This document shows, piece after piece, positions 1 through 64,000 of a stretch of 64,000 nt of DNA. Position 1 is the stretch's first letter; every line of letters begins with the position of its first letter. The stretch comes from a virus. Its lineage: Duplodnaviria > Caudoviricetes. The translations under genes were made by a program, and so were the position numbers. Location of the stretch: IMG/VR virus record IMGVR_UViG_3300008267_000012; one strand, given 5' to 3'. The notes below the pieces were generated by a model. It had not been told where the DNA came from. It ran no database searches and saw nothing but the letters and a program-made list of their open reading frames with translations.

Positions 1-569
1 AAATTATCAGGTGCTATAGTTCTTATGTTCTTTAATTCATTTATTTTTGTTGCACCAACTACAAACATAAGGTCAGATTTTCTTTCCCATGTTAAACTTG
101 TTTCAATTATATGTTCATATAATCTTTTTCCATTTTCAAGTTTTAACATTTGAAAATCATTTGAACCTTCATTTGAGGTTAAACCCAAAAGTATAGTTGT
201 TTTATTTTCATATTCAAGAAAAGGTTGAACAGAATCATATCCCATATATGGTGAAACTGTTGCAGCATCTGCATCCATGTTTTCAAAACATGATTTTGCA
301 TATGCATTTGATGAATTACCAATGTCACCTCTCTTACCATCTATAATAACATACGCACCCTTTCTTTTTACATATTCACATATAGTAACAATATCTATGT
401 TGCAATGCTCAAAGAAAGCAGCATTCAATTTATATGCTACAACATAATCTATTGTAGAATTGATTATTGAATAACAAAAGTTGGTTGGTGATTGATTTAT
501 AATATATCTTGGGTCAGGGTCTAATCCAACACAAAGAAATGATTTCTTTTGTTTAATTAAATCAATCAT
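1..569 (-). CDS. pyrF: Orotidine-5'-phosphate decarboxylase, 3' end outside window
   Basis: Absent from the ORF track; my translation from ATG 569 gives MIDLIKQKKSFLCVGLDPD...YKLN...IIDGKRGDIGNS...TVSPYMGYDSV...FVVGAT, with the OMPDC DxKxxDIxN motif. Overlaps the upstream stop (TAATG). Confidence 0.93.
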   Translation of the reverse strand, partial: MIDLIKQKKSFLCVGLDPDPRYIINQSPTNFCYSIINSTIDYVVAYKLNAAFFEHCNIDIVTICEYVKRKGAYVIIDGKRGDIGNSSNAYAKSCFENMDADAATVSPYMGYDSVQPFLEYENKTTILLGLTSNEGSNDFQMLKLENGKRLYEHIIETSLTWERKSDLMFVVGATKINELKNIRTIAPDN

Positions 570-838
570 TAAAACGCTTCAAAAGGTTTTGATTTTTGTT
601 CTAAATAATCATTATGTAATGTTACCACATATTCAGCAAAATCAGAATCAATTGCTCCCATTGGAACTACTTCTGATATTTTATCAAATTTAACCTCATC
701 ACCTTCTTTAGCACCAAGTTGGTATTCAACAGGTTCAACAAGTTCAATGATTCTACACCAACAGTCTTCCCCTGTTTTGCAGGTAGATATTTTCCAAGGT
801 CTATTAAAGACTTCTTTTCTAGCTTCTGAGTACTTCAT
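569..838 (-). CDS. Hypothetical protein
   Basis: 89 aa ORF, coupled to both neighbours. Confidence 0.7.
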   Translation of the reverse strand: MKYSEARKEVFNRPWKISTCKTGEDCWCRIIELVEPVEYQLGAKEGDEVKFDKISEVVPMGAIDSDFAEYVVTLHNDYLEQKSKPFEAF

Positions 839-993
839 TTTTTTTCTTTAATTAGTTTTTCATATTCTTCTATACCCCTTTTAAATCCTTCATAATACCC
901 ATCCATAAAAGGAAGCACTTCTAATTTGTAAGTGTAATTTCTGTTTTTGCAGGATTTAGCTGCAAATTCTTTGATTTCAGCAAGAGTTTTCAT
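835..993 (-). CDS. Small hypothetical protein (52 aa)
   Basis: Own translation MKTLAEIKEFAAKSCKNRNY...EKLIKEKK*; fills the gap between neighbours, ATGA overlap. Confidence 0.65.
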   Translation of the reverse strand: MKTLAEIKEFAAKSCKNRNYTYKLEVLPFMDGYYEGFKRGIEEYEKLIKEKK

Positions 994-1011
994 GAATTAA
1001 ATATAAAACTT

Positions 1012-1272
1012 TTAATCTACTTCTTCAAGTTGAAGTTCTTTTTCTTTAACCAATTCTTCAATATCTTCAGGTGCTATACCAAATCTTTTTATATTATAAC
1101 CTCCATAGAGTTTGTTATCGGGTTGTACTTCTTCTAATACAAAATACTTATCATTTGTAAGTTTTGATATACACATCTTAACAACCGTATACTTCTCACC
1201 CTTTTTAATCCAATGTTTATTACTTATATCATTGGGTTTAGCAGAATCATCTATGCAAATTACTTTATTCAT
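1012..1272 (-). CDS. Hypothetical protein
   Basis: 86 aa ORF, MNKVICIDDS...; operon-like spacing. Confidence 0.7.
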   Translation of the reverse strand: MNKVICIDDSAKPNDISNKHWIKKGEKYTVVKMCISKLTNDKYFVLEEVQPDNKLYGGYNIKRFGIAPEDIEELVKEKELQLEEVD

Positions 1273-1504
1273 TTATTATTTCAACTCTATTATTTGTTTC
1301 AATCCATACCTTTGCTCCGCATGATAAAGGTTTATCTTTTGAATATACAATTCTGCATACTTCATTATTATCTTTATCATAGATTATTGCTTGTTGACCA
1401 TAATCATTTGATTTGTATGTCTTGCATGTAATCACAGGATTATTATCACCATTCTTTGCATTTGCTTTTATTGCATGTTGATTGACATGGATTATTGTTT
1501 TCAT
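1265..1504 (-). CDS. Phage hypothetical protein (KTIIHVNQH...KPLSCGAKVWIET type)
   Basis: Start moved to MKTIIHVNQ so it does not overlap the upstream gene; looks like a recurrent phage family. Confidence 0.7.
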   Translation of the reverse strand: MKTIIHVNQHAIKANAKNGDNNPVITCKTYKSNDYGQQAIIYDKDNNEVCRIVYSKDKPLSCGAKVWIETNNRVEIINE

Positions 1505-1511
1505 ACTAATT

Positions 1512-2255
1512 TTAATTAAAAATATCACTCTTACCAATCGCTTTTAGTTCGTTGGATAAATTAACAAACCAATTCGGTATATTTTTTTCAATATATTCAC
1601 CAATTATAGGCAATATTGATTTATAATATTCTTTGTTTAGTAAATATAACATAATACTATCACAAGTAGATTCTGCTTGATTAATAAGTCCATAATCAGT
1701 TAGTGAATATGTTGTTGGTATCTGTATCTTTCTATCAAAAAAATGCGCTATTTCGTGTAAAATATGTGATTTATCAAAAGTATCACCTGCCCAATCAATA
1801 CCCATTTCATCGTTAAGACTAGTTGGTGAACTATAAAACCCTTTTTTTGTGAAATATGATTTGATTTTATATTTTTCTAACAAGTCTATTAGTTCATTTT
1901 TATTTATTGATGTGGGTGAATAATTAAAAAATTTACTGTAATCAACTGTTTTTTCACGCAAACGTAATAGTTTTTCAGCATATAATTTATAATTAGAATA
2001 AGACCTAAAATCATTAATTGATTTAATGTCACTTAAATTAGGATTATCAATATATTCTTCATCGCTACCCTCAATATAATCATAGTTAAATTTATTTTTC
2101 AACATATTAATATATTTGTTTCGCTTTTCATCATCTTTACTTAAACCATCAATAATATCAACTAATTGCTGTATTTCTTCATTATCTGAAACTTGTTTTG
2201 TTTCATTCAAAACTTCTCTAATTGATTCCTTTATAATCCTTTTTAGTTGTAACAT
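1512..2255 (-). CDS. Putative zincin metallopeptidase with acidic N-terminal leader
   Basis: HILHEIAHFFD (HExxH) and downstream YG..NQAES..D; N-terminus LKRIIKESIREVLNE; CTATTTAT motif upstream. Confidence 0.55.
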   Translation of the reverse strand: MLQLKRIIKESIREVLNETKQVSDNEEIQQLVDIIDGLSKDDEKRNKYINMLKNKFNYDYIEGSDEEYIDNPNLSDIKSINDFRSYSNYKLYAEKLLRLREKTVDYSKFFNYSPTSINKNELIDLLEKYKIKSYFTKKGFYSSPTSLNDEMGIDWAGDTFDKSHILHEIAHFFDRKIQIPTTYSLTDYGLINQAESTCDSIMLYLLNKEYYKSILPIIGEYIEKNIPNWFVNLSNELKAIGKSDIFN

Positions 2256-2278
2256 AAACTATTTTAAGATAAATAGTT

Positions 2279-2485
2279 TTAAATATTCTCTATTTCCTTC
2301 CTAACTTCATTCCAATACTGAACAAATGGATTTGGTATCATAACTTTATTTAAATAATCCATAATCTCATCAACAGCAATTGAAGCACACTTTTTAACTC
2401 TTGTATTTGAACCTCCTAATGCAGTATCTAATACAACTAAATTGTATTTTTCAATAAGCTGTCTTGCTTTTTCTTTAGGATTCAT
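2279..2485 (-). CDS. Small paralogue family A (KEKAxxL...CAxIAVDE...YWxEVxxEIE)
   Basis: Start MNPKEKA downstream of TATATTTG at 2505-2512; shares motifs with 3393, 5569, 6862, 9722. Confidence 0.75.
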   Translation of the reverse strand: MNPKEKARQLIEKYNLVVLDTALGGSNTRVKKCASIAVDEIMDYLNKVMIPNPFVQYWNEVRKEIENI

Positions 2486-2574
2486 ATGTTTACTTTTTGT
2501 AAAACAAATATAAAGGTTTTTTAAAAATATATCACGCAATATTGCGGAAATATAGTGTTATAAACAATAAAAAA

Positions 2575-2781
2575 TTAAAGAGTTCGTCTGTAATCTTCAA
2601 TTAAATCATCTGAATACCAAGTACTAACTAAAAAATCATCACCATTTTCAATAAGTGAGTATTTCTTCTTATTCTCTTTAGCAAAATTCACAAAATCATC
2701 AAACTTGAACAATTTTTTATCGTTTCTTTTTGATGAGATTTCCGAATATCTTTTCCCTATTTCTTTTACAGAGTGTTGCAT
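2575..2781 (-). CDS. Hypothetical protein, cassette A passenger
   Basis: 68 aa ORF between the GTT core at 2557 and the attC-like site at 2801-2883. Confidence 0.7.
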   Translation of the reverse strand: MQHSVKEIGKRYSEISSKRNDKKLFKFDDFVNFAKENKKKYSLIENGDDFLVSTWYSDDLIEDYRRTL

Positions 2782-2800
2782 GTTTTAATTTTTTACTGTT

Positions 2801-2883
2801 TATAACAACAAATATAAGAAATAAATTTTGATTTATCTAATTTTTATAGGTAAAATTTACTTCTCATATTTGCAACCGTTATA
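2801..2883 (+). mobile_element. attC-like recombination site, copy 1
   Basis: 83 bp TATAAC...GTTATA imperfect palindrome; 21-bp inner stem (2809-2829/2852-2872) pairs fully on the bottom strand with 2 G-T pairs; 77/83 identical to 3143-3225. Confidence 0.6.
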
Positions 2884-2911
2884 TTCAATTAAACAAAATT
2901 TATGTGTTTAA

Positions 2912-3103
2912 TCAAAAAGGAAAAAACCATATTGAAGTCAAAGCACCACCAATAATCATAACTAATAGTGTTATCCAACTAATTTTTGAAATTTTAAACC
3001 ATAAGTCACTTCTTTTATTGTCACTATTCATAAGCAACCAAGAAGAACCAGCAATTGCTAATACTACAAAAATTAGTGTAAAATAAATCTTAAAGTAAAT
3101 CAT
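2912..3103 (-). CDS. Small two-TM membrane protein, cassette B passenger
   Basis: Two hydrophobic stretches; lies between the two attC-like sites. Confidence 0.7.
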   Translation of the reverse strand: MIYFKIYFTLIFVVLAIAGSSWLLMNSDNKRSDLWFKISKISWITLLVMIIGGALTSIWFFPF

Positions 3104-3142
3104 GTTTTTTGTTTTTAAATGTTTAAATTTTGTTTAACTAAA

Positions 3143-3225
3143 TATAACAACAAATATAAGAAATAAATTTTGATTTGTTTATTTTTTTATGGTAAAATTT
3201 ACTTCTCATATTTGCAACCGTTATA
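3143..3225 (+). mobile_element. attC-like recombination site, copy 2
   Basis: Two 34-bp arms identical to copy 1; the 15-bp spacer differs at 6 positions. Confidence 0.6.
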
Positions 3226-3231
3226 AAACAT

Positions 3232-3387
3232 TTAAGACTTCGGTATGTAAATCCTGATAGGGATGTCATTATTTCCACCATCTTCCCATTTAATAATGTA
3301 AAACTGTCCTTTTTCTGTATCGTAGTAAACGACATTATCCCTATCAGGTATCATTCCTTCGGGTAAATTTTGCATTTTCTTTGTCAT
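3232..3387 (-). CDS. Small hypothetical protein (51 aa)
   Basis: Own translation MTKKMQNLPEGMIPDRDNVVYYDTEKGQFYIIKWEDGGNNDIPIRIYIPKS*. Confidence 0.6.
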   Translation of the reverse strand: MTKKMQNLPEGMIPDRDNVVYYDTEKGQFYIIKWEDGGNNDIPIRIYIPKS

Positions 3388-3392
3388 TATAA

Positions 3393-3638
3393 TTAAATAT
3401 TTCCAATTTCGTTTTTAACTTCTTCAAGAAATGCTATTCTGTAATCAACCCATTCAAGTTGAGCAAATGTGCTGTTTTGTTTATATTCATTTAACATCTC
3501 ATCTACTGCTATTAAAGCACATACTTTTGCAGTTGGTTGATAAATTTGTGAGTAATCAGACATCTTTACTTGTCCTATATTCATATACTTATCTACTAAC
3601 TCTTGTGCCTTTTGTTTTGCTTCATTTCTTATTTCCAT
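3393..3638 (-). CDS. Small paralogue family A
   Basis: EAKQKAQELVDK...CALIAVDEML...EEVKNEIGNI. Confidence 0.75.
   Translation of the reverse strand: MEIRNEAKQKAQELVDKYMNIGQVKMSDYSQIYQPTAKVCALIAVDEMLNEYKQNSTFAQLEWVDYRIAFLEEVKNEIGNI
3596..3638. repeat. 43-bp exact direct repeat (second copy 4562-4604)
   Basis: ctaactcttgtgccttttgttttgcttcatttcttatttccat at both sites; encodes MEIRNEAKQKAQEL. Confidence 0.95.
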
Positions 3639-3639
3639 A

Positions 3640-3852
3640 TTATTTCTTTTTAGTATTTGTATTAATCATATCAGGTAAATCTTTTCCATTACCTAATTCC
3701 AATAACTTAAAATATTTTTCATCACCAACAATACCATCAACAGTCCATTCTGTTTTAATACCATTTTCATATATTGGTATTGAATATGTTGATGGTAATG
3801 GTTTGATAAATTCATTACCATTTAAATCGTATTTTTTATTTATCATCTTCAT
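3640..3852 (-). CDS. Hypothetical protein
   Basis: 70 aa ORF in a tightly packed operon. Confidence 0.65.
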   Translation of the reverse strand: MKMINKKYDLNGNEFIKPLPSTYSIPIYENGIKTEWTVDGIVGDEKYFKLLELGNGKDLPDMINTNTKKK

Positions 3853-4090
3853 TAATTATTTTAGCATAAGGTGTATGGCTATATCTATGTGCAGGTTCAT
3901 CCATTACAATTTCAAATTCTACTTCTTTACCATCCCATTCCATTATTTGTGCAACAGTACCAATCAATGATTCTTCATTATCAGGATGTAAAGGAATAGA
4001 ATCATAACCTGATGTTATTTCATCTCTCATAGCTTGATACCAAACAAACCACCCTGCTTTTGTTTTTTTAAGAATTCCTTTCATTTTCAT
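3836..4090 (-). CDS. Hypothetical protein
   Basis: 84 aa ORF, MKGILKKTKAGWFV...EWDGKEVEFEIV. Confidence 0.7.
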   Translation of the reverse strand: MKMKGILKKTKAGWFVWYQAMRDEITSGYDSIPLHPDNEESLIGTVAQIMEWDGKEVEFEIVMDEPAHRYSHTPYAKIINEDDK

Positions 4091-4286
4091 GTTCTTTATT
4101 TATTTTTCCAAGATAATACATATTAACTAAGAAATGTCTTGGTGAATAAGGTTTACCATTATAAAATAATTCTTCTGCTAACATATTAATTGTTTCAATT
4201 TCTAAATCAATTAAATTAGTTTGTCCATCAAAAGAATTATAAATTTCCCAATATCTTTTTGCGATTGTTTCTAAATCATTATTCAT
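4068..4286 (-). CDS. Hypothetical protein
   Basis: 72 aa ORF, ATGA overlap. Confidence 0.65.
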   Translation of the reverse strand: MNNDLETIAKRYWEIYNSFDGQTNLIDLEIETINMLAEELFYNGKPYSPRHFLVNMYYLGKINKEHENERNS

Positions 4287-4492
4287 CTTGTAAAACCTTC
4301 TACTTTATAAAATTCTTTTATAGTTATTTCTCTTGAACCAAATGGAAATTGTTTTAATGATTTTTCATATGTTTCTAACATTTCTTTTTCTGTTGGTTTA
4401 TAATCATATATTGATGAATAACTACCTTCTTTAGAAGAATGATTATACACATCAATTACAATTTTCCAATTAGTTGTTATCTTTGTCATCAT
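4283..4492 (-). CDS. Hypothetical protein
   Basis: Start moved to MMTKITTNW to reduce overlap. Confidence 0.6.
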   Translation of the reverse strand: MMTKITTNWKIVIDVYNHSSKEGSYSSIYDYKPTEKEMLETYEKSLKQFPFGSREITIKEFYKVEGFTR

Positions 4493-4703
4493 TATTTTCT
4501 TTTCTGTTATTGCAATAAAGTATTTCATCACCTTGACATATACAATCAGGATATGAACAACCTAACTCTTGTGCCTTTTGTTTTGCTTCATTTCTTATTT
4601 CCATGTTATTTTTAGCTTCTGCTAAAATACTTTCCTCTTGTTGTTTTTCACAATACTCACAAGTATTATCATCAGGTCTTTCACAAGTACATTTATTTTC
4701 CAT
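4470..4703 (-). CDS. Chimeric small ORF built from the 5' ends of two other genes
   Basis: MENKCTCERPDDNTCEYCE identical to the 7797 gene; internal MEIRNEAKQKAQEL identical to the 3638 gene. Confidence 0.6.
   Translation of the reverse strand: MENKCTCERPDDNTCEYCEKQQEESILAEAKNNMEIRNEAKQKAQELGCSYPDCICQGDEILYCNNRKENNDDKDNN
4647..4703. repeat. 57-bp exact direct repeat (second copy 7741-7797)
   Basis: ttcacaatactcacaagtattatcatcaggtctttcacaagtacatttattttccat at both sites. Confidence 0.95.
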
Positions 4704-4704
4704 C

Positions 4705-5172
4705 TTATTTATTTTTAATAATCTCAATTAATTTAACTAAACAAGATATTTCAGCATCTTCATAAGTTTCCCAATCTTTACTATAATGCTCTGTTTTTAG
4801 TGTATTTAATTTTCCTATTTCAAAAAAGAATAAATTATTTTCATTTTGAAATGGACTAACTAAATACCCATACTTCTCCCTAAAAAAACGAAAGGCTTGG
4901 GAGTAGGTTGGTACTGTCCATCTTTCATATGATTCTTCACCCTCTTCATCTTTACTACAAAATGCACCATATTTATCTAACTGACTATTAGTAACACTTA
5001 AAAAATCATCATTATAACAAGCTTTGTCACCTGTTACATTACCGCTACAATTAGCGTATTCGTAAATTTGTCCTGTATTATCTTCTTCATCATAATAAGC
5101 AAAACAAGGTTCATCAAACCCAAGTTTTTTGAGTTCTAATGCTTGTTGGTAAGGAATAAATTCTTGTATCAT
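4705..5172 (-). CDS. Paralogue family B (EFIPY..AL.LK.LGF.E.C...PTFSQ.FR.FREKY...KLIEI)
   Basis: Same N- and C-terminal motifs as 5174 and 6124. Confidence 0.8.
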   Translation of the reverse strand: MIQEFIPYQQALELKKLGFDEPCFAYYDEEDNTGQIYEYANCSGNVTGDKACYNDDFLSVTNSQLDKYGAFCSKDEEGEESYERWTVPTYSQAFRFFREKYGYLVSPFQNENNLFFFEIGKLNTLKTEHYSKDWETYEDAEISCLVKLIEIIKNK

Positions 5173-5173
5173 A

Positions 5174-5572
5174 TTATTTATTTTTAATTATCTCAATTAA
5201 TTTAACAATTGCAGCAATTTCAGCTTCTTGATAAGTATCCCATACACCACTATCATTTGGACCTTCATATTCTGACCAACCTCTATGTGTACCACCAATT
5301 GCATCATGCCATTCAAAAAGATAACCTGATGCGTTAGAATATAATGTTACTAATGTATTATACTTCTCTCTAAAAAAACGGAATGCTTGGGAGAATGTTG
5401 GTGCTGATATATAATTATCAACTTCATTATTAACATTTTCCATCTCACTATTTTTAACCAATTCTAATATATCACTTAGTTGGTCATTTTTGTAGTAAGT
5501 AAAACAAGGTTCATCAAAACCTAATTCTTTGAGTTCTAATGCTAAATCGTAGGGAATGAATTCTTTAGTCAT
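5174..5572 (-). CDS. Paralogue family B
   Basis: MTKEFIPYDLALELKELGFDEPC...PTFSQAFRFFREKY...EAEIAAIVKLIEIIKNK. Confidence 0.8.
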   Translation of the reverse strand: MTKEFIPYDLALELKELGFDEPCFTYYKNDQLSDILELVKNSEMENVNNEVDNYISAPTFSQAFRFFREKYNTLVTLYSNASGYLFEWHDAIGGTHRGWSEYEGPNDSGVWDTYQEAEIAAIVKLIEIIKNK

Positions 5573-5775
5573 ATCTTCTCAATTTCTTGTTTAACTTCTT
5601 GCCAAAATGTATAACCTCTATCAGCACCCATATGCCCTAATATCTCATTTAAAGCTATTAAAACCAATTCTTTTGTTATATGTTTTTCATGTGGAGAATA
5701 CTCTTCAGATAATTTGTGTTCTATACTATTATAGTATTTCCACCATAGTTCATCCGCTTTTTCTTTTGCTGTCAT
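5569..5775 (-). CDS. Small paralogue family A
   Basis: MTAKEKADELWWK...LIALNEIL...FWQEVKQEIEKI. Confidence 0.75.
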   Translation of the reverse strand: MTAKEKADELWWKYYNSIEHKLSEEYSPHEKHITKELVLIALNEILGHMGADRGYTFWQEVKQEIEKI

Positions 5776-5836
5776 AATATCTTCAAGATAGATTTTTTGC
5801 GAAAGGTAACACTTTTCGGTACTTTATGCAAAAAAT

Positions 5837-6118
5837 TTATTTATTTACCATTTGATTTCCCATAGTACAACCACAAACACCGCTTCCTCCATTTTTAGGA
5901 TTGCAAGAACATATTTCTGAATATGGTACTTCATTTGTTGGTGGAATATTGAAAGATGGTGACTGTAACATCTGAGTTCTTAAATTATCATTGTAAATGA
6001 TAGTATCATAATACTCAACAGCTTTTTTATTTACTTTTGAAGTAGAATTACTTGCTTCTGTATGCGCTTCATGCGCTTTTATTCCTGATAATAGGAATTC
6101 TTTAATTAATTTAATCAT
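5837..6118 (-). CDS. Hypothetical protein with C-terminal Cys cluster
   Basis: CSCNPKNGGSGVCGC, a possible metal site. Confidence 0.65.
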   Translation of the reverse strand: MIKLIKEFLLSGIKAHEAHTEASNSTSKVNKKAVEYYDTIIYNDNLRTQMLQSPSFNIPPTNEVPYSEICSCNPKNGGSGVCGCTMGNQMVNK

Positions 6119-6123
6119 CTTGT

Positions 6124-6606
6124 TTATTTATTTGTTTTTACTATTTCAATTAATTTAACAATTGCAGCAAGTTCTGCTTCTTCAAAAGTATCTGATTCTC
6201 TATCTCTAAAACTTTTCCCTGCTAAACTATCATATGTTTCCATTGGTTTTTCAATGTAAATATCATCTTCATCTCCTAATTCATCATCAGTAGGTAAAAC
6301 CAAACTGAAAACATCATAATCAAAAGATACTCCACCTTTGTACTTACTCCAACTTATTTCATGTACCAAATTATACTTCTCTCTAAACCATCTAAATGAT
6401 TGTGAAAATGTTGGAATTTGAATATATACTTCCATGTATTCAACATTAAGTATATCATTGACACTAATAGTTTCATTATCTTTATCAACTTCAATCCATT
6501 TCCACATAGTATGTCCATTTGGATTACCAACTCTTAAACAAGATTCATTAAAACCTAATTCTTTAAGTGCTAATGCTTGTTCGTAAGGTATAAATTCTTT
6601 AATCAT
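6124..6606 (-). CDS. Paralogue family B
   Basis: MIKEFIPYEQALALKELGFNESC...PTFSQSFRWFREKY...EAELAAIVKLIEIV. Confidence 0.8.
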   Translation of the reverse strand: MIKEFIPYEQALALKELGFNESCLRVGNPNGHTMWKWIEVDKDNETISVNDILNVEYMEVYIQIPTFSQSFRWFREKYNLVHEISWSKYKGGVSFDYDVFSLVLPTDDELGDEDDIYIEKPMETYDSLAGKSFRDRESDTFEEAELAAIVKLIEIVKTNK

Positions 6607-6872
6607 CTTGTTCTTGTTCTAAGAAAACTATTCACAAAATTTTCTGCATCTATTTTTGCTTTATAACCAAAAAAGATATAATTTAATTCTTCTTGTTGTT
6701 TTTTAATTAGCAATCTGCTGAACTTTGAATGAATTAAATAATATGATTGAAAATCTTCTTCCAATAAAGAATCTAATTTAGTAAGAATTTCTTCAAGTCT
6801 TTTTGATTTAGTTGTTTTCCAATACTTGTTAATTGTATTATCATAACACTCATTCCATTTGTCAATTGTCAT
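6603..6872 (-). CDS. Hypothetical protein
   Basis: Start moved to MTIDKW. Confidence 0.6.
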   Translation of the reverse strand: MTIDKWNECYDNTINKYWKTTKSKRLEEILTKLDSLLEEDFQSYYLIHSKFSRLLIKKQQEELNYIFFGYKAKIDAENFVNSFLRTRTR

Positions 6873-7074
6873 AATTTTCAATCTCAGTTTTAACTTCTTC
6901 CCAATAAGGTTTTGCCATTTGCCAATCTCCACTAGATGAGAATATGCCCATAGATAGTATCTCATCAACAACAATCAATGCACATTGCTTGGCTATAAAT
7001 TGAGCATCTTGATTTGGATACCAAGCATAGAATTTATCATATAATTCTTCGGCTTTTTCTTGTGGACTAATCAT
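6862..7074 (-). CDS. Small paralogue family A
   Basis: MISPQEKAEELYDKF...AKQCALIVVDEIL...YWEEVKTEIENY. Confidence 0.75.
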   Translation of the reverse strand: MISPQEKAEELYDKFYAWYPNQDAQFIAKQCALIVVDEILSMGIFSSSGDWQMAKPYWEEVKTEIENYDN

Positions 7075-7328
7075 ATTAAAAATATTTTAAGAGTTTTACC
7101 ATCATCTTGAAATTGTATCTCAACATCTTTAGCATTATAGTTTGTATATGCTCTACCATTATGAGGTGGTGAATGTTGTATAACTTCCACTCTATTAACC
7201 TTATCCAATATATTTACTTTTTGTTCTTTTTGCCATTTAACACCTGCAATAAATCCATCATGCCATAATGGTGATTCATTTGCAAATGATGCTTTATACA
7301 TTTCTTCTTCAAGAGTTTCTTTATTCAT
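7071..7328 (-). CDS. Hypothetical protein (ETLEE...FIAGVKWQ type)
   Basis: Start MNKETLEEE; shares FIxGxKWQ with the 7330 gene. Confidence 0.7.
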   Translation of the reverse strand: MNKETLEEEMYKASFANESPLWHDGFIAGVKWQKEQKVNILDKVNRVEVIQHSPPHNGRAYTNYNAKDVEIQFQDDGKTLKIFLI

Positions 7329-7329
7329 T

Positions 7330-7797
7330 TTATTTCTTTTTGAATTTATTAAACCATAAATTAAAAGCATATTCTCTTTTTTCTTCATAATCTAAACCTT
7401 TAGGATAGATTATGTCAGGAGATAAATCTTCAAACCTTTCTCTTGTAACCCAACCTTGAAAATGTGCTTCACTCATATCTTCCTCACTATACATCCTCTC
7501 CGATTGCCATTTAGCACCATTAATAAATGCTTTTCTTTTTTTAAAGCAATCAACATCTCTATTATAATTCCATTCGGGTTTATCTAAAGGATTTGAAGGG
7601 AATTCTCTATAAAAATTCTCAGCAGCTTCTCTTAATTCTGCTTCTTTCTCAACCTTTTTAGTTATTTCAGGGTCACCATGTTCATTTAACCAATCAGTAA
7701 TCATAGTTGGTTCTTTTAATATTTGTATTGAAGATTGTTGTTCACAATACTCACAAGTATTATCATCAGGTCTTTCACAAGTACATTTATTTTCCAT
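7330..7797 (-). CDS. Hypothetical protein (LREAAE...FINGAKWQSERMYSEED type)
   Basis: Start MENKCTC. Confidence 0.7.
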   Translation of the reverse strand: MENKCTCERPDDNTCEYCEQQSSIQILKEPTMITDWLNEHGDPEITKKVEKEAELREAAENFYREFPSNPLDKPEWNYNRDVDCFKKRKAFINGAKWQSERMYSEEDMSEAHFQGWVTRERFEDLSPDIIYPKGLDYEEKREYAFNLWFNKFKKK

Positions 7798-8008
7798 AAG
7801 TTGCTTGATAGTATTGTTCTGCATCAAAATTTACAAATAGTGGTGGAAGTTCTCCATGTTTAAATGCTTCTATTATCTGCTCCTTTTCTAATGCTTTTGC
7901 TTGCTCAATAATTTCAGGAATGCATTTTATTGAATGTATTTTGTCTGAATATATTATTTCAATCTTACCATTCTCAATCTGCTCTACTAGCCATTCAACT
8001 GCTGTCAT
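7787..8008 (-). CDS. Hypothetical protein (TAVEWL...EQAKALEKEQII type)
   Basis: Recurrent small phage-protein pattern. Confidence 0.7.
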   Translation of the reverse strand: MTAVEWLVEQIENGKIEIIYSDKIHSIKCIPEIIEQAKALEKEQIIEAFKHGELPPLFVNFDAEQYYQATYGK

Positions 8009-8013
8009 CTGTT

Positions 8014-8391
8014 TTACTTCAACCATCCTTCTTCTTTTAATTTATTTAAAAATATTTTAAAAGTCTTAATACCATTTTCACACATTGATTCCTTTGCATC
8101 TCTCATAGATTCAGGGTCATTATCCAATACACCTTTCATCCAAAAATTATTATCCCAATGGTCTTCTTTCCAAGGCTTTACCCTTTTATCAGTAAACTTA
8201 ATATCTATATTATCATAGAATGAACTTTCAAGGTCAGTTTCATAAAGCCTTGTTGCTTCCCAACAATACTTATCATCTTCATGTGTTGCTCCTTGATAAA
8301 AGTTTAATTCAAAATCTTCCTCTTCTTCTTTGTTTGCTAAATCTTCCCTGATATACCAAACTCCGTTTATTTCAATTCTGTCTTGCATCAT
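8014..8391 (-). CDS. Hypothetical protein
   Basis: Start moved to MMQDRIEINGVWYIRE. Confidence 0.7.
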   Translation of the reverse strand: MMQDRIEINGVWYIREDLANKEEEEDFELNFYQGATHEDDKYCWEATRLYETDLESSFYDNIDIKFTDKRVKPWKEDHWDNNFWMKGVLDNDPESMRDAKESMCENGIKTFKIFLNKLKEEGWLK

Positions 8392-8392
8392 A

Positions 8393-8767
8393 TTACCACA
8401 TCTTAAATACACAATCAATCCAATCAGGACATTCGCCCCTTGCAAATAAAACAACACCAATGATGTTTGTATAACCCAAATCCTCATAGAACTTCTTATG
8501 TTTAATCATAGAACCTCCTGTGGTTAATACATCATCAACAATTAAGAATGGAAGACTATCATCATCAATGCAATATTTTACTAATGCATCCTCAATTCTA
8601 TTTCCACCTGTTGGAACACCAACTACACCTCTGAAATTATATTTCTTGCTAATAAGATAAGCAAAGGTTTCAATGTCAGCATCAGTTAATGCATCACATT
8701 CAATTTTAAAATCAGATGGTTTACCTGAATTTAATATTATATCTACTTTTTGAAATAAGTTATTCAT
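8393..8767 (-). CDS. Minimal type I phosphoribosyltransferase, orotate PRTase (PyrE)-like
   Basis: PRPP loop LIVDDVLTTGGS, GVPTGG, N-terminal SGKPSDFKIECDAL; only 124 aa. Confidence 0.75.
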   Translation of the reverse strand: MNNLFQKVDIILNSGKPSDFKIECDALTDADIETFAYLISKKYNFRGVVGVPTGGNRIEDALVKYCIDDDSLPFLIVDDVLTTGGSMIKHKKFYEDLGYTNIIGVVLFARGECPDWIDCVFKMW

Positions 8768-9320
8768 TATAATTATCTTCTAATCTATTTAATTCTTTTT
8801 CTAATACGTCAATAGGATAACCTTTAGTAAAAATAGTATTAGGGTCAATAGCTTTAATCTGTTCAGCTAAGTCTTCTCTTTTACCTCTATTATAATATAA
8901 GTTTTCAATACCTCTTGCTAAATCATAGCATTGCTCATCACCAATGATATGTATTCTTAAATCATAATCATTCCATTTGGTTTTATAATCGGTAATCATA
9001 TAACCTTTGGTAATGTTTCTAAACAGATTATGTAAATACCAATTCCTTACCCTAACAATAGAGTTATCATTACCAAATAGATGTAATAATCTTAAAAACC
9101 ATCTTGGACACCACCAAGGTTTTGCTTTGTAATTCATAAAGATTACAAGTGGTTCTAATGCTTTGAATATATCACCTGAACTATTCCAAGGTACAGCACC
9201 TAAGTATTTATACTTCTGATTAAAGTCAGCAGGAAAGAATACTGCCCATATATCACTCAACTCAATATCCATTGTGTGAATGATTCCTTTCTTTTTACCT
9301 TTAAATATTATCATCTTCAA
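8760..9320 (-). CDS. Hypothetical protein
   Basis: 186 aa ORF, aromatic-rich (PWWCPRWFLR). Confidence 0.7.
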   Translation of the reverse strand: MKMIIFKGKKKGIIHTMDIELSDIWAVFFPADFNQKYKYLGAVPWNSSGDIFKALEPLVIFMNYKAKPWWCPRWFLRLLHLFGNDNSIVRVRNWYLHNLFRNITKGYMITDYKTKWNDYDLRIHIIGDEQCYDLARGIENLYYNRGKREDLAEQIKAIDPNTIFTKGYPIDVLEKELNRLEDNYNE

Positions 9321-9714
9321 TCCAAATTATACCTAGACCCACTTTAGTTTCAATTTTAGCACTAGGTAGTTTTTTTCTTATACCACATATATGAACAGCT
9401 AAACTATTATCTACAACAACAACATCTTTCCAAACATTATCAATTAATTCATCTCTTGGTATAACTCTATTTGCATTACTGTATAAATAATGTGCTAAGT
9501 CATATTCTCTTCTTCTTAGAATAACTTCAATACCATTATCAATGATAGTGCATTTGTTTTCATCAAATTTAAGTTTTCTGTCCTTTTGTTTGTTTAAAAA
9601 CTCAGACATAAAATTAAATATATTAACTGCATCTTCCCAATATGTATGTCCATTTTGATTAGCATACTCTTTTGCAGCTTTAAGAATCTCTCTTTTGGTT
9701 ATTGTTTGTAACAT
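9301..9714 (-). CDS. OmpR/PhoB-type winged-helix DNA-binding protein without a receiver domain
   Basis: LRRREYDLAHYLYSNANRVIPRDELIDNVW...NSLAVHICGIRKKL...IETKVGLG matches the Trans_reg_C pattern. Confidence 0.8.
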   Translation of the reverse strand: MLQTITKREILKAAKEYANQNGHTYWEDAVNIFNFMSEFLNKQKDRKLKFDENKCTIIDNGIEVILRRREYDLAHYLYSNANRVIPRDELIDNVWKDVVVVDNSLAVHICGIRKKLPSAKIETKVGLGIIWIEDDNI

Positions 9715-9721
9715 AAAATTA

Positions 9722-9937
9722 CTATTTATTTTTTAATACAATTATTACTTGTTCCCAATACGATGGATACTCTTTGCATTTACCAATACTATATCCATTC
9801 CCAATATACATTTTTAATAACTGATTAGCGCATTCAATAGCACAGTTAATTGCAATATCTTTATCATTAACCAATGGTAAAAATAAATTAATTAATTCCT
9901 CTGCTCTTTCTTTAGCACCTTCAGTTATTTGAATCAT
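9722..9937 (-). CDS. Small paralogue family A (divergent)
   Basis: AKERAEELINLF...AINCAIECANQLL...YWEQV. Confidence 0.7.
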   Translation of the reverse strand: MIQITEGAKERAEELINLFLPLVNDKDIAINCAIECANQLLKMYIGNGYSIGKCKEYPSYWEQVIIVLKNK

Positions 9938-10126
9938 TTATTTTTTATCAAGATTTCTTAACTCATTTATCATAAATGATAAGACAAGATTAAATACACT
10001 AAAAATGAAAAATGTTGCTCTAATATTTTTTAGCCAACATAAAGGATTCATTTCTCCTACAACAAATGATATTCCAAAGTACATATAGAACATCATGAAT
10101 ATCCAAAGTAAAATTATTCTTTTCAT
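9938..10126 (-). CDS. Small two-TM membrane protein
   Basis: Two hydrophobic segments. Confidence 0.65.
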   Translation of the reverse strand: MKRIILLWIFMMFYMYFGISFVVGEMNPLCWLKNIRATFFIFSVFNLVLSFMINELRNLDKK

Positions 10127-10458
10127 ATCGTAGGTATTTTATACCAATTTTCTTTTATCCATTGAATCTTAAATTCATCTTGAACTGTTTTAGGAACAAA
10201 GAATTCATCTTTACTTTCTTTTAATTTTCTATAATCATCTATTAAATCATTAATAGTTTCATTCAATGAATCAATTTCATCTTCTAATTCTTTACAAGAA
10301 TTTATTGTTTCGTTATAAATGATTCTTTCAATAACATCATCCAACTCATATTCAGCTTTTGTTATTGTTTCAATCATTTTCTCTTTAAGAGATTCTAATC
10401 CATTCTCATCAAGAAAGGAAAAGAAATACCCATCCAAAACTTGTTTTATACTTGCCAT
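10123..10458 (-). CDS. Coiled-coil hypothetical protein
   Basis: Acidic heptads; TATATTTG ends 4 nt before the ATG. Confidence 0.7.
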   Translation of the reverse strand: MASIKQVLDGYFFSFLDENGLESLKEKMIETITKAEYELDDVIERIIYNETINSCKELEDEIDSLNETINDLIDDYRKLKESKDEFFVPKTVQDEFKIQWIKENWYKIPTI

Positions 10459-10462
10459 AACA

Positions 10463-10470
10463 CAAATATA
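10463..10470 (-). promoter_or_regulatory. Bacteroidota-type -7 promoter element TAnnTTTG (representative copy)
   Basis: Same motif upstream of genes at 2505, 2809, 3151, 11826, 15402, 15553, 19498, 23179, 26324, 30915, 32017, 33295, 50481 (minus) and 49158 (plus). Confidence 0.8.
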
Positions 10471-10480
10471 ATATATTTTT

Positions 10481-11821
10481 TTAAAAAATTCCTGTGTAAT
10501 TTCGTGGATTAATATTTTTTAATTCCTGTTTAACTTCATCACTAACTTCAAGAGAATCAATGAAATCTGAAATTAAACTAGCTGTAATGTTTTTACCTCT
10601 TGAAAATTCTTTTAATTTTTCATAAGGTTTTTCATATTTTTCCCTTCTCAAGATAGTTTGAATACCTTCGGTAATAACCATCCAATTGTTATCCAAATCA
10701 GAATTCATTTTATCTTTATTTGGTTCAATTAGCATTATACCATATAACAAAGATTCAATTGCAACATGAGTATGACCCATTGGTACACCTATGTTTCTAA
10801 GTACGGTTGAATCAGTTAAATCTCTTTGAAGTCTTGAGATAGGAAGTTTCTCAGAGAAATGAGATAGGATTGCATTCGCCATACCAAGATTACCTTCAGC
10901 ATTTTCAAAATCAATTGGGTTAACCTTATGTGGCATAGTAGAAGAACCAACAGTATTATCATTATAAGATAATTTAAAATAATCCATTGAAATGTATTGC
11001 CAAATATCTCTGCACATATCAATTAGGATAGTGTTTATCCTTCTGATATTATCAAACATAGAACACATTAAATCATAGTGTTCAATTTGAGTTGTGTATT
11101 TTTGTCTATAGAGTCCTAATCTATTTTCCAAGAAAGTATCAGCAAACCATTGCCAATCAAAATTTGGATATGCAACACGGTGAGCATTAAAGTTACCTAC
11201 TGCTCCACCAAACTTTCCTGTGAATGGAATCTTTGTTAATGTTTCAACTTGAATATTTAGTCTTTGAACATAGACCATAAACTCTTTACCAAGTATTGTT
11301 GGTGATGCTGCTTGTCCATGTGTATATGCAAGCATTGGAATATCATTCCATATTTTTGATAATTTTAATAAAATATCAATCAATCTATTCATTTTAGGAA
11401 TATAAAATTCTTCCATCCAATCTTGCATCATTATTGGAATTGCTGTATTATTAATATCCTGACTTGTTAATCCAAAATGGATAAGTTCAGTATATTCAGA
11501 TAAACCAAGTTCATTTAATTTATCTTTTAAATAATATTCAATCGCTTTAACATCATGGTTAATACTTGCTTCAATAACTTTTATACTCAAAGCATTACTT
11601 TCATTAAAGGTTTTATACAAATCCTTTAGTTTATCTTTAGGGATATCTACATATTCATATTCAGGTAAGTTTTCAATGAGGTAGATAAAGTACTCAACTT
11701 CAACCTGTAAGCGGTATTTCATAAATGCGCTTTCAGAAAAGTAATGAGAAAGAAAATTTACTTTGGAAAAATATCTCCCATCAATCGGGCTAATCGCCTT
11801 GAGTTCAGTAAGTTTAATCAT
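10481..11821 (-). CDS. purB: Adenylosuccinate lyase
   Basis: SPIDGRY, NHDVKAIEY, HFGLTSQDINN, THGQ, signature SSTMPHKVNPIDFENAEGN. Start reset to MIKLTELKA, 4 nt after the promoter. Confidence 0.97.
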   Translation of the reverse strand: MIKLTELKAISPIDGRYFSKVNFLSHYFSESAFMKYRLQVEVEYFIYLIENLPEYEYVDIPKDKLKDLYKTFNESNALSIKVIEASINHDVKAIEYYLKDKLNELGLSEYTELIHFGLTSQDINNTAIPIMMQDWMEEFYIPKMNRLIDILLKLSKIWNDIPMLAYTHGQAASPTILGKEFMVYVQRLNIQVETLTKIPFTGKFGGAVGNFNAHRVAYPNFDWQWFADTFLENRLGLYRQKYTTQIEHYDLMCSMFDNIRRINTILIDMCRDIWQYISMDYFKLSYNDNTVGSSTMPHKVNPIDFENAEGNLGMANAILSHFSEKLPISRLQRDLTDSTVLRNIGVPMGHTHVAIESLLYGIMLIEPNKDKMNSDLDNNWMVITEGIQTILRREKYEKPYEKLKEFSRGKNITASLISDFIDSLEVSDEVKQELKNINPRNYTGIF

Positions 11822-11833
11822 AAGGCAAATATA

Positions 11834-11866
11834 AAAAAAAACCTTGAGTTTCCCCAAGGTTAAAAA
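11834..11866 (-). terminator. Intrinsic terminator
   Basis: Stem aaccttg/caaggtt, then a T-run on minus, downstream of the 11882 stop. Confidence 0.7.
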
Positions 11867-11881
11867 AAATAAAGTAAATAA

Positions 11882-13225
11882 TTATTTTACAGGTCTAAAT
11901 TTAGGTGGGATTATATCAATAAGTTTTTCATCAAAATTATAATTATTATATTTAATAATATATCTTAGTAATTTAGCTAAAAAATCTAATTCAGTAACAG
12001 CAACATTTGAACCTTTTTTTCCACTTTCTCTATATTTGTTAATTGTATTATTTATAGTATTTAAAGCCATTTTTGCTTCACTATTTGATAATCTTTGATT
12101 CATATCTAAGTTAGGGAATATATTTAATGTTTTAAGTTGTCTATTAACTTTTTTCCAATATTTCCAATAAGCCATAAATGTTTCATTTCTTGCTTTATCT
12201 TTTGATTTTTCACCTGCTTCTTGTGTTCCATGTACTAAAAGTGCAAATGTTTTATCTCTTCCACCAGGTTGCATTGCAAGTGTATCATCTAAATCAACTA
12301 ATAATCCTGCCTCATAAGCATCTTCAGGTCTTTGAAAAACTTCTGATTGTTTTATATCAATATTTTCTAATTGGTCATCTGCTCTTCCACCTTTACTTAA
12401 AGTAATTGCAAAATTTGGTATGTCTCTTAGTGCTTGTTCTGCAAATTTAACATAAGGTACTGATTTTGTATAAGCATAAAATTTCATTTCAGGCATTCTT
12501 TGTGCAACTTTCATCCATGCTTGTAAATATTCACCATTGTAAAAATCACCTGATTCATGTATTCTTAATGTTTCAAATTCTCCATTTGAATCCATATAAT
12601 AATAAATTGACCTTTCAATTAAATCTGCTTGTGCATCTGCACCACCATCTTTACCTGCTGCGATTAATAAATCAAAATTATGCCATCTATTTTTTCTAAC
12701 AGCATCATATTGCATTTCTTGATTTGCTGCATAACAATCAAATTGTGCGTCTTTACCTTTTGTTACAACTACATCACCTGTATATTCTATTTCCTTTCCT
12801 GTTTTTCTACTTATTTTAGTTGTTCCAACTTTTTCAGGGTCCATTACTCTTTCTCTTGAAACCTTTTTTAAGCAGTCTTTTGCAAAAGGACATGACCATC
12901 CAGCAGGTAGTGAAAAGGTCATTACTTTGCCACCAAGTTTAGTGTTTTCTGAGCTAAATGTTAAAACACATATATCAAGTAGTGCATCCATTTCTTCGGC
13001 TTGTTCATATAAACGATTTAAAAATCCACAATTATCACCTTTTGCCAACAATTTAGCGGATTCTGCTAAAAATTTATTATTGTTTAATTTAGTACCTCTA
13101 AAAATTGGTCTAATATCGTTGTAAACTTTTTCTTCTTTTAGTAATGTAGGTTTTTGCCCTTGACAACTTACACAATCATTAACTTCTTCAAGTATTAATC
13201 TTTTTAATAAATTCTTTAAACTCAT
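11882..13225 (-). CDS. Gp88-like protein with acidic N-terminal leader
   Basis: TFSLPAGWSCPFAKDC...CYAA...RIHESGDFY...FYAYTKS; start MSLKNLLKRLILEE downstream of CTATTTAT. Confidence 0.7.
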   Translation of the reverse strand: MSLKNLLKRLILEEVNDCVSCQGQKPTLLKEEKVYNDIRPIFRGTKLNNNKFLAESAKLLAKGDNCGFLNRLYEQAEEMDALLDICVLTFSSENTKLGGKVMTFSLPAGWSCPFAKDCLKKVSRERVMDPEKVGTTKISRKTGKEIEYTGDVVVTKGKDAQFDCYAANQEMQYDAVRKNRWHNFDLLIAAGKDGGADAQADLIERSIYYYMDSNGEFETLRIHESGDFYNGEYLQAWMKVAQRMPEMKFYAYTKSVPYVKFAEQALRDIPNFAITLSKGGRADDQLENIDIKQSEVFQRPEDAYEAGLLVDLDDTLAMQPGGRDKTFALLVHGTQEAGEKSKDKARNETFMAYWKYWKKVNRQLKTLNIFPNLDMNQRLSNSEAKMALNTINNTINKYRESGKKGSNVAVTELDFLAKLLRYIIKYNNYNFDEKLIDIIPPKFRPVK

Positions 13226-13241
13226 TTTAAATATATTTAAT

Positions 13242-13249
13242 ATAAATAG
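13242..13249 (-). promoter_or_regulatory. Putative late promoter motif CTATTTA(T/A/C) (representative copy)
   Basis: Recurs 6-18 nt upstream of starts at 2269, 19020, 26618(+), 46740, 49138, 49948, 51011, 54985, 55005(+), 56326(+), 58693, 61833, 62711. Confidence 0.65.
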
Positions 13250-13256
13250 TATAAAA

Positions 13257-13286
13257 ACCAAAAACCCTCTAATTTCTCAGAGGGTT
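13257..13286 (-). terminator. Intrinsic terminator
   Basis: Stem aaccctct/agagggtt downstream of the 13319 stop. Confidence 0.65.
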
Positions 13287-13318
13287 AAAGGATGAAAAAC
13301 AAACCAATAATTGGTATC

Positions 13319-15397
13319 TTAAAGCATCATCTTTGCTATATCTTCATACGAATTTGTAAAATCTTCAAGCATAAAACAAGTATCAGCATCTTCTTTATTC
13401 TCAACAAGTAAACCTCTTGCTTCTGTATGTAAAAGAAGTATGTCAAAAGCAGATACAGCAGGTAATTTACTATAATGATTAATTACATCAATAATACTAT
13501 TTGAATCAAGTGCAGCAACAGGTTTACCATCTGTATCTTCATCAATAAATATATACTCTTTAGCTTGTAAATCTAAAATAGTTACAAGAGTATTAGTTGA
13601 TTCTGATTGTAACATCTGAGTATTAGAAATGGTTTGAGGACACCACATTGCATTCGCTTCAGGATGTTCTCTTTCCATTAAACCAAATACAGATTCAACT
13701 GATGCAAGTGAACGACCATTATAGTTTCTTACATCAACCATAACATATCTATAACCCTTTGCAAGAGTATCTGCAATATCAATATCAATGTATTCAGCAC
13801 ATGGTCCTTGGCGATGTCTTACATCTCCTGAGTGAATGTTATTTTCAAATCTTGGACTATGAAATGAAACTAAATTTGTTTTATTTTCACCAACAAATGT
13901 TGCTGACAAATCCAAATCTTCTTCACCATTCTCATCCATCCAATAAACGAATGCACGAATAACTCTTGCATCAGCATTATCAAATGCAATTCTTTGACCT
14001 CTAATTCTTGGCTTCAAAGACATATTCAATGAACGCATATTTGTTGGCAATGGAATCTTTCTGAGTTCATCATCAATATAAACTTTACCAAGTTTATCAA
14101 GAGTTGAAAACTTATTTTTAAGTATATCCCAAATTGATTGTTGAACTGCTCCAATAACTCTAACAGGAAGTGCTTCAAGTGTTGGTAATGGGTATGCTTT
14201 CCTAGAACCTTTAATGGTTACTCTTCTATACTCTTGTTTCTTTGCTCTTGATTCAAAGTGACTATAAACCTCAAATAATACTTTATTAGAAGACCTTGCT
14301 GCTGATGCTCCAAAATATTCCATAATCATTTTAGTATGATTTGGATTTGTTCTAATCAATGCATCCATTCTTCTTGAAAATTCTCCTGGTCTTTCAGATA
14401 GTTTTTGAAGACCATTTTCAAAAGATACTTCAAATGCTTTCTTTACATCTGAATACCAACTTTTAGGATTCTCATTCCTAATTTCATCAAAGAATTTTGC
14501 AGCCTTTGGGAATTTATTCTTGTATTCAGTTGGATGAAGTCTTTCTCCCAAACGAATCCAACGATTTGCTTTAAGCACACCTTCCTTTGAATCACAATTA
14601 GTTTGCTCAAGCAATGAAAGAATATATTTTCTCTCTGCTCTTGTAAACTTTTTAAATTTAAATGCTTCCCTTGCAGGATTAGCAATTCTTGTTTTAGTCC
14701 AAGCATTTGCTTTAACCATCTTTCTTGGAACTTTAGGTAATGATACATCACCACCTGAGATATAAACACAAACCCTGAGAACATCAGTAACTGATTTAAC
14801 AGGTACATTCAATCCAAATGATGCCAACATACAAAGAGTTTCCTTAAAAGGAATTTCTTTTGGTAATATGCTATTCAATGAAGTACCATATTCTTTAATG
14901 AACCATTGAATAATTTCTCTGTCCACAGGTGTAAGAGAAGTATTGATTGAACATAGGTCAGTAAAGATTCGCATAAACCTTTGCTCTGTGATTGGTTCTA
15001 AGACTGTGTATTTGATATTCTCAAACTTAACAGGTCTTTCCATCTCAACAGATTCAGGTGACCATTCACCATTAGAAAGATAATGAATAATCTGATTGAA
15101 AAATAATTCACAATCAGACATAGACATTACCTCTTGAGGAAAGTTTTTATATAATGGCTGATAGTCATAGCGACCACCCATATTCTCTTTCAAAAACTCT
15201 ACCGCTTCATCATTGAACTGAATTACTTCATTTCTACTTGCGCTTGAAAGATAACCCAATGCTTCTTCTGAAAGCATATAACCATACTGCATCAAGTTTG
15301 CTTGAACAGTCAAAGCCAAGTTGCGATTATTCTCAGTTGATACAGAGAAAGATACAAACCCTTTGTAAAGAGCAATGGTATTTTTGGTCAGTTTCAT
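13319..15397 (-). CDS. Large protein with C-terminal TerD-like domain
   Basis: DLDLSA, HSGDV...AEYIDIDI typical of TerD folds; long helical N-terminal region. Confidence 0.7.
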   Translation of the reverse strand: MKLTKNTIALYKGFVSFSVSTENNRNLALTVQANLMQYGYMLSEEALGYLSSASRNEVIQFNDEAVEFLKENMGGRYDYQPLYKNFPQEVMSMSDCELFFNQIIHYLSNGEWSPESVEMERPVKFENIKYTVLEPITEQRFMRIFTDLCSINTSLTPVDREIIQWFIKEYGTSLNSILPKEIPFKETLCMLASFGLNVPVKSVTDVLRVCVYISGGDVSLPKVPRKMVKANAWTKTRIANPAREAFKFKKFTRAERKYILSLLEQTNCDSKEGVLKANRWIRLGERLHPTEYKNKFPKAAKFFDEIRNENPKSWYSDVKKAFEVSFENGLQKLSERPGEFSRRMDALIRTNPNHTKMIMEYFGASAARSSNKVLFEVYSHFESRAKKQEYRRVTIKGSRKAYPLPTLEALPVRVIGAVQQSIWDILKNKFSTLDKLGKVYIDDELRKIPLPTNMRSLNMSLKPRIRGQRIAFDNADARVIRAFVYWMDENGEEDLDLSATFVGENKTNLVSFHSPRFENNIHSGDVRHRQGPCAEYIDIDIADTLAKGYRYVMVDVRNYNGRSLASVESVFGLMEREHPEANAMWCPQTISNTQMLQSESTNTLVTILDLQAKEYIFIDEDTDGKPVAALDSNSIIDVINHYSKLPAVSAFDILLLHTEARGLLVENKEDADTCFMLEDFTNSYEDIAKMML

Positions 15398-15434
15398 AAC
15401 GCAAATATAAGTGTTTCTTTAAAAATAAAAAAAA

Positions 15435-15548
15435 TTATTTTCTTCTTTGTCTTAAAGCAGATGCTGCAACTGATTTAATTTTTTTACTAGTAGATGATTT
15501 TAGAATCTTACTTGCTTTTTTTGCAACGGTTTTTGATGTCTTTGCCAT
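15435..15548 (-). CDS. 37-aa Lys/Ser/Ala-rich basic peptide
   Basis: Own translation MAKTSKTVAKKASKILKSSTSKKIKSVAASALRQRRK*; own TATATTTG 4 nt upstream. Confidence 0.7.
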   Translation of the reverse strand: MAKTSKTVAKKASKILKSSTSKKIKSVAASALRQRRK

Positions 15549-15595
15549 ACATCAAATATATACGATTTTTTTAAAAAAATAAAAATTTTAAAAAA

Positions 15596-15868
15596 TTATT
15601 CACAATCAGTTGTTACTGCTTTGTAATAAGTTGTATCGTGAAGTTTATATGTTTCCATATTAAATTGATTTCCAATCCAAGAGTTACCATCACCACATGA
15701 ATTATATCTTGATGTGCTTGTTTTTGGATAACCATCTCTGTTTGGAATATACTTTTCCGATACCATCTGTGTACAGATTTGGCATTTTTCTTTTTTGCAA
15801 CTTAATATGAAAATTAAAGAAATGAATAAAATACTATTAAGTCTAAATATTTTTTTTAGACTCTTCAT
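15596..15868 (-). CDS. Putative lipoprotein
   Basis: Hydrophobic stretch then lipobox ILSC-KKE; CxxC follows. Confidence 0.7.
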   Translation of the reverse strand: MKSLKKIFRLNSILFISLIFILSCKKEKCQICTQMVSEKYIPNRDGYPKTSTSRYNSCGDGNSWIGNQFNMETYKLHDTTYYKAVTTDCE

Positions 15869-15885
15869 ATATGTATATAGTATTT

Positions 15886-18800
15886 TTATTCTGAAAATAT
15901 ATTATTATAAAAATAATGCTTAGTTCCACTCTGATTTAATGGACAATTAGGTGATATTGATTTTACTTCAATACTATACCAACGATTAGAAACATTTGGT
16001 TGAGGTGACATTAATTTTTGTATTTGTTTTGATGATATTTCTTGTGCTGTTGGGTAATAATTAGTCATACTATTAGGTGTATAACATCCAACAGGTAAAG
16101 AAATATCAGATGGTGGTGAATTTATATTACTCTCTTTATAATAACATACTCTTAAATTATATTTATTAGCATTTGGGTTTAATTTAAATGAGAATAACCA
16201 TTTATTTGCTAAGTCTCTTTGCGTTGAGAGATTACCTACATCACAAATTGATAAAGTTTTAAATGAAATTATTTTACCAAAAGTTGTAGGGCCAGTAAAA
16301 CTATTATATCTTATATATGGTCTCATATAATATGTTGTATTTGGTTCTAAATTAAATTCATTTTCAATAATTGTATTACCTGTATTTGTATTTGATAATA
16401 TTACATTTGGTGAACTATTATATAAACCATCAGTAAAAAAAAGATTATTCAATGATGTACTATATTGTACTCCTTTAAAAGCAATAAAAAAATTTTCATA
16501 ATTTGATATATTATAATTAAATCTAACTTTATTATATGAGATATTTGAAATATTTTCTGAACTTACACTTGGTGGTGAAGTTATTATTGAATCAATATTA
16601 GATAAACAATCAAAACAACAATTTTTTGATTTATATTTTTGATAATATTTTGTATATGGTAATAAATTTTCCGTAAAACCTCCAATACCATTCATCACAG
16701 GTAATGGATAAAGATAAATTTGAAATGGTGTTATTATTGAATCATAAGTTTGAAAACTTATATCAGTTGATGTTATTAAAGATTCATTAGTTAAAGAATT
16801 ATCATTTTTTGATGATGTAGCACCTTGAGAGAAAATTTTACTAGTCCAAGCATCGTTTATTTTTTCAGTAATAGAAACTGGTCTCGGTTGTGTAACTAAT
16901 AAACAAATTGGTTGTGTAACTAATCTATTTGTAAAAGATAATTCATCTCCATAAAATGTATCATTTGAGTTAGTAGCAAATGCTCTAACATAATATGTTG
17001 TTTGATTTGATGAACTTGGATATGTAATAGTATTATTAAAAAAGTTACTATTATTACCATAGCTTACATTATCACTTATAGTAGGATTTTGAGAGGTTGA
17101 CCAACAAATTCCTCTTGATATTATTGGTGAAGTAGCTAGATTTAATATTACACCACCACTTTTTGCAGAAGCATAATCAATATTTGTTATTGAATTTGTT
17201 TGTACAACCAATATATCAGGAAGTGTTGTAAATTCTATCTCATTTCCATATGTTATCCCTAATGAATTACTACAATATGCTCTTGCATAATATGTTGTGT
17301 TTGGTTGTAATCCACTAAAATATAATGAAAATTTTTGATATGGATATATAAAAGTACCAGATAGGTTATTATCACTTATAGTAGGATTTGGTGAGGTTGA
17401 GTAACAAATTCCTCTCATAATCATTGGTAATCCACCTGTTGAATTTATAATACCGTTTAAATATCCTGTTTGTGTTAAAACATTTGTTGCAGGAAGTGTT
17501 GTAACTGATGGTAAACTAGCTGCTGCTGTATTTACTACTACTTCATTACCGTATCCTGTATATTGAGAGTTTCTAGAAAATGCTCTAAAATAATATGTTG
17601 TGTTAGCATTTAGATTTTTAATATTTAATGTGAATGTATCACTAGTTGCATTACTATAAGAAATAAAATTATTTATTGTAGGATTTGATGAAGTTGACCA
17701 ACATATGCCTTTAAAAACAGTTGGTGTTCCACCTTCATCATTTATTATACCACCAATTGTTAGTGTATCTGATGTGATATTTGATGCTGATGTTGTTGTT
17801 ACTATTGGTGTAAAAACAGTATCAAATGGTATTTGTGGTGAACCATAAAGATTAGACCTTATTGAATATCTAGGATATTTACCAAATCCAAGATTAAAAT
17901 CTATACTACCATTATTATTACAATAACTCATTATAGTACCATTGTTATTAGTTATTGGAGTACTATAACAATTAGGATTTTGAGGGCAACTATCAATACT
18001 ACCTATAAAACTTCCTTGGTCATTTTTCCAAACACAAGCATGTGTATGGTTACTTCCTAAAACATGTCCTAATTCATGTGTAAAAAGATAAACAGGTACT
18101 GACCAAGTTGTACCAAAATTATTTGTTGGTACTCCACCATTATAAACATCTGTAAAAAAGAAACACTTATTTGCTGGTATACTTGGGTTAGCATTACTAT
18201 ATCCATTAGATTGTCCATTAAGATACGCTACACCAACACCATTTGGTATTGCTTCTTTACCAATTAAATGTTTAAAATGTTGTGTTGTTGATGTTGGTGT
18301 ACCTGCATTTATATTAGTTACAAATTTACCAAATATTTGATTATAACTTAATCCTTCATAAGGGTCAACTTGGTCATCCCAAATAAATATTTCTCTTAAA
18401 GAAACTTTAACCCCTTCTCTAAGAAATATTGCGGATGAGTTTGCCCAAATTGTAACTACATTATCTCTAGTTAATGCACTATCACTACCCCAAGATATAT
18501 GTATAGAATTCATTACTTCAGAATAAACTTTACAGGTTTTTTTTATTAGTTTATTTGGATTATAAAAATCTGAATTAACTAAAGTAACTGACTCTACCTG
18601 TTGGTTAGTATCTAATGAATTACATGTTAAAGGTATTTTTTTTAAGCTGTTATCTTCTACAACTTTTGATGGTGTCATATTAAAAAATCTTTTACCATCA
18701 CTTGTGTATGTACCTTGCCAACCTCTTTTAGTATAATGTAATGTACTCAAGTAAGTTCTTGAGCGATAAATAATTGGTTTGTATGCATAACTTTTACCTG

Positions 18801-19005
18801 ATGATGTTTTTACTAAAATATCATCAACTTCAATTTTATCATAAATATCTTTTTTACCATCTGGTAATTTTGATACAAAACTTTCTAAAAATAGAAATTT
18901 TTTATTAATTTTTGACCCACTATTGTTCCAAACATTAAATACTCTCTGACCATTTATATTAAAGGTAATTAATAATGATATTATTAATAATATTAATCTA
19001 CACAT
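15886..19005 (-). CDS. Secreted metzincin (M12B/reprolysin-like) with FN3-type repeats and the shared C-terminal domain
   Basis: Signal peptide; HELGHVLGSNH (18046-18078) and Met-turn IMSYC; three GICWSTSxNPTI-type repeats; Cys-containing C-terminal domain 15886-16245. Confidence 0.85.
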   Translation of the reverse strand: MCRLILLIISLLITFNINGQRVFNVWNNSGSKINKKFLFLESFVSKLPDGKKDIYDKIEVDDILVKTSSGKSYAYKPIIYRSRTYLSTLHYTKRGWQGTYTSDGKRFFNMTPSKVVEDNSLKKIPLTCNSLDTNQQVESVTLVNSDFYNPNKLIKKTCKVYSEVMNSIHISWGSDSALTRDNVVTIWANSSAIFLREGVKVSLREIFIWDDQVDPYEGLSYNQIFGKFVTNINAGTPTSTTQHFKHLIGKEAIPNGVGVAYLNGQSNGYSNANPSIPANKCFFFTDVYNGGVPTNNFGTTWSVPVYLFTHELGHVLGSNHTHACVWKNDQGSFIGSIDSCPQNPNCYSTPITNNNGTIMSYCNNNGSIDFNLGFGKYPRYSIRSNLYGSPQIPFDTVFTPIVTTTSASNITSDTLTIGGIINDEGGTPTVFKGICWSTSSNPTINNFISYSNATSDTFTLNIKNLNANTTYYFRAFSRNSQYTGYGNEVVVNTAAASLPSVTTLPATNVLTQTGYLNGIINSTGGLPMIMRGICYSTSPNPTISDNNLSGTFIYPYQKFSLYFSGLQPNTTYYARAYCSNSLGITYGNEIEFTTLPDILVVQTNSITNIDYASAKSGGVILNLATSPIISRGICWSTSQNPTISDNVSYGNNSNFFNNTITYPSSSNQTTYYVRAFATNSNDTFYGDELSFTNRLVTQPICLLVTQPRPVSITEKINDAWTSKIFSQGATSSKNDNSLTNESLITSTDISFQTYDSIITPFQIYLYPLPVMNGIGGFTENLLPYTKYYQKYKSKNCCFDCLSNIDSIITSPPSVSSENISNISYNKVRFNYNISNYENFFIAFKGVQYSTSLNNLFFTDGLYNSSPNVILSNTNTGNTIIENEFNLEPNTTYYMRPYIRYNSFTGPTTFGKIISFKTLSICDVGNLSTQRDLANKWLFSFKLNPNANKYNLRVCYYKESNINSPPSDISLPVGCYTPNSMTNYYPTAQEISSKQIQKLMSPQPNVSNRWYSIEVKSISPNCPLNQSGTKHYFYNNIFSE

Positions 19006-19031
19006 TTATTTAATTTACTATAAATAGTAAA

Positions 19032-19493
19032 TTAAACCCAAGCCTCTATAAATTTGGAAGGCTTTTCATCTATGAAATAATAATCTTCTAAACCTAAATA
19101 ATTTAATTTTTCTAATTCATGTTTTTTGATAATAAAGAATTCTATTCCTTGTTTGGTTTTATCATCCATATAGAAATATATTTTATCATCTGAAATAAAA
19201 TCTTTTATTATGTTTTTTGTTGATGCTTTCTCAACAACAACATATTCAGATTCATATAAATCATTTACTTCTTGTGCAAGTATATTTGAGAACTGCTCTC
19301 TGACTATATCTGTATCAGTTAAATTATTTCTATCAAGTATTCTTTGATATGCAAATTCAAATAAATAACAGAAGTAATCGCTGAATGATTCATCATTCAT
19401 TAAGTCCTGTTTTAGGTTTTTGTGAATGAGATATAATTCGCCAAGTGCGGTTTCAAAGTCAACCGTAAAATTGCGCTTCAAAGGAAATTTCAT
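19032..19493 (-). CDS. Hypothetical protein
   Basis: 153 aa; TAAATTTG 4 nt upstream. Confidence 0.7.
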   Translation of the reverse strand: MKFPLKRNFTVDFETALGELYLIHKNLKQDLMNDESFSDYFCYLFEFAYQRILDRNNLTDTDIVREQFSNILAQEVNDLYESEYVVVEKASTKNIIKDFISDDKIYFYMDDKTKQGIEFFIIKKHELEKLNYLGLEDYYFIDEKPSKFIEAWV

Positions 19494-19507
19494 TGAGCAA
19501 ATTTAAG
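19474..19507. repeat. 34-bp direct repeat (31/34; second copy 21243-21276) flanking the GT2 and methyltransferase genes
   Basis: cgcttcaaaggaaatttcattgagcaaatttaag vs cgtttcaaaggaaatttcattgggtaaatttaag. Confidence 0.9.
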
Positions 19508-19544
19508 AATTTTAAAAATTTAAACGTATTTTTTTATAAAAAAA

Positions 19545-20462
19545 ATGAAAAAAGTAAGTGTAATTTTAAGTTCATATAATAGTGAAAAAACTATAAAAAA
19601 TACTATTGATTCAATTAATAATCAAGAAGGGAATGGAAGTGAATTTCAAATTGAGTTAATCGTAATTGATGATTGTTCAACTGATTCTACATTTTCTATT
19701 ATAAAGAAAATGAATTGTATTTCTTTAAAAAATGATAAAAATTCAGGTGGCCCAAATAAAGGTAGAAATATTGGTTTAAAAATGGCTACAGGTGATTTTA
19801 TTTGTATTGCTGACCATGATGATATTTGGGAAACTTATAAAATAAAAACATTACTACCTTACTTAGAATTAGTACCAATTGTAACTTCAGGATATAAAGT
19901 AATTGATACTAAAAATAATAGAGAAATTATTAAAGTGAATACAAGTAAAGATGAATATATTTATTATGAACCAAATAAAACATTTTTAAAATTATTATCT
20001 AGGTCGTTAAAAGGTCAAAAAACTTATTTAGGTTCTATTATTTACAGAAAAGAATTAAAAAATATATTATTTGAAGAAAATTTTGGAGGTGTTGATTATG
20101 ATTGGAGTCTTAAACTATTTCATAAAAATCCATCTATTGAAGTGTGTAAAACTTTATATAAAAGAATGGTAGATGGTTCAAATCTTTCAATGAATGAAAA
20201 TTATAGAAAATATGATTTTTATTATTCATTAATGACACTTGAAGAATATCAAGAAGAATACTCATCAGAAGTTAATATAGGTTATAAAAAAATACACGGA
20301 AGTAGAGCAAGATATTATTATATCTTAGACAATATGAAAAAAGCAAGATTTTATTTTTTAAAATCAAGTTTTAATATAAAAACTTTACTATACTATATAA
20401 CTTCTTTTGTTGGTCACAAATTAGTTAAAAAATATTTTGGTTTGTATTATATATTTGGTTGA
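19545..20462 (+). CDS. Glycosyltransferase family 2
   Basis: VSVILSSYN, IVIDDCSTD, NSGGPNKGRNIGL, ADHDD. Confidence 0.92.
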   Translation: MKKVSVILSSYNSEKTIKNTIDSINNQEGNGSEFQIELIVIDDCSTDSTFSIIKKMNCISLKNDKNSGGPNKGRNIGLKMATGDFICIADHDDIWETYKIKTLLPYLELVPIVTSGYKVIDTKNNREIIKVNTSKDEYIYYEPNKTFLKLLSRSLKGQKTYLGSIIYRKELKNILFEENFGGVDYDWSLKLFHKNPSIEVCKTLYKRMVDGSNLSMNENYRKYDFYYSLMTLEEYQEEYSSEVNIGYKKIHGSRARYYYILDNMKKARFYFLKSSFNIKTLLYYITSFVGHKLVKKYFGLYYIFG

Positions 20463-21232
20463 TTTAAAAAAGATACTGATAATATAATTAAACACCCTAT
20501 TAAAATAACACCAAAAATAATTAAAATTGTTTTTATTACTTCTTTTGGTAAGAATAATTTATTATCTCTAAATGAAGGTATGCCTGTTTTTCTATCAAAG
20601 GGTTGTTTTATTTCAGCCTTTTCAATAACTATTATGCTATCATAATAATGTATTGAGTCAACTGATTTTGTAAATTCACTTATTTTTAAATTTTTTTGTT
20701 TAGAGTGGTAAGCATTTAATGAATCAATAAAATTTTTACTATATTCAATAAAAGTATTTTCTCTTTTATATCCACCACCATATTCTTCCCAATAAGAAGT
20801 ATGCAAATCTTCGCATAGATAAACTCCATCTTTTTTTATTATACCAAATAATTCTTCAAAAGTAGTAATTTGTTGCACCATTGTATGACCACCATCATCA
20901 ATGAGTATATCAACAGAACCAATTTTTTCAGCCACTTTTTTTAAAAATTTTCTATCAGATTGTGACCCAATAAAAATTTCAATATTTTCTTCTTCAAGTT
21001 CTTTACAACGAGGATTAATATCAATACCATATATTTTGGCTCTTTTTCCAAAATAATTCTTCCACATTTGTAAACTTCCACCATGATAAACACCAATTTC
21101 AAGAATTACAACATCTGTATTCCTATAACGATTGAAATGACGTTCATAAATATCAAAATAATGATTCCATTTATGAATTAGTCTTTTTTTATTATTTTCA
21201 AAATAAATCTCTAAATCCGATTTCTTTTTCAT
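20447..21232 (-). CDS. Class I SAM-dependent O-methyltransferase-like protein with C-terminal TM
   Basis: KWNHYFDIY, LEIGVYHGGSL, GIDIN, IDDGGH, YLCEDL; hydrophobic tail. Start reset to MKKKSDL. Confidence 0.85.
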   Translation of the reverse strand: MKKKSDLEIYFENNKKRLIHKWNHYFDIYERHFNRYRNTDVVILEIGVYHGGSLQMWKNYFGKRAKIYGIDINPRCKELEEENIEIFIGSQSDRKFLKKVAEKIGSVDILIDDGGHTMVQQITTFEELFGIIKKDGVYLCEDLHTSYWEEYGGGYKRENTFIEYSKNFIDSLNAYHSKQKNLKISEFTKSVDSIHYYDSIIVIEKAEIKQPFDRKTGIPSFRDNKLFLPKEVIKTILIIFGVILIGCLIILSVSFLNQPNI

Positions 21233-21233
21233 T

Positions 21234-21482
21234 TTACTCTTCCGTTTCAAAGGAAATTTCATTGGGTAAATTTAAGGGAAATTTTATTAATTTTATTTGT
21301 TTTGATAATTCATCAGCAATTTCAAAGTGTTCATATTCAACAAAATAAGGAAGTAAAAAAAATTCTAAAATCTCAATTCTTTTAAAATCTTCCATACCAT
21401 CCATTAAAAAATTTGATTTTTTAATTTCTTCATATGAACTCCACATAGCTTTGTGGAGTATATCATAGTTGCTGATTTCCAT
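21234..21482 (-). CDS. Hypothetical protein
   Basis: 82 aa; 3' end is a recombinant junction. Confidence 0.65.
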   Translation of the reverse strand: MEISNYDILHKAMWSSYEEIKKSNFLMDGMEDFKRIEILEFFLLPYFVEYEHFEIADELSKQIKLIKFPLNLPNEISFETEE

Positions 21483-21485
21483 ATT

Positions 21486-22841
21486 TTACTGTTCTTCCGT
21501 TTCAATATCAATAATATTTTCATCCAATTGCTTGGTTTCCATTTCAAGGAACATAAAAGATTTTAATTTGTAAGCATCAAAATTAAATAATTTATCTATC
21601 CTTAAAACTATTCCTTCGCTTGGAACTCTGTTGCCACAGAACTCACAATACTTTTCAAGATACTTCTCTTCAAGTAATTTGATTACTGCTTCATTAAACT
21701 CTTCATCACTCTTAATCTTTTTAAGTGATTTATCAAAGCCAACTAACTTACCAAAATAATATTCAGGTACATGGCGAATACCAAAGTGTTCACAATATGC
21801 TTTAATCTGTCTCCAAGATAATTCACTTACATTACCATCTTCATTTGTGAATGTAATCCTGTATACATATACTCTATAATGAACACCTTCAACATATTCA
21901 TCTTCATAGACTGTTTGAATACATCCATAATCATAACCCTTTTGAATATACGCACCATCTCTTGTATATCCAACTATCTCACCATATAAGGTATAACCTT
22001 TTTGAACTGCATATTCAAAGGTTCTTGCGACATCTCCCCAAACATCACTTGAGTAATAATGATTTGCTTGTGTATTCAAATCATCATTCTTAATAACCCT
22101 TCTTGATGAATAAAGCAAATCATATACTTTATCATTTATGTTTACACCTAACTTCTTTAATACTTTTTCAACAAATGATAACTTGCGATAAGTAAGAAGT
22201 TTACCAAAGATTACAGATGTACCATGTAGCTTTGCTGTGATTGATACATAATCATTTCTATTAACCTTATGGATATTCTTTCTAAGGTGTTCTGTATCAA
22301 TATGGAATCTGAATTGATTCTCAACAACTCTTGAAACCTTCTTAGCTAATTTCTTATCAGATTTAACACCTGATTTTCTTTGGTCTTGAACAACATATTT
22401 CTTTACAATAACTTCATCACCAACTGAATCAAACTCTTCACCAATACTATCAACATCAATAAGTCTATTAAATGATGAAAATGTTGAAACAGCATCAATA
22501 AAGTCTTGCGCTCTAATTAAGAAACCTTGTGATGGTTCACTTCTAAGTCTAACTGCTTTTACTCTTCCCTTTGAACCAAAGAAACCTTTCATTGTTTTAT
22601 CTCTGTTAAGAGACTTATCTGAATATAAATTCAAATAAGAAAGGATTCTTGAATCAATTTGACATTCAAGTGGGAAATAGATACAGATGTCATGTTCCTT
22701 ATATGATAGGTCAGCATAGATTCTTGCATGGTCAATGATAAACCCTTGCAATCTATCCGCATTGGGATGTGTAACAGGTTTTCCTAAAGCAACTACTTTA
22801 GCCAAGTAGTTTTTATTTGCATTTTCAGATATTCTAAACAT
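21486..22841 (-). CDS. RNA ligase (Rnl2 / DRB0094-like)
   Basis: HPNADRL N-terminal domain, motif I TAKLHGTS, LYGEIVG, motif IV EGIVLR, AYKLKS. Confidence 0.88.
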   Translation of the reverse strand: MFRISENANKNYLAKVVALGKPVTHPNADRLQGFIIDHARIYADLSYKEHDICIYFPLECQIDSRILSYLNLYSDKSLNRDKTMKGFFGSKGRVKAVRLRSEPSQGFLIRAQDFIDAVSTFSSFNRLIDVDSIGEEFDSVGDEVIVKKYVVQDQRKSGVKSDKKLAKKVSRVVENQFRFHIDTEHLRKNIHKVNRNDYVSITAKLHGTSVIFGKLLTYRKLSFVEKVLKKLGVNINDKVYDLLYSSRRVIKNDDLNTQANHYYSSDVWGDVARTFEYAVQKGYTLYGEIVGYTRDGAYIQKGYDYGCIQTVYEDEYVEGVHYRVYVYRITFTNEDGNVSELSWRQIKAYCEHFGIRHVPEYYFGKLVGFDKSLKKIKSDEEFNEAVIKLLEEKYLEKYCEFCGNRVPSEGIVLRIDKLFNFDAYKLKSFMFLEMETKQLDENIIDIETEEQ

Positions 22842-22846
22842 ATTTT

Positions 22847-23161
22847 TTAACCTCCTGTGTTATTTGTTGTATCTATAGCGATATTAGTTGAGTCAATACA
22901 ATCTGTTTCATAACGGTACATAGGATGCATTGGGTCTTGCATATCAAACATTACACTAGTAGTAATTTTATCATTCTTTGGGTTTTCTGAACAATATTTA
23001 GTCTCTTTTATGGATGTTACTATTTCTTCTTTTTGTTTATCTGAACTGAAAAACACTCTGTCTTGACATACTTTACAATATTTCTTTTTTGTAATTACTT
23101 CTTCTTTTTTACAGGAAGAAAAAATAACACCACCTATTAGAATCAAGATTAATTTTTTCAT
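22847..23161 (-). CDS. Putative lipoprotein
   Basis: MKKLILILIGGVIFSSC-KKEE lipobox; CKVC. Confidence 0.75.
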   Translation of the reverse strand: MKKLILILIGGVIFSSCKKEEVITKKKYCKVCQDRVFFSSDKQKEEIVTSIKETKYCSENPKNDKITTSVMFDMQDPMHPMYRYETDCIDSTNIAIDTTNNTGG

Positions 23162-23209
23162 AATTTTAAAGATTTTTACAAAATTAATGAAAATTTCATA
23201 AGAAAAAAA

Positions 23210-23650
23210 TTAAATTTTACTTTTTTCCTCAGAAGAGAGTAGACCCTTACCAAATTTTTTTAATCTTTCCTCATATCTTATTTTAATTCTTTCAGAAATG
23301 GCAAGAGGATTACCTTCATCATCAATTCTAACAAATTTAATATTAGTATGTGTAACTGTTTCTTGATTACCAGTATAGACATTATGTTTACGCACTTCAA
23401 TATAAATTGAAACTGATGTTGTTCCAAATTCAATTACGTTACCATAAACTTTTAATAGATTTCCAACCTTAACAGGTTTCTTAAAAACTAATTCATCAAT
23501 CTTAACAGTAACCATTCTTGGTGTATCACATAACTGCATAGCATATGCTACTGCTGATTCATCTATAAGTGAGAGCATAACACCACCAAATAAATTATTT
23601 GATAATCCAATATCAGATGCTTTTGCTATGAATGTTGTAATTAACTCCAT
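23210..23650 (-). CDS. Hotdog-fold acyl-CoA thioesterase (YciA-like)
   Basis: DIGLSNNLFGGVMLSLIDE...FKKPVKVGNLL...GTTS...FVRIDDEGNP. Confidence 0.88.
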   Translation of the reverse strand: MELITTFIAKASDIGLSNNLFGGVMLSLIDESAVAYAMQLCDTPRMVTVKIDELVFKKPVKVGNLLKVYGNVIEFGTTSVSIYIEVRKHNVYTGNQETVTHTNIKFVRIDDEGNPLAISERIKIRYEERLKKFGKGLLSSEEKSKI

Positions 23651-24139
23651 TTATCTAAAAGTATAATTTAGTCCAAGACTAAGTATAAAATCAGTATCTT
23701 CAAAATTTAAATTAACAATACCATTAAATCTTTTATTCTTATCTCTTATGTATGATATACCATAGTTTAATCTAAAACCATTTAGATTATTACTTACCTT
23801 TGGGTGTAAATAAAGGAAGAAAGAATTTCTTTCTTCAGGGTTGGTTACTTCAAAATAAGTCTTAACACCAACCCAATAATCAGCAGGTACATATTCTCTT
23901 TTACTATTGTCAATGGTAAAACCAACTCTTAATGCATCATTTGGAATCCAAGCACCAAACTCAAATTGTGTATAATTGCTTTGAGCAAAACTCAAATTTT
24001 TTGAAATTGAAGCATATTTATAAAGTGATTTAAAAAATGATGTATCTTTTTTAAATATATTATACTTTTTAATTGTTGAATCAATTTGACCAAACGATAT
24101 GAATGGTGTAAGTAATAGTATCAGTAGTATCTTTTTCAT
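23651..24139 (-). CDS. Secreted protein, possible small outer-membrane beta-barrel
   Basis: Signal peptide ending SFGQ; alternating aromatic strands; C-terminus LSLGLNYTFR. Confidence 0.55.
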   Translation of the reverse strand: MKKILLILLLTPFISFGQIDSTIKKYNIFKKDTSFFKSLYKYASISKNLSFAQSNYTQFEFGAWIPNDALRVGFTIDNSKREYVPADYWVGVKTYFEVTNPEERNSFFLYLHPKVSNNLNGFRLNYGISYIRDKNKRFNGIVNLNFEDTDFILSLGLNYTFR

Positions 24140-24979
24140 TAGAATTTTAAGTCATTTAACGAGTCTAACCTTCTATAACCTACATTATGTTTTAAGTTAT
24201 AGGGTTGTGTCATTAAATAGCATGCAACTCCTATTTTTGCTTTATTTATCTCATAAAAATTCTCAAAACAATCATCAATAAAGATATCAATGTTATTCTG
24301 CTTTATAAATGATACTTTTGATTTACCACTTGTTGTAATAACCTTCTCACATGGAAAGTCATTAATTGCTAACCATTCTTCAGTCCATTCAGTAGGAATG
24401 CTTCTGCTTGTAACATATAATGCAGGTTCAAATGGTAATTCACTACCTTTGATTAAAGGTTTTAAATTTAGCCAAAATTGTTTGTCTTTTTTGACTTTCT
24501 CCCAAAGAGATTGCCATTCATAAGGAAAATTCCAATGAGGCTGAGAAAAAACCCAATTAGTATATTTATCATTTTTACATAAGCCTTCTTTCTTTGCTAG
24601 TTCAACAAATGAACCTGAAAAGTCTGCTAACACTCCATCAATATCCAATCCTATACGAGGTGTATTCAAATATGGATGAAGTCTATCATCTCCTTGTGGA
24701 TAAACTCTGTAATATGTTTTAAGGAATGCAGCATTGGTTAAGATATGGTCAATGTGCATACAACCACTTTCAGAATCATTATCTTCACCATTTTTGAATG
24801 CAAGTAAATGTCTTTCAAGTGAATCAATAACTGTTGACCATTTCATTCCAAGTCTCCAATTATTTGCTCCTGTTAGCACCATAGGTTAATACATCACCAA
24901 TACCTTCTGATGCATCAGTTGGAATTAATCCAAGTCTATTCTTATTTGTATTATATCTAAGTCCGTTTCCTTTTTCCAT
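24139..24979 (-). pseudogene. Frameshifted dATP/dGTP diphosphohydrolase (DUF5664/PF18909) fused to a HAD 5'(3')-nucleotidase
   Basis: 24860-24979 encodes MEKGNGLRYNTNKNRLGLIP...VLTYGANRSK*; the +1 frame continues TGANNWRLGMKWS...SLERHL...GEDNDSESG..HIDHILTNAAFL, then HAD IGLDIDGVLADF...FIDD. Confidence 0.8.
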
Positions 24980-24980
24980 A

Positions 24981-25256
24981 TTATTCAAAAAATCTATCAT
25001 CACAAAAAATAGGTGTCATTTCTCCAACATAACCACTTGTTATGTTAAATCCAAAATGCTCTAATGCATCTTCATATTCCATACCTTCATTCATAAGTAT
25101 TTCAAGTACTTTTTTTGTTGAATAAATAACACGATTTGTTGTTTCGCATATACCAATGATTGCATCATCAAGTCCATCTGCAAACATAAGTGTTTCATCT
25201 GAAATTCTTTCAATAATAATTTCTTTTCTATTCATATTAATTTGCTCCAAAACCAA
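24981..25256 (-). CDS. Widespread phage hypothetical protein
   Basis: ADGLDDAIIG...YSTKKVLEIL...EDALEHFGFNI...VGEMTPIF. Confidence 0.75.
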   Translation of the reverse strand: MVLEQINMNRKEIIIERISDETLMFADGLDDAIIGICETTNRVIYSTKKVLEILMNEGMEYEDALEHFGFNITSGYVGEMTPIFCDDRFFE

Positions 25257-26319
25257 TTTTCCTTTCTTTCTTTTCAGAGTTATCTTTCTGCTCTATATTA
25301 TAGATTTCAGCAAGTGTCATTGCTTCATCAGTAGTATGGTTTTTACCAAGTTTTTCTAATAACTTGTTAGCTTTTTCAACTGAAAGTTTTTCAAACTTAT
25401 AATTGGTTGTGATTCTTCCTTTTCTTAAAAGTGCTTTATCAATCTTATCAATTGCTGTATTGAATGTACAAACAAATTTAAGTTCAAGGAAATCACCCAT
25501 AAGACCATCAGTAAGATTAAGAAGATTACTGATACCTCTATTAGAAAGTGTTAATTCTCTTGATGTTAGAATTTCTTCAGCATCTTCAATAACAATAATT
25601 GATTTCTTATGGTCTTTAAAGAAATGTAGGAAAGATGGGTCACTCAAGAAATGAATATGTTCATTTGGAAAATAGATTACTTTTTTCTTTTCCTTGCATA
25701 GTTCTGCAATTAGATATCTAATGTAGTGAGTTTTACCACATCCTGGGTCACCATGAAAAAGACAAAGACTTGTACCACCTTCTTTTAAGGATTCAATAAT
25801 TAATTTATTTTCCTCTTGAAAATTATCATTATAATTATCCTCAATTGAAATAAGATATTTATCAGGAATTTCATTAAAGTGAAGATATGGTCCACCATTA
25901 TTCATAAAGAGATTAAAACCGATTTTAGTTTTCTCTCTATATTCATATGGTTTGAATGCTTCAGTACATTCCTTTATGACATTATCAATAAAACTTGTTT
26001 TAATATCATAAAGTATTTCAAGCCTGACTTTATCAGTTGTTATATCAAATGATAAATATATTTTATCATATAATTCATATATTCTAATTGCATAACCTGA
26101 TTTATCATAAGTATGTTTGTTAGATAAAATTGAAGATTCATTAAATGATAGTTTATCAATGATATCCAAAATTTCACATACCTTATCTTCTTCAATTTCA
26201 ATTGTAAATTCTTTTACAATTGTATTGGGTATAAGATTCCAATTTTGATTGTAATGTAGTCTTATTACTGATTCATTTGTAACATCAGGTGAAAATATAT
26301 CCATGAAGCGTCTTTCCAT
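25237..26319 (-). CDS. AAA+ ATPase
   Basis: Walker A GDPGCGKT, Walker B IIVIEDAE, LLNLTDGL, DKALLRKGR. Confidence 0.92.
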   Translation of the reverse strand: MERRFMDIFSPDVTNESVIRLHYNQNWNLIPNTIVKEFTIEIEEDKVCEILDIIDKLSFNESSILSNKHTYDKSGYAIRIYELYDKIYLSFDITTDKVRLEILYDIKTSFIDNVIKECTEAFKPYEYREKTKIGFNLFMNNGGPYLHFNEIPDKYLISIEDNYNDNFQEENKLIIESLKEGGTSLCLFHGDPGCGKTHYIRYLIAELCKEKKKVIYFPNEHIHFLSDPSFLHFFKDHKKSIIVIEDAEEILTSRELTLSNRGISNLLNLTDGLMGDFLELKFVCTFNTAIDKIDKALLRKGRITTNYKFEKLSVEKANKLLEKLGKNHTTDEAMTLAEIYNIEQKDNSEKKERKIGFGAN

Positions 26320-26339
26320 ATTCCAAATATACGATTTTC

Positions 26340-26576
26340 TTAAAAATTATTGGAAATTTTTATTATAAATTCTAAATGTTCTTCGGAAATATTTTGCCCT
26401 TCAGCCTGAAGAAATTGCTTTAGCACATTTTTCAATATTTGAATTTTAGCATTGTATTTTTCATTAACATCCATATTATCAACACGTTGTGTTTCATCAA
26501 ATGTTTTTAATACATTATCAAGGTCAATACCTGAAGCATTACAAAAGTGTTCTAATCTGTTTAATATTTCAATCAT
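26340..26576 (-). CDS. Hypothetical protein
   Basis: 78 aa ORF. Confidence 0.65.
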   Translation of the reverse strand: MIEILNRLEHFCNASGIDLDNVLKTFDETQRVDNMDVNEKYNAKIQILKNVLKQFLQAEGQNISEEHLEFIIKISNNF

Positions 26577-26640
26577 GAATAAAAATACGATTTTTGTTTT
26601 TATTTTTTCAAAAATTACTATTTACAAATAAAATATAATC

Positions 26641-29091
26641 ATGCAAAAGGTACTATCCAAAAAACAAATAGAAAACGATATTTTAAATGAAGGTTTATGG
26701 GATTCAGCAAAATATTTAGCTGCTAAATATTTACCAAAATATAAAGTTGGTGGCAAAATTTGGGGCTTTGGTCAAAACAAAGCCATGAAAGAAATGCAAG
26801 CACAAATTCTAAAAATTATTAATAGTGAAGCTAAAGGATATATAAAGAAATTACAACAAGATATTCATGAAAAAAATCCTGAATTCCCAAATAATAAAGA
26901 TAAAAAACAATTTTTAACTACAGTTTTAGAAATATCACAAGTATATGACACAATCAAGGCTGCTTATGAAAATAAAGAAATCAATCAAACTGAAGCAGAT
27001 ACATATATTTCTAATTTAAGGGCATATGTTAAATATATTATGGACTATCAACTTCACGGAGATGTATATGGACCATTTAATGAAAATATTGAATTAGGTG
27101 AAGATAAATATTTAACAGAAGCAGATATGGTATTTGAAAAATTATTTGGTGAGGCAACTATTGCTAATCCTGATGATATTAGTAGTAAATCCGTAAAAGG
27201 TGCATTAACTAAAGATATACTTGCTAGAGGAGGTGTTAAAGGTTATAATGAATATGAAACAAGTAGAATTGCTACGCAAGAATCAAATAAATTACCATTA
27301 ACATTGGGTGCAATTGGTGCTGTTTTAAGCGCAGCAGGATGGCTTGGTCAATCTCAATGGTTCATTGATTATATTGAAGGATTAAAAGAGATGGATGTTA
27401 AATTTACTCAGGATATTATCCAAAGAAATATTAAAATTGACCCAAGAGGATTTTCTTATACACTTCAAAATAACTTACCTGCTAATCAAGCAATAAATCT
27501 TAATTTCAATCAACCTATTGAAAACCTTAGAAAAGCACTTGAATTTTATGGAAATGGTAATTTACAAAATGGTGTTAATGCGTCTTCTCTTTTTATTGAC
27601 CCTAGCCAAAGAGCAGCATCGGTAACTAATCTATTAGAACAACTTAAAGACCCATCTAATAGAACAATTGGTGATATATTTAATACAGGTGAAGGAACAT
27701 ATGGGAAAGTAGGAACTTTATTTTCACAATATGGTGGTGCTAAAGGTGTAATTGCAAAATACTTTGTAAATAGAATTAAAACAACTCTTATAAAATGGGG
27801 TACAGGTGCAGCAGTAGGTACTGCATTAATTGGTGCAGCACCAGCTTTACTAAGTCTTGGTATTGGTGCAATGGTTGCAGGTGCTTTAGTTAAACTTATG
27901 AGATTAAAAGGTTTAAAAAGTTCAAGAGTAGCAACCTTAAATTTACTTTTGCAAAGTTTAAGACCTGTTGGTAATCAAACTGAAGAAAAACCTCAAGGTG
28001 GTGAAGGGCAAGATAATGTTCAGCAAGATAGTAATAAAGAACAACCTGAAAACGATAAGGAACAAGATAGTGGTGAGCAAGAACCTGAAACAATTAAAAC
28101 TCAAGCACAATTAGGTGCAGGTGAAACACCTGAAACACAAAAACAATTAGGTGGTAAACCTAAACCAAGAGAATTGGGTGCAGGTGAAAGAAGTTTTTCT
28201 GATAGAATTGATGCTACAGATGTTGAAGCAGAACCTGTATCTGAACCTGAAAAACAGAAAGAATTACCTAGTGGACAAAGTGCTGATGTTGACACACTTA
28301 AAAATAATCTAGCTGACTTCTTTAAAAATGTATTAACAATCAAGCCAAAGAAAAGAGAAGCTATTGCAGAAGCAAGAGAATTAGATAAATTAAACATATA
28401 TAAAGAAGATAGTAAAAAACAAAAGCAAATAGAAGATTTTCAAAAGAATGGTGAACTTTTAAGTGTATTAGCAAAAAATATAAATTTAGCTTTAAGAAAT
28501 CCAAAAATTTCAACTGATAGTAAGTTAGAAAATCTTTTAAGAAAGCTTCAACAAAATGTGTATCATGGAACTATTGTTGATATTAAAACATTAATAAAAC
28601 AAAATATTAAGAATAAAGATTTAATACTTAGATTTATTACAATATATCTTACAGCTATTAAACAAACTAGATTTGGTAAAATCTTAAATTATGTACAACC
28701 TGATGAACAGAAAAAACCTGTTCAATTAAATGAAGTGGCTTTAAGAGGAGAAAAAAATATACAAAAGTTTTTAGTTAATTTTGATGTTCAATTCAGGGTT
28801 TATTTAACTGATTTGTATAAGTTACTTGTTTATTTGAATAAACCTGCTACTAAACCTACAACTAAATCTACTGCTACACCTGATTATGAATATACTGGCG
28901 CACAATTAGAGGAAGGTAAAAAGAAGAAAAAGAAGTATTCTAAAAAAGCATCTGAGTTTATTGGGAAAGAAATCTCTCATCTTAAAAAGGATAAGGGATA
29001 TCCTCAAGATAGAGCAGTTGCTGCTGCAATTAATGTAGCAAAAGAAAAGGGAATGAAAGTTGGTTCTAAAAAGAAAAGTCCTAAAGCATAA
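26641..29091 (+). CDS. Large putative virion/ejected protein with hydrophobic Gly/Ala helices and a basic C-tail
   Basis: 816 aa, CTATTTAC upstream, many L/F/I-x-E sites, two hydrophobic segments, K-rich tail. Confidence 0.6.
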   Translation: MQKVLSKKQIENDILNEGLWDSAKYLAAKYLPKYKVGGKIWGFGQNKAMKEMQAQILKIINSEAKGYIKKLQQDIHEKNPEFPNNKDKKQFLTTVLEISQVYDTIKAAYENKEINQTEADTYISNLRAYVKYIMDYQLHGDVYGPFNENIELGEDKYLTEADMVFEKLFGEATIANPDDISSKSVKGALTKDILARGGVKGYNEYETSRIATQESNKLPLTLGAIGAVLSAAGWLGQSQWFIDYIEGLKEMDVKFTQDIIQRNIKIDPRGFSYTLQNNLPANQAINLNFNQPIENLRKALEFYGNGNLQNGVNASSLFIDPSQRAASVTNLLEQLKDPSNRTIGDIFNTGEGTYGKVGTLFSQYGGAKGVIAKYFVNRIKTTLIKWGTGAAVGTALIGAAPALLSLGIGAMVAGALVKLMRLKGLKSSRVATLNLLLQSLRPVGNQTEEKPQGGEGQDNVQQDSNKEQPENDKEQDSGEQEPETIKTQAQLGAGETPETQKQLGGKPKPRELGAGERSFSDRIDATDVEAEPVSEPEKQKELPSGQSADVDTLKNNLADFFKNVLTIKPKKREAIAEARELDKLNIYKEDSKKQKQIEDFQKNGELLSVLAKNINLALRNPKISTDSKLENLLRKLQQNVYHGTIVDIKTLIKQNIKNKDLILRFITIYLTAIKQTRFGKILNYVQPDEQKKPVQLNEVALRGEKNIQKFLVNFDVQFRVYLTDLYKLLVYLNKPATKPTTKSTATPDYEYTGAQLEEGKKKKKKYSKKASEFIGKEISHLKKDKGYPQDRAVAAAINVAKEKGMKVGSKKKSPKA

Positions 29092-29097
29092 CCAATA

Positions 29098-29133
29098 AAA
29101 AAAGAAACCCCGATTACAAGTCGGGGTTTTTTA
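29098..29133. terminator. Bidirectional intrinsic terminator
   Basis: aaaccccga/tcggggttt stem with A and T runs, between convergent genes. Confidence 0.85.
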
Positions 29134-29134
29134 T

Positions 29135-29422
29135 TTAAAGACCGTTTGATTTAAAGTAGTCAATAATCTCTTTATTAAGATTATTATACTCTTTGATGTA
29201 ATCTTTTAGTTCACCATCAAAATCAGAAAGTTGGTCTTTATTGATTTTTTCCAATGCTCTTTCTAGAGGCATTCCATAACCTAAGTTTTCTTGTTTGGTT
29301 GCCATTTCTCCTGTTGTTGGTGAATTGCGACCAAACCCTTCACGTTTTTCATAATCAACTTCTTTATAGAGGTTGTAATGTGAACTTTCTTGTTCAATAA
29401 GATAATTTTTATACTTAATCAT
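29135..29422 (-). CDS. Hypothetical protein
   Basis: 95 aa ORF. Confidence 0.7.
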   Translation of the reverse strand: MIKYKNYLIEQESSHYNLYKEVDYEKREGFGRNSPTTGEMATKQENLGYGMPLERALEKINKDQLSDFDGELKDYIKEYNNLNKEIIDYFKSNGL

Positions 29423-29901
29423 ATGACATTTATTTTAATCTTTATATCATGTGGTGCTACACTTGTACCACCAAAATAAGGTTTTAATATTGTTTTAATT
29501 GGAAATAATTTTTCACCTCTTCTTGGAAGAATTATACTAGCATCTTTAAAAAGAAGATAAAAGTTATTTGTAGAAACGATTATTCTTGCACCATAATAAG
29601 TATTATAGTCTAAAGTCATTTCTTTACTGATATTTTTAATCCCATTATCATATGTGTATAGACATATTTGAAATTGCTCTTCATTAAGTCTTCTCCAACA
29701 TAGTCTTGCTGATGATTGATGTGGATGCCAAGAATTTGATAAACCAAATAATTTATTCCAATCATAATCATCTTCTGTATTAAATGTATAATGAGCAGAT
29801 GAATCAATCATAAATTGAAACTTAATGCTTCTTCCAAATTTGAAGAATGGAAAGTTAACCCAATTTGAATAATGCTTTCCTTTTTTGATTATATATTCCA
29901 T
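29419..29901 (-). CDS. Hypothetical beta-rich protein
   Basis: IKKGKHYS...DWNKLFGLS...SARLCWR...PYFGG. Confidence 0.7.
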   Translation of the reverse strand: MEYIIKKGKHYSNWVNFPFFKFGRSIKFQFMIDSSAHYTFNTEDDYDWNKLFGLSNSWHPHQSSARLCWRRLNEEQFQICLYTYDNGIKNISKEMTLDYNTYYGARIIVSTNNFYLLFKDASIILPRRGEKLFPIKTILKPYFGGTSVAPHDIKIKINVI

Positions 29902-29902
29902 A

Positions 29903-30910
29903 TTATATTTGATGTGGATTTCCTGAATAAATAATATTTATAAACTGCGGTATTTCACTCATCAAAGTATCATTGATGAAAAATTTCATTTCAATAAAGT
30001 TTTTAAATATTTTAATTTCTTTTTTATAAATCAATTTAAAAATATTTAATTCTTCAACTACATCAACTTTATTAAAAATAATATCAGTTATTCCATTCAT
30101 TTTAATTGCAGGAATTAATGTATCAAGATTTAAATAATTGCATTGTCTTAATCTTCCTGTGGTTGCACCAATTTCTTGACCTACTTGTTGAAATCTTGGC
30201 AATTCAGTATTCTCCAAAGGTTGGAATTGTTTATTCCCAACATATGTCTCATATATCTTGGCAATACCAAATACATTTCCAATCATGTGATGATTAATAC
30301 CTGATGAAATAACACCTGCTATACCGCAATGTGATGATGTAACATATGGGTAATCTCCAAAGTCAATATCTAAACCCCATCCTTGCGCTCCTTCAAAAAG
30401 GAAGTTATTTTTTTGTTCATGAAATAATTCATAGGTATCAACACATAAAAATCCATAAATAGATTTTTCATATCTAATTCCCTTTCTTAAATACTTATCA
30501 CCATAAGCATATGCAATACCTGATTTTGTTGAACCGATAGTAGAACCATCTGAATCTAATTCAATATGTTTCTTTGTTATTATATGCGCTCTTTTATCAA
30601 TTAAAATAAAATTACTAATATCCTTACCTAAGAATGCTGAAAGTTCATCAGTTTCTTTTTGGAGTTTTTCAATATCAACAACTGAGCAAGGACCAATGAT
30701 AGAATATATATCAAAGAATACTCCAACAGGAATCTGATGAGTGACAAATTTACGACCTTTGTGATAAATGGTATGACCTGCATTTGGACCACCGTTATAT
30801 CTTACAACAAAATTATAATAGTTTTTGTTTTCTTGACAAATTGAATAAGCACATTTGGCTTTCGCTTCATCCCCATGTTGGAGACCAATGATAACATCTA
30901 CTTTGTTCAT
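29903..30910 (-). CDS. purA: Adenylosuccinate synthetase, short form with atypical P-loop
   Basis: GLQHGDEAKAK, GGPNAGHT, FEGAQG..LDIDFGDYPYVTSS, GATTGRLR, NKVD. Confidence 0.9.
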   Translation of the reverse strand: MNKVDVIIGLQHGDEAKAKCAYSICQENKNYYNFVVRYNGGPNAGHTIYHKGRKFVTHQIPVGVFFDIYSIIGPCSVVDIEKLQKETDELSAFLGKDISNFILIDKRAHIITKKHIELDSDGSTIGSTKSGIAYAYGDKYLRKGIRYEKSIYGFLCVDTYELFHEQKNNFLFEGAQGWGLDIDFGDYPYVTSSHCGIAGVISSGINHHMIGNVFGIAKIYETYVGNKQFQPLENTELPRFQQVGQEIGATTGRLRQCNYLNLDTLIPAIKMNGITDIIFNKVDVVEELNIFKLIYKKEIKIFKNFIEMKFFINDTLMSEIPQFINIIYSGNPHQI

Positions 30911-30932
30911 GCTTCAAATATACAATTTTTTT

Positions 30933-30956
30933 AAAAAAAAGGGAGGTTTCCCTCCC
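30933..30956 (-). terminator. Intrinsic terminator
   Basis: gggagg-tttc-cctccc followed by T8 on minus. Confidence 0.75.
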
Positions 30957-30962
30957 CATTTA

Positions 30963-31994
30963 TTACTCTTCATCAATAAAATAATCGCAAAGAGTATCTT
31001 TATCCATCAACCCATCTTGATAATCCATAATCGCTTTAAGGATTTCAATTTTGGAATGATTTACTTTTAAAACCTGTTGAACATTTTCATCCATAAGATA
31101 ATCATAGATTTTCATTAGTGATGAAGATTTTGCTTTTGGTTCTGTTGTTTTTTCAGGTTTGAAACCCATCATTTTCTTAACCTCATCATCAGAAAGAATT
31201 ACATCTTCAATAGGTTTTTCAACAACAGGTTGTGAAGACTTTACTTCAACTTCATCATCTATATCAAATGTGGGGAAGTTATCATAATCATCAACAATAT
31301 TTTTTGCTTTGATATCTTTAGTGATATTCTTTTTAACACTTTTGATTTCTTCGTCATCACTTGTTGTGACTAATTCAACTATATCTCTTGAATACACTCT
31401 ACCACCTTTATTTTCAATTGCTTGATTGATGATTTTCTCAAGAGTTTTTGCGCTTGATACTTGTTCCATCAGTTTAATTGTTTCACTAAAGGAAATAAGT
31501 TCATCATCAATCTTAACTTGAAGTGATACAGGAATCTTTTCAAACTTCTTTAAGGTTGAGATATTTGCTTGAGTGATTTGCATCATATCAGCAATTTTCT
31601 TGTTATCATAACCAAAACTTTGAAGTCTTGTGATTGCCTTTGCTTTTTCAGAGGTTGTAAGTTGTTTACCTGTTATACCAAGCATTAAGGCTTTCATTAG
31701 AAGTTCATCTTCACTCATCAGTTCAAAAACACGAACAGGAATTTGCCTTTTTGTGTTTTCTTCATTCTCAATGAGAGAAAGAGTTTTAAGTCTTCTATGT
31801 CCTTCAAAGAGTTTATAAATGGGTCTACCATCTTCTAAACTTTTGTTGGTTTCCATTACAAGAAGAGGTGTAAGGATATTTTGTTCTTTGATACTATGAT
31901 AGAGATTTTCTACATCATAGTTCTCTTCTTTACGAGGATTGAATTTTTCAATCACTTCAATTTGGTCCGAAAGGACATAGCTAAACTGTTCCAT
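30963..31994 (-). CDS. ParB/Srx-like nuclease domain plus HTH protein
   Basis: FNPRKE...LYHSIKEQNILTPLLV...LFEGHRRL...LTTSEKAKAI. Confidence 0.8.
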   Translation of the reverse strand: MEQFSYVLSDQIEVIEKFNPRKEENYDVENLYHSIKEQNILTPLLVMETNKSLEDGRPIYKLFEGHRRLKTLSLIENEENTKRQIPVRVFELMSEDELLMKALMLGITGKQLTTSEKAKAITRLQSFGYDNKKIADMMQITQANISTLKKFEKIPVSLQVKIDDELISFSETIKLMEQVSSAKTLEKIINQAIENKGGRVYSRDIVELVTTSDDEEIKSVKKNITKDIKAKNIVDDYDNFPTFDIDDEVEVKSSQPVVEKPIEDVILSDDEVKKMMGFKPEKTTEPKAKSSSLMKIYDYLMDENVQQVLKVNHSKIEILKAIMDYQDGLMDKDTLCDYFIDEE

Positions 31995-32055
31995 ATGATT
32001 ATTGTTAAAATTTTTACAAAGATATAAGATTGGAAATTCCTGTGCAATTTTTTTT

Positions 32056-32745
32056 TTAGATTCTGTCCAAAAAATATTTGTTCTCAGGTTTCCAAATTTT
32101 GGGAAGGAATTTTAAATCCATTGATTCATAGAAATGATACCGCCAAATTAAAACAAAAACTTTGACTGATAAAGTATCTATAAGATAACGATTGATATCA
32201 AAGTCAAAATTTTCATTTATCAACCCATCATACTTATCAAGTATTTTATTTATTTTATTTCCAATTTTTATGGGGTCATTTTTTTTATAATCTCTTTTAT
32301 ATTTGAGATTTCTTATTAAATGTATATCTCTAACCAATCTTCTATAATAGAGTGGTACAAAATCACTATAAATTTTATCTCTCAGTTCTGTTGCTTTGTC
32401 TTCATATTCATTATGACAAGTTCTACACATAGTCAATAAGTCATGATGATTAAATTCTTTAAATTCAACAGGAAGATAAGGAAAGTATTGTTGAGGAACA
32501 ACATGATGTTTAGTTAGATTATCCTTTGTACCACAACATACGCAATAATCTTGATATGATTCTTTAAAGTTATTGTAATCAAGTATAAATTCCTTTTCTA
32601 CAAAACATAATCTAATATTATCACTACCATCAATTATTTCAGCTAGATTTCTTTTTAAATACCAATTTGCTCTTTTCTTACTTGTGTGTGATAAGAACCG
32701 ACCATCTTTGCTATGTACTTCTATTCTTTCCCGACTACCTGACAT
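32056..32745 (-). CDS. HNH-type nuclease resembling the EXD2 C-terminal domain
   Basis: KKRANWYL, CVCCGTKDNLTKHHVVP, HHDLLTMCRTCH. Confidence 0.8.
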   Translation of the reverse strand: MSGSRERIEVHSKDGRFLSHTSKKRANWYLKRNLAEIIDGSDNIRLCFVEKEFILDYNNFKESYQDYCVCCGTKDNLTKHHVVPQQYFPYLPVEFKEFNHHDLLTMCRTCHNEYEDKATELRDKIYSDFVPLYYRRLVRDIHLIRNLKYKRDYKKNDPIKIGNKINKILDKYDGLINENFDFDINRYLIDTLSVKVFVLIWRYHFYESMDLKFLPKIWKPENKYFLDRI

Positions 32746-32746
32746 A

Positions 32747-33277
32747 TTAAATATTGTTTATTAATGCTAATTCAAATTGTCTTGCATCAATTAGACTTTT
32801 TGCTTTAATATAACGGTTATTCTTCCTATAATAAACATGTTTGTGTAAATCTTTATTTTTAACGGCTTTAACAACTTTGTTAAACCCTAAACAAAAACTT
32901 GCATGTGCATGAGCAAGTTTCCAATTGTATGAGCTATCTTTGAATTTATTATTTATTTCTGTTAACGCTTTATTGAAATCTTCTTTTAAAATTTCCATTG
33001 CTTTTGTTGTATCAACAGATTTAAATCTTTCTCCTTTCAATAATCTATGCCCATACCCAATAGTTTTAAAACCTGCTGGGCATCTATAAACTTTTGGCAT
33101 AAACTTTTCTCTTTCTTTTAATTCATTTATACATTCATTATAAACATTCAAACTATCGTTTTCTTCAAATGTATGAGAAATGTTTTGTTTGTTTCTTTTG
33201 TGAAATTTATTGTTTTCAAATTTAAAGAACAATAAAACCATTAGTATGGTACATACTTTATTAAATGTTGTTTTCAT
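32747..33277 (-). CDS. GH24 lysozyme (endolysin) with N-terminal hydrophobic segment
   Basis: E57-x8-C66-x5-T72 triad (EKFMPKVYRCPAGFKTIGYG). Confidence 0.85.
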   Translation of the reverse strand: MKTTFNKVCTILMVLLFFKFENNKFHKRNKQNISHTFEENDSLNVYNECINELKEREKFMPKVYRCPAGFKTIGYGHRLLKGERFKSVDTTKAMEILKEDFNKALTEINNKFKDSSYNWKLAHAHASFCLGFNKVVKAVKNKDLHKHVYYRKNNRYIKAKSLIDARQFELALINNI

Positions 33278-33369
33278 ACGATTTTTTGTTTTTGCAAATA
33301 TAAAAATAAAAATTTGTCTTTTCCAAAAAATGGAGAAGAAAATTTTAAAAAACTTAATTTTACTTTGTG

Positions 33370-36300
33370 TTATTTAACAAAAAAGTAAGCAGTTTTTGTT
33401 TTAACTGTCTGAGTACAACTTGTACATACTACATCTACTCTATACCATCTGTTTGAATAGGAAGGTAATGGACTTGCAACTCTCAAAAATGTGCTTGAGT
33501 TAAGTTCAGATGTAGTAAAAGTGATATTACCATTACTTTGACCTGCGTTTCTAACAGAACCCCCTGTTGGTTGCCAAATAAGTTTTGAAGCCTGTGTTTG
33601 CGATAATGTACTATCACTTGCTAAAAATCCATTAGCTGAATTTCCATTATAGAATAAAACTTTATAACCTGTACTTGAACAACTATTACTTAAATTAAAA
33701 GAGTAAGTAAAATTTGTTCTTCTTCTATCAATTGCTGTAATTGATGTTGTAGTACAAGCTGATGTTGGTACTGATGGGTTATAATTTACAATAACATTAA
33801 TAGGTAATGAGATTGAATTATATATTCCATTCTTTAATACTCCTGTATAACTATATGTGCCATTTGCTTTGTTTGTGACTGATAGTGTTGTTGTAAATGA
33901 ATTATTATTTGTTAATGGTGAAGATTTAACAATTGTACTTCCTTCTTTAATTTCATAAGATGTTGCATTATGATTTGAAGGTGTATTAAATGTAATTATA
34001 TAATTTTTATCTAAATTAACTAAAGTATCAGCAGTAACAGTTGGTACTGCTAAACTGATTACAGGATTATAATTTACAGCTACAGCTACAGAATTTGATG
34101 TAGTATTGTTTGGTGTCTTAGACGAATTTAAAAGTTTAGCAGTATGTGTATATGTTCCGTTTGAAATACCCAATCTGCTAAGAGTTATTGTTATTGAATT
34201 ATTATTAGCTAAATTACCTGAACCAATAACAGTAGTTCCTTGTAATATCTGATACGATGTTGCATTATGGTTCTGTGGGATTGCAAAGGATAATACATAA
34301 TTTGGGTCTTTATTTGATGTACTATCAACAGATAATGTTCCTGTTAAAATTGGGGTTACATTAAAAGACACATTTACTGTAACAGGACTTGAGGTTTTAG
34401 TTTGACTTCCATTACTTAAATTAGCTGTGTGAGTATATGTTCCATTAGTTACATTTGTTCTAGCTGTTGTAATAGTTGTGGCATTGTTATTTGCTAAATT
34501 ACCTGAAGCGATTACAGTTGTTCCTTGCAAAACTTGATATGATGTAGCGTTATGTGTTGATGGTATTGTTGTAGTTAGTGTATAGTTCTTATCTAAGTTA
34601 TTTGCACTATCTACACTAATTGTTGGGGTTTTTAATGCTGTTGGTGAGTCTGTACCATCAACAGTAATTGTATTAATAAAAAGATTATTGGATGGTATTG
34701 TTGTTAATTGTGTTGGTTTAAATACAAAAGCAAATTGAACATTTTTACATGTATCATAAGAAGATAAATCAACTGTTTCAGTTCTCCAATCTGAAGATGT
34801 AATAGAAGCAGGTTTATATGGTGATGTTGATGTGTAAAGATTAGTAACAGTTCTTAAAGTAGTACCACCCTTTTTATAGATTCTAACAGGTATTGTTTTA
34901 CCACTAAAATATGCTAATATCTCTAAACTATCGTATCTTGGTGATGAACTAAGACCTAAAGCATGAGCAACTTTAAAATTAAGATTCAAGCTACTTAAAT
35001 TATTATTTGTATAAACAGGAGAAAATGCTGTGTCTTGTAAAAATGCTGGGCTAGGATTATTAGTGCTTGTTATTGCAAATGTATGATAAAGCGCATTATA
35101 TGTTGTTAATAAAAAAGACTTACTATTTTGCCAAAAACTTTGAACTAATGCACCATTATAGTTTGTGTTTAAATCTGATAATGATTGTGGACCTTTAAAT
35201 TCCCAATTGGGATAATTTGCTGCTGTCCAAGTTGAAAATGTTTCTGTTTGTGGAATATTAAGTAATGGATTTACTCTTATTCTAATTTTAGCGGCATTTG
35301 ATAAGCAACCAGTTTGTGTTGCTGTTACTGAATATAAACCTGAATTAGAACTTGTAAGAGAATTTATATTTGGACTTTGAGAACTTGATGTAAAACTATT
35401 TGGTCCTGTCCAACTATATGTTGCACCACCTACTGTTGTTGTTCTTAATGGTAATATTTCACCTGCTGAATAAAATCTTCTTGGTGTTGTTACTTTAATA
35501 TATGGTATAGCGTTTCCAGGTAAACAAGATGAACCTGTTCTTATTTTGTCACCAGGTAATGGACCGAATCCTTTCATTAAATCAACACCAGTAGATGCTG
35601 TATGACAATAACTCATTATTGTACCTTTTATAGGTTTTACTAATGTACCACAACCACCTTCTCCTGCATAACAAGAGTCAATTCTACCTGTTCCACCACC
35701 TGCTTTAGGCCAACCGCACCAATGTGTATGTTTTGAACCAAAATTATGACCCATTTCGTGTGCTACAACGTATACAGACCATGAATATGTATTTATATTA
35801 TTATTAAAAGTATTATAAATATTGGAATAACCAAAACGGTTATTATAATATAAAGGATTACAAACAACATCAATCCAAGCTATTCCACCTAAAAACCCAA
35901 AATTTGTTCCTAACAAATGTCCAAGTTTTTGTGTTATATTCTGTCTTCTTGTTGTAAAATTATTTAAAATTGCTAATGATGATATTGGACTTATTGATGC
36001 ATATGGGTCAGGAGTTGTCCAAATATAAACTTGGTCAACATAAATTGATATACCTTCATTTTCATAAATTTGTTTTACTAGATTAAATAATGATGTGACT
36101 TTTGCGGTTGTATTTGCAACAGATAACCCATTCTCTTGGTACATTCTATAATCACACTCAACATATATACCTATTGTTTTACATCCTGAACCACCAACGG
36201 CCTCTCCTACTTCAGGTGTAGGTGTGTTACCAATTTGTGGTTGTACTTCTCTTAACCATTGATTCTCATCCACATTTAAAGGTGGGTCAGGTGTAGTACA

Positions 36301-36819
36301 ATCAAAACTAGGTTTAGAAGAACCCATTTCTGATTCAGGTAGTGCTACATATGTATCTTTTGCAGTTCTTAGTTTACCAATGTTAATATTGTCATTTCCA
36401 TCTCCTTGTAATAAACCACCAATATCATCTTTAGTAACAGTTAAACCACCAAAGCTTCTTTCATTTTTTCTATCAAAAACTTTATAACTTACACCTGTAA
36501 AATCTTTTCCTGAAAATTCTCTACCATCAGATGTTGTAACTTTAAAAGTTGATGTTACAACCTGATGTTTTTTAAATACATAAGATTTTATTTTACCATT
36601 TGGTCTTGGTAAATCAAAAACAAATTCTTCAGGTTCACTTCTATATAAAGTTGATAATGTTGTTCTATCTAAAGATAATTGTAAACCTTTTTGTTTAATC
36701 TTACTACTTTTAGGTGCATTGGGGAAGTTCCTCAAAAAATTAAATCTTTGAGGTTCTTCCTGTGCATATGATTTTAAAGTTAATAATGTTAATAATAAAT
36801 ACAGATATATTTTTTTCAT
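33370..36819 (-). CDS. Secreted metzincin: prodomain, M12B-like protease, Ig, jelly-roll-like module, 3 VDSxN repeats, shared C-terminal domain
   Basis: Signal peptide; HEMGHNFGSKH (35728-35760), IMSYC; C-terminal domain 33370-33756. Confidence 0.88.
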   Translation of the reverse strand: MKKIYLYLLLTLLTLKSYAQEEPQRFNFLRNFPNAPKSSKIKQKGLQLSLDRTTLSTLYRSEPEEFVFDLPRPNGKIKSYVFKKHQVVTSTFKVTTSDGREFSGKDFTGVSYKVFDRKNERSFGGLTVTKDDIGGLLQGDGNDNINIGKLRTAKDTYVALPESEMGSSKPSFDCTTPDPPLNVDENQWLREVQPQIGNTPTPEVGEAVGGSGCKTIGIYVECDYRMYQENGLSVANTTAKVTSLFNLVKQIYENEGISIYVDQVYIWTTPDPYASISPISSLAILNNFTTRRQNITQKLGHLLGTNFGFLGGIAWIDVVCNPLYYNNRFGYSNIYNTFNNNINTYSWSVYVVAHEMGHNFGSKHTHWCGWPKAGGGTGRIDSCYAGEGGCGTLVKPIKGTIMSYCHTASTGVDLMKGFGPLPGDKIRTGSSCLPGNAIPYIKVTTPRRFYSAGEILPLRTTTVGGATYSWTGPNSFTSSSQSPNINSLTSSNSGLYSVTATQTGCLSNAAKIRIRVNPLLNIPQTETFSTWTAANYPNWEFKGPQSLSDLNTNYNGALVQSFWQNSKSFLLTTYNALYHTFAITSTNNPSPAFLQDTAFSPVYTNNNLSSLNLNFKVAHALGLSSSPRYDSLEILAYFSGKTIPVRIYKKGGTTLRTVTNLYTSTSPYKPASITSSDWRTETVDLSSYDTCKNVQFAFVFKPTQLTTIPSNNLFINTITVDGTDSPTALKTPTISVDSANNLDKNYTLTTTIPSTHNATSYQVLQGTTVIASGNLANNNATTITTARTNVTNGTYTHTANLSNGSQTKTSSPVTVNVSFNVTPILTGTLSVDSTSNKDPNYVLSFAIPQNHNATSYQILQGTTVIGSGNLANNNSITITLSRLGISNGTYTHTAKLLNSSKTPNNTTSNSVAVAVNYNPVISLAVPTVTADTLVNLDKNYIITFNTPSNHNATSYEIKEGSTIVKSSPLTNNNSFTTTLSVTNKANGTYSYTGVLKNGIYNSISLPINVIVNYNPSVPTSACTTTSITAIDRRRTNFTYSFNLSNSCSSTGYKVLFYNGNSANGFLASDSTLSQTQASKLIWQPTGGSVRNAGQSNGNITFTTSELNSSTFLRVASPLPSYSNRWYRVDVVCTSCTQTVKTKTAYFFVK

Positions 36820-36823
36820 ATAA

Positions 36824-39244
36824 TTAATTTGTTACATAGAAATAAGCGACTCTCTTTTTGTTTGTTTGAGAACAAGTAGTACAAACTATTTCAACTTTAT
36901 ACCATCTATTTCCAAGAACAGGTAATGGACTTGCAACTCTGTTAAATACTTTAGAAGTAAGTTCAGCATTTGTGAATTTTATATTTCCATTTGGAAATCC
37001 AACATTTCTAGGGCCACCACCTTCAGGTTTCCAAGTTAATCTATTTATTTGTGTTTGTGTTAGACTTGAATTGCTTGCTGAAACTCCTGTTACATTTTGT
37101 CCACTATAAAATAATGCTTTATAACTTGTTGTAGGACAATTTGGGTTTAAAGTAAATGAATATCTAAAACTACTTTTACTAGTATTTGGTGATGTAAGTG
37201 TACTAGTTGTACAAGCTTTAGCATCAACAACAGGTGCAGGAACATAAGTACTTGTAAAATTTATATTACTTTTTACAATTTGTGTTGTCTTATTAAATAC
37301 TCTAACAGAATATGTATATGTACCAGCTGTCTTGTTTTTAAATTTTAAACTAGTAGATGTTCTATTTTCTGGATTTAATAATCCCGAACCTATTAATCTA
37401 CCATTTTCACTAACTTCATATTGTGTTGCTTTATGTCTAGTTGGTAACGGTATTGTTAATGTATATGTACCTGTAGATGGTGAAGGATTATTAATAACAG
37501 GATTAAAATCTGTTATTGGGGTTGTAAATGTATCAACTAATACAGGTAATGTATCTGTACTAACCAAATTTAATCTGTTTTTATCAAAAATACTGAAAAT
37601 ACCATCTTGTGTATTACCTATTGATACTGTATGTTTATGAATACCATTGCTTGCTCTCCTTATAGTATATTCAATCATTTTAAAACCGCCTACAATATCT
37701 GATATTACTAATTGTGTATCTGATTGTGATTCTAAAAAAATACTGTTTTTAATTAATTTTTTACCATCATAAAATAATATTACATCACTATTATGGTCTG
37801 GTGGTAAAAATACTCTTAATTTATATGTCCTATCTTTATTTCTTGTTGAGTCAACATCAAGTCTTGGAACTCCTACAGGTGGATACGGAAAATCTGTGTA
37901 CACCGTTACATTTTGATAACCATCTTTAATATATCCATTTTTTAAAAGTAATTTAACACCATAAATAACTTTACCATTAAGTGTACTATCTCTCATTATA
38001 GTTACTGTTGTATCATTATATTCTATACGAGTAGGATTGTATGTTATACTATCATAAATAATACTATCTAATTTTATCGTTTCTATAAGTATATCGGCAG
38101 ATGATGTTTTTGCATATACAAATGCTAAAGATGAATTGTGATTATTTGGTATATTTACTGTTAAAGTATGTGTTCTATCATAATTATGTACGCTATCAAC
38201 TGTTATTGAAGGTGGGCTTTGAGGGTCTAAGGTGTCAATCATATAGTTAATAGCAAATTTATCTATTATTGTCAGACTTGAGTTACTAACTCTATAATTT
38301 ATCCCAGGAAAAGGCTTCAATATTATCATAACTTTTATCGTATTAGCTGTATCATATGGACTTAAATCAAAACTAAACCTTTTCCAATCGTATGATTTAT
38401 TTGATGTTGGGTAACGAAGTCTAGTTGTATCTAAATATTCACTAGTACTTAACTGTAACCCACCTCTTTTCCATAATTCAACAGGTGTTTGATTATTTCC
38501 AATTAAAGCTTTTACAATCAAAGTATCATACTCACTATCTGTAGAATCTGCTAAATAATGGACATAATTAAAATGAAGAGTTAATTTTCTATCATTACTT
38601 GATGTGTCAGGTATTGAAAAAACATTAGATATTATACTATCAGGATATGAATATATTGATGTGTCAGGAGAGTGATAAACAGCATTGTATGGTAAACCAC
38701 CATCAAGATAATATCTTAAACTATTCCAAAGACTTTTAATATTTTTACCTGCTAAAACAGAACTATCACTAGGTCTATAAACACCTTTAAATTCCCAATT
38801 AGGATAGTTACCATTATGTTCCATTTCTTCAAAACTTTCATAAAATGGAACACTCAAACCTGATGTTACTGTAATATGTATTGAATCAAGTGTTGTTGGG
38901 CAACCACTTTGTCTAAATCTAACATAATACCATCCTGAATCTGCTAATGTTAAATTATTTCTTACAGAAAAAGTATTTTCTTCAACACCAAAATCACCAG
39001 CAAAATCTTCTAATGATGTTGTATCTCCATTTGGATATATAAAGTTATAATACAAAAGATTTAGACCATCGGTTGAACCTTCACTAACAAATCTAAATAC
39101 TGATAATGTTAAATTAGAACCAACAGGGTATGAAGTTTGTGTTGTTACAATAGAAGGTTGAGAACAAAATGTCTCTAATTGTCCAAAAGATAAATTTGGT
39201 AACAAAAGTATTAAACTTGTGAGTATGTAAAGTATTTTTTTCAT
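36824..39244 (-). CDS. Secreted paralogue lacking the protease domain
   Basis: Start reset to MKKILYIL (806 aa); Ig, NYPNWEFKG module, VDSxN repeats, C-terminal domain 36824-37213. Confidence 0.85.
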   Translation of the reverse strand: MKKILYILTSLILLLPNLSFGQLETFCSQPSIVTTQTSYPVGSNLTLSVFRFVSEGSTDGLNLLYYNFIYPNGDTTSLEDFAGDFGVEENTFSVRNNLTLADSGWYYVRFRQSGCPTTLDSIHITVTSGLSVPFYESFEEMEHNGNYPNWEFKGVYRPSDSSVLAGKNIKSLWNSLRYYLDGGLPYNAVYHSPDTSIYSYPDSIISNVFSIPDTSSNDRKLTLHFNYVHYLADSTDSEYDTLIVKALIGNNQTPVELWKRGGLQLSTSEYLDTTRLRYPTSNKSYDWKRFSFDLSPYDTANTIKVMIILKPFPGINYRVSNSSLTIIDKFAINYMIDTLDPQSPPSITVDSVHNYDRTHTLTVNIPNNHNSSLAFVYAKTSSADILIETIKLDSIIYDSITYNPTRIEYNDTTVTIMRDSTLNGKVIYGVKLLLKNGYIKDGYQNVTVYTDFPYPPVGVPRLDVDSTRNKDRTYKLRVFLPPDHNSDVILFYDGKKLIKNSIFLESQSDTQLVISDIVGGFKMIEYTIRRASNGIHKHTVSIGNTQDGIFSIFDKNRLNLVSTDTLPVLVDTFTTPITDFNPVINNPSPSTGTYTLTIPLPTRHKATQYEVSENGRLIGSGLLNPENRTSTSLKFKNKTAGTYTYSVRVFNKTTQIVKSNINFTSTYVPAPVVDAKACTTSTLTSPNTSKSSFRYSFTLNPNCPTTSYKALFYSGQNVTGVSASNSSLTQTQINRLTWKPEGGGPRNVGFPNGNIKFTNAELTSKVFNRVASPLPVLGNRWYKVEIVCTTCSQTNKKRVAYFYVTN

Positions 39245-39251
39245 AGTTTTA

Positions 39252-42200
39252 TTATTCATTAAAGTAGTAATATATTGATTTAATGTTTTGAGATGTAGAA
39301 CCGCTAGGACAAGCTGTACAAATAACATCAATTCTATACCAATTATTTAAAGTCGTTGGTTTAGGGGTTAATCTACTGAACATTTTATTTAGTCGTTCTT
39401 GTTGTGTAAATCTTATTGTTCCATCAGGAATCTCATCATTTTGGAATCTTGCAATTGGTGTAGGGTTTACTGTTAATTTTTTAACATAGAAATCTTCAAG
39501 ATATTCATTATTTGCATAAATTGTAGTTGCGACTTCATTACCATTACTATCAACACTAGTTGATGTTGAATTTTCTAATTTATATAATAAAACTCTATAT
39601 TTCGTTAAAGGACAAGAGGATAATAAATCAAAATTTAAAATATCTGTAAATGGTTCTATATTAAAATTATTAAGTGGAATACATGGTCTAGGATTTAATT
39701 TAACTTGTACAAAATTTGAATTTTGAAGAGGATATGAAACATTATTTGCAGCACTATATGCTCTTAAAATATATGAATACGCACCTGGGTTAGGTTTTTT
39801 ATCTTTTATTGAATCAACCTGTAAAAAACAATTATATTGTTGTGTAATCTGTACTCTTTTCTTGAAAACAAAAGGATTAGAAGTATTTGATTGATTTTTT
39901 TCATAAACATCCACGAAATCTATATTATTTAATTCATCAGGTTTAGGAGAATTAACTTCAATATATAAATTATAATTACCATAATTAAAATCAGATACAT
40001 CACTTAATTGTGGTATTTGTCCGTTTGGTGTTAAAGAATCTGAATTTCTAACATATAATTTAATAACTCCAAGAGGTACGGTACATGTTCTACAAATAGC
40101 TACACTAGTTGGTTCAGTAAATTCAACAGTAGGATTGTCAAGAATACTACTATATCTAAGACGATATAAATGTAAACCATCTGGTATATTTGTAAGATTG
40201 AAATTATAAGAACATGTTACGTTATAATTATAAAATTTAACATTAGTTGGCATTGCAGGTGTACAATTTGTATATGTTAAGGTTTGTCCTACATTTTGCC
40301 ATGTAGTATCAGATTCTCCTGTAGGTGTTGTTACAATTGTACCTTTTTGTAATACGAAATTCTGAATATTTGACTTAGCAAAAAATGTAGTTTTTAATGA
40401 AAGATTACCATCAAAATTAAAAGCACTATCAGGAAAAAATATTGGTTTTCTTTTAGGTAACCTTTTTTGATATGTTGTAACACTTGTTGTTATTGTTTGT
40501 GGTTCTGTTTCATTAAAAATATTACCATTTATATTTGCTGTATTTAGATTTTCTAAAACAGCCTCTAAATTATATTGATTTCCAGGTGTTGTTTGAAAAG
40601 ACCCTTCTGCAAGTATAGGACCTACAAATGTACCATCCGCTTTTTTAATTTCATTATCATCTATACTATATGTTTGTTCTGTAATACCTGTCTTTAATAA
40701 TTGTCTAGTATTATCTGGTCTAATTAAATTAATTGTATATCTATAAACATTATTTGGTATTGGTGAAGTTAATTTCCAATTACCTACTCTATCTTCAGGG
40801 TCAACATTTGGATTCAAAGGTATAGTATCATTTACAGCATTAGTAATTTCAAGTGTTGGGTCTCCTCCTTCACATAATTCTAATGGAATATTTCTTCCAC
40901 TTAATATTTCCATAGAACCTAAAACTAATGAACTAGCATATAAACTAGAAGAAATATTTTTATAAACAATATCAAATTGTAAACTTCTACAATCATCAAA
41001 ATTTCTTATATCTAATTTTATATCAGACCAATCAACTGTATTTTTATAATATCTATTATTGATAGGACTTCTTAAATATTCTGCCATAGGCTTATGGTAT
41101 ATTTTAATGGGTTCTATTTCTCCTGTGTATACATTTTTTGTATATCCAGGAAACCACGCTACTGTTCCTATTGGCATTGGTACGCTATCAAATTCAATAG
41201 GTGAGTTAAAATAATGGTTTAATACATAACCTGGTCTTATTAATCTTTGTGTATTAAAATAACCAGGTGTTAATTCACCATTATTAGTTAATGTATAATT
41301 ACCACTACCAGTGCCTTCAAATTGTTCCGCAGGGTCACCAAATCTATGAAATTTAAAATGAGTTTTATTTTTATATGATGACATATCTTTTAGATTTCCT
41401 TCAAAAACTAAACTTCTCCTTAATGTACCATTTTCAGTTACACCTCTTGCCCATATTTCTATCTTATCTGCACCAAAATTTTGACCTGCTCTTATATTAG
41501 CACTCCATCTCATGCTCTGCGCTCCTGTTGGTGCATAATAATAAACAATACCTGTATCGGGTACAGTAAAATATGAATAACTTAATTTAAACCTTAAATA
41601 GTTATTTTGATTGTCATCATTAAAATATAAAGGTGAACGTGCTGTATCTGATGTACCTTTTCTAAAATTTGTTAAACTAGCCCAATCAGGTAAGGATTTT
41701 AGATTTCCAAATTCATTATTAAGATAATCAGTAGCTTTATAATTACGCTTACGAGTTTCACCCCAATAATCATCTCTTATAGCCTGTTCATTATCAAATT
41801 GTACATCATTTGTTCCCCATAAATAACTTAAAGTCCAAAAATCATAAGTTTTATCAATTCTAGTTATTGGGTCATACCAATTAATATTAAAAGGAGGTGT
41901 TTGAATTATTGGTCTTAATCTATACCATTCACTACCTTCTGAAAAAATACCAGGAAAAACTCTATTTGCTCTAGTTCTATTTATCCATATATAATCTCTT
42001 TCATGAAACCAACTAGAAGAATGCGCCCATGCTTCTGGACCTTGTCCAAGCCATGTATTTGAAGCATCGTTTTGCCATGTTTCATTATACCCATAAGTAC
42101 TTCTAGCACCTAAATCAATAATTTTGTTAGTTGCAAATAATCTATCTCTACCATAAAAATATTTTATTGGTGACTTAGCATTTGATGGTAATCTTCCACC

Positions 42201-45200
42201 ACCTATATTTACAACACTAAATGTTTCATCATCATTATTTTCGTAAGTAATACCACTTGTAAAAACATTTGGTCTATAATATTCATAAATATTAAATGCC
42301 CAATTTTTCCAAGGTTTTTCTCTATAAGCATAGGCTTTATACATAGGTCTGTGTTCGTTTTTGAAAAATACACCACCACCATCATATGCCCCTAATCCAT
42401 AATTATATGTTTTATCAAATCTTGGGTCAGCTAATGCAGGGTCACCTACTGTATATTGTTCTTTTGCTTTTTCAGAACTTCTTATTGGGAAATAAAATAA
42501 TGTATTATAACTTGACCAATTATCTACATAAGTTGCATATTGGAATGGAGTATAATTAAAAAAATCAGGGCTAAATCCTTGTGCAAAACGAGAACTTACA
42601 TATGCATTTCTGTGAAAAACTGGGTGTTCATTATTTGCCACTCTTCCTGAGTAAAATGGGTCTAATGATGTTGATAAGTTACCCATACTCCATCCTGTAT
42701 TACTAAAACGAGATGGTGACCAAGGTTTCATACCTCTATTATAATATCCTGCTGTATACGTTGATGCTTCATTAAAAGCATTGCCTTCACCTGTTGACCA
42801 AGGACCAATAAATTCCCAATTCTTCATTCCAAAGGCTCTATTACCATATAAATTTTTAGTATTTAAATTAAATTGGTCATATTTAATTCGTGAAGTACCA
42901 CCTTTTAATGTAAAAGCACCAACTGAAAAACCAAATGGTGTATATGGTGTAAATGAAGCACCACTAGATGGACTAATTTTTTCTATAAAACTAAGCCTTA
43001 CAGGTGTTTCTTTTCTAGGATATACTCTAATATATTTTATAGCAGTATTTGAAATACAACCACTAGTATCTGTTAGTCTTAAAGATATTGGATAAATTCG
43101 CATTAAACTATCCTGATTACTATTATTAGGTATAAATATTCTAGCCCTAGATTTATTTCTAGCCCTAGGAATACCTGCTAATCCTGTAATTGGAAAATTT
43201 CCGTTTGCATTGGTTAAAGAAGCACTATTAAAACTCCATACATAACCAGTACTATCAAATCTAGAACCGCCAGGTCTATCCAAAGCTTCATAGCGTGATT
43301 GGACTTTCATTTGTTTTCCATACCAATTATCAAGATTTGTAAAATTATCTGATTCGTTAATTTGTTCTTCTGTTGTTAGACTATTATTTTTTATAACCAT
43401 TAATCCTTCATTTACAACATTATTTTCAATACCAGGATAATCGGCAGCTAAAACATTATTTCTTGCAAATATTGTATCACCTGCAAATTGATATTCAATG
43501 GCAGGTGATAATATATTTCTTTTATGCCATAAACTAACAGTTGCGTATGGATTAGGTCTTCCTCTAATCAAACCATTACCTCTAACACAATTTGGGTCTG
43601 TTGTACAATTACAATTATTTATATTTGGTCCATGTCCACTAATTTCTTCGCCCATCAGATTTAATCTAATTAAATCACCTGTTTTTTTATCAAATCCTTT
43701 TGAAAATGATACTAAATCAACAGGACACATATTATCTATTAATTGTAAATTCCACATTGAATATCTTGCATCCCAGTTTTGCCAACCAATTTTTAAATCA
43801 CCCTTTTTATCCCAATCATCTTCATCATAATTATTGTCTCCTGATGAATTTGTAGATTGTATATGTTTTCTATATATATAAGGCCATTGATAACCTACAA
43901 CTGGTGGTACTAAATCTTCTCTACTCCAACCGAAAGATGAACCTTGTGTTACCATTGTTGCTGCAATATATACTGCTAAAACAACCCATGTAACTGTCAT
44001 TGTTGTACCATTATGCCATAAGTTTTTATCATCGTCATTACCAAACCAATGTGCATAACCATTCCACCACCAATTTTCACCATTACCTCTTACTGTATGT
44101 TTAGATGCAAATTTTATTCTAAGTGGAACAAAAATACCTGCTGTTATTAAGGCATTACCTAAATTACCCCATACTAAATCCATAATATCAGTAGGTTCTG
44201 ATACGCCAGTTGCAAAACTAGGATACAAATAAGTTTGATACCAATGTCTAAGCCATGACGTATTTCCAGGTACATTTTTTTCAGATGGCGCTCTTTCACT
44301 TATATGCGGTGTACCTTCAGGACCTGAATTAGGAGAATAAGTATAATTATCAGCATCATAATTATTATTTCTTGCTAATGGTGCTAAAATTGTATTTCTA
44401 TTTGTTGTTGTCGTAAAATATCTTGGACCTAATTTTATTGCAATGTGATGAACTAACATCCAAACATTCCATTTGTCAATATTATATGCAAGATGATTTG
44501 AATTTCCAAATTGACCTGTTGTACCATAAAGTTCTTGAACATCTTGATAATTCCATTGTAAAACAGTATCAGTAGCTATTTCATCACCATCATATATGAT
44601 TTTATGCATAGGATATTGTTTGTAATTTATAGCATCACCATTTTTCCAATCTCCATTATTTGTTAATACATCAAAATATTTTGTATTGACATTTTCTAAA
44701 TCATAGGTATAATACCACATATTACCTAACAATGGTATTATTCCAGTTCTATCAGGTATAGTTTCAAATTTTGTATTATTAGGTAACCCATATATTTTAG
44801 TAGGATAAGAAATATATGGATGTGATACACCAATTGATTGTAGATGTGCGCCAACCTCATCAAATCCATTTACTTTAATATTTTGATATGAAACAGGCAT
44901 TTTTTTAGACAAATCATAATAATATACAAATGGGTCAATATTACCGAATAAAGTAGAATTATAACTTGATGGATTTGGTAAATTTAAAACATTATCATCT
45001 GATATATCTTTAGGTGCTACAAGCATTGGTAAATAATTGTTATGATTAAATGTGCCTGGAGGTATATTATAATTTCCCCAACGCATGTTCATACTCCAAC
45101 CAGTAAAATTATTTCCATTCCAATCATTGCTTTCGTTTGCAAAATTTTGACCACTATATTTTATTATATTTGCTCTTGCATTTTCATTCCTAATGAATTC

Positions 45201-46727
45201 TTTCCAACTCATAGCAGGATTTTCATTTGTCGTTGCAGGTGTAATATCACCAATATAAAACCAAAAACCATCATAAAAATCACTTAAACTTTGACCATAT
45301 GTTGGTCCATAAAGTCCAGGACCAATTTGTTGTCTTATTCTTATAAAAGGTGTTGTTGAAAAATAATTAGCATTTGTTAGTTTTTCAAATGTTTTACCAG
45401 TCCATCTATCATTATATAATGTAAAAGCAGTATCATTGTCAGCGACTGATTTTATATAATCATTAAAAACATCAAAAAGTCCATGTAAACCCCAACGTAC
45501 ACCTGATGTATTTGTTCTACCACATGACCAAAGATTTATATTACTATAATTACCACCATTATAAAAGTCATTATCATCTTTTGGTATATCTTTAAAAGCA
45601 CCATCATCCGCTTCACTATATGGTGATTGCCAACCTTTCCATTCTCTATTACCTCGTAAATATTGATTTTTAAAATGTTTAATATCATAAACCACTTCAC
45701 TAGTGGCATTATCTAAAGCACCTTGTTCGGGTGTAAAATCTTTTTGATAAGTTTCTAAAGGTTCTGTTTCAACAACTATTTTACCTAATTGAACATTAAT
45801 TCCTTCATTTTTAAAAATATTTACTACTTGTGTAAAATAATTTGTTAATTTTTGTGTAACTTGAGTTACCGCTGTTTGATTATAACTCTTTTTAATAGAA
45901 CCTTCTTTTAATGTTAATTTTCCATTTTCAATAATAAATGTTGGTGTTTGCCATTTTAAATACATTTCATAACTTATCATGTAATTTACTAAAATTACTT
46001 GACATCTAGTATATACTAAAGGTTCACAATCATGATTACTTGGTGGTGGGGCTGGGGCAGGTGCTAATAATTCATCATTTTTAAATTGTTTAAAAGTTTG
46101 TTGACTTTCTTTTTCGTTTTTAATATCAAAATCTTTTACTTCTTTCATTGCCGATATATCAGATTTTGTAAGTATTTTTTCATTTTTAATTTTATCAATC
46201 TTTGAAATAATATCTTTTATATTTTTAAAATCTTCTGTGCTTTTATCATTTATCTGATTTTTTGATATGTGTGTAATTTTAGTATTAAATTCTTTTTCTA
46301 TTTTAATTTCTTCACCATTAACTCGTAAATTAATATAAACATTATTTGGATATATTGTCATTGTACCCATATTAATATTATTAAAATCATTTATATTATA
46401 TGAAAGACCATTATATAATTTTGTGGTAAAAAAATGTCCACTAGTTGTATAAGTCATTCCAAGATTATCTTCTCCACGAATATCTAATCTTTCTAACTCA
46501 AACTTTTCGGTAGTGTTTAAATATGGAATTTCCATTTCAACAATAGCATTTTTAGGTTCTGAGCTAAAAATCTCCATTAAATTATCTTTATTAACAGTAA
46601 AATGTTTTTCAGGTGATTTCCTTTCAACAATTTTATAAGGTTTTCCTAATGAATTATTTATTGCACCTAAAGATTTGAATATTAATGTATTCAATAAAAT
46701 TAGTGAGAAAAGTAATATTTTTTTCAT
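39252..46727 (-). CDS. Giant secreted pseudo-metalloprotease (2491 aa) with the shared C-terminal domain
   Basis: Signal peptide; aligns to the prodomain and protease of 33370, but the Zn motif reads HHIAIKLG; C-terminal domain 39252-39683. Confidence 0.8.
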   Translation of the reverse strand: MKKILLFSLILLNTLIFKSLGAINNSLGKPYKIVERKSPEKHFTVNKDNLMEIFSSEPKNAIVEMEIPYLNTTEKFELERLDIRGEDNLGMTYTTSGHFFTTKLYNGLSYNINDFNNINMGTMTIYPNNVYINLRVNGEEIKIEKEFNTKITHISKNQINDKSTEDFKNIKDIISKIDKIKNEKILTKSDISAMKEVKDFDIKNEKESQQTFKQFKNDELLAPAPAPPPSNHDCEPLVYTRCQVILVNYMISYEMYLKWQTPTFIIENGKLTLKEGSIKKSYNQTAVTQVTQKLTNYFTQVVNIFKNEGINVQLGKIVVETEPLETYQKDFTPEQGALDNATSEVVYDIKHFKNQYLRGNREWKGWQSPYSEADDGAFKDIPKDDNDFYNGGNYSNINLWSCGRTNTSGVRWGLHGLFDVFNDYIKSVADNDTAFTLYNDRWTGKTFEKLTNANYFSTTPFIRIRQQIGPGLYGPTYGQSLSDFYDGFWFYIGDITPATTNENPAMSWKEFIRNENARANIIKYSGQNFANESNDWNGNNFTGWSMNMRWGNYNIPPGTFNHNNYLPMLVAPKDISDDNVLNLPNPSSYNSTLFGNIDPFVYYYDLSKKMPVSYQNIKVNGFDEVGAHLQSIGVSHPYISYPTKIYGLPNNTKFETIPDRTGIIPLLGNMWYYTYDLENVNTKYFDVLTNNGDWKNGDAINYKQYPMHKIIYDGDEIATDTVLQWNYQDVQELYGTTGQFGNSNHLAYNIDKWNVWMLVHHIAIKLGPRYFTTTTNRNTILAPLARNNNYDADNYTYSPNSGPEGTPHISERAPSEKNVPGNTSWLRHWYQTYLYPSFATGVSEPTDIMDLVWGNLGNALITAGIFVPLRIKFASKHTVRGNGENWWWNGYAHWFGNDDDKNLWHNGTTMTVTWVVLAVYIAATMVTQGSSFGWSREDLVPPVVGYQWPYIYRKHIQSTNSSGDNNYDEDDWDKKGDLKIGWQNWDARYSMWNLQLIDNMCPVDLVSFSKGFDKKTGDLIRLNLMGEEISGHGPNINNCNCTTDPNCVRGNGLIRGRPNPYATVSLWHKRNILSPAIEYQFAGDTIFARNNVLAADYPGIENNVVNEGLMVIKNNSLTTEEQINESDNFTNLDNWYGKQMKVQSRYEALDRPGGSRFDSTGYVWSFNSASLTNANGNFPITGLAGIPRARNKSRARIFIPNNSNQDSLMRIYPISLRLTDTSGCISNTAIKYIRVYPRKETPVRLSFIEKISPSSGASFTPYTPFGFSVGAFTLKGGTSRIKYDQFNLNTKNLYGNRAFGMKNWEFIGPWSTGEGNAFNEASTYTAGYYNRGMKPWSPSRFSNTGWSMGNLSTSLDPFYSGRVANNEHPVFHRNAYVSSRFAQGFSPDFFNYTPFQYATYVDNWSSYNTLFYFPIRSSEKAKEQYTVGDPALADPRFDKTYNYGLGAYDGGGVFFKNEHRPMYKAYAYREKPWKNWAFNIYEYYRPNVFTSGITYENNDDETFSVVNIGGGRLPSNAKSPIKYFYGRDRLFATNKIIDLGARSTYGYNETWQNDASNTWLGQGPEAWAHSSSWFHERDYIWINRTRANRVFPGIFSEGSEWYRLRPIIQTPPFNINWYDPITRIDKTYDFWTLSYLWGTNDVQFDNEQAIRDDYWGETRKRNYKATDYLNNEFGNLKSLPDWASLTNFRKGTSDTARSPLYFNDDNQNNYLRFKLSYSYFTVPDTGIVYYYAPTGAQSMRWSANIRAGQNFGADKIEIWARGVTENGTLRRSLVFEGNLKDMSSYKNKTHFKFHRFGDPAEQFEGTGSGNYTLTNNGELTPGYFNTQRLIRPGYVLNHYFNSPIEFDSVPMPIGTVAWFPGYTKNVYTGEIEPIKIYHKPMAEYLRSPINNRYYKNTVDWSDIKLDIRNFDDCRSLQFDIVYKNISSSLYASSLVLGSMEILSGRNIPLELCEGGDPTLEITNAVNDTIPLNPNVDPEDRVGNWKLTSPIPNNVYRYTINLIRPDNTRQLLKTGITEQTYSIDDNEIKKADGTFVGPILAEGSFQTTPGNQYNLEAVLENLNTANINGNIFNETEPQTITTSVTTYQKRLPKRKPIFFPDSAFNFDGNLSLKTTFFAKSNIQNFVLQKGTIVTTPTGESDTTWQNVGQTLTYTNCTPAMPTNVKFYNYNVTCSYNFNLTNIPDGLHLYRLRYSSILDNPTVEFTEPTSVAICRTCTVPLGVIKLYVRNSDSLTPNGQIPQLSDVSDFNYGNYNLYIEVNSPKPDELNNIDFVDVYEKNQSNTSNPFVFKKRVQITQQYNCFLQVDSIKDKKPNPGAYSYILRAYSAANNVSYPLQNSNFVQVKLNPRPCIPLNNFNIEPFTDILNFDLLSSCPLTKYRVLLYKLENSTSTSVDSNGNEVATTIYANNEYLEDFYVKKLTVNPTPIARFQNDEIPDGTIRFTQQERLNKMFSRLTPKPTTLNNWYRIDVICTACPSGSTSQNIKSIYYYFNE

Positions 46728-46749
46728 GTTTTTTTATTTTTAAATAGGT

Positions 46750-48006
46750 TTAATTTGTTACATATGTATAAATTGTTCTGATATTTGTTGGACTATTACA
46801 TCCTGCACATACGATGTCTATTCTATACCAACAGTTACCATATGTTAACTTAGGAGTTGCTTTTCTCCTAAAAAATCCTTGACTTACTTCAGTTTGTGTT
46901 AGTAAAATTCTTGTGCTTGTTGTTGTTTCAATTTCTGCATTTTTATATTGAACCTTTGCTAACGGTAGCGTTCCAACTTGTACTTGTGACAATGAAGGAT
47001 TTGATGCAAGTAATCCATTACCATCAATACATCTATAAAATCTTGCTTCCCAACCTGTTCTTGGACAGGATGTTAAGGTGTTAAATCTATATTCAAAATT
47101 TGCTTTTGTACTATTAATTACACTAAGTGCTGTTGTTGAGCATTGTTTTGCTGCAAATCTTACAGTTAATAAATCACTAAAATGTGTATTACAACTATCA
47201 TATACTTCAACTGATTTAATTTTATAATATTTTATACCTGTTTGAGGTACAGTTACGGTTGGTCTTGCCCATAATTTATCATTTCCAAAGTTACCCATAG
47301 GACCAGGGGCAGTAAATATATTATTTTGGAAATAATTAAAAGTAGTAAAAGGATATAATAATTGACCACTTGAAGTGCATTCCCATAATTCATACCTTCC
47401 AACATTATTTAATGATGATGCATATATTTGACCACTAGGTGGTGTAGGATTAAACCAATATGTAGAATTTGGTTTCCATTCACTATGAATATTAATTCTT
47501 GCTACTTTATCATAATTTACAGCACTATCAGCAGTTATTTTCATTGGTAACATAAATGTAGAATTATGTGATAATCCCAAAATATTATTTTCTGGTCCTT
47601 GCGGTGTAATTGCGTATTTATGATTTTGAAGTGTATCAACTACTAAAAAATAATAATATAATTTTACACTATGTAATTGATTAGTTCTATTAATTATAAC
47701 TGTGTCTGCTGATGTTGTAGATGGTAAGATACCATATATGGGATAATCATAAAATAATGTATCATTTATATTACCATCAGTACATAATTTAGTACCAATT
47801 AATACAATGTAGTAATATTTAAAACCGTGATTTTCTTTAAATATTGCTTTTAATTGATGCGTTCTATCTTTATTTGATGTTGAATCAACTGTAAAAATTA
47901 CATCTTCTGTAACATAAAATGGGTCAATTGTAGGAACTGCTTGTTGTGCAAATATTTTTACTGAAGTAAGTAAAAGTATTAGAAGTGTGTAAAGTATTTT
48001 TTTCAT
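46750..48006 (-). CDS. Secreted paralogue: 2 VDSxN repeats plus shared C-terminal domain
   Basis: Signal peptide; VDSTSNKDRTH, ADSAVNYDK; C-terminal domain 46750-47142. Confidence 0.85.
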   Translation of the reverse strand: MKKILYTLLILLLTSVKIFAQQAVPTIDPFYVTEDVIFTVDSTSNKDRTHQLKAIFKENHGFKYYYIVLIGTKLCTDGNINDTLFYDYPIYGILPSTTSADTVIINRTNQLHSVKLYYYFLVVDTLQNHKYAITPQGPENNILGLSHNSTFMLPMKITADSAVNYDKVARINIHSEWKPNSTYWFNPTPPSGQIYASSLNNVGRYELWECTSSGQLLYPFTTFNYFQNNIFTAPGPMGNFGNDKLWARPTVTVPQTGIKYYKIKSVEVYDSCNTHFSDLLTVRFAAKQCSTTALSVINSTKANFEYRFNTLTSCPRTGWEARFYRCIDGNGLLASNPSLSQVQVGTLPLAKVQYKNAEIETTTSTRILLTQTEVSQGFFRRKATPKLTYGNCWYRIDIVCAGCNSPTNIRTIYTYVTN

Positions 48007-48010
48007 AATT

Positions 48011-49129
48011 TTAAAGGTATATATAAACGTATTTACTTATTAATTTATTAGGATATGGGCAAGTTGCACAAACGATATCTATTCTGTACCATCCATAATT
48101 TATTATTTTTGGTGATGCATCTCTTTCAAAATATCCTTGAATTATTTCTTGTTGTGTTAATGTTATCCTAGAACTTGTTAAAGTCTCAATATCTGTAACA
48201 TTCTTATATTGAACATTAGCGGTTTTTAAATTTGGTAAAATTGATTGAGATAAGTTTAAATTTTGAGCATCGTAATTATCTGTATCTAATAATCTATAAA
48301 ATCTTGCTTCATATGCTCTTGTCTGATTAGGACAATTTGAATTTAGAGTAAATCTATATCTAAATTTTGTTGTTTGGTCATTTAAAATACTTAAATTACT
48401 TGGGGCGCAAGATGGAACAACAGGTGGTGGATTAAATGTTACCGTAGTTACATTACTTAGAGCAAATTCACAAGTATCAAGCGTTGGAAATAAAAATGCT
48501 CTTCTTCTTAAAAATGCTCTGTAATAGTATGTTCCTGGTGGTTTTGTTATATTAAAATCAACTGTAGTTGGTGGATTCGTAGTGTATGTTGGTGTTTGTA
48601 ATATATTTGTAAAGGTTGAACTAGTTGCAGAGGTATATTCTCTTATAACTATTCTACCAACATTACTAACGGTTGGTAAGGTAACTCTTAATCTAGCTGT
48701 ATTATTATTATTTATAACAGTATCAACAGATAAAAAACTATTATTTAAAGTTTTTATTGGTTTATTATTTTGTTTTGTTATAATTTGTATTTGGTTTGCT
48801 GCATTATTTGTAGCAACTGCTATGTACAAATAAATACCATTACCAATTGTTGGCATAACATAAGAAAATGTGTCTGCTGATGTTGTGTTTACTGTTGGTT
48901 GTTGTAATAAATTATAACCTTGTTGTTGGTATGTACAAAGATTTGCATATTGTCCAATAATATTAAAAGATGTAATTCCATGATTTGGTTTTAAAATAAT
49001 CTTTATGGTATGTATTGTATCATAATTGATTGATGAATCTACCTGTATTGCCCAAGAAGAATTTGATGATTGGCTAAATCCTAAGAATGGAAAAAGGGTT
49101 AGGGTTAAAAATATTAAAAATTTTTTCAT
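48011..49129 (-). CDS. Secreted paralogue: 2 VDSxN repeats plus shared C-terminal domain
   Basis: Signal peptide; VDSSINYDTIH, VDTVINNNN; C-terminal domain 48011-48409. Confidence 0.85.
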   Translation of the reverse strand: MKKFLIFLTLTLFPFLGFSQSSNSSWAIQVDSSINYDTIHTIKIILKPNHGITSFNIIGQYANLCTYQQQGYNLLQQPTVNTTSADTFSYVMPTIGNGIYLYIAVATNNAANQIQIITKQNNKPIKTLNNSFLSVDTVINNNNTARLRVTLPTVSNVGRIVIREYTSATSSTFTNILQTPTYTTNPPTTVDFNITKPPGTYYYRAFLRRRAFLFPTLDTCEFALSNVTTVTFNPPPVVPSCAPSNLSILNDQTTKFRYRFTLNSNCPNQTRAYEARFYRLLDTDNYDAQNLNLSQSILPNLKTANVQYKNVTDIETLTSSRITLTQQEIIQGYFERDASPKIINYGWYRIDIVCATCPYPNKLISKYVYIYL

Positions 49130-49185
49130 GTTTTTCTTTAAATAGGAAAAAAACCACTATATTTGTAAAACAATTTGTAATTATT

Positions 49186-49377
49186 ATGACAAAAAATCAA
49201 ATCTATGGACTAGTGGCGGTGGTAGTGCTTGCGCTAGGTGGTGGTGGTTATTATTTTATGACCCCACAAAAAGAATGTTGCAAAAAAGAAGCTACATGTA
49301 ATGCAATGACAGATAGTTCTGCAACTGTTAGCGATTCTGCAAAAGTAGATACCGCAGCAGTAAAAACTACAAATTAA
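49186..49377 (+). CDS. Small single-TM exported protein
   Basis: Start reset to MTKNQIYG downstream of TATATTTG 49158; TM, then CC/C and a DS/DT-rich tail. Confidence 0.7.
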   Translation: MTKNQIYGLVAVVVLALGGGGYYFMTPQKECCKKEATCNAMTDSSATVSDSAKVDTAAVKTTN

Positions 49378-49400
49378 TCTAACTGAGAACTAGGTTATTT

Positions 49401-49428
49401 AACCCTTGAGAAATCAAGGGTTTTTTTA
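49401..49428. terminator. Intrinsic terminator (GAAA tetraloop) between convergent genes
   Basis: aacccttga-gaaa-tcaagggtt followed by a T-run. Confidence 0.85.
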
Positions 49429-49429
49429 T

Positions 49430-49933
49430 TTAATTAAGACAGATATTATCTTCTGCTGTTAAGAGTTCAACTCTAAATTTTGAAACCATTTCCCCTTTAA
49501 GGAAAATATTATAATTTTTAAAGAAATGTTTCATTTTCATTTGACCATTATGTTCATTCATTATTGATAATGAGTAATCTTTAATTTCCTCTAATATTTT
49601 ATAATCAAAATCAAATAAGTCAAACTCTTTTGTTAGTTTAAAAAAATCATCATCCTCATTTGAGGAGAATAGAATTTCACTTATTAAGTTTTCCGATAAT
49701 CTTGGGTTTATATCAATTTGTTCTGAGAATTGCCAAATCTCATGAAAAACATTTATTATAAACTGTTTATCAATAATATAATCATTATTTTCTAATGCTT
49801 CAAGATATTTATTATCAATATCATCTTCTTCTGATACTTTTGAATAGAATTCACCATAGAGAAATGATTCAAACAAATGATATGTGTTTAAATTTCTATG
49901 GTATTTTCTTCTTATATAAATACTTTGTTCCAT
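49430..49933 (-). CDS. Acidic hypothetical protein
   Basis: Start MEQSIY, 14 nt after CTATTTAA. Confidence 0.7.
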   Translation of the reverse strand: MEQSIYIRRKYHRNLNTYHLFESFLYGEFYSKVSEEDDIDNKYLEALENNDYIIDKQFIINVFHEIWQFSEQIDINPRLSENLISEILFSSNEDDDFFKLTKEFDLFDFDYKILEEIKDYSLSIMNEHNGQMKMKHFFKNYNIFLKGEMVSKFRVELLTAEDNICLN

Positions 49934-49964
49934 ATGGACCATTTTATTTAAATAGAAAAATAAA

Positions 49965-50471
49965 TTAAACTATTCTTGTATGGAGTGCGTTTATAGCCAC
50001 TAATTTATTATCCTTAACTGAGGATAATATTAAATCCTGAACCAATCCTAGATTTTCATTTAATTGTAATGTACCATTATATTCAATATCATAAACCATT
50101 AGTTGACCAAAATTATCTTTTTCTTCATCTGATAAATAACAAAGAGGTTCAACTTGTTCGTATTCATTATCAGATAATTTATTTACATATGATGCTGAAG
50201 TAAAATCCCAAATGGTGACAAAATCGCCTTCATTTTTTTTATCAACATCTAACATCTTTTCATAGTTTTCCAATTTCTCCATAAAAAATTTTTGTGCTGA
50301 AATTGAATGCATGATTTGTCCTATTTTTGCTTTTTTTTCTTCTTCAACAAATTCCTTTAATGTTTCAAGGAATTTTTCCTTTGGAATTCTTTTCACAAAA
50401 ATAGAAATTAATTGCTCTGTGTCCAAGAACAAGAGAAAAAAGTTTTTAAAGAAATTTTTAATGTATCTCAT
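49965..50471 (-). CDS. Hypothetical protein
   Basis: 168 aa; TATATTTG upstream. Confidence 0.7.
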   Translation of the reverse strand: MRYIKNFFKNFFLLFLDTEQLISIFVKRIPKEKFLETLKEFVEEEKKAKIGQIMHSISAQKFFMEKLENYEKMLDVDKKNEGDFVTIWDFTSASYVNKLSDNEYEQVEPLCYLSDEEKDNFGQLMVYDIEYNGTLQLNENLGLVQDLILSSVKDNKLVAINALHTRIV

Positions 50472-50477
50472 ATAATA

Positions 50478-50783
50478 TTACAAATATAATTTAAATGATT
50501 TTATTATTTTAAAATTTTCATCCATCTTTCTACAAGATTCAGGAAATTTTATCACATCCTCTTCAGATAATTCAAACCATTCTCCATTAACTTTCAAAAA
50601 GTTATACTTATTGTGTAAAGCATTTTCAACCTGATTTGAATTTTCACAAATAATTTTATGAATTATTTTTAGAATTCTATCGTTACCTGTCTGTAATGTT
50701 TTTAATCTTTTTTCGGGATTATTGGATATGCCTATTTTATAAGTGTAATTATTAATATCAGATATCAAGTAGACATATTTCAT
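50478..50783 (-). CDS. GIY-YIG-like nuclease (T5orf172/MUG113 type)
   Basis: YVYLI...YKIGISNNPEKRLKTLQTGN...ENALH...GEWFEL. Confidence 0.85.
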   Translation of the reverse strand: MKYVYLISDINNYTYKIGISNNPEKRLKTLQTGNDRILKIIHKIICENSNQVENALHNKYNFLKVNGEWFELSEEDVIKFPESCRKMDENFKIIKSFKLYL

Positions 50784-50803
50784 AATCCACTTAAAATACG
50801 CTA

Positions 50804-50992
50804 TTAAAAATAATCTTCGTTAAATTCTGTTGGTGTTTGGTTGGGGTTTTTAGATGCATTAAATTCATCCCTTCTTGCAAGTTCTTCCTTTAATTCCTTA
50901 ATAAAAGAATTAATAGCACTCCTTGACAAGTTCTTTGCAACGTATTTAAAGTTCATAGAAACCATCTTCCTCTTTGTCTTAAAATCTTCCAT
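50804..50992 (-). CDS. Hypothetical protein
   Basis: 62 aa; CTATTTAA upstream. Confidence 0.6.
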   Translation of the reverse strand: MEDFKTKRKMVSMNFKYVAKNLSRSAINSFIKELKEELARRDEFNASKNPNQTPTEFNEDYF

Positions 50993-51034
50993 ATATATTA
51001 ATATTTATATTTAAATAGAAGATTTATAACATAT

Positions 51035-51478
51035 TCAATAGTTTTTAACCAATTTTTCCTTCTTATCAAGCATTAATCTAGCACAATGCTTTTTATTTCT
51101 TGTATGTACTCTAAATTTTACATCATCACCATCTTTAAACAGCTCTTTCAATACATATTCCGCATTACAATTTGGATTAACTAACTTAATAGTTTTACAA
51201 GCATCTTCCATATTAATTTCAATTGATTTTGGGTTTTTACTATACTTATCTTTAAGTGTTAAAAATATTGATGTAGCAAACTCATCCATTCTCATTAATT
51301 TCTTATCAACACGCATTTTATCAAATGGGTTGTAGATAATTATCCATTTGTCATCTTGAATAGATAATTTACCCCACATTGGATTATAAGTTTGTCTTCC
51401 AAAATAATTATCCTCATTTTGGTCTTTTACTTTAGATGCTTGGTCTAATAATTTATCAAATTCACTATTATTTTCCAT
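51035..51478 (-). CDS. Hypothetical protein
   Basis: 147 aa ORF. Confidence 0.7.
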   Translation of the reverse strand: MENNSEFDKLLDQASKVKDQNEDNYFGRQTYNPMWGKLSIQDDKWIIIYNPFDKMRVDKKLMRMDEFATSIFLTLKDKYSKNPKSIEINMEDACKTIKLVNPNCNAEYVLKELFKDGDDVKFRVHTRNKKHCARLMLDKKEKLVKNY

Positions 51479-53249
51479 ATTTATTTTTATATGTTTTAAT
51501 CAATTCTTTTATAACATCAATTTTTACAGATTCATCAACATATTCTTTATTGTCAATGACTTTATCAATTACTTTTTTCTTTTCTTTTAGAATTGCATTG
51601 ACTCTTTCATCAATTGAATCACGAACAATTAGATTATATACCATTACATGACTTTCCTGACCAATCCTATGCGCTCTTGCATAACATTGCTCGTTTATTG
51701 ATGGTACATAATTCTGAGTAATCATAAATATATTTGATGCTCTTGTTAGTGTTAAACCTGCATTACCTGTTTGAACGGTCAGTAAAAGATTCATTACATC
51801 GTCATCATTCCTTTGAAATTCATCAATATATTGTTGTCTTGTTTCAACATCTACATCTCCTGTAAATAATCTTGAATTTTCAGGTGAATATTCATAAACC
51901 TTTTTTAAGGTTGATTTAAATTCATCAAATATGATGAGTTTTTGCCCTTCTTCATTATATGATTTAATTATATCAGATAAATAATTGATTTTCAATGATG
52001 AAGTGTATTGTCTTAACTTTTGTAAGACAGTTAAGAAATGCATTTTATCACTTAGATTATCTGATACTTCAAGTTTTGATAAATCCATTGTCTTTAATCC
52101 ACTTTCAATATCATCATATTCATCAAATTGTTCATCTGACATATCAATGAAGACTTCATTAATAAGAAGAGATGGTAAATCTTTTAAAACATCAGTTTTC
52201 TTTACTCTAAACATTACTCCATCCATTTTATTGAATAGAATATCTAAACTAATGTCTTTATGTGATTCGTAACCAAATCTACCTTTTATCATTCCGCAGA
52301 AATTCTCATAATAGAATCTTTTACTCTTAATTTGATAGGGAGAAAGCAAATGAAGTTGTGTATAGAGTTCAGTTACCCTTGATGGCATTGGAGTGCCTGT
52401 AAGTAGGAAAATGAATGGAAAATCAATGGTTTTAATTGTGTAAAGAAGATTCTTTGTTTGGTTTGCCTTTTCATTCTTAATATTTTGAGATTCATCCAAA
52501 ATAATTGCGTCAAAATTTGGAAAAGGTTTTTTAAATTTCCTTTCAAATGAATTTTTAAATACACCTGGTCTATCTCTAAAGAAATTATAATTTACAATAA
52601 TATATTTTGCATCCTTAATTTCACAATCATTTTTTTTATATCCAACTATATGAACTTTTTTATGTTTTGTGAATTTTTTAATTTCATTTTGATAATTGAA
52701 TTTAAGACTGTTGGGAACAACTACTAATACCTTTTTAATATCTTTTGACATTTCACAGGCAAGGATACTTGTGATTGATTTACCACAGCCTTGTTCAAAT
52801 CCAAGCATTGCCTTTTTTCTGAACAAAAGAAAATCAGCACCTATACATTGATAATTGAATGGATTGATTCCTTCTTCTAAGAATTTTTTATAATTCTTTA
52901 AATCAACTTCTCTATCTAATTTTTTTATTTTCTTAGAATGGTCATCTAATTTTTCTTCATCAGATTTATTTTTTTCTTTGTCTTTATTTTCTTCTAAGAG
53001 TTTATCTTTTACTTTGATAAAATCATTCCTATCCTCAAATGAATTAAATTTAAAGAATATATTTTTATCACCTTTATAGGATTTAATAATATCAAATAAA
53101 TCTAAACAATGAACTTCCCAAGAGTTATCTGATTTTTCAAACTTTGAGTGTTCATATTGTTTAATTCTTTGAATTAAATCAAGTAAATAAGGAAAAGATA
53201 GGGAGAAGAATCTTGACCTCCCTATCCTTTTTACTTTAATATTAATCAT
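51468..53249 (-). CDS. SNF2-family helicase/translocase
   Basis: EQGCGKS, ILDESQ, LTGTP, GLTLT, QCYARAHRIGQ. Confidence 0.92.
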   Translation of the reverse strand: MINIKVKRIGRSRFFSLSFPYLLDLIQRIKQYEHSKFEKSDNSWEVHCLDLFDIIKSYKGDKNIFFKFNSFEDRNDFIKVKDKLLEENKDKEKNKSDEEKLDDHSKKIKKLDREVDLKNYKKFLEEGINPFNYQCIGADFLLFRKKAMLGFEQGCGKSITSILACEMSKDIKKVLVVVPNSLKFNYQNEIKKFTKHKKVHIVGYKKNDCEIKDAKYIIVNYNFFRDRPGVFKNSFERKFKKPFPNFDAIILDESQNIKNEKANQTKNLLYTIKTIDFPFIFLLTGTPMPSRVTELYTQLHLLSPYQIKSKRFYYENFCGMIKGRFGYESHKDISLDILFNKMDGVMFRVKKTDVLKDLPSLLINEVFIDMSDEQFDEYDDIESGLKTMDLSKLEVSDNLSDKMHFLTVLQKLRQYTSSLKINYLSDIIKSYNEEGQKLIIFDEFKSTLKKVYEYSPENSRLFTGDVDVETRQQYIDEFQRNDDDVMNLLLTVQTGNAGLTLTRASNIFMITQNYVPSINEQCYARAHRIGQESHVMVYNLIVRDSIDERVNAILKEKKKVIDKVIDNKEYVDESVKIDVIKELIKTYKNKYGK

Positions 53250-53251
53250 TT

Positions 53252-53875
53252 TTAATTTCCTTGAGCCTTTTTCCTTTGAAGAGTCTCAAATAATATTTCT
53301 TTTGCTTTTTCTTTAATTACATCTCTAAAAACAGATTCCATCATAACTTTTAATCTATCTTTTGAAAAAATTTCTTTAAAAAGAATTTTTGTTACTTCTT
53401 CAGTAACCATTTGTCTAATATCTTTTTCGTTTAATGAAACAGATGATTGCGGTATATTTTCTTCTTTTTTATATTCCTTTGCTTCGTTAATAAAATCTTG
53501 ATATTGTGTTTCAATTCTTTTATTTTCAATAATAGGCATTGCTTGTGGTCTATTTCCTGATAATAAAGACATAATTTCATCAGGAGATACTTGTCTTTTA
53601 CTCATACCAATTTTATCTGCCTTTGTTTTTGCTAAAATTTCAGAAATTGGAACTTGTCTTTCTTTTTGCTCAACCATAGGTTGAGATTGTTTTTGTTGTT
53701 TTACAGGTGTAATTTTTTTTGCTTTAACAACACCATTATTTGTTTCCATTGAATCAGCAACTTCGTTGATTTTCTTAATCTTATTCAACCAAGCCTCTGA
53801 TAATTGTGCAGTATTATCAGTTGGTCTTTCTACACCACCTAATACCTTTAGTGCTTTTAATCCTACTTGACTCAT
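53252..53875 (-). CDS. Hypothetical protein (probably late)
   Basis: 207 aa; acidic LNEKDIRQMVTEEV segment. Confidence 0.7.
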   Translation of the reverse strand: MSQVGLKALKVLGGVERPTDNTAQLSEAWLNKIKKINEVADSMETNNGVVKAKKITPVKQQKQSQPMVEQKERQVPISEILAKTKADKIGMSKRQVSPDEIMSLLSGNRPQAMPIIENKRIETQYQDFINEAKEYKKEENIPQSSVSLNEKDIRQMVTEEVTKILFKEIFSKDRLKVMMESVFRDVIKEKAKEILFETLQRKKAQGN

Positions 53876-53894
53876 AATATTATAATACGTTTTT

Positions 53895-54407
53895 TTATTT
53901 CTTTTTATTTATAGTGAAAATGGTTGTAACATCGGTCAATGCCTTGTTAAACAGTTTGTTTAGTTTTGGTCTATTAGCAGCAATAAAAGCATCACTTGTA
54001 TCAATATTTTGAATAGTATATTTAAAATCACTAATACCATCTAAACGAAACATTCTCCATCTAACTTTATCGTGTGGAGTTGCATCAATTGCATTTAATG
54101 TTTTTGATGTTATATTTTTTAACCAACCATAAATTACTCTATTTCCCCATTTATTTGTACCAAGAGCAAAAATTTCAACATCTCTATAACCTTTAACACC
54201 ACCACTAGGGTCATCAGGTGCTTCATAATTAAATTTGCACACAGGAATACCCTTCCTTCTTCTGTTGAATTTCATAGCATTTATTATTTTTCCCTCAATG
54301 TCTGAACCTGATGGTTTTTCTGTATCTAACCTAGTGTCTTGTTCGGTAATGAGTTTTTTTAATAATAAATGCTCTAAGTATAATAATTTACTTTTGGTAC
54401 TAAGCAT
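53895..54407 (-). CDS. Stand-alone WYL-domain protein
   Basis: FNYE...GYRDVEIFALG...IYGW...WRMFRLDGISDF; start via TAATG overlap. Confidence 0.75.
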   Translation of the reverse strand: MLSTKSKLLYLEHLLLKKLITEQDTRLDTEKPSGSDIEGKIINAMKFNRRRKGIPVCKFNYEAPDDPSGGVKGYRDVEIFALGTNKWGNRVIYGWLKNITSKTLNAIDATPHDKVRWRMFRLDGISDFKYTIQNIDTSDAFIAANRPKLNKLFNKALTDVTTIFTINKKK

Positions 54408-54751
54408 TAGGAATTCCAAGTAACATTATATTCATTTCCTGGTCTGTACTTATTTTGTGCAAGTGTACCTGGTGAGTCAGAACCTATTCTTGCTCTTATA
54501 TCATCTTTTCCACCAACATTGAAAATTGCATCTTGGTAGGATGCAGGTGGTTGTGCAGGTTCTTTACCATGATTATCACCATTTATACCTTCTGAGTATA
54601 CATATGGGTGATTTTTAGTGTATGGGTTATTGATATTAATTTTATCATACCCAATTGGTGCAATTTGTTGAAGTTCAACTCTTCTTACATTACCAATTGT
54701 TTTTATTGGACTATTTGATGGTTGAATTGGGGTTGGGGTTGGGGTTGCCAT
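54407..54751 (-). CDS. Hypothetical protein (probably virion)
   Basis: 114 aa, Pro/Gly/Asn-rich, in the CTATTTA operon. Confidence 0.65.
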   Translation of the reverse strand: MATPTPTPIQPSNSPIKTIGNVRRVELQQIAPIGYDKININNPYTKNHPYVYSEGINGDNHGKEPAQPPASYQDAIFNVGGKDDIRARIGSDSPGTLAQNKYRPGNEYNVTWNS

Positions 54752-54768
54752 ATTAATTTAATTTAATT

Positions 54769-54972
54769 TTATTCTCCGATTTGATTTTCTAATTTGTTAA
54801 GTTCATCATCAAGTAGATTTTTAACATAACCAACTGTATTATCTTTTATTGTTTCATTCATTGTTTTTTTGTTTTCGCTAAAAGTACGGTTTTTCTGACC
54901 TTTGAAATTCAAAAGATAATCAAGTCTTTTTGCATTATAATCTGTGGAATTATATGATTTAAACTTTTTCAT
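54769..54972 (-). CDS. Hypothetical protein
   Basis: 67 aa; CTATTTAT upstream. Confidence 0.65.
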   Translation of the reverse strand: MKKFKSYNSTDYNAKRLDYLLNFKGQKNRTFSENKKTMNETIKDNTVGYVKNLLDDELNKLENQIGE

Positions 54973-55018
54973 AGTTATTTTATTATAAATAGATACTTTT
55001 AAAACTATTTACAATAAA

Positions 55019-55804
55019 ATGATTCCAAAAGGTGCTAAATATGGTAATAAAGTTTTTATAGGTAAATCAGGAGAAGAAAGAGTTAGAGAACTTTTAGATG
55101 ATACTGATGCAAAAACTGTTTTTTTACCTGAATCAATTTCTATAATTGATTTAGATGCGGAAATTGTTAATGTACTTAATTATGGTGCATTATCTGTAAC
55201 ATCTGATTCAAGAAAAGAAAGAGTTCCTGCTTTTTTATTTGGTGCTGAAAAATGGAGTGAGTTTTCTAAAACTTGGCAATATACTGATGATGATAAAAAT
55301 CTAATATTTCCAATTATTACTATTCGTAAGACAGAAACTAAGTTTGGTTCTAGATTAGGTGAAAATAGACACTTTATTTCTAATCAAAAAACTTATGAAT
55401 ATACAAGAGTTCCTGTAAGAGATGCTAATAATGGTGTTGTTGGATATGAAATATATAAAATACCAAATCCAACACCAATTGATATTACATATGAAATAAG
55501 AATGTTTAGTGATTTCTCAAGAGATATGAATAAATTTGATGAGAAATTTATGCGTCAATTTCAAGACAGACAATTTTATATCAATGTTAAAGGTCATTAT
55601 ATGCCTGTATTTTTAGTATCAAGTTCTGATGAATCAGAAACGGATATTGAAAAAGCAAATTACTTAATAAAAATACATAATATAAATCTAAGAGGTTTTA
55701 TTCTTGATGAGAATGATTTTGAAATTGTTCGTGCTAATCAAAGAATAGTAAAAATTACGGAAATAAACGGTAAGGAAGTAGGTAGAGATAATTATCAATT
55801 ATAA
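55019..55804 (+). CDS. Putative tail/neck completion-type structural protein
   Basis: FPIITIRK...PTPIDITYEIRMFS...MNKFDE resembles tail-terminator-like proteins; CTATTTAC upstream. Function is inference. Confidence 0.5.
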   Translation: MIPKGAKYGNKVFIGKSGEERVRELLDDTDAKTVFLPESISIIDLDAEIVNVLNYGALSVTSDSRKERVPAFLFGAEKWSEFSKTWQYTDDDKNLIFPIITIRKTETKFGSRLGENRHFISNQKTYEYTRVPVRDANNGVVGYEIYKIPNPTPIDITYEIRMFSDFSRDMNKFDEKFMRQFQDRQFYINVKGHYMPVFLVSSSDESETDIEKANYLIKIHNINLRGFILDENDFEIVRANQRIVKITEINGKEVGRDNYQL

Positions 55805-55805
55805 T

Positions 55806-56324
55806 ATGAATACTTATTATTTAGATATCTTTTTAAAAAAAACCTATAAAAATTTAGGTCTATTTGATATTGCTGACCCAAATGCAACTATAAATGGTAC
55901 ACTAAGTGCATCAACAGTTATAGTACCAACATCTCCAACAATACCAATAATACAACCAAGAAATGTTTATGTAACAGGCACAACAAAGAGTAGATTAAAC
56001 GAAGTTAAATCATACGATAAAATTAATCCTTATAAAGTTGGTGTTAAAGGTGTGACAGGTGTAACATCAGAATATGTAGAATATATAATTGATGATATTT
56101 ATTATAAAACATTTTTATCAGGTGAATCAACTTATTTTGAATTTAGAAAAATGAGTGACACATTAGACCAAAAAATTATTATTGCTAACGAAAATTTAGT
56201 ATCAATTGATATCAAAAAAACTTTAAATGCAATGGTTATTGATAGAAGTAATATGTCAATTTATGATTACTTTAGTAAAATAAATAATTGCAGTAGTCTT
56301 GATGATATAATGGAAATTTTTTAA
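55806..56324 (+). CDS. Hypothetical structural protein
   Basis: 172 aa, coupled to 55019. Confidence 0.6.
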   Translation: MNTYYLDIFLKKTYKNLGLFDIADPNATINGTLSASTVIVPTSPTIPIIQPRNVYVTGTTKSRLNEVKSYDKINPYKVGVKGVTGVTSEYVEYIIDDIYYKTFLSGESTYFEFRKMSDTLDQKIIIANENLVSIDIKKTLNAMVIDRSNMSIYDYFSKINNCSSLDDIMEIF

Positions 56325-56345
56325 TCTATTTAAAGAAAAACATAA

Positions 56346-57251
56346 ATGGCATTAGGTGTTGCAAATATTATAAAACCAGCAACTGTTGATTTAGCAGATG
56401 TTGAAGTATTATATTCATTTACCCCAGATAGGATAACTAAACCAACTAACTTTACAAAAGTTCCAATAACTAATGATATTCTTGAACCAAGATATATTAA
56501 TAGTAACTCAGATGTACCTTTACAAGGTATGTATTTATTAAAACTTAATAGTACTGTTTTTACTTCAGTTGGTTTTTATACAATTATTATTAGACCAAAA
56601 CAAATTACAGTCACAATTTTAGATTGTGGTGTATTATCTCAATTACCCGACCAAAAAGGTATTGTTCTTGATACAAATGAACAAGCAATCTCTGAATTGG
56701 GTTCAAAATTAGTACCAGGTGGATTATCAGGTTATAGAATAGAATATCTTGATGATAATGGTTTATTGGTAAATAACCTTTTTACAACTGTTTCTTTCTC
56801 AAATCGTTGTGAACCTATTAGTCAAGCATCACAATCAACAACTCAAAAATCAATAGTTTATAGGTTAAATGATGTAGGTAGTCTTTTATATCTTTCAGTT
56901 ACACCTGCAACTAGCCCATCAATAAAACCAAATGCATTTCCTTATATTGGTATTGCAGGTCAAAAAATAATTATGTCAAATACTTATTTTGACCAACAAG
57001 TAATTGATATTGAATTAAGTGAATATGATTTAAAGAAAATTGCTCTTCTTGTTAATGGTGAGAGAACACTTAATGTTGAAACAGGTATTGAAAATATTTA
57101 TGATGATAGTAAAAATATTTTAGCACAATCAACTTTATATGATATTAAGGATGAATTTCAAAATCCTTTATATAAAGTTAAGCAAAATAATACTGATATT
57201 AATCAAAGTGAAACTTGGACTAGTATTACTGATGGTGTTGTGAATCAATAG
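56346..57251 (+). CDS. Hypothetical structural protein
   Basis: 301 aa, beta-rich; CTATTTAA upstream. Confidence 0.6.
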   Translation: MALGVANIIKPATVDLADVEVLYSFTPDRITKPTNFTKVPITNDILEPRYINSNSDVPLQGMYLLKLNSTVFTSVGFYTIIIRPKQITVTILDCGVLSQLPDQKGIVLDTNEQAISELGSKLVPGGLSGYRIEYLDDNGLLVNNLFTTVSFSNRCEPISQASQSTTQKSIVYRLNDVGSLLYLSVTPATSPSIKPNAFPYIGIAGQKIIMSNTYFDQQVIDIELSEYDLKKIALLVNGERTLNVETGIENIYDDSKNILAQSTLYDIKDEFQNPLYKVKQNNTDINQSETWTSITDGVVNQ

Positions 57252-58158
57252 ATTCTTGGTTAGCAACCATTATATCATGAACCCTTTTTATCATCTCCAT
57301 TAAATTTGGAACGGTATCGTAATTTTTTATTTCATCACTATTAACCCACATATAACCTGTGTGTTCGTCATTTAATTTAATCTTATCGCTATTCGTTACT
57401 TTTGAAACAAATACATATAAAAATGTACTATCTTCAATAGTTGAATATACAAGTTTTGGTTTCTTTAATGTTAAATTTGTTTCTTCTTTTGCTTCTCTGA
57501 TTATACACTCTTCAGGAATTTCATTTTCTTCAACACCACCACCAATTAAAGCAAACTTACCTGCCATCCAATTATCGTTTTCTGACCTTCTTACCAATAA
57601 TAATTTATTCTCTTCGTTAAATACAATACATACACAAGCAAATTTTAATTTAATTGGTAAATTTAAATCTAGGTTTTCACTTTCCATAATTGCTCTTGGT
57701 TTTAAATCTTTAATCATGTTTTTAACTTTTGGCATTTCAGGGGCTTTTACAAAATCTTTTGTATGTGTTTTTCTAAACTGATTTGAAAAACCACCAAACT
57801 TAGTTTTTACTTTTTTACTTCTTTGAATTGGATTTCTTAAACTTTTTAATTGGTTTTCAACCCAAATTTTCATTTTATCCCCACCTAAAAACATTAAATC
57901 ATTTTTCTTTTGTTGTCTTTGTAATTCTCTTTCCTCTGCTTTTAAATCAACATCCGTTTCTTCAGCACTATCAAATATACCTTTAATTCTTTTTAAATTT
58001 TCATAAGATAAAAATTTGGTTCTCACAATATTCTTCCCCTTTTGTTTTGTTGATGCAGGAGTATTTTTATTTTTAATTAAACGGAAATTAATCTCATCAA
58101 TAACATGTTGAGGAACTTTGTAATAGGTATTTTTACCGCTTAATTTTGAATTAGCCAT
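57226..58158 (-). CDS. Nudix hydrolase with basic N-terminal extension
   Basis: Nudix box GGVEENEIPEECIIREAKEETNL; EHTGYMWV. Confidence 0.88.
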   Translation of the reverse strand: MANSKLSGKNTYYKVPQHVIDEINFRLIKNKNTPASTKQKGKNIVRTKFLSYENLKRIKGIFDSAEETDVDLKAEERELQRQQKKNDLMFLGGDKMKIWVENQLKSLRNPIQRSKKVKTKFGGFSNQFRKTHTKDFVKAPEMPKVKNMIKDLKPRAIMESENLDLNLPIKLKFACVCIVFNEENKLLLVRRSENDNWMAGKFALIGGGVEENEIPEECIIREAKEETNLTLKKPKLVYSTIEDSTFLYVFVSKVTNSDKIKLNDEHTGYMWVNSDEIKNYDTVPNLMEMIKRVHDIMVANQESIDSQHHQ

Positions 58159-58676
58159 TAAAAACTATCAATTAGTCTACTATTTTTATTCATTATTTTT
58201 TTACACAATTTGTGTTTAGCCTCTTGTGGTAATTCTTCAATATTTATATTTTTAATTAATTCAGAAAATAAATTAAATATTGCTTTTAATTTACTCGGTT
58301 CTTCAGGAATTAATTTTACTATATTTTCAATAGAAGATACTAAATCATCATTTTCAAAATGTGTGTCATCAACTAAATCACCGTTTAAATCATCATCTTT
58401 TGAAAGAATTGAATCTTCTGATACAATACCTAAGAATAATCCTGGAGGTGCTAAAATAGATGACCTTTGCGTTGCATTTGCCATTTGTCTAGCAACTCTA
58501 TCTGAAGTGTTAACAACATATATTTCAGCATTACCCATAGGTGAATCACCAATTTCAGGAATAGTATATGTATCATCTAAAATACCTTCTTCAATTTCTT
58601 TTTTTGGTTTTTTATCTTTTGATTCAACCGTTTTATTTGCTAACTCAGCTATTTTTTTTAACTTATCCTCTTTCAT
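58158..58676 (-). CDS. Acidic hypothetical protein
   Basis: 172 aa; CTATTTAT upstream; TAATG coupling to the Nudix gene. Confidence 0.7.
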   Translation of the reverse strand: MKEDKLKKIAELANKTVESKDKKPKKEIEEGILDDTYTIPEIGDSPMGNAEIYVVNTSDRVARQMANATQRSSILAPPGLFLGIVSEDSILSKDDDLNGDLVDDTHFENDDLVSSIENIVKLIPEEPSKLKAIFNLFSELIKNINIEELPQEAKHKLCKKIMNKNSRLIDSF

Positions 58677-58710
58677 TAGATAACTATTTTATATAAATAG
58701 TTATTTTGTT

Positions 58711-59703
58711 TTAAATGTAAGGTTCATAAGGTGGATATGGTCTTCTCCATCTATTTAAAGGTCCAAGTTTTAAATTTAATTTAGCAAGACCAGCTCCAGC
58801 ATCTGGTGTATTCTCTGTTGTTGTATATGCATATTTTGTTGTTAATTTTGGATATGTTAAATTTATTGTGCTTGATGAACTATTTCCACCAAATTTTTGA
58901 TACATTGGTATATAAAACAATATATCAGATTGATTAATATTAGGTGTATCAGTTTCTCCTTCAAATAAATGCCAATAATTATCATATTTATACATTTTTT
59001 GTGCAAATAATTCAAATTCAGTAGGTGTCATAGTTGTTTTTGCCATACCAAAATTATGTACATTCATATTCATACCCATAGCTTGAATAGCACCACCGAA
59101 CCCACCTTTATAAAGAAATTTAATATTATTTAAATATATAAACGGTAAGCCGTATACGGCACTTGGATGAACTTTCTTATAATTATTCATATATGTTGTA
59201 AATGCACTTATTTGATTAAAATTTTTACTAGGTTCTTTATAAACCAATAAATTAAAACTACTTATACCTGTGCTTGCGGTTGATGGAACTATCCTAACAT
59301 TACTTTCTGTAACCCCTGGAATTAAATCTCTATAAGGTATTGAAGACCATGAACTACCACCTAAATTTAATGACATATATGGTGGTTGTATACCCGATGC
59401 TTCAAAAGTGACTGTAAAAGATGATTGAGTTATACTATAATAAGAAAGTCCATCTGTTGTAAAAAAATAACCTGCATTTAAATTAGTACCACCTGTACTA
59501 AGATTTAAAATATTAAATCTTGCCCAAAAAATAAAACCTTCTGTTTCAAGAATTTTTTCATTATTAAAACCATTTAAAAATATAGCGCATCTATCTATAA
59601 CATTTGCTCCGCTTATAGCATAAACACTACCAAAACCGTTTTTATAACCTACACCTTCTTGTGTTGCTCCTGAATTGTATAATAATCCTACAAAATTTTC
59701 CAT
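58711..59703 (-). CDS. Putative tail/receptor-binding protein, paralogue 1
   Basis: N-terminal YKNGFGS and C-terminal GPLNRWRRPYPPYEPYI shared with 59715. Confidence 0.55.
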   Translation of the reverse strand: MENFVGLLYNSGATQEGVGYKNGFGSVYAISGANVIDRCAIFLNGFNNEKILETEGFIFWARFNILNLSTGGTNLNAGYFFTTDGLSYYSITQSSFTVTFEASGIQPPYMSLNLGGSSWSSIPYRDLIPGVTESNVRIVPSTASTGISSFNLLVYKEPSKNFNQISAFTTYMNNYKKVHPSAVYGLPFIYLNNIKFLYKGGFGGAIQAMGMNMNVHNFGMAKTTMTPTEFELFAQKMYKYDNYWHLFEGETDTPNINQSDILFYIPMYQKFGGNSSSSTINLTYPKLTTKYAYTTTENTPDAGAGLAKLNLKLGPLNRWRRPYPPYEPYI

Positions 59704-59714
59704 AATATTAATTT

Positions 59715-60761
59715 TTAAATGTAAGGGTCATAAGGTGGATATGGTTTTTTCCATATGTTATATGGACCTTTATATACTGAAGCAGATTGTGTTGGTTGAT
59801 TTGCTTGATAATTTGTTGTACCTGTTGATACAAAATCTGCTATAGGTGATTGTAAATTTGCTGCGGATACATTACCTAAAACTAGTTCAATATAAAATTT
59901 TTTACTAGGATTATAATAATCTCTAATATCTTTTCCCTCTTTTAAATATAATGGAAAATAATAAACTGCATTAGTTGGATTAACACTATATGCTGTTGGT
60001 AATAAATGTATATAATTATCAACTCTATGTAATTCAGTAACTAAATTATCAATATATGTTGTTGTTAATCCTGTGTCAAGTTTAAAAACAGAATTATTAA
60101 ATACATACATTGGTACTGTTCTACTAAAAGGAAACGCAGTGCCAAAACTTCCACCAAAATAAATATCATTAAATGTAACTGATGATAATTGATTTAATGG
60201 TATTCTAGCAGTATTTCCATCATAAATAACACTTCCAGCATTTGTAAGTGTTTTAAGTTCACCATTCATATAAAATCTATATGAGGATGCTGCTGTAAAA
60301 GGACCTTCATTTTTATATAATGTAAAATTATATACTTTATTTCTATATATTTGATTAGTTGGAACTATAGCATTATAAGCTAGAATTATACCGCCCTGTC
60401 CTCCTTCATTAGCAATAAAGTTAAAATAAACATATCTTCCATTTTGAAAATTAAAGTTCATATGGAGTATATTTGTGATTGGTCCATCACCTCTATAAAC
60501 TACAGTAGGTGCATTAGTAACTCCACCATATATATCAGAACCAGTTACAGCTTCAGGTAATATTCTATATGTCCATATAAAAGGTTCATTTGCTAAAATT
60601 GTTTTACTTATACCACTAATTCTTGGTGTACGATTTTGATAAAATGTTTTTGCTGTATATGCACTATCTCCACCAACCCCTGCGAAAAGAAAACTTATAC
60701 TTCCAACTCTTAAAGCACTTCCAAAACCACTTTTATATTGTAATCCTAAATTATTTGGCAT
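59715..60761 (-). CDS. Putative tail/receptor-binding protein (ConA/LamG-like), paralogue 2
   Basis: YKSGFGS...YRFYMNGE...IYFGG...GPYNIWKKPYPPYDPYI. Confidence 0.55.
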   Translation of the reverse strand: MPNNLGLQYKSGFGSALRVGSISFLFAGVGGDSAYTAKTFYQNRTPRISGISKTILANEPFIWTYRILPEAVTGSDIYGGVTNAPTVVYRGDGPITNILHMNFNFQNGRYVYFNFIANEGGQGGIILAYNAIVPTNQIYRNKVYNFTLYKNEGPFTAASSYRFYMNGELKTLTNAGSVIYDGNTARIPLNQLSSVTFNDIYFGGSFGTAFPFSRTVPMYVFNNSVFKLDTGLTTTYIDNLVTELHRVDNYIHLLPTAYSVNPTNAVYYFPLYLKEGKDIRDYYNPSKKFYIELVLGNVSAANLQSPIADFVSTGTTNYQANQPTQSASVYKGPYNIWKKPYPPYDPYI

Positions 60762-60762
60762 A

Positions 60763-61818
60763 TTAATTTAATATCTCAATTGTTGTATTTGTAATACCAA
60801 TTGTACTACCTGGATTGGTAGTAATTCCTGATAATTGTATATAATATTGTTTTGTTGTATCTAAAGTTATAGTTGCCCCTGTTGCTAAATCTTGATACCC
60901 ACCATTATTCATTAAATAACCATGTACATTTATTAAACCACTAGTTCCAATATCTCTACAAACAAAATCAATTTCAGTTGAGAATGTCTTAGTTGCTGTT
61001 CCTGATGCTTGAATTGTTGATGAAAAAATTACTGTGGATGTGTTTGCGGTATCTATTAATCTTAAACCTAATGTAATAGCTTCTGAACTTGGTACTAGAT
61101 TATATCCCTTTGCTTTAAATCTGACAGTCTTACCTTTAACTAAAAAATTAGGAGGTAAAGTTCTTGTTCCAATAAATGTTGTATATGAACTATATTCAGG
61201 TAATAAGTTTCTAGAAGTGCTTGATGCTGTGAAACTTGATATAATTGAATAAATACTAGCCGAATTTATTTCATCAATTCCATTATGTGGATTTTTATAT
61301 TGTTGTTGTTGATTATCATATGGAAATACCATAGGTACAGCATATGTGTTACCTAATGTACTTGTTGCGTTTCCTACAACAGTATATGCTGAAATTTGTT
61401 GAAATTTTGCAAAAGTAACAGAATTATCTTCATAGCAATTTGTTCGTGTTTGACTCCAAACAAGTGTTGAACCACTTCTATTTAAAACTGTGTCTAATAC
61501 AGTTGCTTGAAATGAACCAGTAAGACCTGATGTTGATTGTGGTCTACCAATAACTGATGTTGATAAGCCTGTTATTATTGCTGCTGAACCTCCTGATACA
61601 TTATTTACTACAGTTGCAGGTTGTCCTGAAATAACAAAAACATCACCTTGTTTATAAACTGTAGTTGAACCAGCACCTGTAATATTATTAAAGAAAAATT
61701 CTGTTGTTGATGCTGAAATATAATTATTTATACCATTACCAATAAACTGAATACCCCCAATAGAACCTCCTCCTCCACTACCTTTTATATTTTGTAATTG
61801 ATGTCCTGCTACTGCCAT
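60763..61818 (-). CDS. Putative tail fibre protein
   Basis: Gly/Ser/Thr-rich beta sequence; ends TTIEILN like the 63700 ORF. Confidence 0.6.
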   Translation of the reverse strand: MAVAGHQLQNIKGSGGGGSIGGIQFIGNGINNYISASTTEFFFNNITGAGSTTVYKQGDVFVISGQPATVVNNVSGGSAAIITGLSTSVIGRPQSTSGLTGSFQATVLDTVLNRSGSTLVWSQTRTNCYEDNSVTFAKFQQISAYTVVGNATSTLGNTYAVPMVFPYDNQQQQYKNPHNGIDEINSASIYSIISSFTASSTSRNLLPEYSSYTTFIGTRTLPPNFLVKGKTVRFKAKGYNLVPSSEAITLGLRLIDTANTSTVIFSSTIQASGTATKTFSTEIDFVCRDIGTSGLINVHGYLMNNGGYQDLATGATITLDTTKQYYIQLSGITTNPGSTIGITNTTIEILN

Positions 61819-61842
61819 TTATATATTTTTATATAAATAGTC

Positions 61843-62289
61843 TTAATCTAAAATTGACAAAAGATGATTTGGTTTGGTTTTCCACCATTCCTTTTCATTC
61901 ATAATAAACCCGATTGATTGAAAACAATTAACACTTAACTTATTATGATTTATATCTAATAAATACTTTAAATATCTTGCATTATAGTTTGCTCCTAATA
62001 ACTTATTAAATCTTTCTTTTACACCAATAGTGACTTTAAATCTTTTAACTAATAACTTTCTTTGAAGAGTTTGTTGTTCTTCAATAAACTTATCAACTGT
62101 TTTTGAAACAATGAATCCTGAAGCTATAGCTTCGCAAACAAATAATTTACCATTAAAATCTCTTATTAAAAGACAATGATTGTATTTTGATTTTAAAAAA
62201 AATCTTATTAAAAAGTAAAAGATTTTATTAAAGATTGAAATACCTTTTTCATTTCTAACAAATACAATATCCCAATCTTTAAACTGCAT
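61843..62289 (-). CDS. Permuted papain-like (YiiX/YaeF, NlpC/P60 superfamily) protein
   Basis: DIVFVR...SKYNHCLL...VCEA...GANY...NCFQSI: His before Cys. Confidence 0.7.
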   Translation of the reverse strand: MQFKDWDIVFVRNEKGISIFNKIFYFLIRFFLKSKYNHCLLIRDFNGKLFVCEAIASGFIVSKTVDKFIEEQQTLQRKLLVKRFKVTIGVKERFNKLLGANYNARYLKYLLDINHNKLSVNCFQSIGFIMNEKEWWKTKPNHLLSILD

Positions 62290-62290
62290 T

Positions 62291-62701
62291 TTAAATCCAT
62301 GTTACAATTTGTGCAATATTATAATCGTTAAATCTTTGATATGAATCTGCTCTTGATATCATTTGTTCCGATAAATCATCAATTGCAATAGGATTTGCAG
62401 CAATAACATTGATAAAATAATTAGCTTCTCCAATAGCATTTGGAAATGATGAATCAACATAATCCCCTGTTGCAGGGTCAACCCATGTTGAATTATCTGC
62501 CCTTAATTTAAAAATATAATCAGGAATTAAAGAGTATGGTTCATCAATACCATTTTCTTCCTTATAATGCTTTACTAAAACTCTAAAATCAACATAAACT
62601 AAACTAGGATGATTGTATTCATCTGTTATAATATTTGCCCTTTTTGCTTTTCTTTTTATTGTGTTGTCTAGTGGGTGATTTGTTATATTTATTAAGTCCA
62701 T
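62291..62701 (-). CDS. Hypothetical protein (probably virion)
   Basis: 136 aa; CTATTTAT upstream. Confidence 0.65.
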   Translation of the reverse strand: MDLINITNHPLDNTIKRKAKRANIITDEYNHPSLVYVDFRVLVKHYKEENGIDEPYSLIPDYIFKLRADNSTWVDPATGDYVDSSFPNAIGEANYFINVIAANPIAIDDLSEQMISRADSYQRFNDYNIAQIVTWI

Positions 62702-62721
62702 AATTTTATTATAAATAGTAT

Positions 62722-63696
62722 TTATGAATAATTACCATTATATACAATTGGTTCATTAGGTTTATTACGAAAATTATATTTATGTAAAAAATAATTATGC
62801 ATTCTTCTAACACCATTAAGGTCTAATGCTTCACCATCACTAAGAATAACTTCATTTAATTCAGATTGAAAACCTGACCCAGAAGCTTGAGACCCACCAA
62901 ATCCATAAAACGTATATCCTAGCATACTTGCTGACCTAAATATTGGTAATGTAACACCTGACATTGCAGTATTTGTATTATTTCCACTAGTTATTAAATT
63001 ATCATTTATGTAACAAAAAAAGTTCCTATTATTATCTAATACAAATGTTGCTGAAAAATATCTACCGCTATTTTTAGTATTTAAACCATCTACATCTATA
63101 TTTATAATTTGTAGACCACCAACATATACATTAATATTAACAACAGGAAGATAACCTGATTCCAAACCACCTGTCACACCTAAACCATTATCAGGTGTAG
63201 TTATGAATGAAAATCTAGCTGCCGTTAATACTGTAGTACCAAAATTTGCAATATTTGATTTAGTACCAGTGCTAGTAAGTCTAAAAAAGGCACTAAATGT
63301 AAAAGCTGTTTTATTTGTACTTTGATAACCTGAAAGAGTTCTTAGAGCAGCTTGTGCTTGTGCTGTATTACCAGCATTACATACATGTGAATTTTTATTT
63401 GTATTTATTGTATTGGCAGAAAAAAAACTAGAATTATTAATAGTAGCACTTGTTGGGTTAACTGGATTTCTTAGGTCATATAGTGGGTAATTTTGCACTT
63501 TATTCCTCACATATCTAATAACATCACCATTATTAATAGGTATTGTGCCACCACTATCACTATATAATGTACTTCTATCATTAAAATCCCACCAAATAGT
63601 TAATCCACTTTGAAATAATTGTTGAGGTGTATAAATAGGTGATATAAAATTATTGGATATCATTGTATATGAATTTCCTGAAATATCTGTTAACAT
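62722..63696 (-). CDS. Putative tail protein with LamG/ConA-like domain
   Basis: WWDFNDRSTLY...GDVIRYVRNK...CYINDNL...ELNEVIL...YFLHKY. Confidence 0.65.
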   Translation of the reverse strand: MLTDISGNSYTMISNNFISPIYTPQQLFQSGLTIWWDFNDRSTLYSDSGGTIPINNGDVIRYVRNKVQNYPLYDLRNPVNPTSATINNSSFFSANTINTNKNSHVCNAGNTAQAQAALRTLSGYQSTNKTAFTFSAFFRLTSTGTKSNIANFGTTVLTAARFSFITTPDNGLGVTGGLESGYLPVVNINVYVGGLQIINIDVDGLNTKNSGRYFSATFVLDNNRNFFCYINDNLITSGNNTNTAMSGVTLPIFRSASMLGYTFYGFGGSQASGSGFQSELNEVILSDGEALDLNGVRRMHNYFLHKYNFRNKPNEPIVYNGNYS

Positions 63697-63699
63697 ATT

Positions 63700-64000
63700 T
63701 TAATTTAAAATTTCTAAAGTTGATTCATTAATTATTATTGAACTGCCTGAATCGGCTACATCAAATTGTACAGTACAATCAAATACTTGATTTGTTGTTG
63801 TTGTTATTGTTTGATTTTGAGAATATATACCAAATATAACAGGGTCTCCACCAATTGTTGATGGTGGGGCTGTGGGGAATACTATTTTTCCACTACCAAA
63901 AATTAATCCTGAATTTCTTACCGTAAAAGTAGAATCAATCTCAATATCCCCATCATAAGGATTTATTGACCCAAAAAAACTAATAGTTGATGAACTAGAA
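63700..64000 (-). CDS. C-terminal part of a tail-fibre-like protein, start outside window
   Basis: Own translation ...EIDSTFTVRNSG...FDCTVQFDVADSGSSIIINESTLEILN*. Confidence 0.65.
   Translation of the reverse strand, partial: SSSSTISFFGSINPYDGDIEIDSTFTVRNSGLIFGSGKIVFPTAPPSTIGGDPVIFGIYSQNQTITTTTNQVFDCTVQFDVADSGSSIIINESTLEILN

Follow-up and report, generated by a model that had tools for sequence, protein, structure and literature searches.

We consider it likely that the region between positions 2557 and 3219 of the window (the whole 64-kb stretch of phage DNA analysed here) consists of two mobile cassettes belonging to a phage-borne, integron-like system. Arrays of the same cassette type lie beside an Xer-like recombinase in more than 70 other freshwater phage contigs, which suggests that gene-swapping of an integron-like kind is operated by phages themselves. 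A reading made from the sequence alone (hereafter the sequence-only reading) had inferred that this phage captures or shuffles integron-like cassettes in a cluster resembling CALINs, i.e. clusters of attC sites without an integrase. Most of that inference is supported, chiefly by data from beyond the window, with the exception that what is found is not a canonical integron.

Anatomy of the cassettes and their palindromic cores

Two imperfect 83-nt palindromes (TATAAC...GTTATA) are present at 2801-2883 and 3143-3225, each upstream of a small minus-strand gene, exactly where the sequence-only reading had placed them, and 100 shuffles produced no match. Both are type I cores read on the minus strand, with identical arms and different loops. 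Core 1 (2801-2883) is predicted to form an attC-like hairpin in which an outer stem of 5-7 bp is separated by a 3-nt bulge from an inner stem of 22 bp with a loop of 22 nt, and core 2 (3143-3225) combines the arms of core 1 with a loop of its own. When folded as DNA, the minus (coding) strand gives a 7-bp outer stem, the 3-nt bulge and the 22-bp inner stem at -12.3 kcal/mol (z = -5.1 and -3.7 for the two cores), while the plus strand folds more weakly (-8.2 and -7.8 kcal/mol), since there A.C mismatches take the place of three G.T pairs. The preference for the bottom strand claimed earlier is thus seen in the predicted folds, but the accompanying counts (a 21-bp stem with 2 G-T pairs) need correcting to 22 bp and three G.T pairs. 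The type I core contains 3 compensatory pairs. The architecture of an attC site (R and L stems, an unpaired spacer and AAC...GTT bounds) is present in the bottom-strand fold, the RYYYAAC/GTTRRRY consensus is matched only partly by the sites, and the consensus fold of the core contains no extrahelical bases. The canonical definition of attC is consequently unmet, in agreement with the earlier caveat that no clear extrahelical base could be seen and that the sites are non-canonical. An Rfam scan of positions 2000-4000 returned only microRNA and snoRNA matches at chance level.

Each palindrome contains, on the minus strand, a TATATTTG box of the Bacteroidota -7 type, at 2809-2816 (2 nt before GTTA; putative promoter of gene A) and at 3151-3158 (putative promoter of gene B). 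The suggestion that each palindrome houses a promoter is therefore upheld as far as the box is concerned, while promoter activity of the core boxes is inferred from the motif only. Two leaderless genes (at around 10470 and 15409) also have the same TATATTTG box, 4 nt ahead of their ATG, and given this spacing transcription is predicted to start near the A of GTTA.

In coding order, cassette A (2557-2877, minus strand) comprises core 1, a leader, gene A and a trailer ending in TAAC, and cassette B (2878-3219, minus strand) comprises core 2, a leader, gene B and a trailer that also ends in TAAC. These are equal to the cassettes originally delimited at 2558-2878 and 2879-3220, the offset for cassette A existing because the exchange point is ambiguous within the GTT at 2557-2559. 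The cassette-specific complementarity of the flanks that had been reported (21/22 and 19/21 positions) is real: 2555-2579 is complementary to 2784-2808 at 23/25 positions in cassette A, and 2878-2907 to 3119-3148 at 24/30 positions in cassette B. Beside the GTTA ends, the mismatches consist of transitions, which correspond to G.T on the minus strand; for these positions, this bears out the statement that mismatches in the flanks are G-T compatible on the bottom strand. Within cassette A, the trailer (2557-2579, minus strand; coding strand ...ATTGTTTATAAC) supplies the distal arm of the R stem and overlaps with the gene A stop codon, and the leader (2782-2806, minus strand; coding strand GTTATAAACAGT...) supplies the proximal arm together with the 5' UTR.

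Each cassette has a sole, minus-strand ORF, as had been described (one small inverted gene apiece): gene A (2575-2781, 68 aa), which has no family match, and gene B (2912-3103, 63 aa), the product of which, judged by eye, is hydrophobic and probably has two membrane spans. Searches of PHROGs and Pfam with genes A, B and C provided nothing usable, gene B having only a sub-threshold match to DUF4149. Homologues of gene B share 61-87% identity, and a homologue of gene A that is 90% identical exists in locus L056, where it belongs to an operon without cassette ends; mobility is consequently not shared by all copies of cassette genes. Paralogous small genes occur in the region of the window around the cassettes.

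Downstream of the last cassette in the coding direction lies a terminal junction (2535-2556, minus strand), which reads TAAC|ACTATATTTCC followed by the small hairpin CGCAATATTGCG (2535-2546), and has neither a palindromic core nor a recombinase gene. It resembles only weakly the conserved TAAC|TA(T/G)NATATAT of recombinase-bearing phages. The upstream border of the array is marked by a trailer-like end (3220-3231, minus strand; coding strand ATGTTTTATAAC) that follows directly on the stop of gene C (3232-3387, minus strand), the gene before the border; this end has no matching leader within the window.

Cassettes, breakpoints and the recombinase in related phages

The anatomy observed in the window is general. 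Across phages, cassettes follow the coding-strand rule GTTA-N5-AGT...ATT-N5'-TAAC, cassette ends having been found in 62 cases among the first loci examined. N5 takes 58 different values and is complementary within a cassette, fully so in 189/268 leader/trailer pairs compared with 6% after shuffling; given these figures, end complementarity is a general property and not a local accident. Several cores that are unrelated in sequence are built to a single plan (TAAC, 5 nt, arm, loop, arm', 2 nt, GTTA), and TAAC...GTTA borders occur in every core type. In an unbiased scan, position 11 of the R stem, read on the coding strand, is G.T without exception and never Watson-Crick, and the remaining transition mismatches on this strand amount to 43 G.T versus 4 A.C, a bias that suggests selection for pairing on the bottom (coding) strand. 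Sites reconstructed as circular junctions are predicted to fold at -27 kcal/mol, compared with -17 kcal/mol in the array context. Beside recombinases we count 155 unique cassettes with a median length of 258 nt, and in 109 of them one ORF takes up 60% or more of the length; others, 69-118 nt long, are without an ORF, and one leader/trailer family flanks unrelated ORFs. That the cassette ORFs represent one protein family was ruled out, given that all-against-all blastp yielded 3 small clusters, with only the gene B pair aligned over most of its length.

Breakpoints in relatives are observed at the cassette borders. For 9 locus pairs from freshwater, representing 5 independent groups, the platform (the recombinase gene plus the junction at the array end) is at least 95% identical and the cassettes are unrelated, with identity stopping 3-6 nt before AAC|. 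Similarly, differences among the cultured Polaribacter phages Freya_1, Freya_6, Freya_8 and Freya_10 involve entire blocks of small genes, and the junctions all fall at (C/T)AAC| (4/4) between non-homologous flanks. The G/TT breakpoints that the sequence-only reading expected of related phages are thus recovered, as AAC|, in both the 5 locus groups and the 4 Freya junctions. With respect to the window itself, metagenome contigs break at 2555, 2557, 2562 and 2877/2878, DNA homology to the otherwise unrelated locus L062 exists only over 2877-3158 (86.6% identity), and in a contig from another sample an identical gene C is followed by different small genes. Comparative breakpoints therefore place the exchange at AAC|/GTT, with the exact cut unresolved within the shared 3-4 nt. 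One contig (L158) has a 138-nt deletion at 2826-2963, away from any cassette border. Among the joints listed for assembled contigs of four metagenomes, none was a circle or a precise excision of either cassette; since assembled contigs cannot show rare forms, this lack is not evidence of absence.

A conserved tyrosine recombinase of ~267 aa is observed adjoining the arrays of other phages, and is encoded by at least 101 loci. In essentially all of the ~74 recombinase loci with enough upstream sequence, the array ends in ...TAAC|TA(T/G)NATATAT 27-47 nt before the recombinase start codon, and this recombinase-proximal junction (TAAC|TATNATATAT) has no palindromic core. Cassette ends crowd the 4 kb upstream of the recombinase on the same strand, with few downstream or on the other strand, and in 5/6 large contigs with a full-length gene the distance between the recombinase and a type I core is 0.5-5 kb. 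The protein aligns along its full length to XerA (PDB 4a8e, E = 8e-33) with the catalytic residues kept. Its alignment to IntI4 (2a3v) is in two pieces (query 19-173 and 210-258 to IntI4 16-174 and 260-308), indicating that ~49 residues of the IntI-specific region (the I2 helix region) are absent, and its NCBIfam scores are below the integron-integrase cut-offs. On these alignments, the array-associated recombinase is Xer-type and without the IntI insertion. A search for an IntI-like tyrosine recombinase had been proposed; a dedicated tyrosine recombinase does exist beside arrays in other phages, but it is not of the IntI type. Within the 64-kb window no tyrosine recombinase was detected by tblastn with family members or by an HMM search of all frames (E<=10), which agrees with the earlier statement that no integrase is present. 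The platform found in ~74 related loci is consequently missing from the window, which is only part of the genome, and because the window lacks a recombinase its two-cassette cluster is CALIN-like.

The palindrome is almost unchanged in ~45 viral contigs, and a 25-mer of core 1 is exactly matched in 49 viral loci in IMG/VR. A 48-mer of core 1, in contrast, has no exact match there, which indicates that the collection does not include the genome of the window. Bacteroidota hosts had been named as a place where the same repeat arrays might be found, yet host genomes do not carry them: among 185,579 species genomes, the 25-mer occurs only in 4 short MAG contigs. As these are probably mis-binned, a host origin of the element was ruled out.

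Proposed mechanism and rival explanations

A fuller proposal is that Bacteroidota phages run an independent form of integron-like gene capture, in which an Xer-type enzyme without the IntI insertion recombines folded single-stranded hairpins at GTT/AAC, an invariant G.T chooses the strand, sites double as promoters, and the window cassettes are located at a secondary site; we regard this version as equally open to being right or wrong. In the mobile-cassette interpretation that we consider likely, the ends and core of a circularised cassette would form one long hairpin with an R stem of ~26 bp, an asymmetric unpaired spacer and the 22-bp inner stem, a geometry matching that of attC sites in integrons down to the conserved AAC/GTT triplets at the exchange point. 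Exchange would occur at AAC|, which is GTT on the opposite strand, and the enzyme is likely to be the conserved ~267-aa Xer-type tyrosine recombinase found beside arrays in other phages, although its catalysis is an inference, as are the circular intermediates and the folding of single strands. The recombining form would probably be the folded coding ('bottom') strand, marked by the invariant G.T at R-stem position 11. Additionally, the host-type -7 box two bases before GTTA lies within the core, such that each cassette would bring its own promoter, and a site that doubles as a promoter could allow captured genes to be expressed at once.

If this proposal is correct, cassette capture either has several evolutionary origins or is older than IntI, and promoter-bearing sites represent a new solution to the expression problem of distal integron cassettes. 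It would also account for the turnover of small early ORFans in large phages, which are likely host-takeover or anti-defence genes, and it would offer a concrete recombination system to test, with a defined enzyme, junction site and hairpin sites.

Several observations run against interpreting the region as mobile cassettes, namely the absence of a recombinase from the 64-kb window, the absence of the IntI-specific region from the enzyme present elsewhere, the lack of extrahelical bases, the off-border deletion in L158, the gene A homologue without cassette ends, the lack of circles and of excision joints at cassette borders among the joints listed for assembled contigs, and the weak likeness of the junction at 2557 to its counterparts. 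Three other readings, based on homologous recombination, on RNA alone and on transposition, were weighed, and all are ranked below mobile cassettes. It is unlikely, though conceivable, that the cores are modules similar to the PeSLs (promoter-early stem-loops) of T4-type phages, in other words promoter-plus-terminator palindromes between early ORFans that are shuffled by general homologous recombination without a dedicated recombinase. The core indeed couples a -7 promoter box to a long hairpin between small ORFans, amid paralogous small genes, and PeSLs produce comparable ORFan indels and mini-circles (PMC2839356, PMC4122927). Moreover, 80-nt cores that are nearly identical between copies could support homologous exchange, and the L158 deletion is not site-specific; yet the breakpoints have in common only an AAC core of 3-6 nt, flanked to either side by sequence without homology, the recombinase-proximal junction lacks any core, and unrelated core sequences keep one architecture. 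Complementary ends with a covarying N5 are left unexplained by homologous recombination, as is the constant Xer-type recombinase gene beside the array.

Strand bias and complementarity between 5' and 3' ends would fit RNA structure too. An explanation in terms of RNA only, which we find less likely again, takes the core as a terminator or an RNase III-type processing hairpin and the leader and trailer as a 5'-3' panhandle that stabilises or gates a monocistronic mRNA, with DNA mobility incidental. On the coding strand every wobble pair is compatible with G.U, the predicted transcription start at GTTA would open the paired leader, and the next hairpin follows directly after the trailer; however, neither the exact AAC| exchange points nor the adjacency of the recombinase are explained in this way, cassettes of 69-118 nt without an ORF exist, a single leader/trailer family flanks unrelated ORFs, and translation should suffer if the entire 5' UTR is paired. 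Mobility and a function in RNA may nevertheless coexist, a point for which there are no RNA data. Finally, it is very improbable that the units are cargo-carrying miniature transposons, each a gene between terminal inverted repeats mobilised by a transposase supplied in trans. While inverted repeats of 25-55 nt do bracket each gene and cassettes are found in unrelated genomes, no target-site duplications were seen, the units abut head to tail via shared hairpins, the associated enzyme is a tyrosine recombinase with no transposase, and insertions pile up at one junction beside the recombinase gene.

Comparison with known systems

Integrons are regarded as bacterial devices dependent on an IntI-specific domain, through which their integrases read folded attC sites, and their cassettes are promoterless, with attC 3' of the ORF and expression from a common Pc promoter. 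The phage cassettes share with them the presence of one small gene per cassette, head-to-tail arrays composed mostly of ORFans, an imperfect palindromic site with two stems, an unpaired spacer and AAC...GTT bounds, a cassette start that completes its own site, exchange at GTT/AAC, and one strand that folds better than the other. In relatives of the window phage, the likeness extends to a tyrosine recombinase at one array end, transcribed away from it and next to a simple junction site. However, the recombinase of the phage system is Xer-type (~267 aa) and without the IntI-specific insertion, its R stem is ~14-26 bp rather than the 7 bp of integrons, and an invariant G.T is present in place of extrahelical bases. 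Furthermore, the phage cassette ORFs are opposite to the site orientation, and so are read towards the recombinase, they have their own promoter box inside the site, and the system is carried by Bacteroidota phages, not by bacterial chromosomes or plasmids, with no recombinase in the window. Given its Xer-type enzyme, absence of extrahelical bases, inverted genes and own promoter, the system is integron-like but is no canonical integron.

Resolution of chromosome dimers by Xer enzymes occurs at one double-stranded dif site of 28 bp. The array enzyme is like XerC/D and archaeal XerA in its full-length alignment to XerA and its intact catalytic residues, but differs in its location at the end of a hairpin-bounded cassette array; no dif-like site was noticed in the sequences examined, for which no dedicated search was made.

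PeSL cassettes of T4-type phages, which are thought to act through homologous recombination (PMC2839356, PMC4122927), resemble the present elements in the composite of promoter and hairpin between ORFans, in the plasticity of early regions, in ORFan gain and loss at the motifs, and in that every gene is a self-contained transcription unit. They differ in possessing sigma-70 promoters and GC-rich terminators, as opposed to the Bacteroidota -7 box of the window, and in lacking cassette-end complementarity, a fixed AAC/GTT exchange point and an associated recombinase. Exchange of the PeSL type, within a repeated motif, is not met here, as the junctions share only 3-6 nt and their flanks are unrelated.

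We found no publication describing such a phage cassette and recombinase system. CALINs have been reported from phage genomes (Qi et al. 2023, PMC9892861), where they were found with canonical attC models and read as pieces of bacterial integrons, and no phage-specific recombinase or platform was described. Those clusters are comparable to the window in that attC-like sites and small genes are present in virulent phages, including one Polaribacter phage, with no integrase nearby (PMC9892861). In contrast, sites of the type found in the window form a family of their own, tied to a conserved phage enzyme of the Xer type.

Palindromes and small genes at positions 2557-3219

We consider it fairly probable that approximately positions 2557-3219 of the window hold a two-cassette, CALIN-like cluster of a phage integron-like system, which combines a Xer-type recombinase with promoter-bearing hairpin sites. 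The window is AT-rich (GC approximately 28%), and minus-strand small genes crowd its positions 1-9700. Two imperfect palindromes of 83 nt (2801-2883 and 3143-3225) have the same arms and different loops, and one lies upstream of each of two minus-strand genes, gene A (2575-2781, 68 aa) and gene B (2912-3103, 63 aa). Folded as minus-strand DNA, the palindromes have an outer stem of 7 bp separated by a 3-nt bulge from an inner stem of 22 bp, which includes three G.T pairs (-12.3 kcal/mol; z = -5.1 and -3.7, respectively). The plus strand folds less well because these three pairs turn into A.C, in agreement with the bottom-strand preference proposed by the sequence-only reading. The sequence right past each stop codon complements the leader of its own gene, with 23 of 25 positions pairing between 2555-2579 and 2784-2808, and 24 of 30 between 2878-2907 and 3119-3148. 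No tyrosine recombinase gene was found in the 64-kb window. The earlier description (palindromes, flank complementarity, small inverted genes and no integrase in the window) consequently holds in full, with slightly different counts.

The left-arm 25-mer occurs exactly in 49 IMG/VR loci on approximately 45 contigs of 4 to 464 kb, most of which loci keep the whole palindrome, and the window's sequence was found in lake and freshwater metagenome runs. The fold finds support in 41 distinct aligned copies, which show three compensatory pairs (one of them in 14 sequences) and G.U/G.T positions conserved on the coding strand. Host genomes had been put forward as a further place to look for the palindrome, yet a scan of 185,579 prokaryote species (one genome each) recovered it only on 4 short MAG contigs, which are probably mis-binned phage DNA; host chromosomes therefore lack such arrays. 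These GTDB contigs (L052-L055) are binned as Microbacteriaceae, Gammaproteobacteria and Oceanospirillaceae.

Tandem paralogous small genes extend across 2279-7100. Two phrog_21441 paralogues (2279-2485 and 3393-3638) bracket the cassettes, with further repeats near 5569-5775 and 6862-7074, and phrog_25117 members lie at 4705-5172 and 5174-5572. An RNA ligase-like gene (phrog_968, 21486-22841), a 2491-aa ORF (39252-46727) and a public contig of 0.2-1 Mb carrying the window's genes point to a jumbo phage.

Organisation of the cassettes and pairing of their ends

On the coding strand, units are ordered as hairpin core, 2 nt, GTTA-N5-AGT leader, one ORF, ATT-N5'-TAAC trailer, and 5 nt before the next core. 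This rule was matched by 62 units in the loci first examined. Beside recombinase genes we counted 155 distinct units (median 258 nt), in 109 of which a single ORF covers at least 60% of the unit; ORF-free units of 69-118 nt also exist. Covariation of N5 within units is strong, since it is fully complementary in 189 of 268 leader/first-trailer pairs, as opposed to 6% with trailers shuffled, and 58 different N5 values occur. In a scan made without presupposing the AGT and ATT triplets, position 11 of the leader-trailer stem (R stem) set G against T on the coding strand in every case, with no Watson-Crick pair. At the remaining stem positions, transition mismatches number 43 G.T vs 4 A.C; selection thus favours pairing of one strand, whether as single-stranded DNA or as RNA.

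One architecture is common to at least four core sequences that are unrelated to each other, and conservation concerns the design rather than the window's own 83-mer. Cassette ORFs are mostly unrelated to each other, and leader/trailer families are common to unrelated ORFs. When cassette A (approximately 2557-2877) or B (2878-3219) is circularised in silico, the junction forms one long hairpin, at -27 kcal/mol on the bottom strand (vs -17 kcal/mol for the site in its array context) and -21 to -22 kcal/mol on the top strand. Empty cassettes, comprising a leader GTTATAAAA, approximately 9 nt and a trailer TGTTTTATAAC without an ORF, were observed just upstream of the recombinase in two loci (L085 and L105) and in a contig of run X2, where the empty cassette (at window 3232/2799) sits between two cores of the window's type (type I).

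A recombinase beside the arrays, and breakpoints among relatives

A Pfam PF00589 protein is encoded in 4 of the first 5 large contigs with the element. These proteins form one family of approximately 267 aa, with catalytic residues present and 71-72% identity among three contigs, and the family occurs in at least 101 IMG/VR loci. Essentially all of the 74 loci whose upstream sequence is long enough have N5-TAAC, followed directly across the exchange point by TA(T/G)NATATAT, 27-47 nt before the recombinase start codon. Leaders and trailers of cassettes crowd the same strand over the 4 kb upstream, where each 250-nt bin has 7-41 trailers (loci combined), compared with 0-10 trailers per bin downstream and 0-7 on the other strand. 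Type I cores occur within recombinase-adjacent arrays (e.g. loci L075 and L073), and in 5 of the 6 large contigs with a full-length recombinase gene, 0.5-5 kb separate this gene from a type I core.

The suggestion of an IntI-like enzyme was thus right in that a tyrosine recombinase adjoins arrays in other phages, but this enzyme is Xer-type. It falls between XerA-type and integron integrases in NCBIfam, under every cut-off; its alignment with XerA (4a8e) is full-length, and that with IntI4 (2a3v) splits, with approximately 49 residues of the IntI-specific region missing. Judged by sequence, it is not an IntI. Among cultured phages, its nearest relatives are from Cellulophaga and Polaribacter phages (35-40% identity).

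On the 464-kb contig of L073 (5295-7077), the recombinase gene is split: an N-terminal frame of 178 codons is followed by an opposite-strand, 261-aa GIY-YIG-like ORF (5816-6601) and then a C-terminal piece, possibly through an inserted homing endonuclease or an intron. On a 318-kb contig (G008, 61289-62096, region of locus L049), a TAA is in frame between residues ~135 and 136, indicating a pseudogene or split gene, 0.5 kb from a type I core. An HNH endonuclease is annotated right after the integrase in all four Freya phage isolates examined (L162:4969-5592, and the same place in L163-L165).

Presence or absence at G/TT in related phages, which the sequence-only reading had named as a check, was found in five freshwater groups and at four Freya junctions, all at AAC on the coding strand. 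Sixteen freshwater locus pairs are at least 95% identical across the 400 nt that follow the junction. In nine of these pairs (5 independent groups) the sequence before the junction is unrelated, and in every case identity ends 3-6 nt before the exchange point. Polaribacter phage Freya comprises ten isolates from one host (44.0 to 48.9 kb) that vary in the distance from integrase to record start, and we compared the circular records of Freya_1, Freya_6, Freya_8 and Freya_10 after joining them. Compared with Freya_10, 4.9 kb (12 small genes) is missing from Freya_1 and 902 nt from Freya_8, and in Freya_6 442 nt replace 3.2 kb; all four junctions fall exactly after (C/T)AAC, with differing sequences on both sides.

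Around the window itself, one lake contig matches 2557-2824 perfectly and is unlike it before 2557, another has a loose end at 2555, and a third matches 2285-2562 and then diverges. Cassette B is 86.6% identical in DNA to locus L062 over 2877-3158 only; in L062 its neighbours differ, the upstream core is collapsed and the downstream core is another hairpin. A contig of another sample carries an identical gene C (3232-3387), followed by other small genes, and a close homologue of gene A lies in an operon without cassette ends.

Comparison with known systems, alternative explanations and the promoter

Read on the other strand, the arrangement is that of an integron: a recombinase gene that points away comes first, then a simple junction site, and then a repeated series of G/TT, cassette and hairpin; by analogy, the phage system would work like one. 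Exchange after AAC would be catalysed by the Xer-type recombinase on a site folded as a single strand, with cassettes passing through circular intermediates, all of which is inferred. The proposal of integron-like, CALIN-like cassettes is supported overall, but it fails on four integron features: the IntI-specific domain is absent, the sites are without extrahelical bases, gene orientation differs, and the cassettes are not promoterless (the promoter being identified by motif only). Integrase-less attC clusters in phages were detected with canonical attC models by Qi et al. 2023 (PMC9892861), who did not describe a phage recombinase platform, and Bartlau et al. 2021 (PMC8776804) interpreted the Freya integrase as indicating temperate potential, without describing arrays. 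Our literature search turned up no paper on the present system. T4-type phages have PeSL cassettes (PMC2839356, PMC4122927) that likewise pair a promoter with a hairpin and show turnover of ORFans, but these depend on homology and lack a fixed exchange point.

Homologous recombination would not easily produce the Freya junctions, given their differing flanks after (C/T)AAC. An RNA panhandle or processing site would suit the strand-specific pairing equally well, and an RNA role may coexist with mobility. Against recombinase-mediated cassette exchange, the window encodes no recombinase, its terminal junction (2557) bears only a weak resemblance to the recombinase-proximal one, the gene A homologue mentioned above has no cassette ends, and no circles or precise excisions were found among the joints listed for assembled metagenome contigs. 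A JGI 3300008261 contig (L158), otherwise 100% identical to the window, lacks 138 nt (2826-2963) from inside core 1 into gene B, away from the cassette borders, which is a deletion linked to the hairpin or else an artefact of assembly.

That the cores carry a promoter rests on motif evidence alone. The proximal arm contains TATATTTG two bases before GTTA, in agreement with the Bacteroidota -7 motif TAnnTTTG. Two minus-strand genes that appear to be leaderless (window ~10470 and 15409) have the same box four bases before their ATG, which suggests leaderless mRNAs from host-type promoters; with this spacing, transcription from the cores is expected to start at about the A of GTTA. The two apparently leaderless genes end at 10481 and 13319. 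Boxes are poorer in other core types, which means that not every site would function as a promoter.

Follow-up and report, generated by a model that had tools for sequence, protein, structure and literature searches.

Six predicted secreted proteins of a putative Bacteroidota jumbo phage share a strictly C-terminal FN3-type domain, a candidate T9SS-type address tag

The 64,000-nucleotide stretch analysed here (the window) encodes a set of six proteins ending in one related C-terminal domain (Table 1), with a total of ~19 kb of coding sequence. Judged from domain content, these predicted exported proteins are two zinc proteases and four adhesin-like proteins. The six open reading frames lie on the minus strand where the initial annotation had placed them, with one start corrected: the TTG at 39331, a possible start of gene 3, overlaps the upstream gene, and the ATG at 39244 (MKKILYILTSLILLLPNLSFGQ) is the most likely start. 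Genes 2 to 6 form, as had been noted, an array of five genes beside the endolysin (33370-49129, 15.76 kb), which abuts the Phage_lysozyme gene directly downstream of it. Gene neighbours of the six encode a GT2 protein, a methyltransferase, a GIY-YIG protein, lysozyme or small ORFs without assignment.

Table 1. Positions of the six genes, their C-terminal domain copies and associated features in the window
Feature	Coordinates	Strand	Description
Gene 1 (P0001, 1039 aa)	15886..19005	(-)	ORF call
Domain copy, gene 1	15889..16257	(-)	residues ~917-1039; subfamily B; family HMM E 8e-28
Gene 2 (P0002, 1149 aa)	33370..36819	(-)	ORF call
Domain copy, gene 2	33373..33789	(-)	residues ~1011-1149; HMM E 1e-49; AlphaFold2-modelled
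Gene 3 (806 aa from ATG at 39244)	36824..39244	(-)	start re-assigned
Domain copy, gene 3	36827..37249	(-)	HMM E 1e-50
Gene 4 (P0004, 2491 aa)	39252..46727	(-)	giant, predicted exported protein
Domain copy, gene 4	39255..39719	(-)	13-residue insertion; HMM E 5e-31
Gene 5 (P0005, 418 aa)	46750..48006	(-)	predicted signal peptide, NHN-type beta-modules, C-terminal domain
Domain copy, gene 5	46753..47154	(-)	HMM E 9e-44
Gene 6 (P0006, 372 aa)	48011..49129	(-)	predicted signal peptide, NHN-type beta-modules, C-terminal domain
Domain copy, gene 6	48014..48442	(-)	HMM E 3e-41
Endolysin-like gene	32747..33277	(-)	PF00959 Phage_lysozyme E 1.8e-9; phrog_7; N-terminal hydrophobic segment
CTATTTA	19021-19027		ahead of gene 1
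CTATTTA	46741-46747		ahead of gene 4
CTATTTA	49139..49145	(-)	9 nt upstream of gene 6 start

The gene 1 product consists of a predicted signal peptide, a reprolysin-like M12B protease (Pfam Reprolysin_5, E 2e-11, 44.9 bits), three 'GICWST' FN3-like modules, further beta-modules and the C-terminal domain in its subfamily B form. The gene 2 product comprises, in order, a predicted signal peptide, an M12B protease (Reprolysin_5, E 7e-20, 72.6 bits), an Ig-like module, a 'PNWEFKG' domain, three ChitinaseA_N-like 'NHNATS' modules and the subfamily A domain. Their zinc motifs (HELGHVLGSNH and HEMGHNFGSKH, respectively) are of the HExxHxxGxxH type, and both are members of the Bacteroidota M12B metalloproteases (Reprolysin_3/5), from which they differ in being phage-encoded and in having the C-terminal sorting domain replaced. 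The gene 2 protein is homologous over its full length to a bacterial protein, P0042, and is 41% identical in its catalytic part to a Cytophagaceae enzyme. Gene 3 combines a predicted signal peptide, an Ig-like module, a 'PNWEFKG' domain and NHN-type modules with the C-terminal domain, and a Pfam scan recognised no catalytic domain in it. A family scan assigned gene 4 to nothing recognised, and all its relatives are phage proteins bearing the same C-terminal domain. Orthologues of gene 6, 71-84% identical, are present on metagenome contigs (one of 240 kb), and in one relative (L001) the array is syntenic with that of the window. PHROGs annotated none of the six proteins, 20 kb of the window matched no DNA among GenBank phages, IMG/VR yielded no relative of P0005 and, for the tail of P0047, only a 26-residue match, and a helicase search gave no clue to the phage host.

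The related domain that had been described at the end of all six proteins is real: the copies share 25-51% identity, and 10 columns are invariant in an alignment of the six. It spans 125-150 aa (about 135 aa), and a family HMM run on the six-frame ORFs of the window found exactly six copies (E 8e-28 to 1e-50), all at the protein C-terminus. Four Cys including a CxxC are indeed kept in five copies, and the copy of gene 1 diverges as a member of a second subfamily, B, clustering in the alignment with the 'WYSVDV' subfamily. Each of 100 domain proteins has a single copy that ends 1-10 residues from the C-terminus; the domain was never repeated in these proteins and never internal, the possibility that the initial annotation had raised against its own proposal. 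No sequence match was found in Pfam, NCBIfam, PHROG or PDB, in agreement with its description as unrecognised. By these sequence comparisons, the domain is a previously unrecognised, phage-centred family. Signal-peptide-like N-termini, judged by a heuristic for an N-terminal basic and hydrophobic segment, are present, as had been claimed, in 6/6 window proteins, and in 70/91 family members starting with M. By this heuristic Gln stands right after the predicted cleavage site in 5/6 of the window proteins, and xQ is found at that site in 62/70 of the signal-peptide-like members. The domain contains 4-6 conserved Cys and the whole proteins 6-20.

The family is rare (38 matches among 1.84 billion representatives). 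A jumbo phage has several copies, attached to varied passengers, and a temperate phage just one, on an M12B protease; tblastn of the domain against GenBank phages gave no match. Contrary to what the initial annotation had supposed, the domain is not phage-specific: one family of Cytophagales has it on the chromosome in 5/20 genomes, as a single copy and always on one protease orthologue; none was found in 400 other Bacteroidota genomes. The comparison of phages with hosts by HMM thus upholds a phage-centred family but not a phage-exclusive one. One copy per genome, on one orthologue, in 5/20 and 0/400 genomes is odd for a general sorting signal. The bacterial carriers possess a T9SS (porU-porV operon), and each of their genomes has 84 to at least 150 matches to type-A CTDs and 15-23 to type-B CTDs. 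We also considered that subfamily C might be chromosomal, and the domain born in bacteria; this was rejected, its contexts being temperate phages.

In bacteria and temperate phages the domain is found only on M12B proteases, as would be expected if it were a C-terminal prodomain or folding aid specific to proteases, comparable to the PPC domains known from secreted proteases, and had been carried along by gene shuffling in the jumbo phage, with no addressing role. However, a protease domain is missing from 4/6 window proteins and from the giant phage proteins, and non-protease carriers keep the four Cys, E, R and WY under evident constraint (25-50% identity), making this explanation very improbable.

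Homologous Bacteroidota M12B proteases usually end in a type-A T9SS CTD, as had been stated (PF18962 in 32 of ~116 homologues). Every protease with the new domain falls into a single clade (support 98/81), which is nested among the type-A bearers and is almost all phage-borne. Replacement of the CTD in the phage lineage, as proposed in the initial annotation, is therefore plausible. Two members, P0087 and P0088, are nested inside the clade beside P0042 (support 100/96), and are 56% identical to it up to residue 528, a breakpoint ~six residues ahead of the Cys that opens the new domain; past it they have other repeats and a terminal Por_Secre_tail instead. Judged from tree and alignment, one sublineage of the clade has swapped back to type A. 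In a third sublineage (P0107-110) the domain is lost and a lipoprotein-type signal is present instead. The new domain and the type-A CTD were never found in one protein.

An AlphaFold2 model of the gene 2 domain (pLDDT 82, pTM 0.77) is a beta-sandwich of 7 strands of at least 3 residues and two short helices; with a second domain model (pLDDT 86), the range is 7-8 such strands and one or two short helices. The top VIA-align matches were FN3 domains (1tdq_A, Z 9.2, and 3l5j_B, Z 9.6; ~92 aligned residues, rmsd 2.6-3.1), and 44 chains reached Z>=8 in the structure searches with the two models. Also matched were a serine peptidase (8jmw) and a Bacteroides glycoside hydrolase (6u4z), through beta-sandwiches that are C-terminal or accessory in these enzymes, and FN3/Ig-like modules of the phage lambda tail-tip protein J (8iyk_J, Z 8.9). 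The T9SS CTD of PorU matched the first model (Z 6.8 over 95 residues), and no T9SS CTD was among the top 50 matches of the second. The predicted fold is thus an FN3-type beta-sandwich, closer in these models to FN3 than to solved T9SS CTDs. The proposed comparison with FN3 and the T9SS CTD therefore comes out for FN3 in fold, but not in sequence: none of the six domains matched a Pfam FN3 model at E<=10, and profile comparison with the internal FN3-like modules of the same proteins gave an hhalign probability of 0.1-0.2%. Foldseek against PDB returned nothing at E<=1e-3 for either model, and structure and feature searches of AFDB clusters and the ESM Atlas only generic FN3-like or unnamed clusters. 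While the domain shares its fold with FN3 domains, including accessory modules of bacterial hydrolases and peptidases (Z 8-9.6, ~90 aligned residues), it differs from them in being ~40 residues longer, in its conserved disulfide-type Cys, in standing only at the C-terminus and once per protein, and in lacking a PF00041 match.

These structural matches raise the main alternative, that the tail is a ligand-binding or anchoring FN3 module and not a secretion signal. Sec would then serve only for periplasmic disulfide folding, and the proteins would act in the periplasm or leave at lysis by the endolysin, with the tail binding one common target (envelope glycan, peptidoglycan, a surface protein or matrix material). 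Besides the FN3 top matches of two independent models and the accessory beta-sandwiches among them, the Cys-rich passengers, the array abutting the endolysin, the single bacterial copy tied to one protease family and the lack of similarity to type-A and type-B CTD models all favour such a module. On the other hand, binding modules of Bacteroidota cargo are normally internal, with the CTD after them, whereas this domain was never internal, repeated or joined to a type-A CTD in 100 proteins, and each loss of it brings another export device (type-A CTD or lipoprotein signal). We regard this alternative as only slightly less probable than an address tag.

The domain resembles neither the type-A nor the type-B CTD in sequence. 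Pfam and NCBIfam type-A and type-B models did not match the isolated domains even at E<=10, type-A models (PF18962/TIGR04183) did not match the six full proteins, HMM scans found no canonical T9SS CTD on them, and at E<=10 no T9SS-related NCBIfam entry was hit. Nor did an HMM made from 12 genuine type-A CTDs find anything in the window ORFs, and the hhalign probability against the type-A profile was 0.2%. Neither hallmark of type B, a PF13585/TIGR04131 match or an adjacent PorP/SprF gene, was seen; there is neither a PorP/SprF-like gene nor another conserved partner near the six genes or the bacterial loci. Complex prediction for the P0042 domain with PorV of its own genome (G001) scored 0.14 (mark 0.34), a value that speaks neither for nor against binding. 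Like the type-A CTD, the new domain is a beta-sandwich and the last domain of multi-domain Bacteroidota-type proteins with Sec signals, and it occupies the equivalent slot on homologous M12B proteases, where the two have been exchanged in evolution. Unlike it, the domain is ~135 aa long (type-A models have 72-75 positions, and all curated CTD models 72-85), with extra loops, 4-6 conserved Cys and FN3-type topology, and is rare and phage-centred, whereas type-A CTDs are found on tens of host proteins per genome.

There are precedents for unusual CTDs and for phage-encoded cargo. The rare third class, type C (ChiA), indicates that the T9SS accepts sequence-unrelated CTDs (PMC10202324), and the translocon recognises the shape of the CTD, not conserved residues (PMC10994853). 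The new domain resembles type C (Flavobacterium johnsoniae ChiA class, cl41395) in being a rare C-terminal domain outside A and B, a comparison made by description only; T9SS dependence has been demonstrated for ChiA. 'Cryophage' encodes T9SS cargo (Bellas et al. 2020, PMC7468147), likewise phage genes for exported enzymes presumed to use the host T9SS, but with canonical type-A sorting domains, while here six proteins have a phage-centred tail and no canonical CTD.

From sequence, the shared tail probably acts as a common address label for the six proteins. We put at about 40% the probability of its being a non-canonical tag for T9SS-type export or addressing. This reading is supported by the strict terminal position with one copy per protein, the signal peptides (70/91 members; 6/6 window proteins), the varied passengers of one tail (proteases, the 2491 aa giant and 372-806 aa module proteins), none with a canonical CTD, the equivalent slot on M12B proteases, the mutual exclusion with the type-A CTD, the T9SS of the bacterial carriers, the PorU CTD match of the first model (Z 6.8) and the precedents (PMC7468147, PMC10202324, PMC10994853). 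Against it are the lack of sequence or profile similarity to type-A CTDs, the size above that of a typical CTD, FN3 as the best structural match, and the missing PorP/SprF-like or conserved partner gene.

In this reading the six genes come from an uncultured jumbo phage of low GC content (28%) that probably infects a member of the Bacteroidota. Their products would be exported by Sec, mostly with the Bacteroidota-type Gln at +1, and would fold oxidatively in the periplasm, presumably with disulfides. The family probably originated on the M12B (reprolysin-like) protease lineage, in the slot of the type-A CTD, and jumbo phages would then have spread it to non-protease passengers, often with ChitinaseA_N-like modules. 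Acting as a non-canonical CTD, the tail would pass folded passengers to the host T9SS, which would bring two proteases and four adhesin-like proteins to the cell surface or medium during infection, where they may remodel the envelope or receptors. A bolder version, which we consider rather doubtful, is that of a phage-borne fourth class of T9SS signal: an FN3-derived tag evolved by jumbo and temperate phages and accepted by the translocon, by which the phage would export an arsenal of its own, made up of proteases and giant adhesin-like proteins, during infection, with occasional leak into host chromosomes. Such a tag may bypass PorV/PorU processing.

That many passengers in one genome have a common tail, and that lambda tail-tip J modules are among the structural matches, would also suit a docking module, by which the six proteins plug onto one phage or host scaffold in the dockerin-cohesin manner, or decorate released virions after lysis. 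This appears improbable, since signal peptides put the proteins in a compartment other than that of assembling virions, the window contains no candidate scaffold with a repeated receptor module, and temperate phages and bacteria each have the tail on a single carrier.

In Bacteroidota, adhesins secreted by the T9SS are said to act as phage receptors. If the tail is an export or address signal, it would define a new class of T9SS-type sorting domain that is easy to test, the first with its evolutionary home in phages, and would mean that phages put a label of their own on entire sets of secreted effectors (~19 kb of coding sequence here). Such a signal would be relevant to how the translocon recognises cargo by shape and not by sequence, and to superinfection exclusion or receptor destruction in Bacteroidota, and could be of practical use as an orthogonal secretion tag. 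Were the domain only a binding module, it would still be a new, strictly terminal FN3-derived family marking conserved secreted phage proteins, whose target would be worth finding.

The motif CTATTTA, which had been noted ahead of genes 1, 4 and 6, is present there, but is not specific to these genes. It is not enriched in the window (25 copies observed, 29 expected), and also stands ahead of at least eight other genes, which PHROGs left without annotation, ruling it out as a signature of the six. Of the 25 copies, 11 precede a start codon by 6-17 nt, where 0.4 are expected. CTATTTA therefore marks a general promoter class rather than this gene set.

We found that the six genes that the initial annotation had assigned to secreted proteins are all present on the minus strand, at the positions stated there, and that their six translations open with a short basic and then a hydrophobic segment, in keeping with the Sec-type signal peptide ascribed to each. 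Substrates of Bacteroidota signal peptidase I habitually carry Gln at +1, a habit that the predicted cleavage sites (SYA-Q, SFG-Q, IFA-Q, GFS-Q, NING-Q and SLG-A) match. For gene 3, previously listed as 36824-39331, the ATG at 39244 is more plausibly the start, giving the N-terminus MKKILY and leaving 7 nt after the stop codon of the upstream gene. Alignment also bore out the related C-terminal domain claimed for all six proteins (hereafter the tail domain), with 125-150 residues, 25-51% identity and 10 invariant columns. Indeed, a family HMM run against all six-frame ORFs of the window returned exactly six copies, each C-terminal, at E 8e-28 to 1e-50; together with the identity, these values place the likeness far beyond chance.

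Positions of genes, modules and motifs in the window (nucleotides unless residues are stated)
Feature	Position	Strand
Gene 1 (product P0001)	15886-19005	-
Gene 2 (P0002)	33370-36819	-
Gene 3 (P0003)	36824-39244	-
Gene 4 (P0004)	39252-46727	-
Gene 5 (P0005)	46750-48006	-
Gene 6 (P0006)	48011-49129	-
VDSxxNxD...NHN(A/G) modules	33790-34617; within genes 3-6; bacterial P0042 residues ~431-520	
PNWEFKG... domain	P0002 residues ~525-720; also P0003 and P0004 (KNWEFIGPW)	
Phage_lysozyme endolysin	32747-33277	-
Small exported ORFs	15596-15868, 22847-23161, 23651-24139	-
Small ORF beside gene 1	19032-19493	
Family-2 glycosyltransferase	19545-20462	+
Methyltransf_24/CmcI-like methyltransferase	20447-21262	-
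dGTP_diPhyd_N + NT5C gene	24139-24882	-
PurZ-like gene	29903-30910	-
Start-proximal CTATTTA	26618, 55005, 56326	+
Start-proximal CTATTTA	62712, 61834, 58694, 49949, 49139, 46741, 19021, 2270	-

Genes 1 and 2 encode reprolysin-like M12B proteases, and no catalytic domain was recognised in the products of genes 3-6. Modules of ~95 aa, VDSxxNxD...NHN(A/G), are repeated in all five proteins of the array (genes 2-6) and in a bacterial homologue, P0042 (an M12B protease of a Cytophagaceae bacterium that has the tail domain); they co-travel with the tail domain, and one relative gave a weak match to ChitinaseA_N (PF08329). The products of genes 2, 3 and 4 also have in common a domain of ~190 aa (PNWEFKG...) without a family match.

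The six isolated tail domains matched nothing in Pfam, NCBIfam, PHROG or PDB sequences, even at E<=10, and a profile search of 1.84 billion representatives recovered only 38 proteins at E<=1e-3, nearly all of the matches running to the protein's C-terminus. A wider profile brought the number of proteins to 100, each with a single copy ending 1-10 residues from the C-terminus. Among the 91 with an initial M, 70 have a signal-peptide-like N-terminus (62 of the 70 with xQ), and most of the others seem to be incomplete metagenome calls. Conserved columns comprise four Cys (one ahead of the first strand, one ~25 residues later and a CxxC near the end), a Phe, a Glu, an Arg, Trp-Tyr and a terminal aromatic residue, and a short Pro-rich linker usually lies ahead of the first Cys. 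We distinguished three subfamilies: A, the five array copies, ending in ...YFYVTN; B, the copy of gene 1 and its relatives, with WYSVDV, six Cys and often a terminal FVPGI; and C, ending in ...RWYSLRCQGSDG.TQLHFFWWP and placed directly behind a protease after a poly-Pro linker.

AlphaFold2 models of the phage domain (P0002:1010-1149, 6 sequences, pLDDT 82) and of the bacterial one (P0042:518-656, 45 sequences, pLDDT 86) are both beta-sandwiches with one or two short helices. Foldseek returned nothing at E<=1e-3 for either, and AFDB clusters and the ESM Atlas gave weak matches alone, to FN3 and other beta-sandwich domains. In a VIA-align comparison with 48,161 chains, FN3 domains came out on top for both the phage model (1tdq_A, Z 9.2, 93 aligned residues, rmsd 2.6) and the bacterial model (3l5j_B, Z 9.6, 92 aligned residues, rmsd 3.1; 44 chains at Z>=8), indicating that the modelled fold is of FN3 type with ~40 extra residues. 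The C-terminal sorting domain (CTD) of PorU, a type IX secretion system (T9SS) protein (6za2_B, residues 1054-1156), scored Z 6.8 against the phage model, and no T9SS CTD was among the top 50 matches of the bacterial one. In sequence, the tail domain falls outside every FN3 family, and hhalign found it unrelated both to the internal FN3-like modules of the same proteins (probability 0.1-0.2%) and to 12 genuine type-A CTDs (0.2%).

Subfamily A lies on phage contigs of 27-28% GC (L001, L026 and L027). Besides gene 1, subfamily B occurs on other phage-like contigs, some of which carry a run of three adjacent giant reprolysin-FN3 genes, each terminating in the domain (L003, L004 and L005, of 37% GC, and the contig of P0040; at least 1341, 2400 and 741 aa, elsewhere 1441, 2434 and 1335 aa). 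These are a second kind of array, from a different, higher-GC phage-like lineage, and one sample also has a subfamily-A protease, beside an RNA ligase and a PurZ-like gene. Subfamily B is chromosomal as well, in freshwater Cytophagaceae and Spirosoma MAGs, where it is found in ordinary context (exonuclease VII, glycosyltransferases, heparinase, desaturase) as one copy per genome and always on a protease of ~655 aa. The domain was detected in 5 of 20 genomes of the carrier (Cytophagales) family and in none of 400 other Bacteroidota genomes sampled; thus the description of it as phage-specific does not strictly hold. We considered subfamily C as bacterial and rejected this assignment, its contexts being temperate-phage regions with integrase, HTH repressor, primase, methylases and a head maturation protease (phrog_53, E 3e-60). 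In two integrase-bearing temperate phages (L030 and L031) the subfamily-C protease sits between the replication/methylase module and the head maturation protease, and looks like a cargo gene of the lysogenic-conversion type. Given the phage contexts of all three subfamilies and the lone bacterial group, the family, itself unrecognised, is centred on phages, its one bacterial offshoot being sporadic.

A porU-porV operon is present in the carrier bacteria, and each of them has, against its single tail domain, 84 to at least 150 type-A (Por_Secre_tail, PF18962) and 15-23 type-B CTD matches. Of the bacterial protease's ~116 homologues, PF18962 is found in 32 and, by the first labelling, the new domain in 48; no homologue has both. 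P0002 and P0042 are homologous over their whole length (41% identity in the protease, 35% in the NHNATS module and tail). In a maximum-likelihood tree built on the protease domain (93 rows, LG+C20), all new-domain proteases fall into a single clade (support 98/81) that is embedded among type-A bearers, with the jumbo-phage clade (100/100) sister to bacterial subfamily B. Two proteases within the latter, P0087 and P0088, lie beside P0042 (100/96) and share 56% identity with it as far as residue 528, some six residues ahead of the Cys that opens the domain, beyond which they have other repeats and a terminal Por_Secre_tail. A nested, phage-borne M12B group in the same clade (P0107-110; L032 is the P0107 contig) has no tail domain; its C-terminal module is a different, unassigned one, and its signal peptide, of lipoprotein type, leads into acidic residues, perhaps an export signal for surface lipoproteins. 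Wherever the tail is missing in this clade, another envelope-targeting device is present. As the tree is rooted at the midpoint only and the branch of gene 1 is very long, we can only infer the direction of the first replacement and of phage-to-bacterium transfer.

Its strictly terminal single copy on varied passengers, and its mutual exclusivity and interchange with the type-A CTD, lend positional and evolutionary support to the tail being a non-canonical address of T9SS type, carried by phage proteins that Sec exports, a reading to which we give a probability of roughly 40%. It fits reports that rare CTD classes exist beyond A and B (type C, ChiA; PMC10202324), that the translocon offers CTDs a plastic, shape-fitted pocket, their conserved residues mostly specifying the fold (PMC10994853), and that T9SS cargo can be phage-encoded (PMC7468147). 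Against it count the FN3-like fold, the large size of the domain, its great rarity in host genomes and the lack of detectable homology to known CTD classes. The tail might instead be a terminal module for binding or anchoring, carried by proteins active in the periplasm or after lysis, the main alternative, serious if doubtful, that the array adjoining the endolysin and its Cys-rich passengers would suit. That it is a docking module seems unlikely, and a protease prodomain very unlikely. As an address, the tail domain would be a variant of the known C-terminal beta-sandwich addresses of exported Bacteroidota proteins or of phage-encoded secreted cargo.

The CTATTTA motif noted earlier ahead of these genes does precede three transcription units (genes 6-5, genes 4-3-2 and gene 1), but it also precedes at least eight other genes, of unknown function, and marks a promoter or expression class rather than a dedicated regulon. 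Overall, the window shows no excess of the motif (25 copies, 29 expected); in 11 of the 25, however, a start codon on the same strand follows 6-17 nt downstream, where 0.4 would be expected. Extended to (A/T)CTATTTA(A/T)A, the sites resemble a class of promoters whose leaders are very short.

The window, of 28% GC and without tRNA genes, has PHROG/Pfam matches to an RNA ligase, a PurZ-like synthetase, ParB, HNH, an SNF2-type helicase, a phage lysozyme, a T5orf172/GIY-YIG protein and a DatZ-like hydrolase. Gene 6 has orthologues (71-84% identity) on metagenome contigs only, one of them (JGI 3300045518) 240,771 bp long with the array in identical order, and GenBank phages gave no match; the window thus belongs to an uncultured jumbo phage. 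The PurZ-like adenylosuccinate-synthetase homologue (phrog_1211, E 9e-62) has a dGTP_diPhyd_N + NT5C (DatZ/MazZ-like) gene in its vicinity, and the two together suggest a 2-aminoadenine (Z-base) DNA pathway in this jumbo phage; an Adenylsucc_synt gene is also found on a related phage contig. The endolysin has an N-terminal hydrophobic segment (MKTTFNKVCTILMVLLFF...) that may direct export of the signal-anchor-release type. Three more small ORFs appear to be exported, two with lipoprotein-type signals (..SC-KKE) and one of SPI type with Gln at +1, so that the envelope-directed products of the phage also include some that lack the tail domain. A family-2 glycosyltransferase and a Methyltransf_24/CmcI-like methyltransferase, which may have a role in glycan modification, sit a short way upstream of gene 1, with one small ORF in between.
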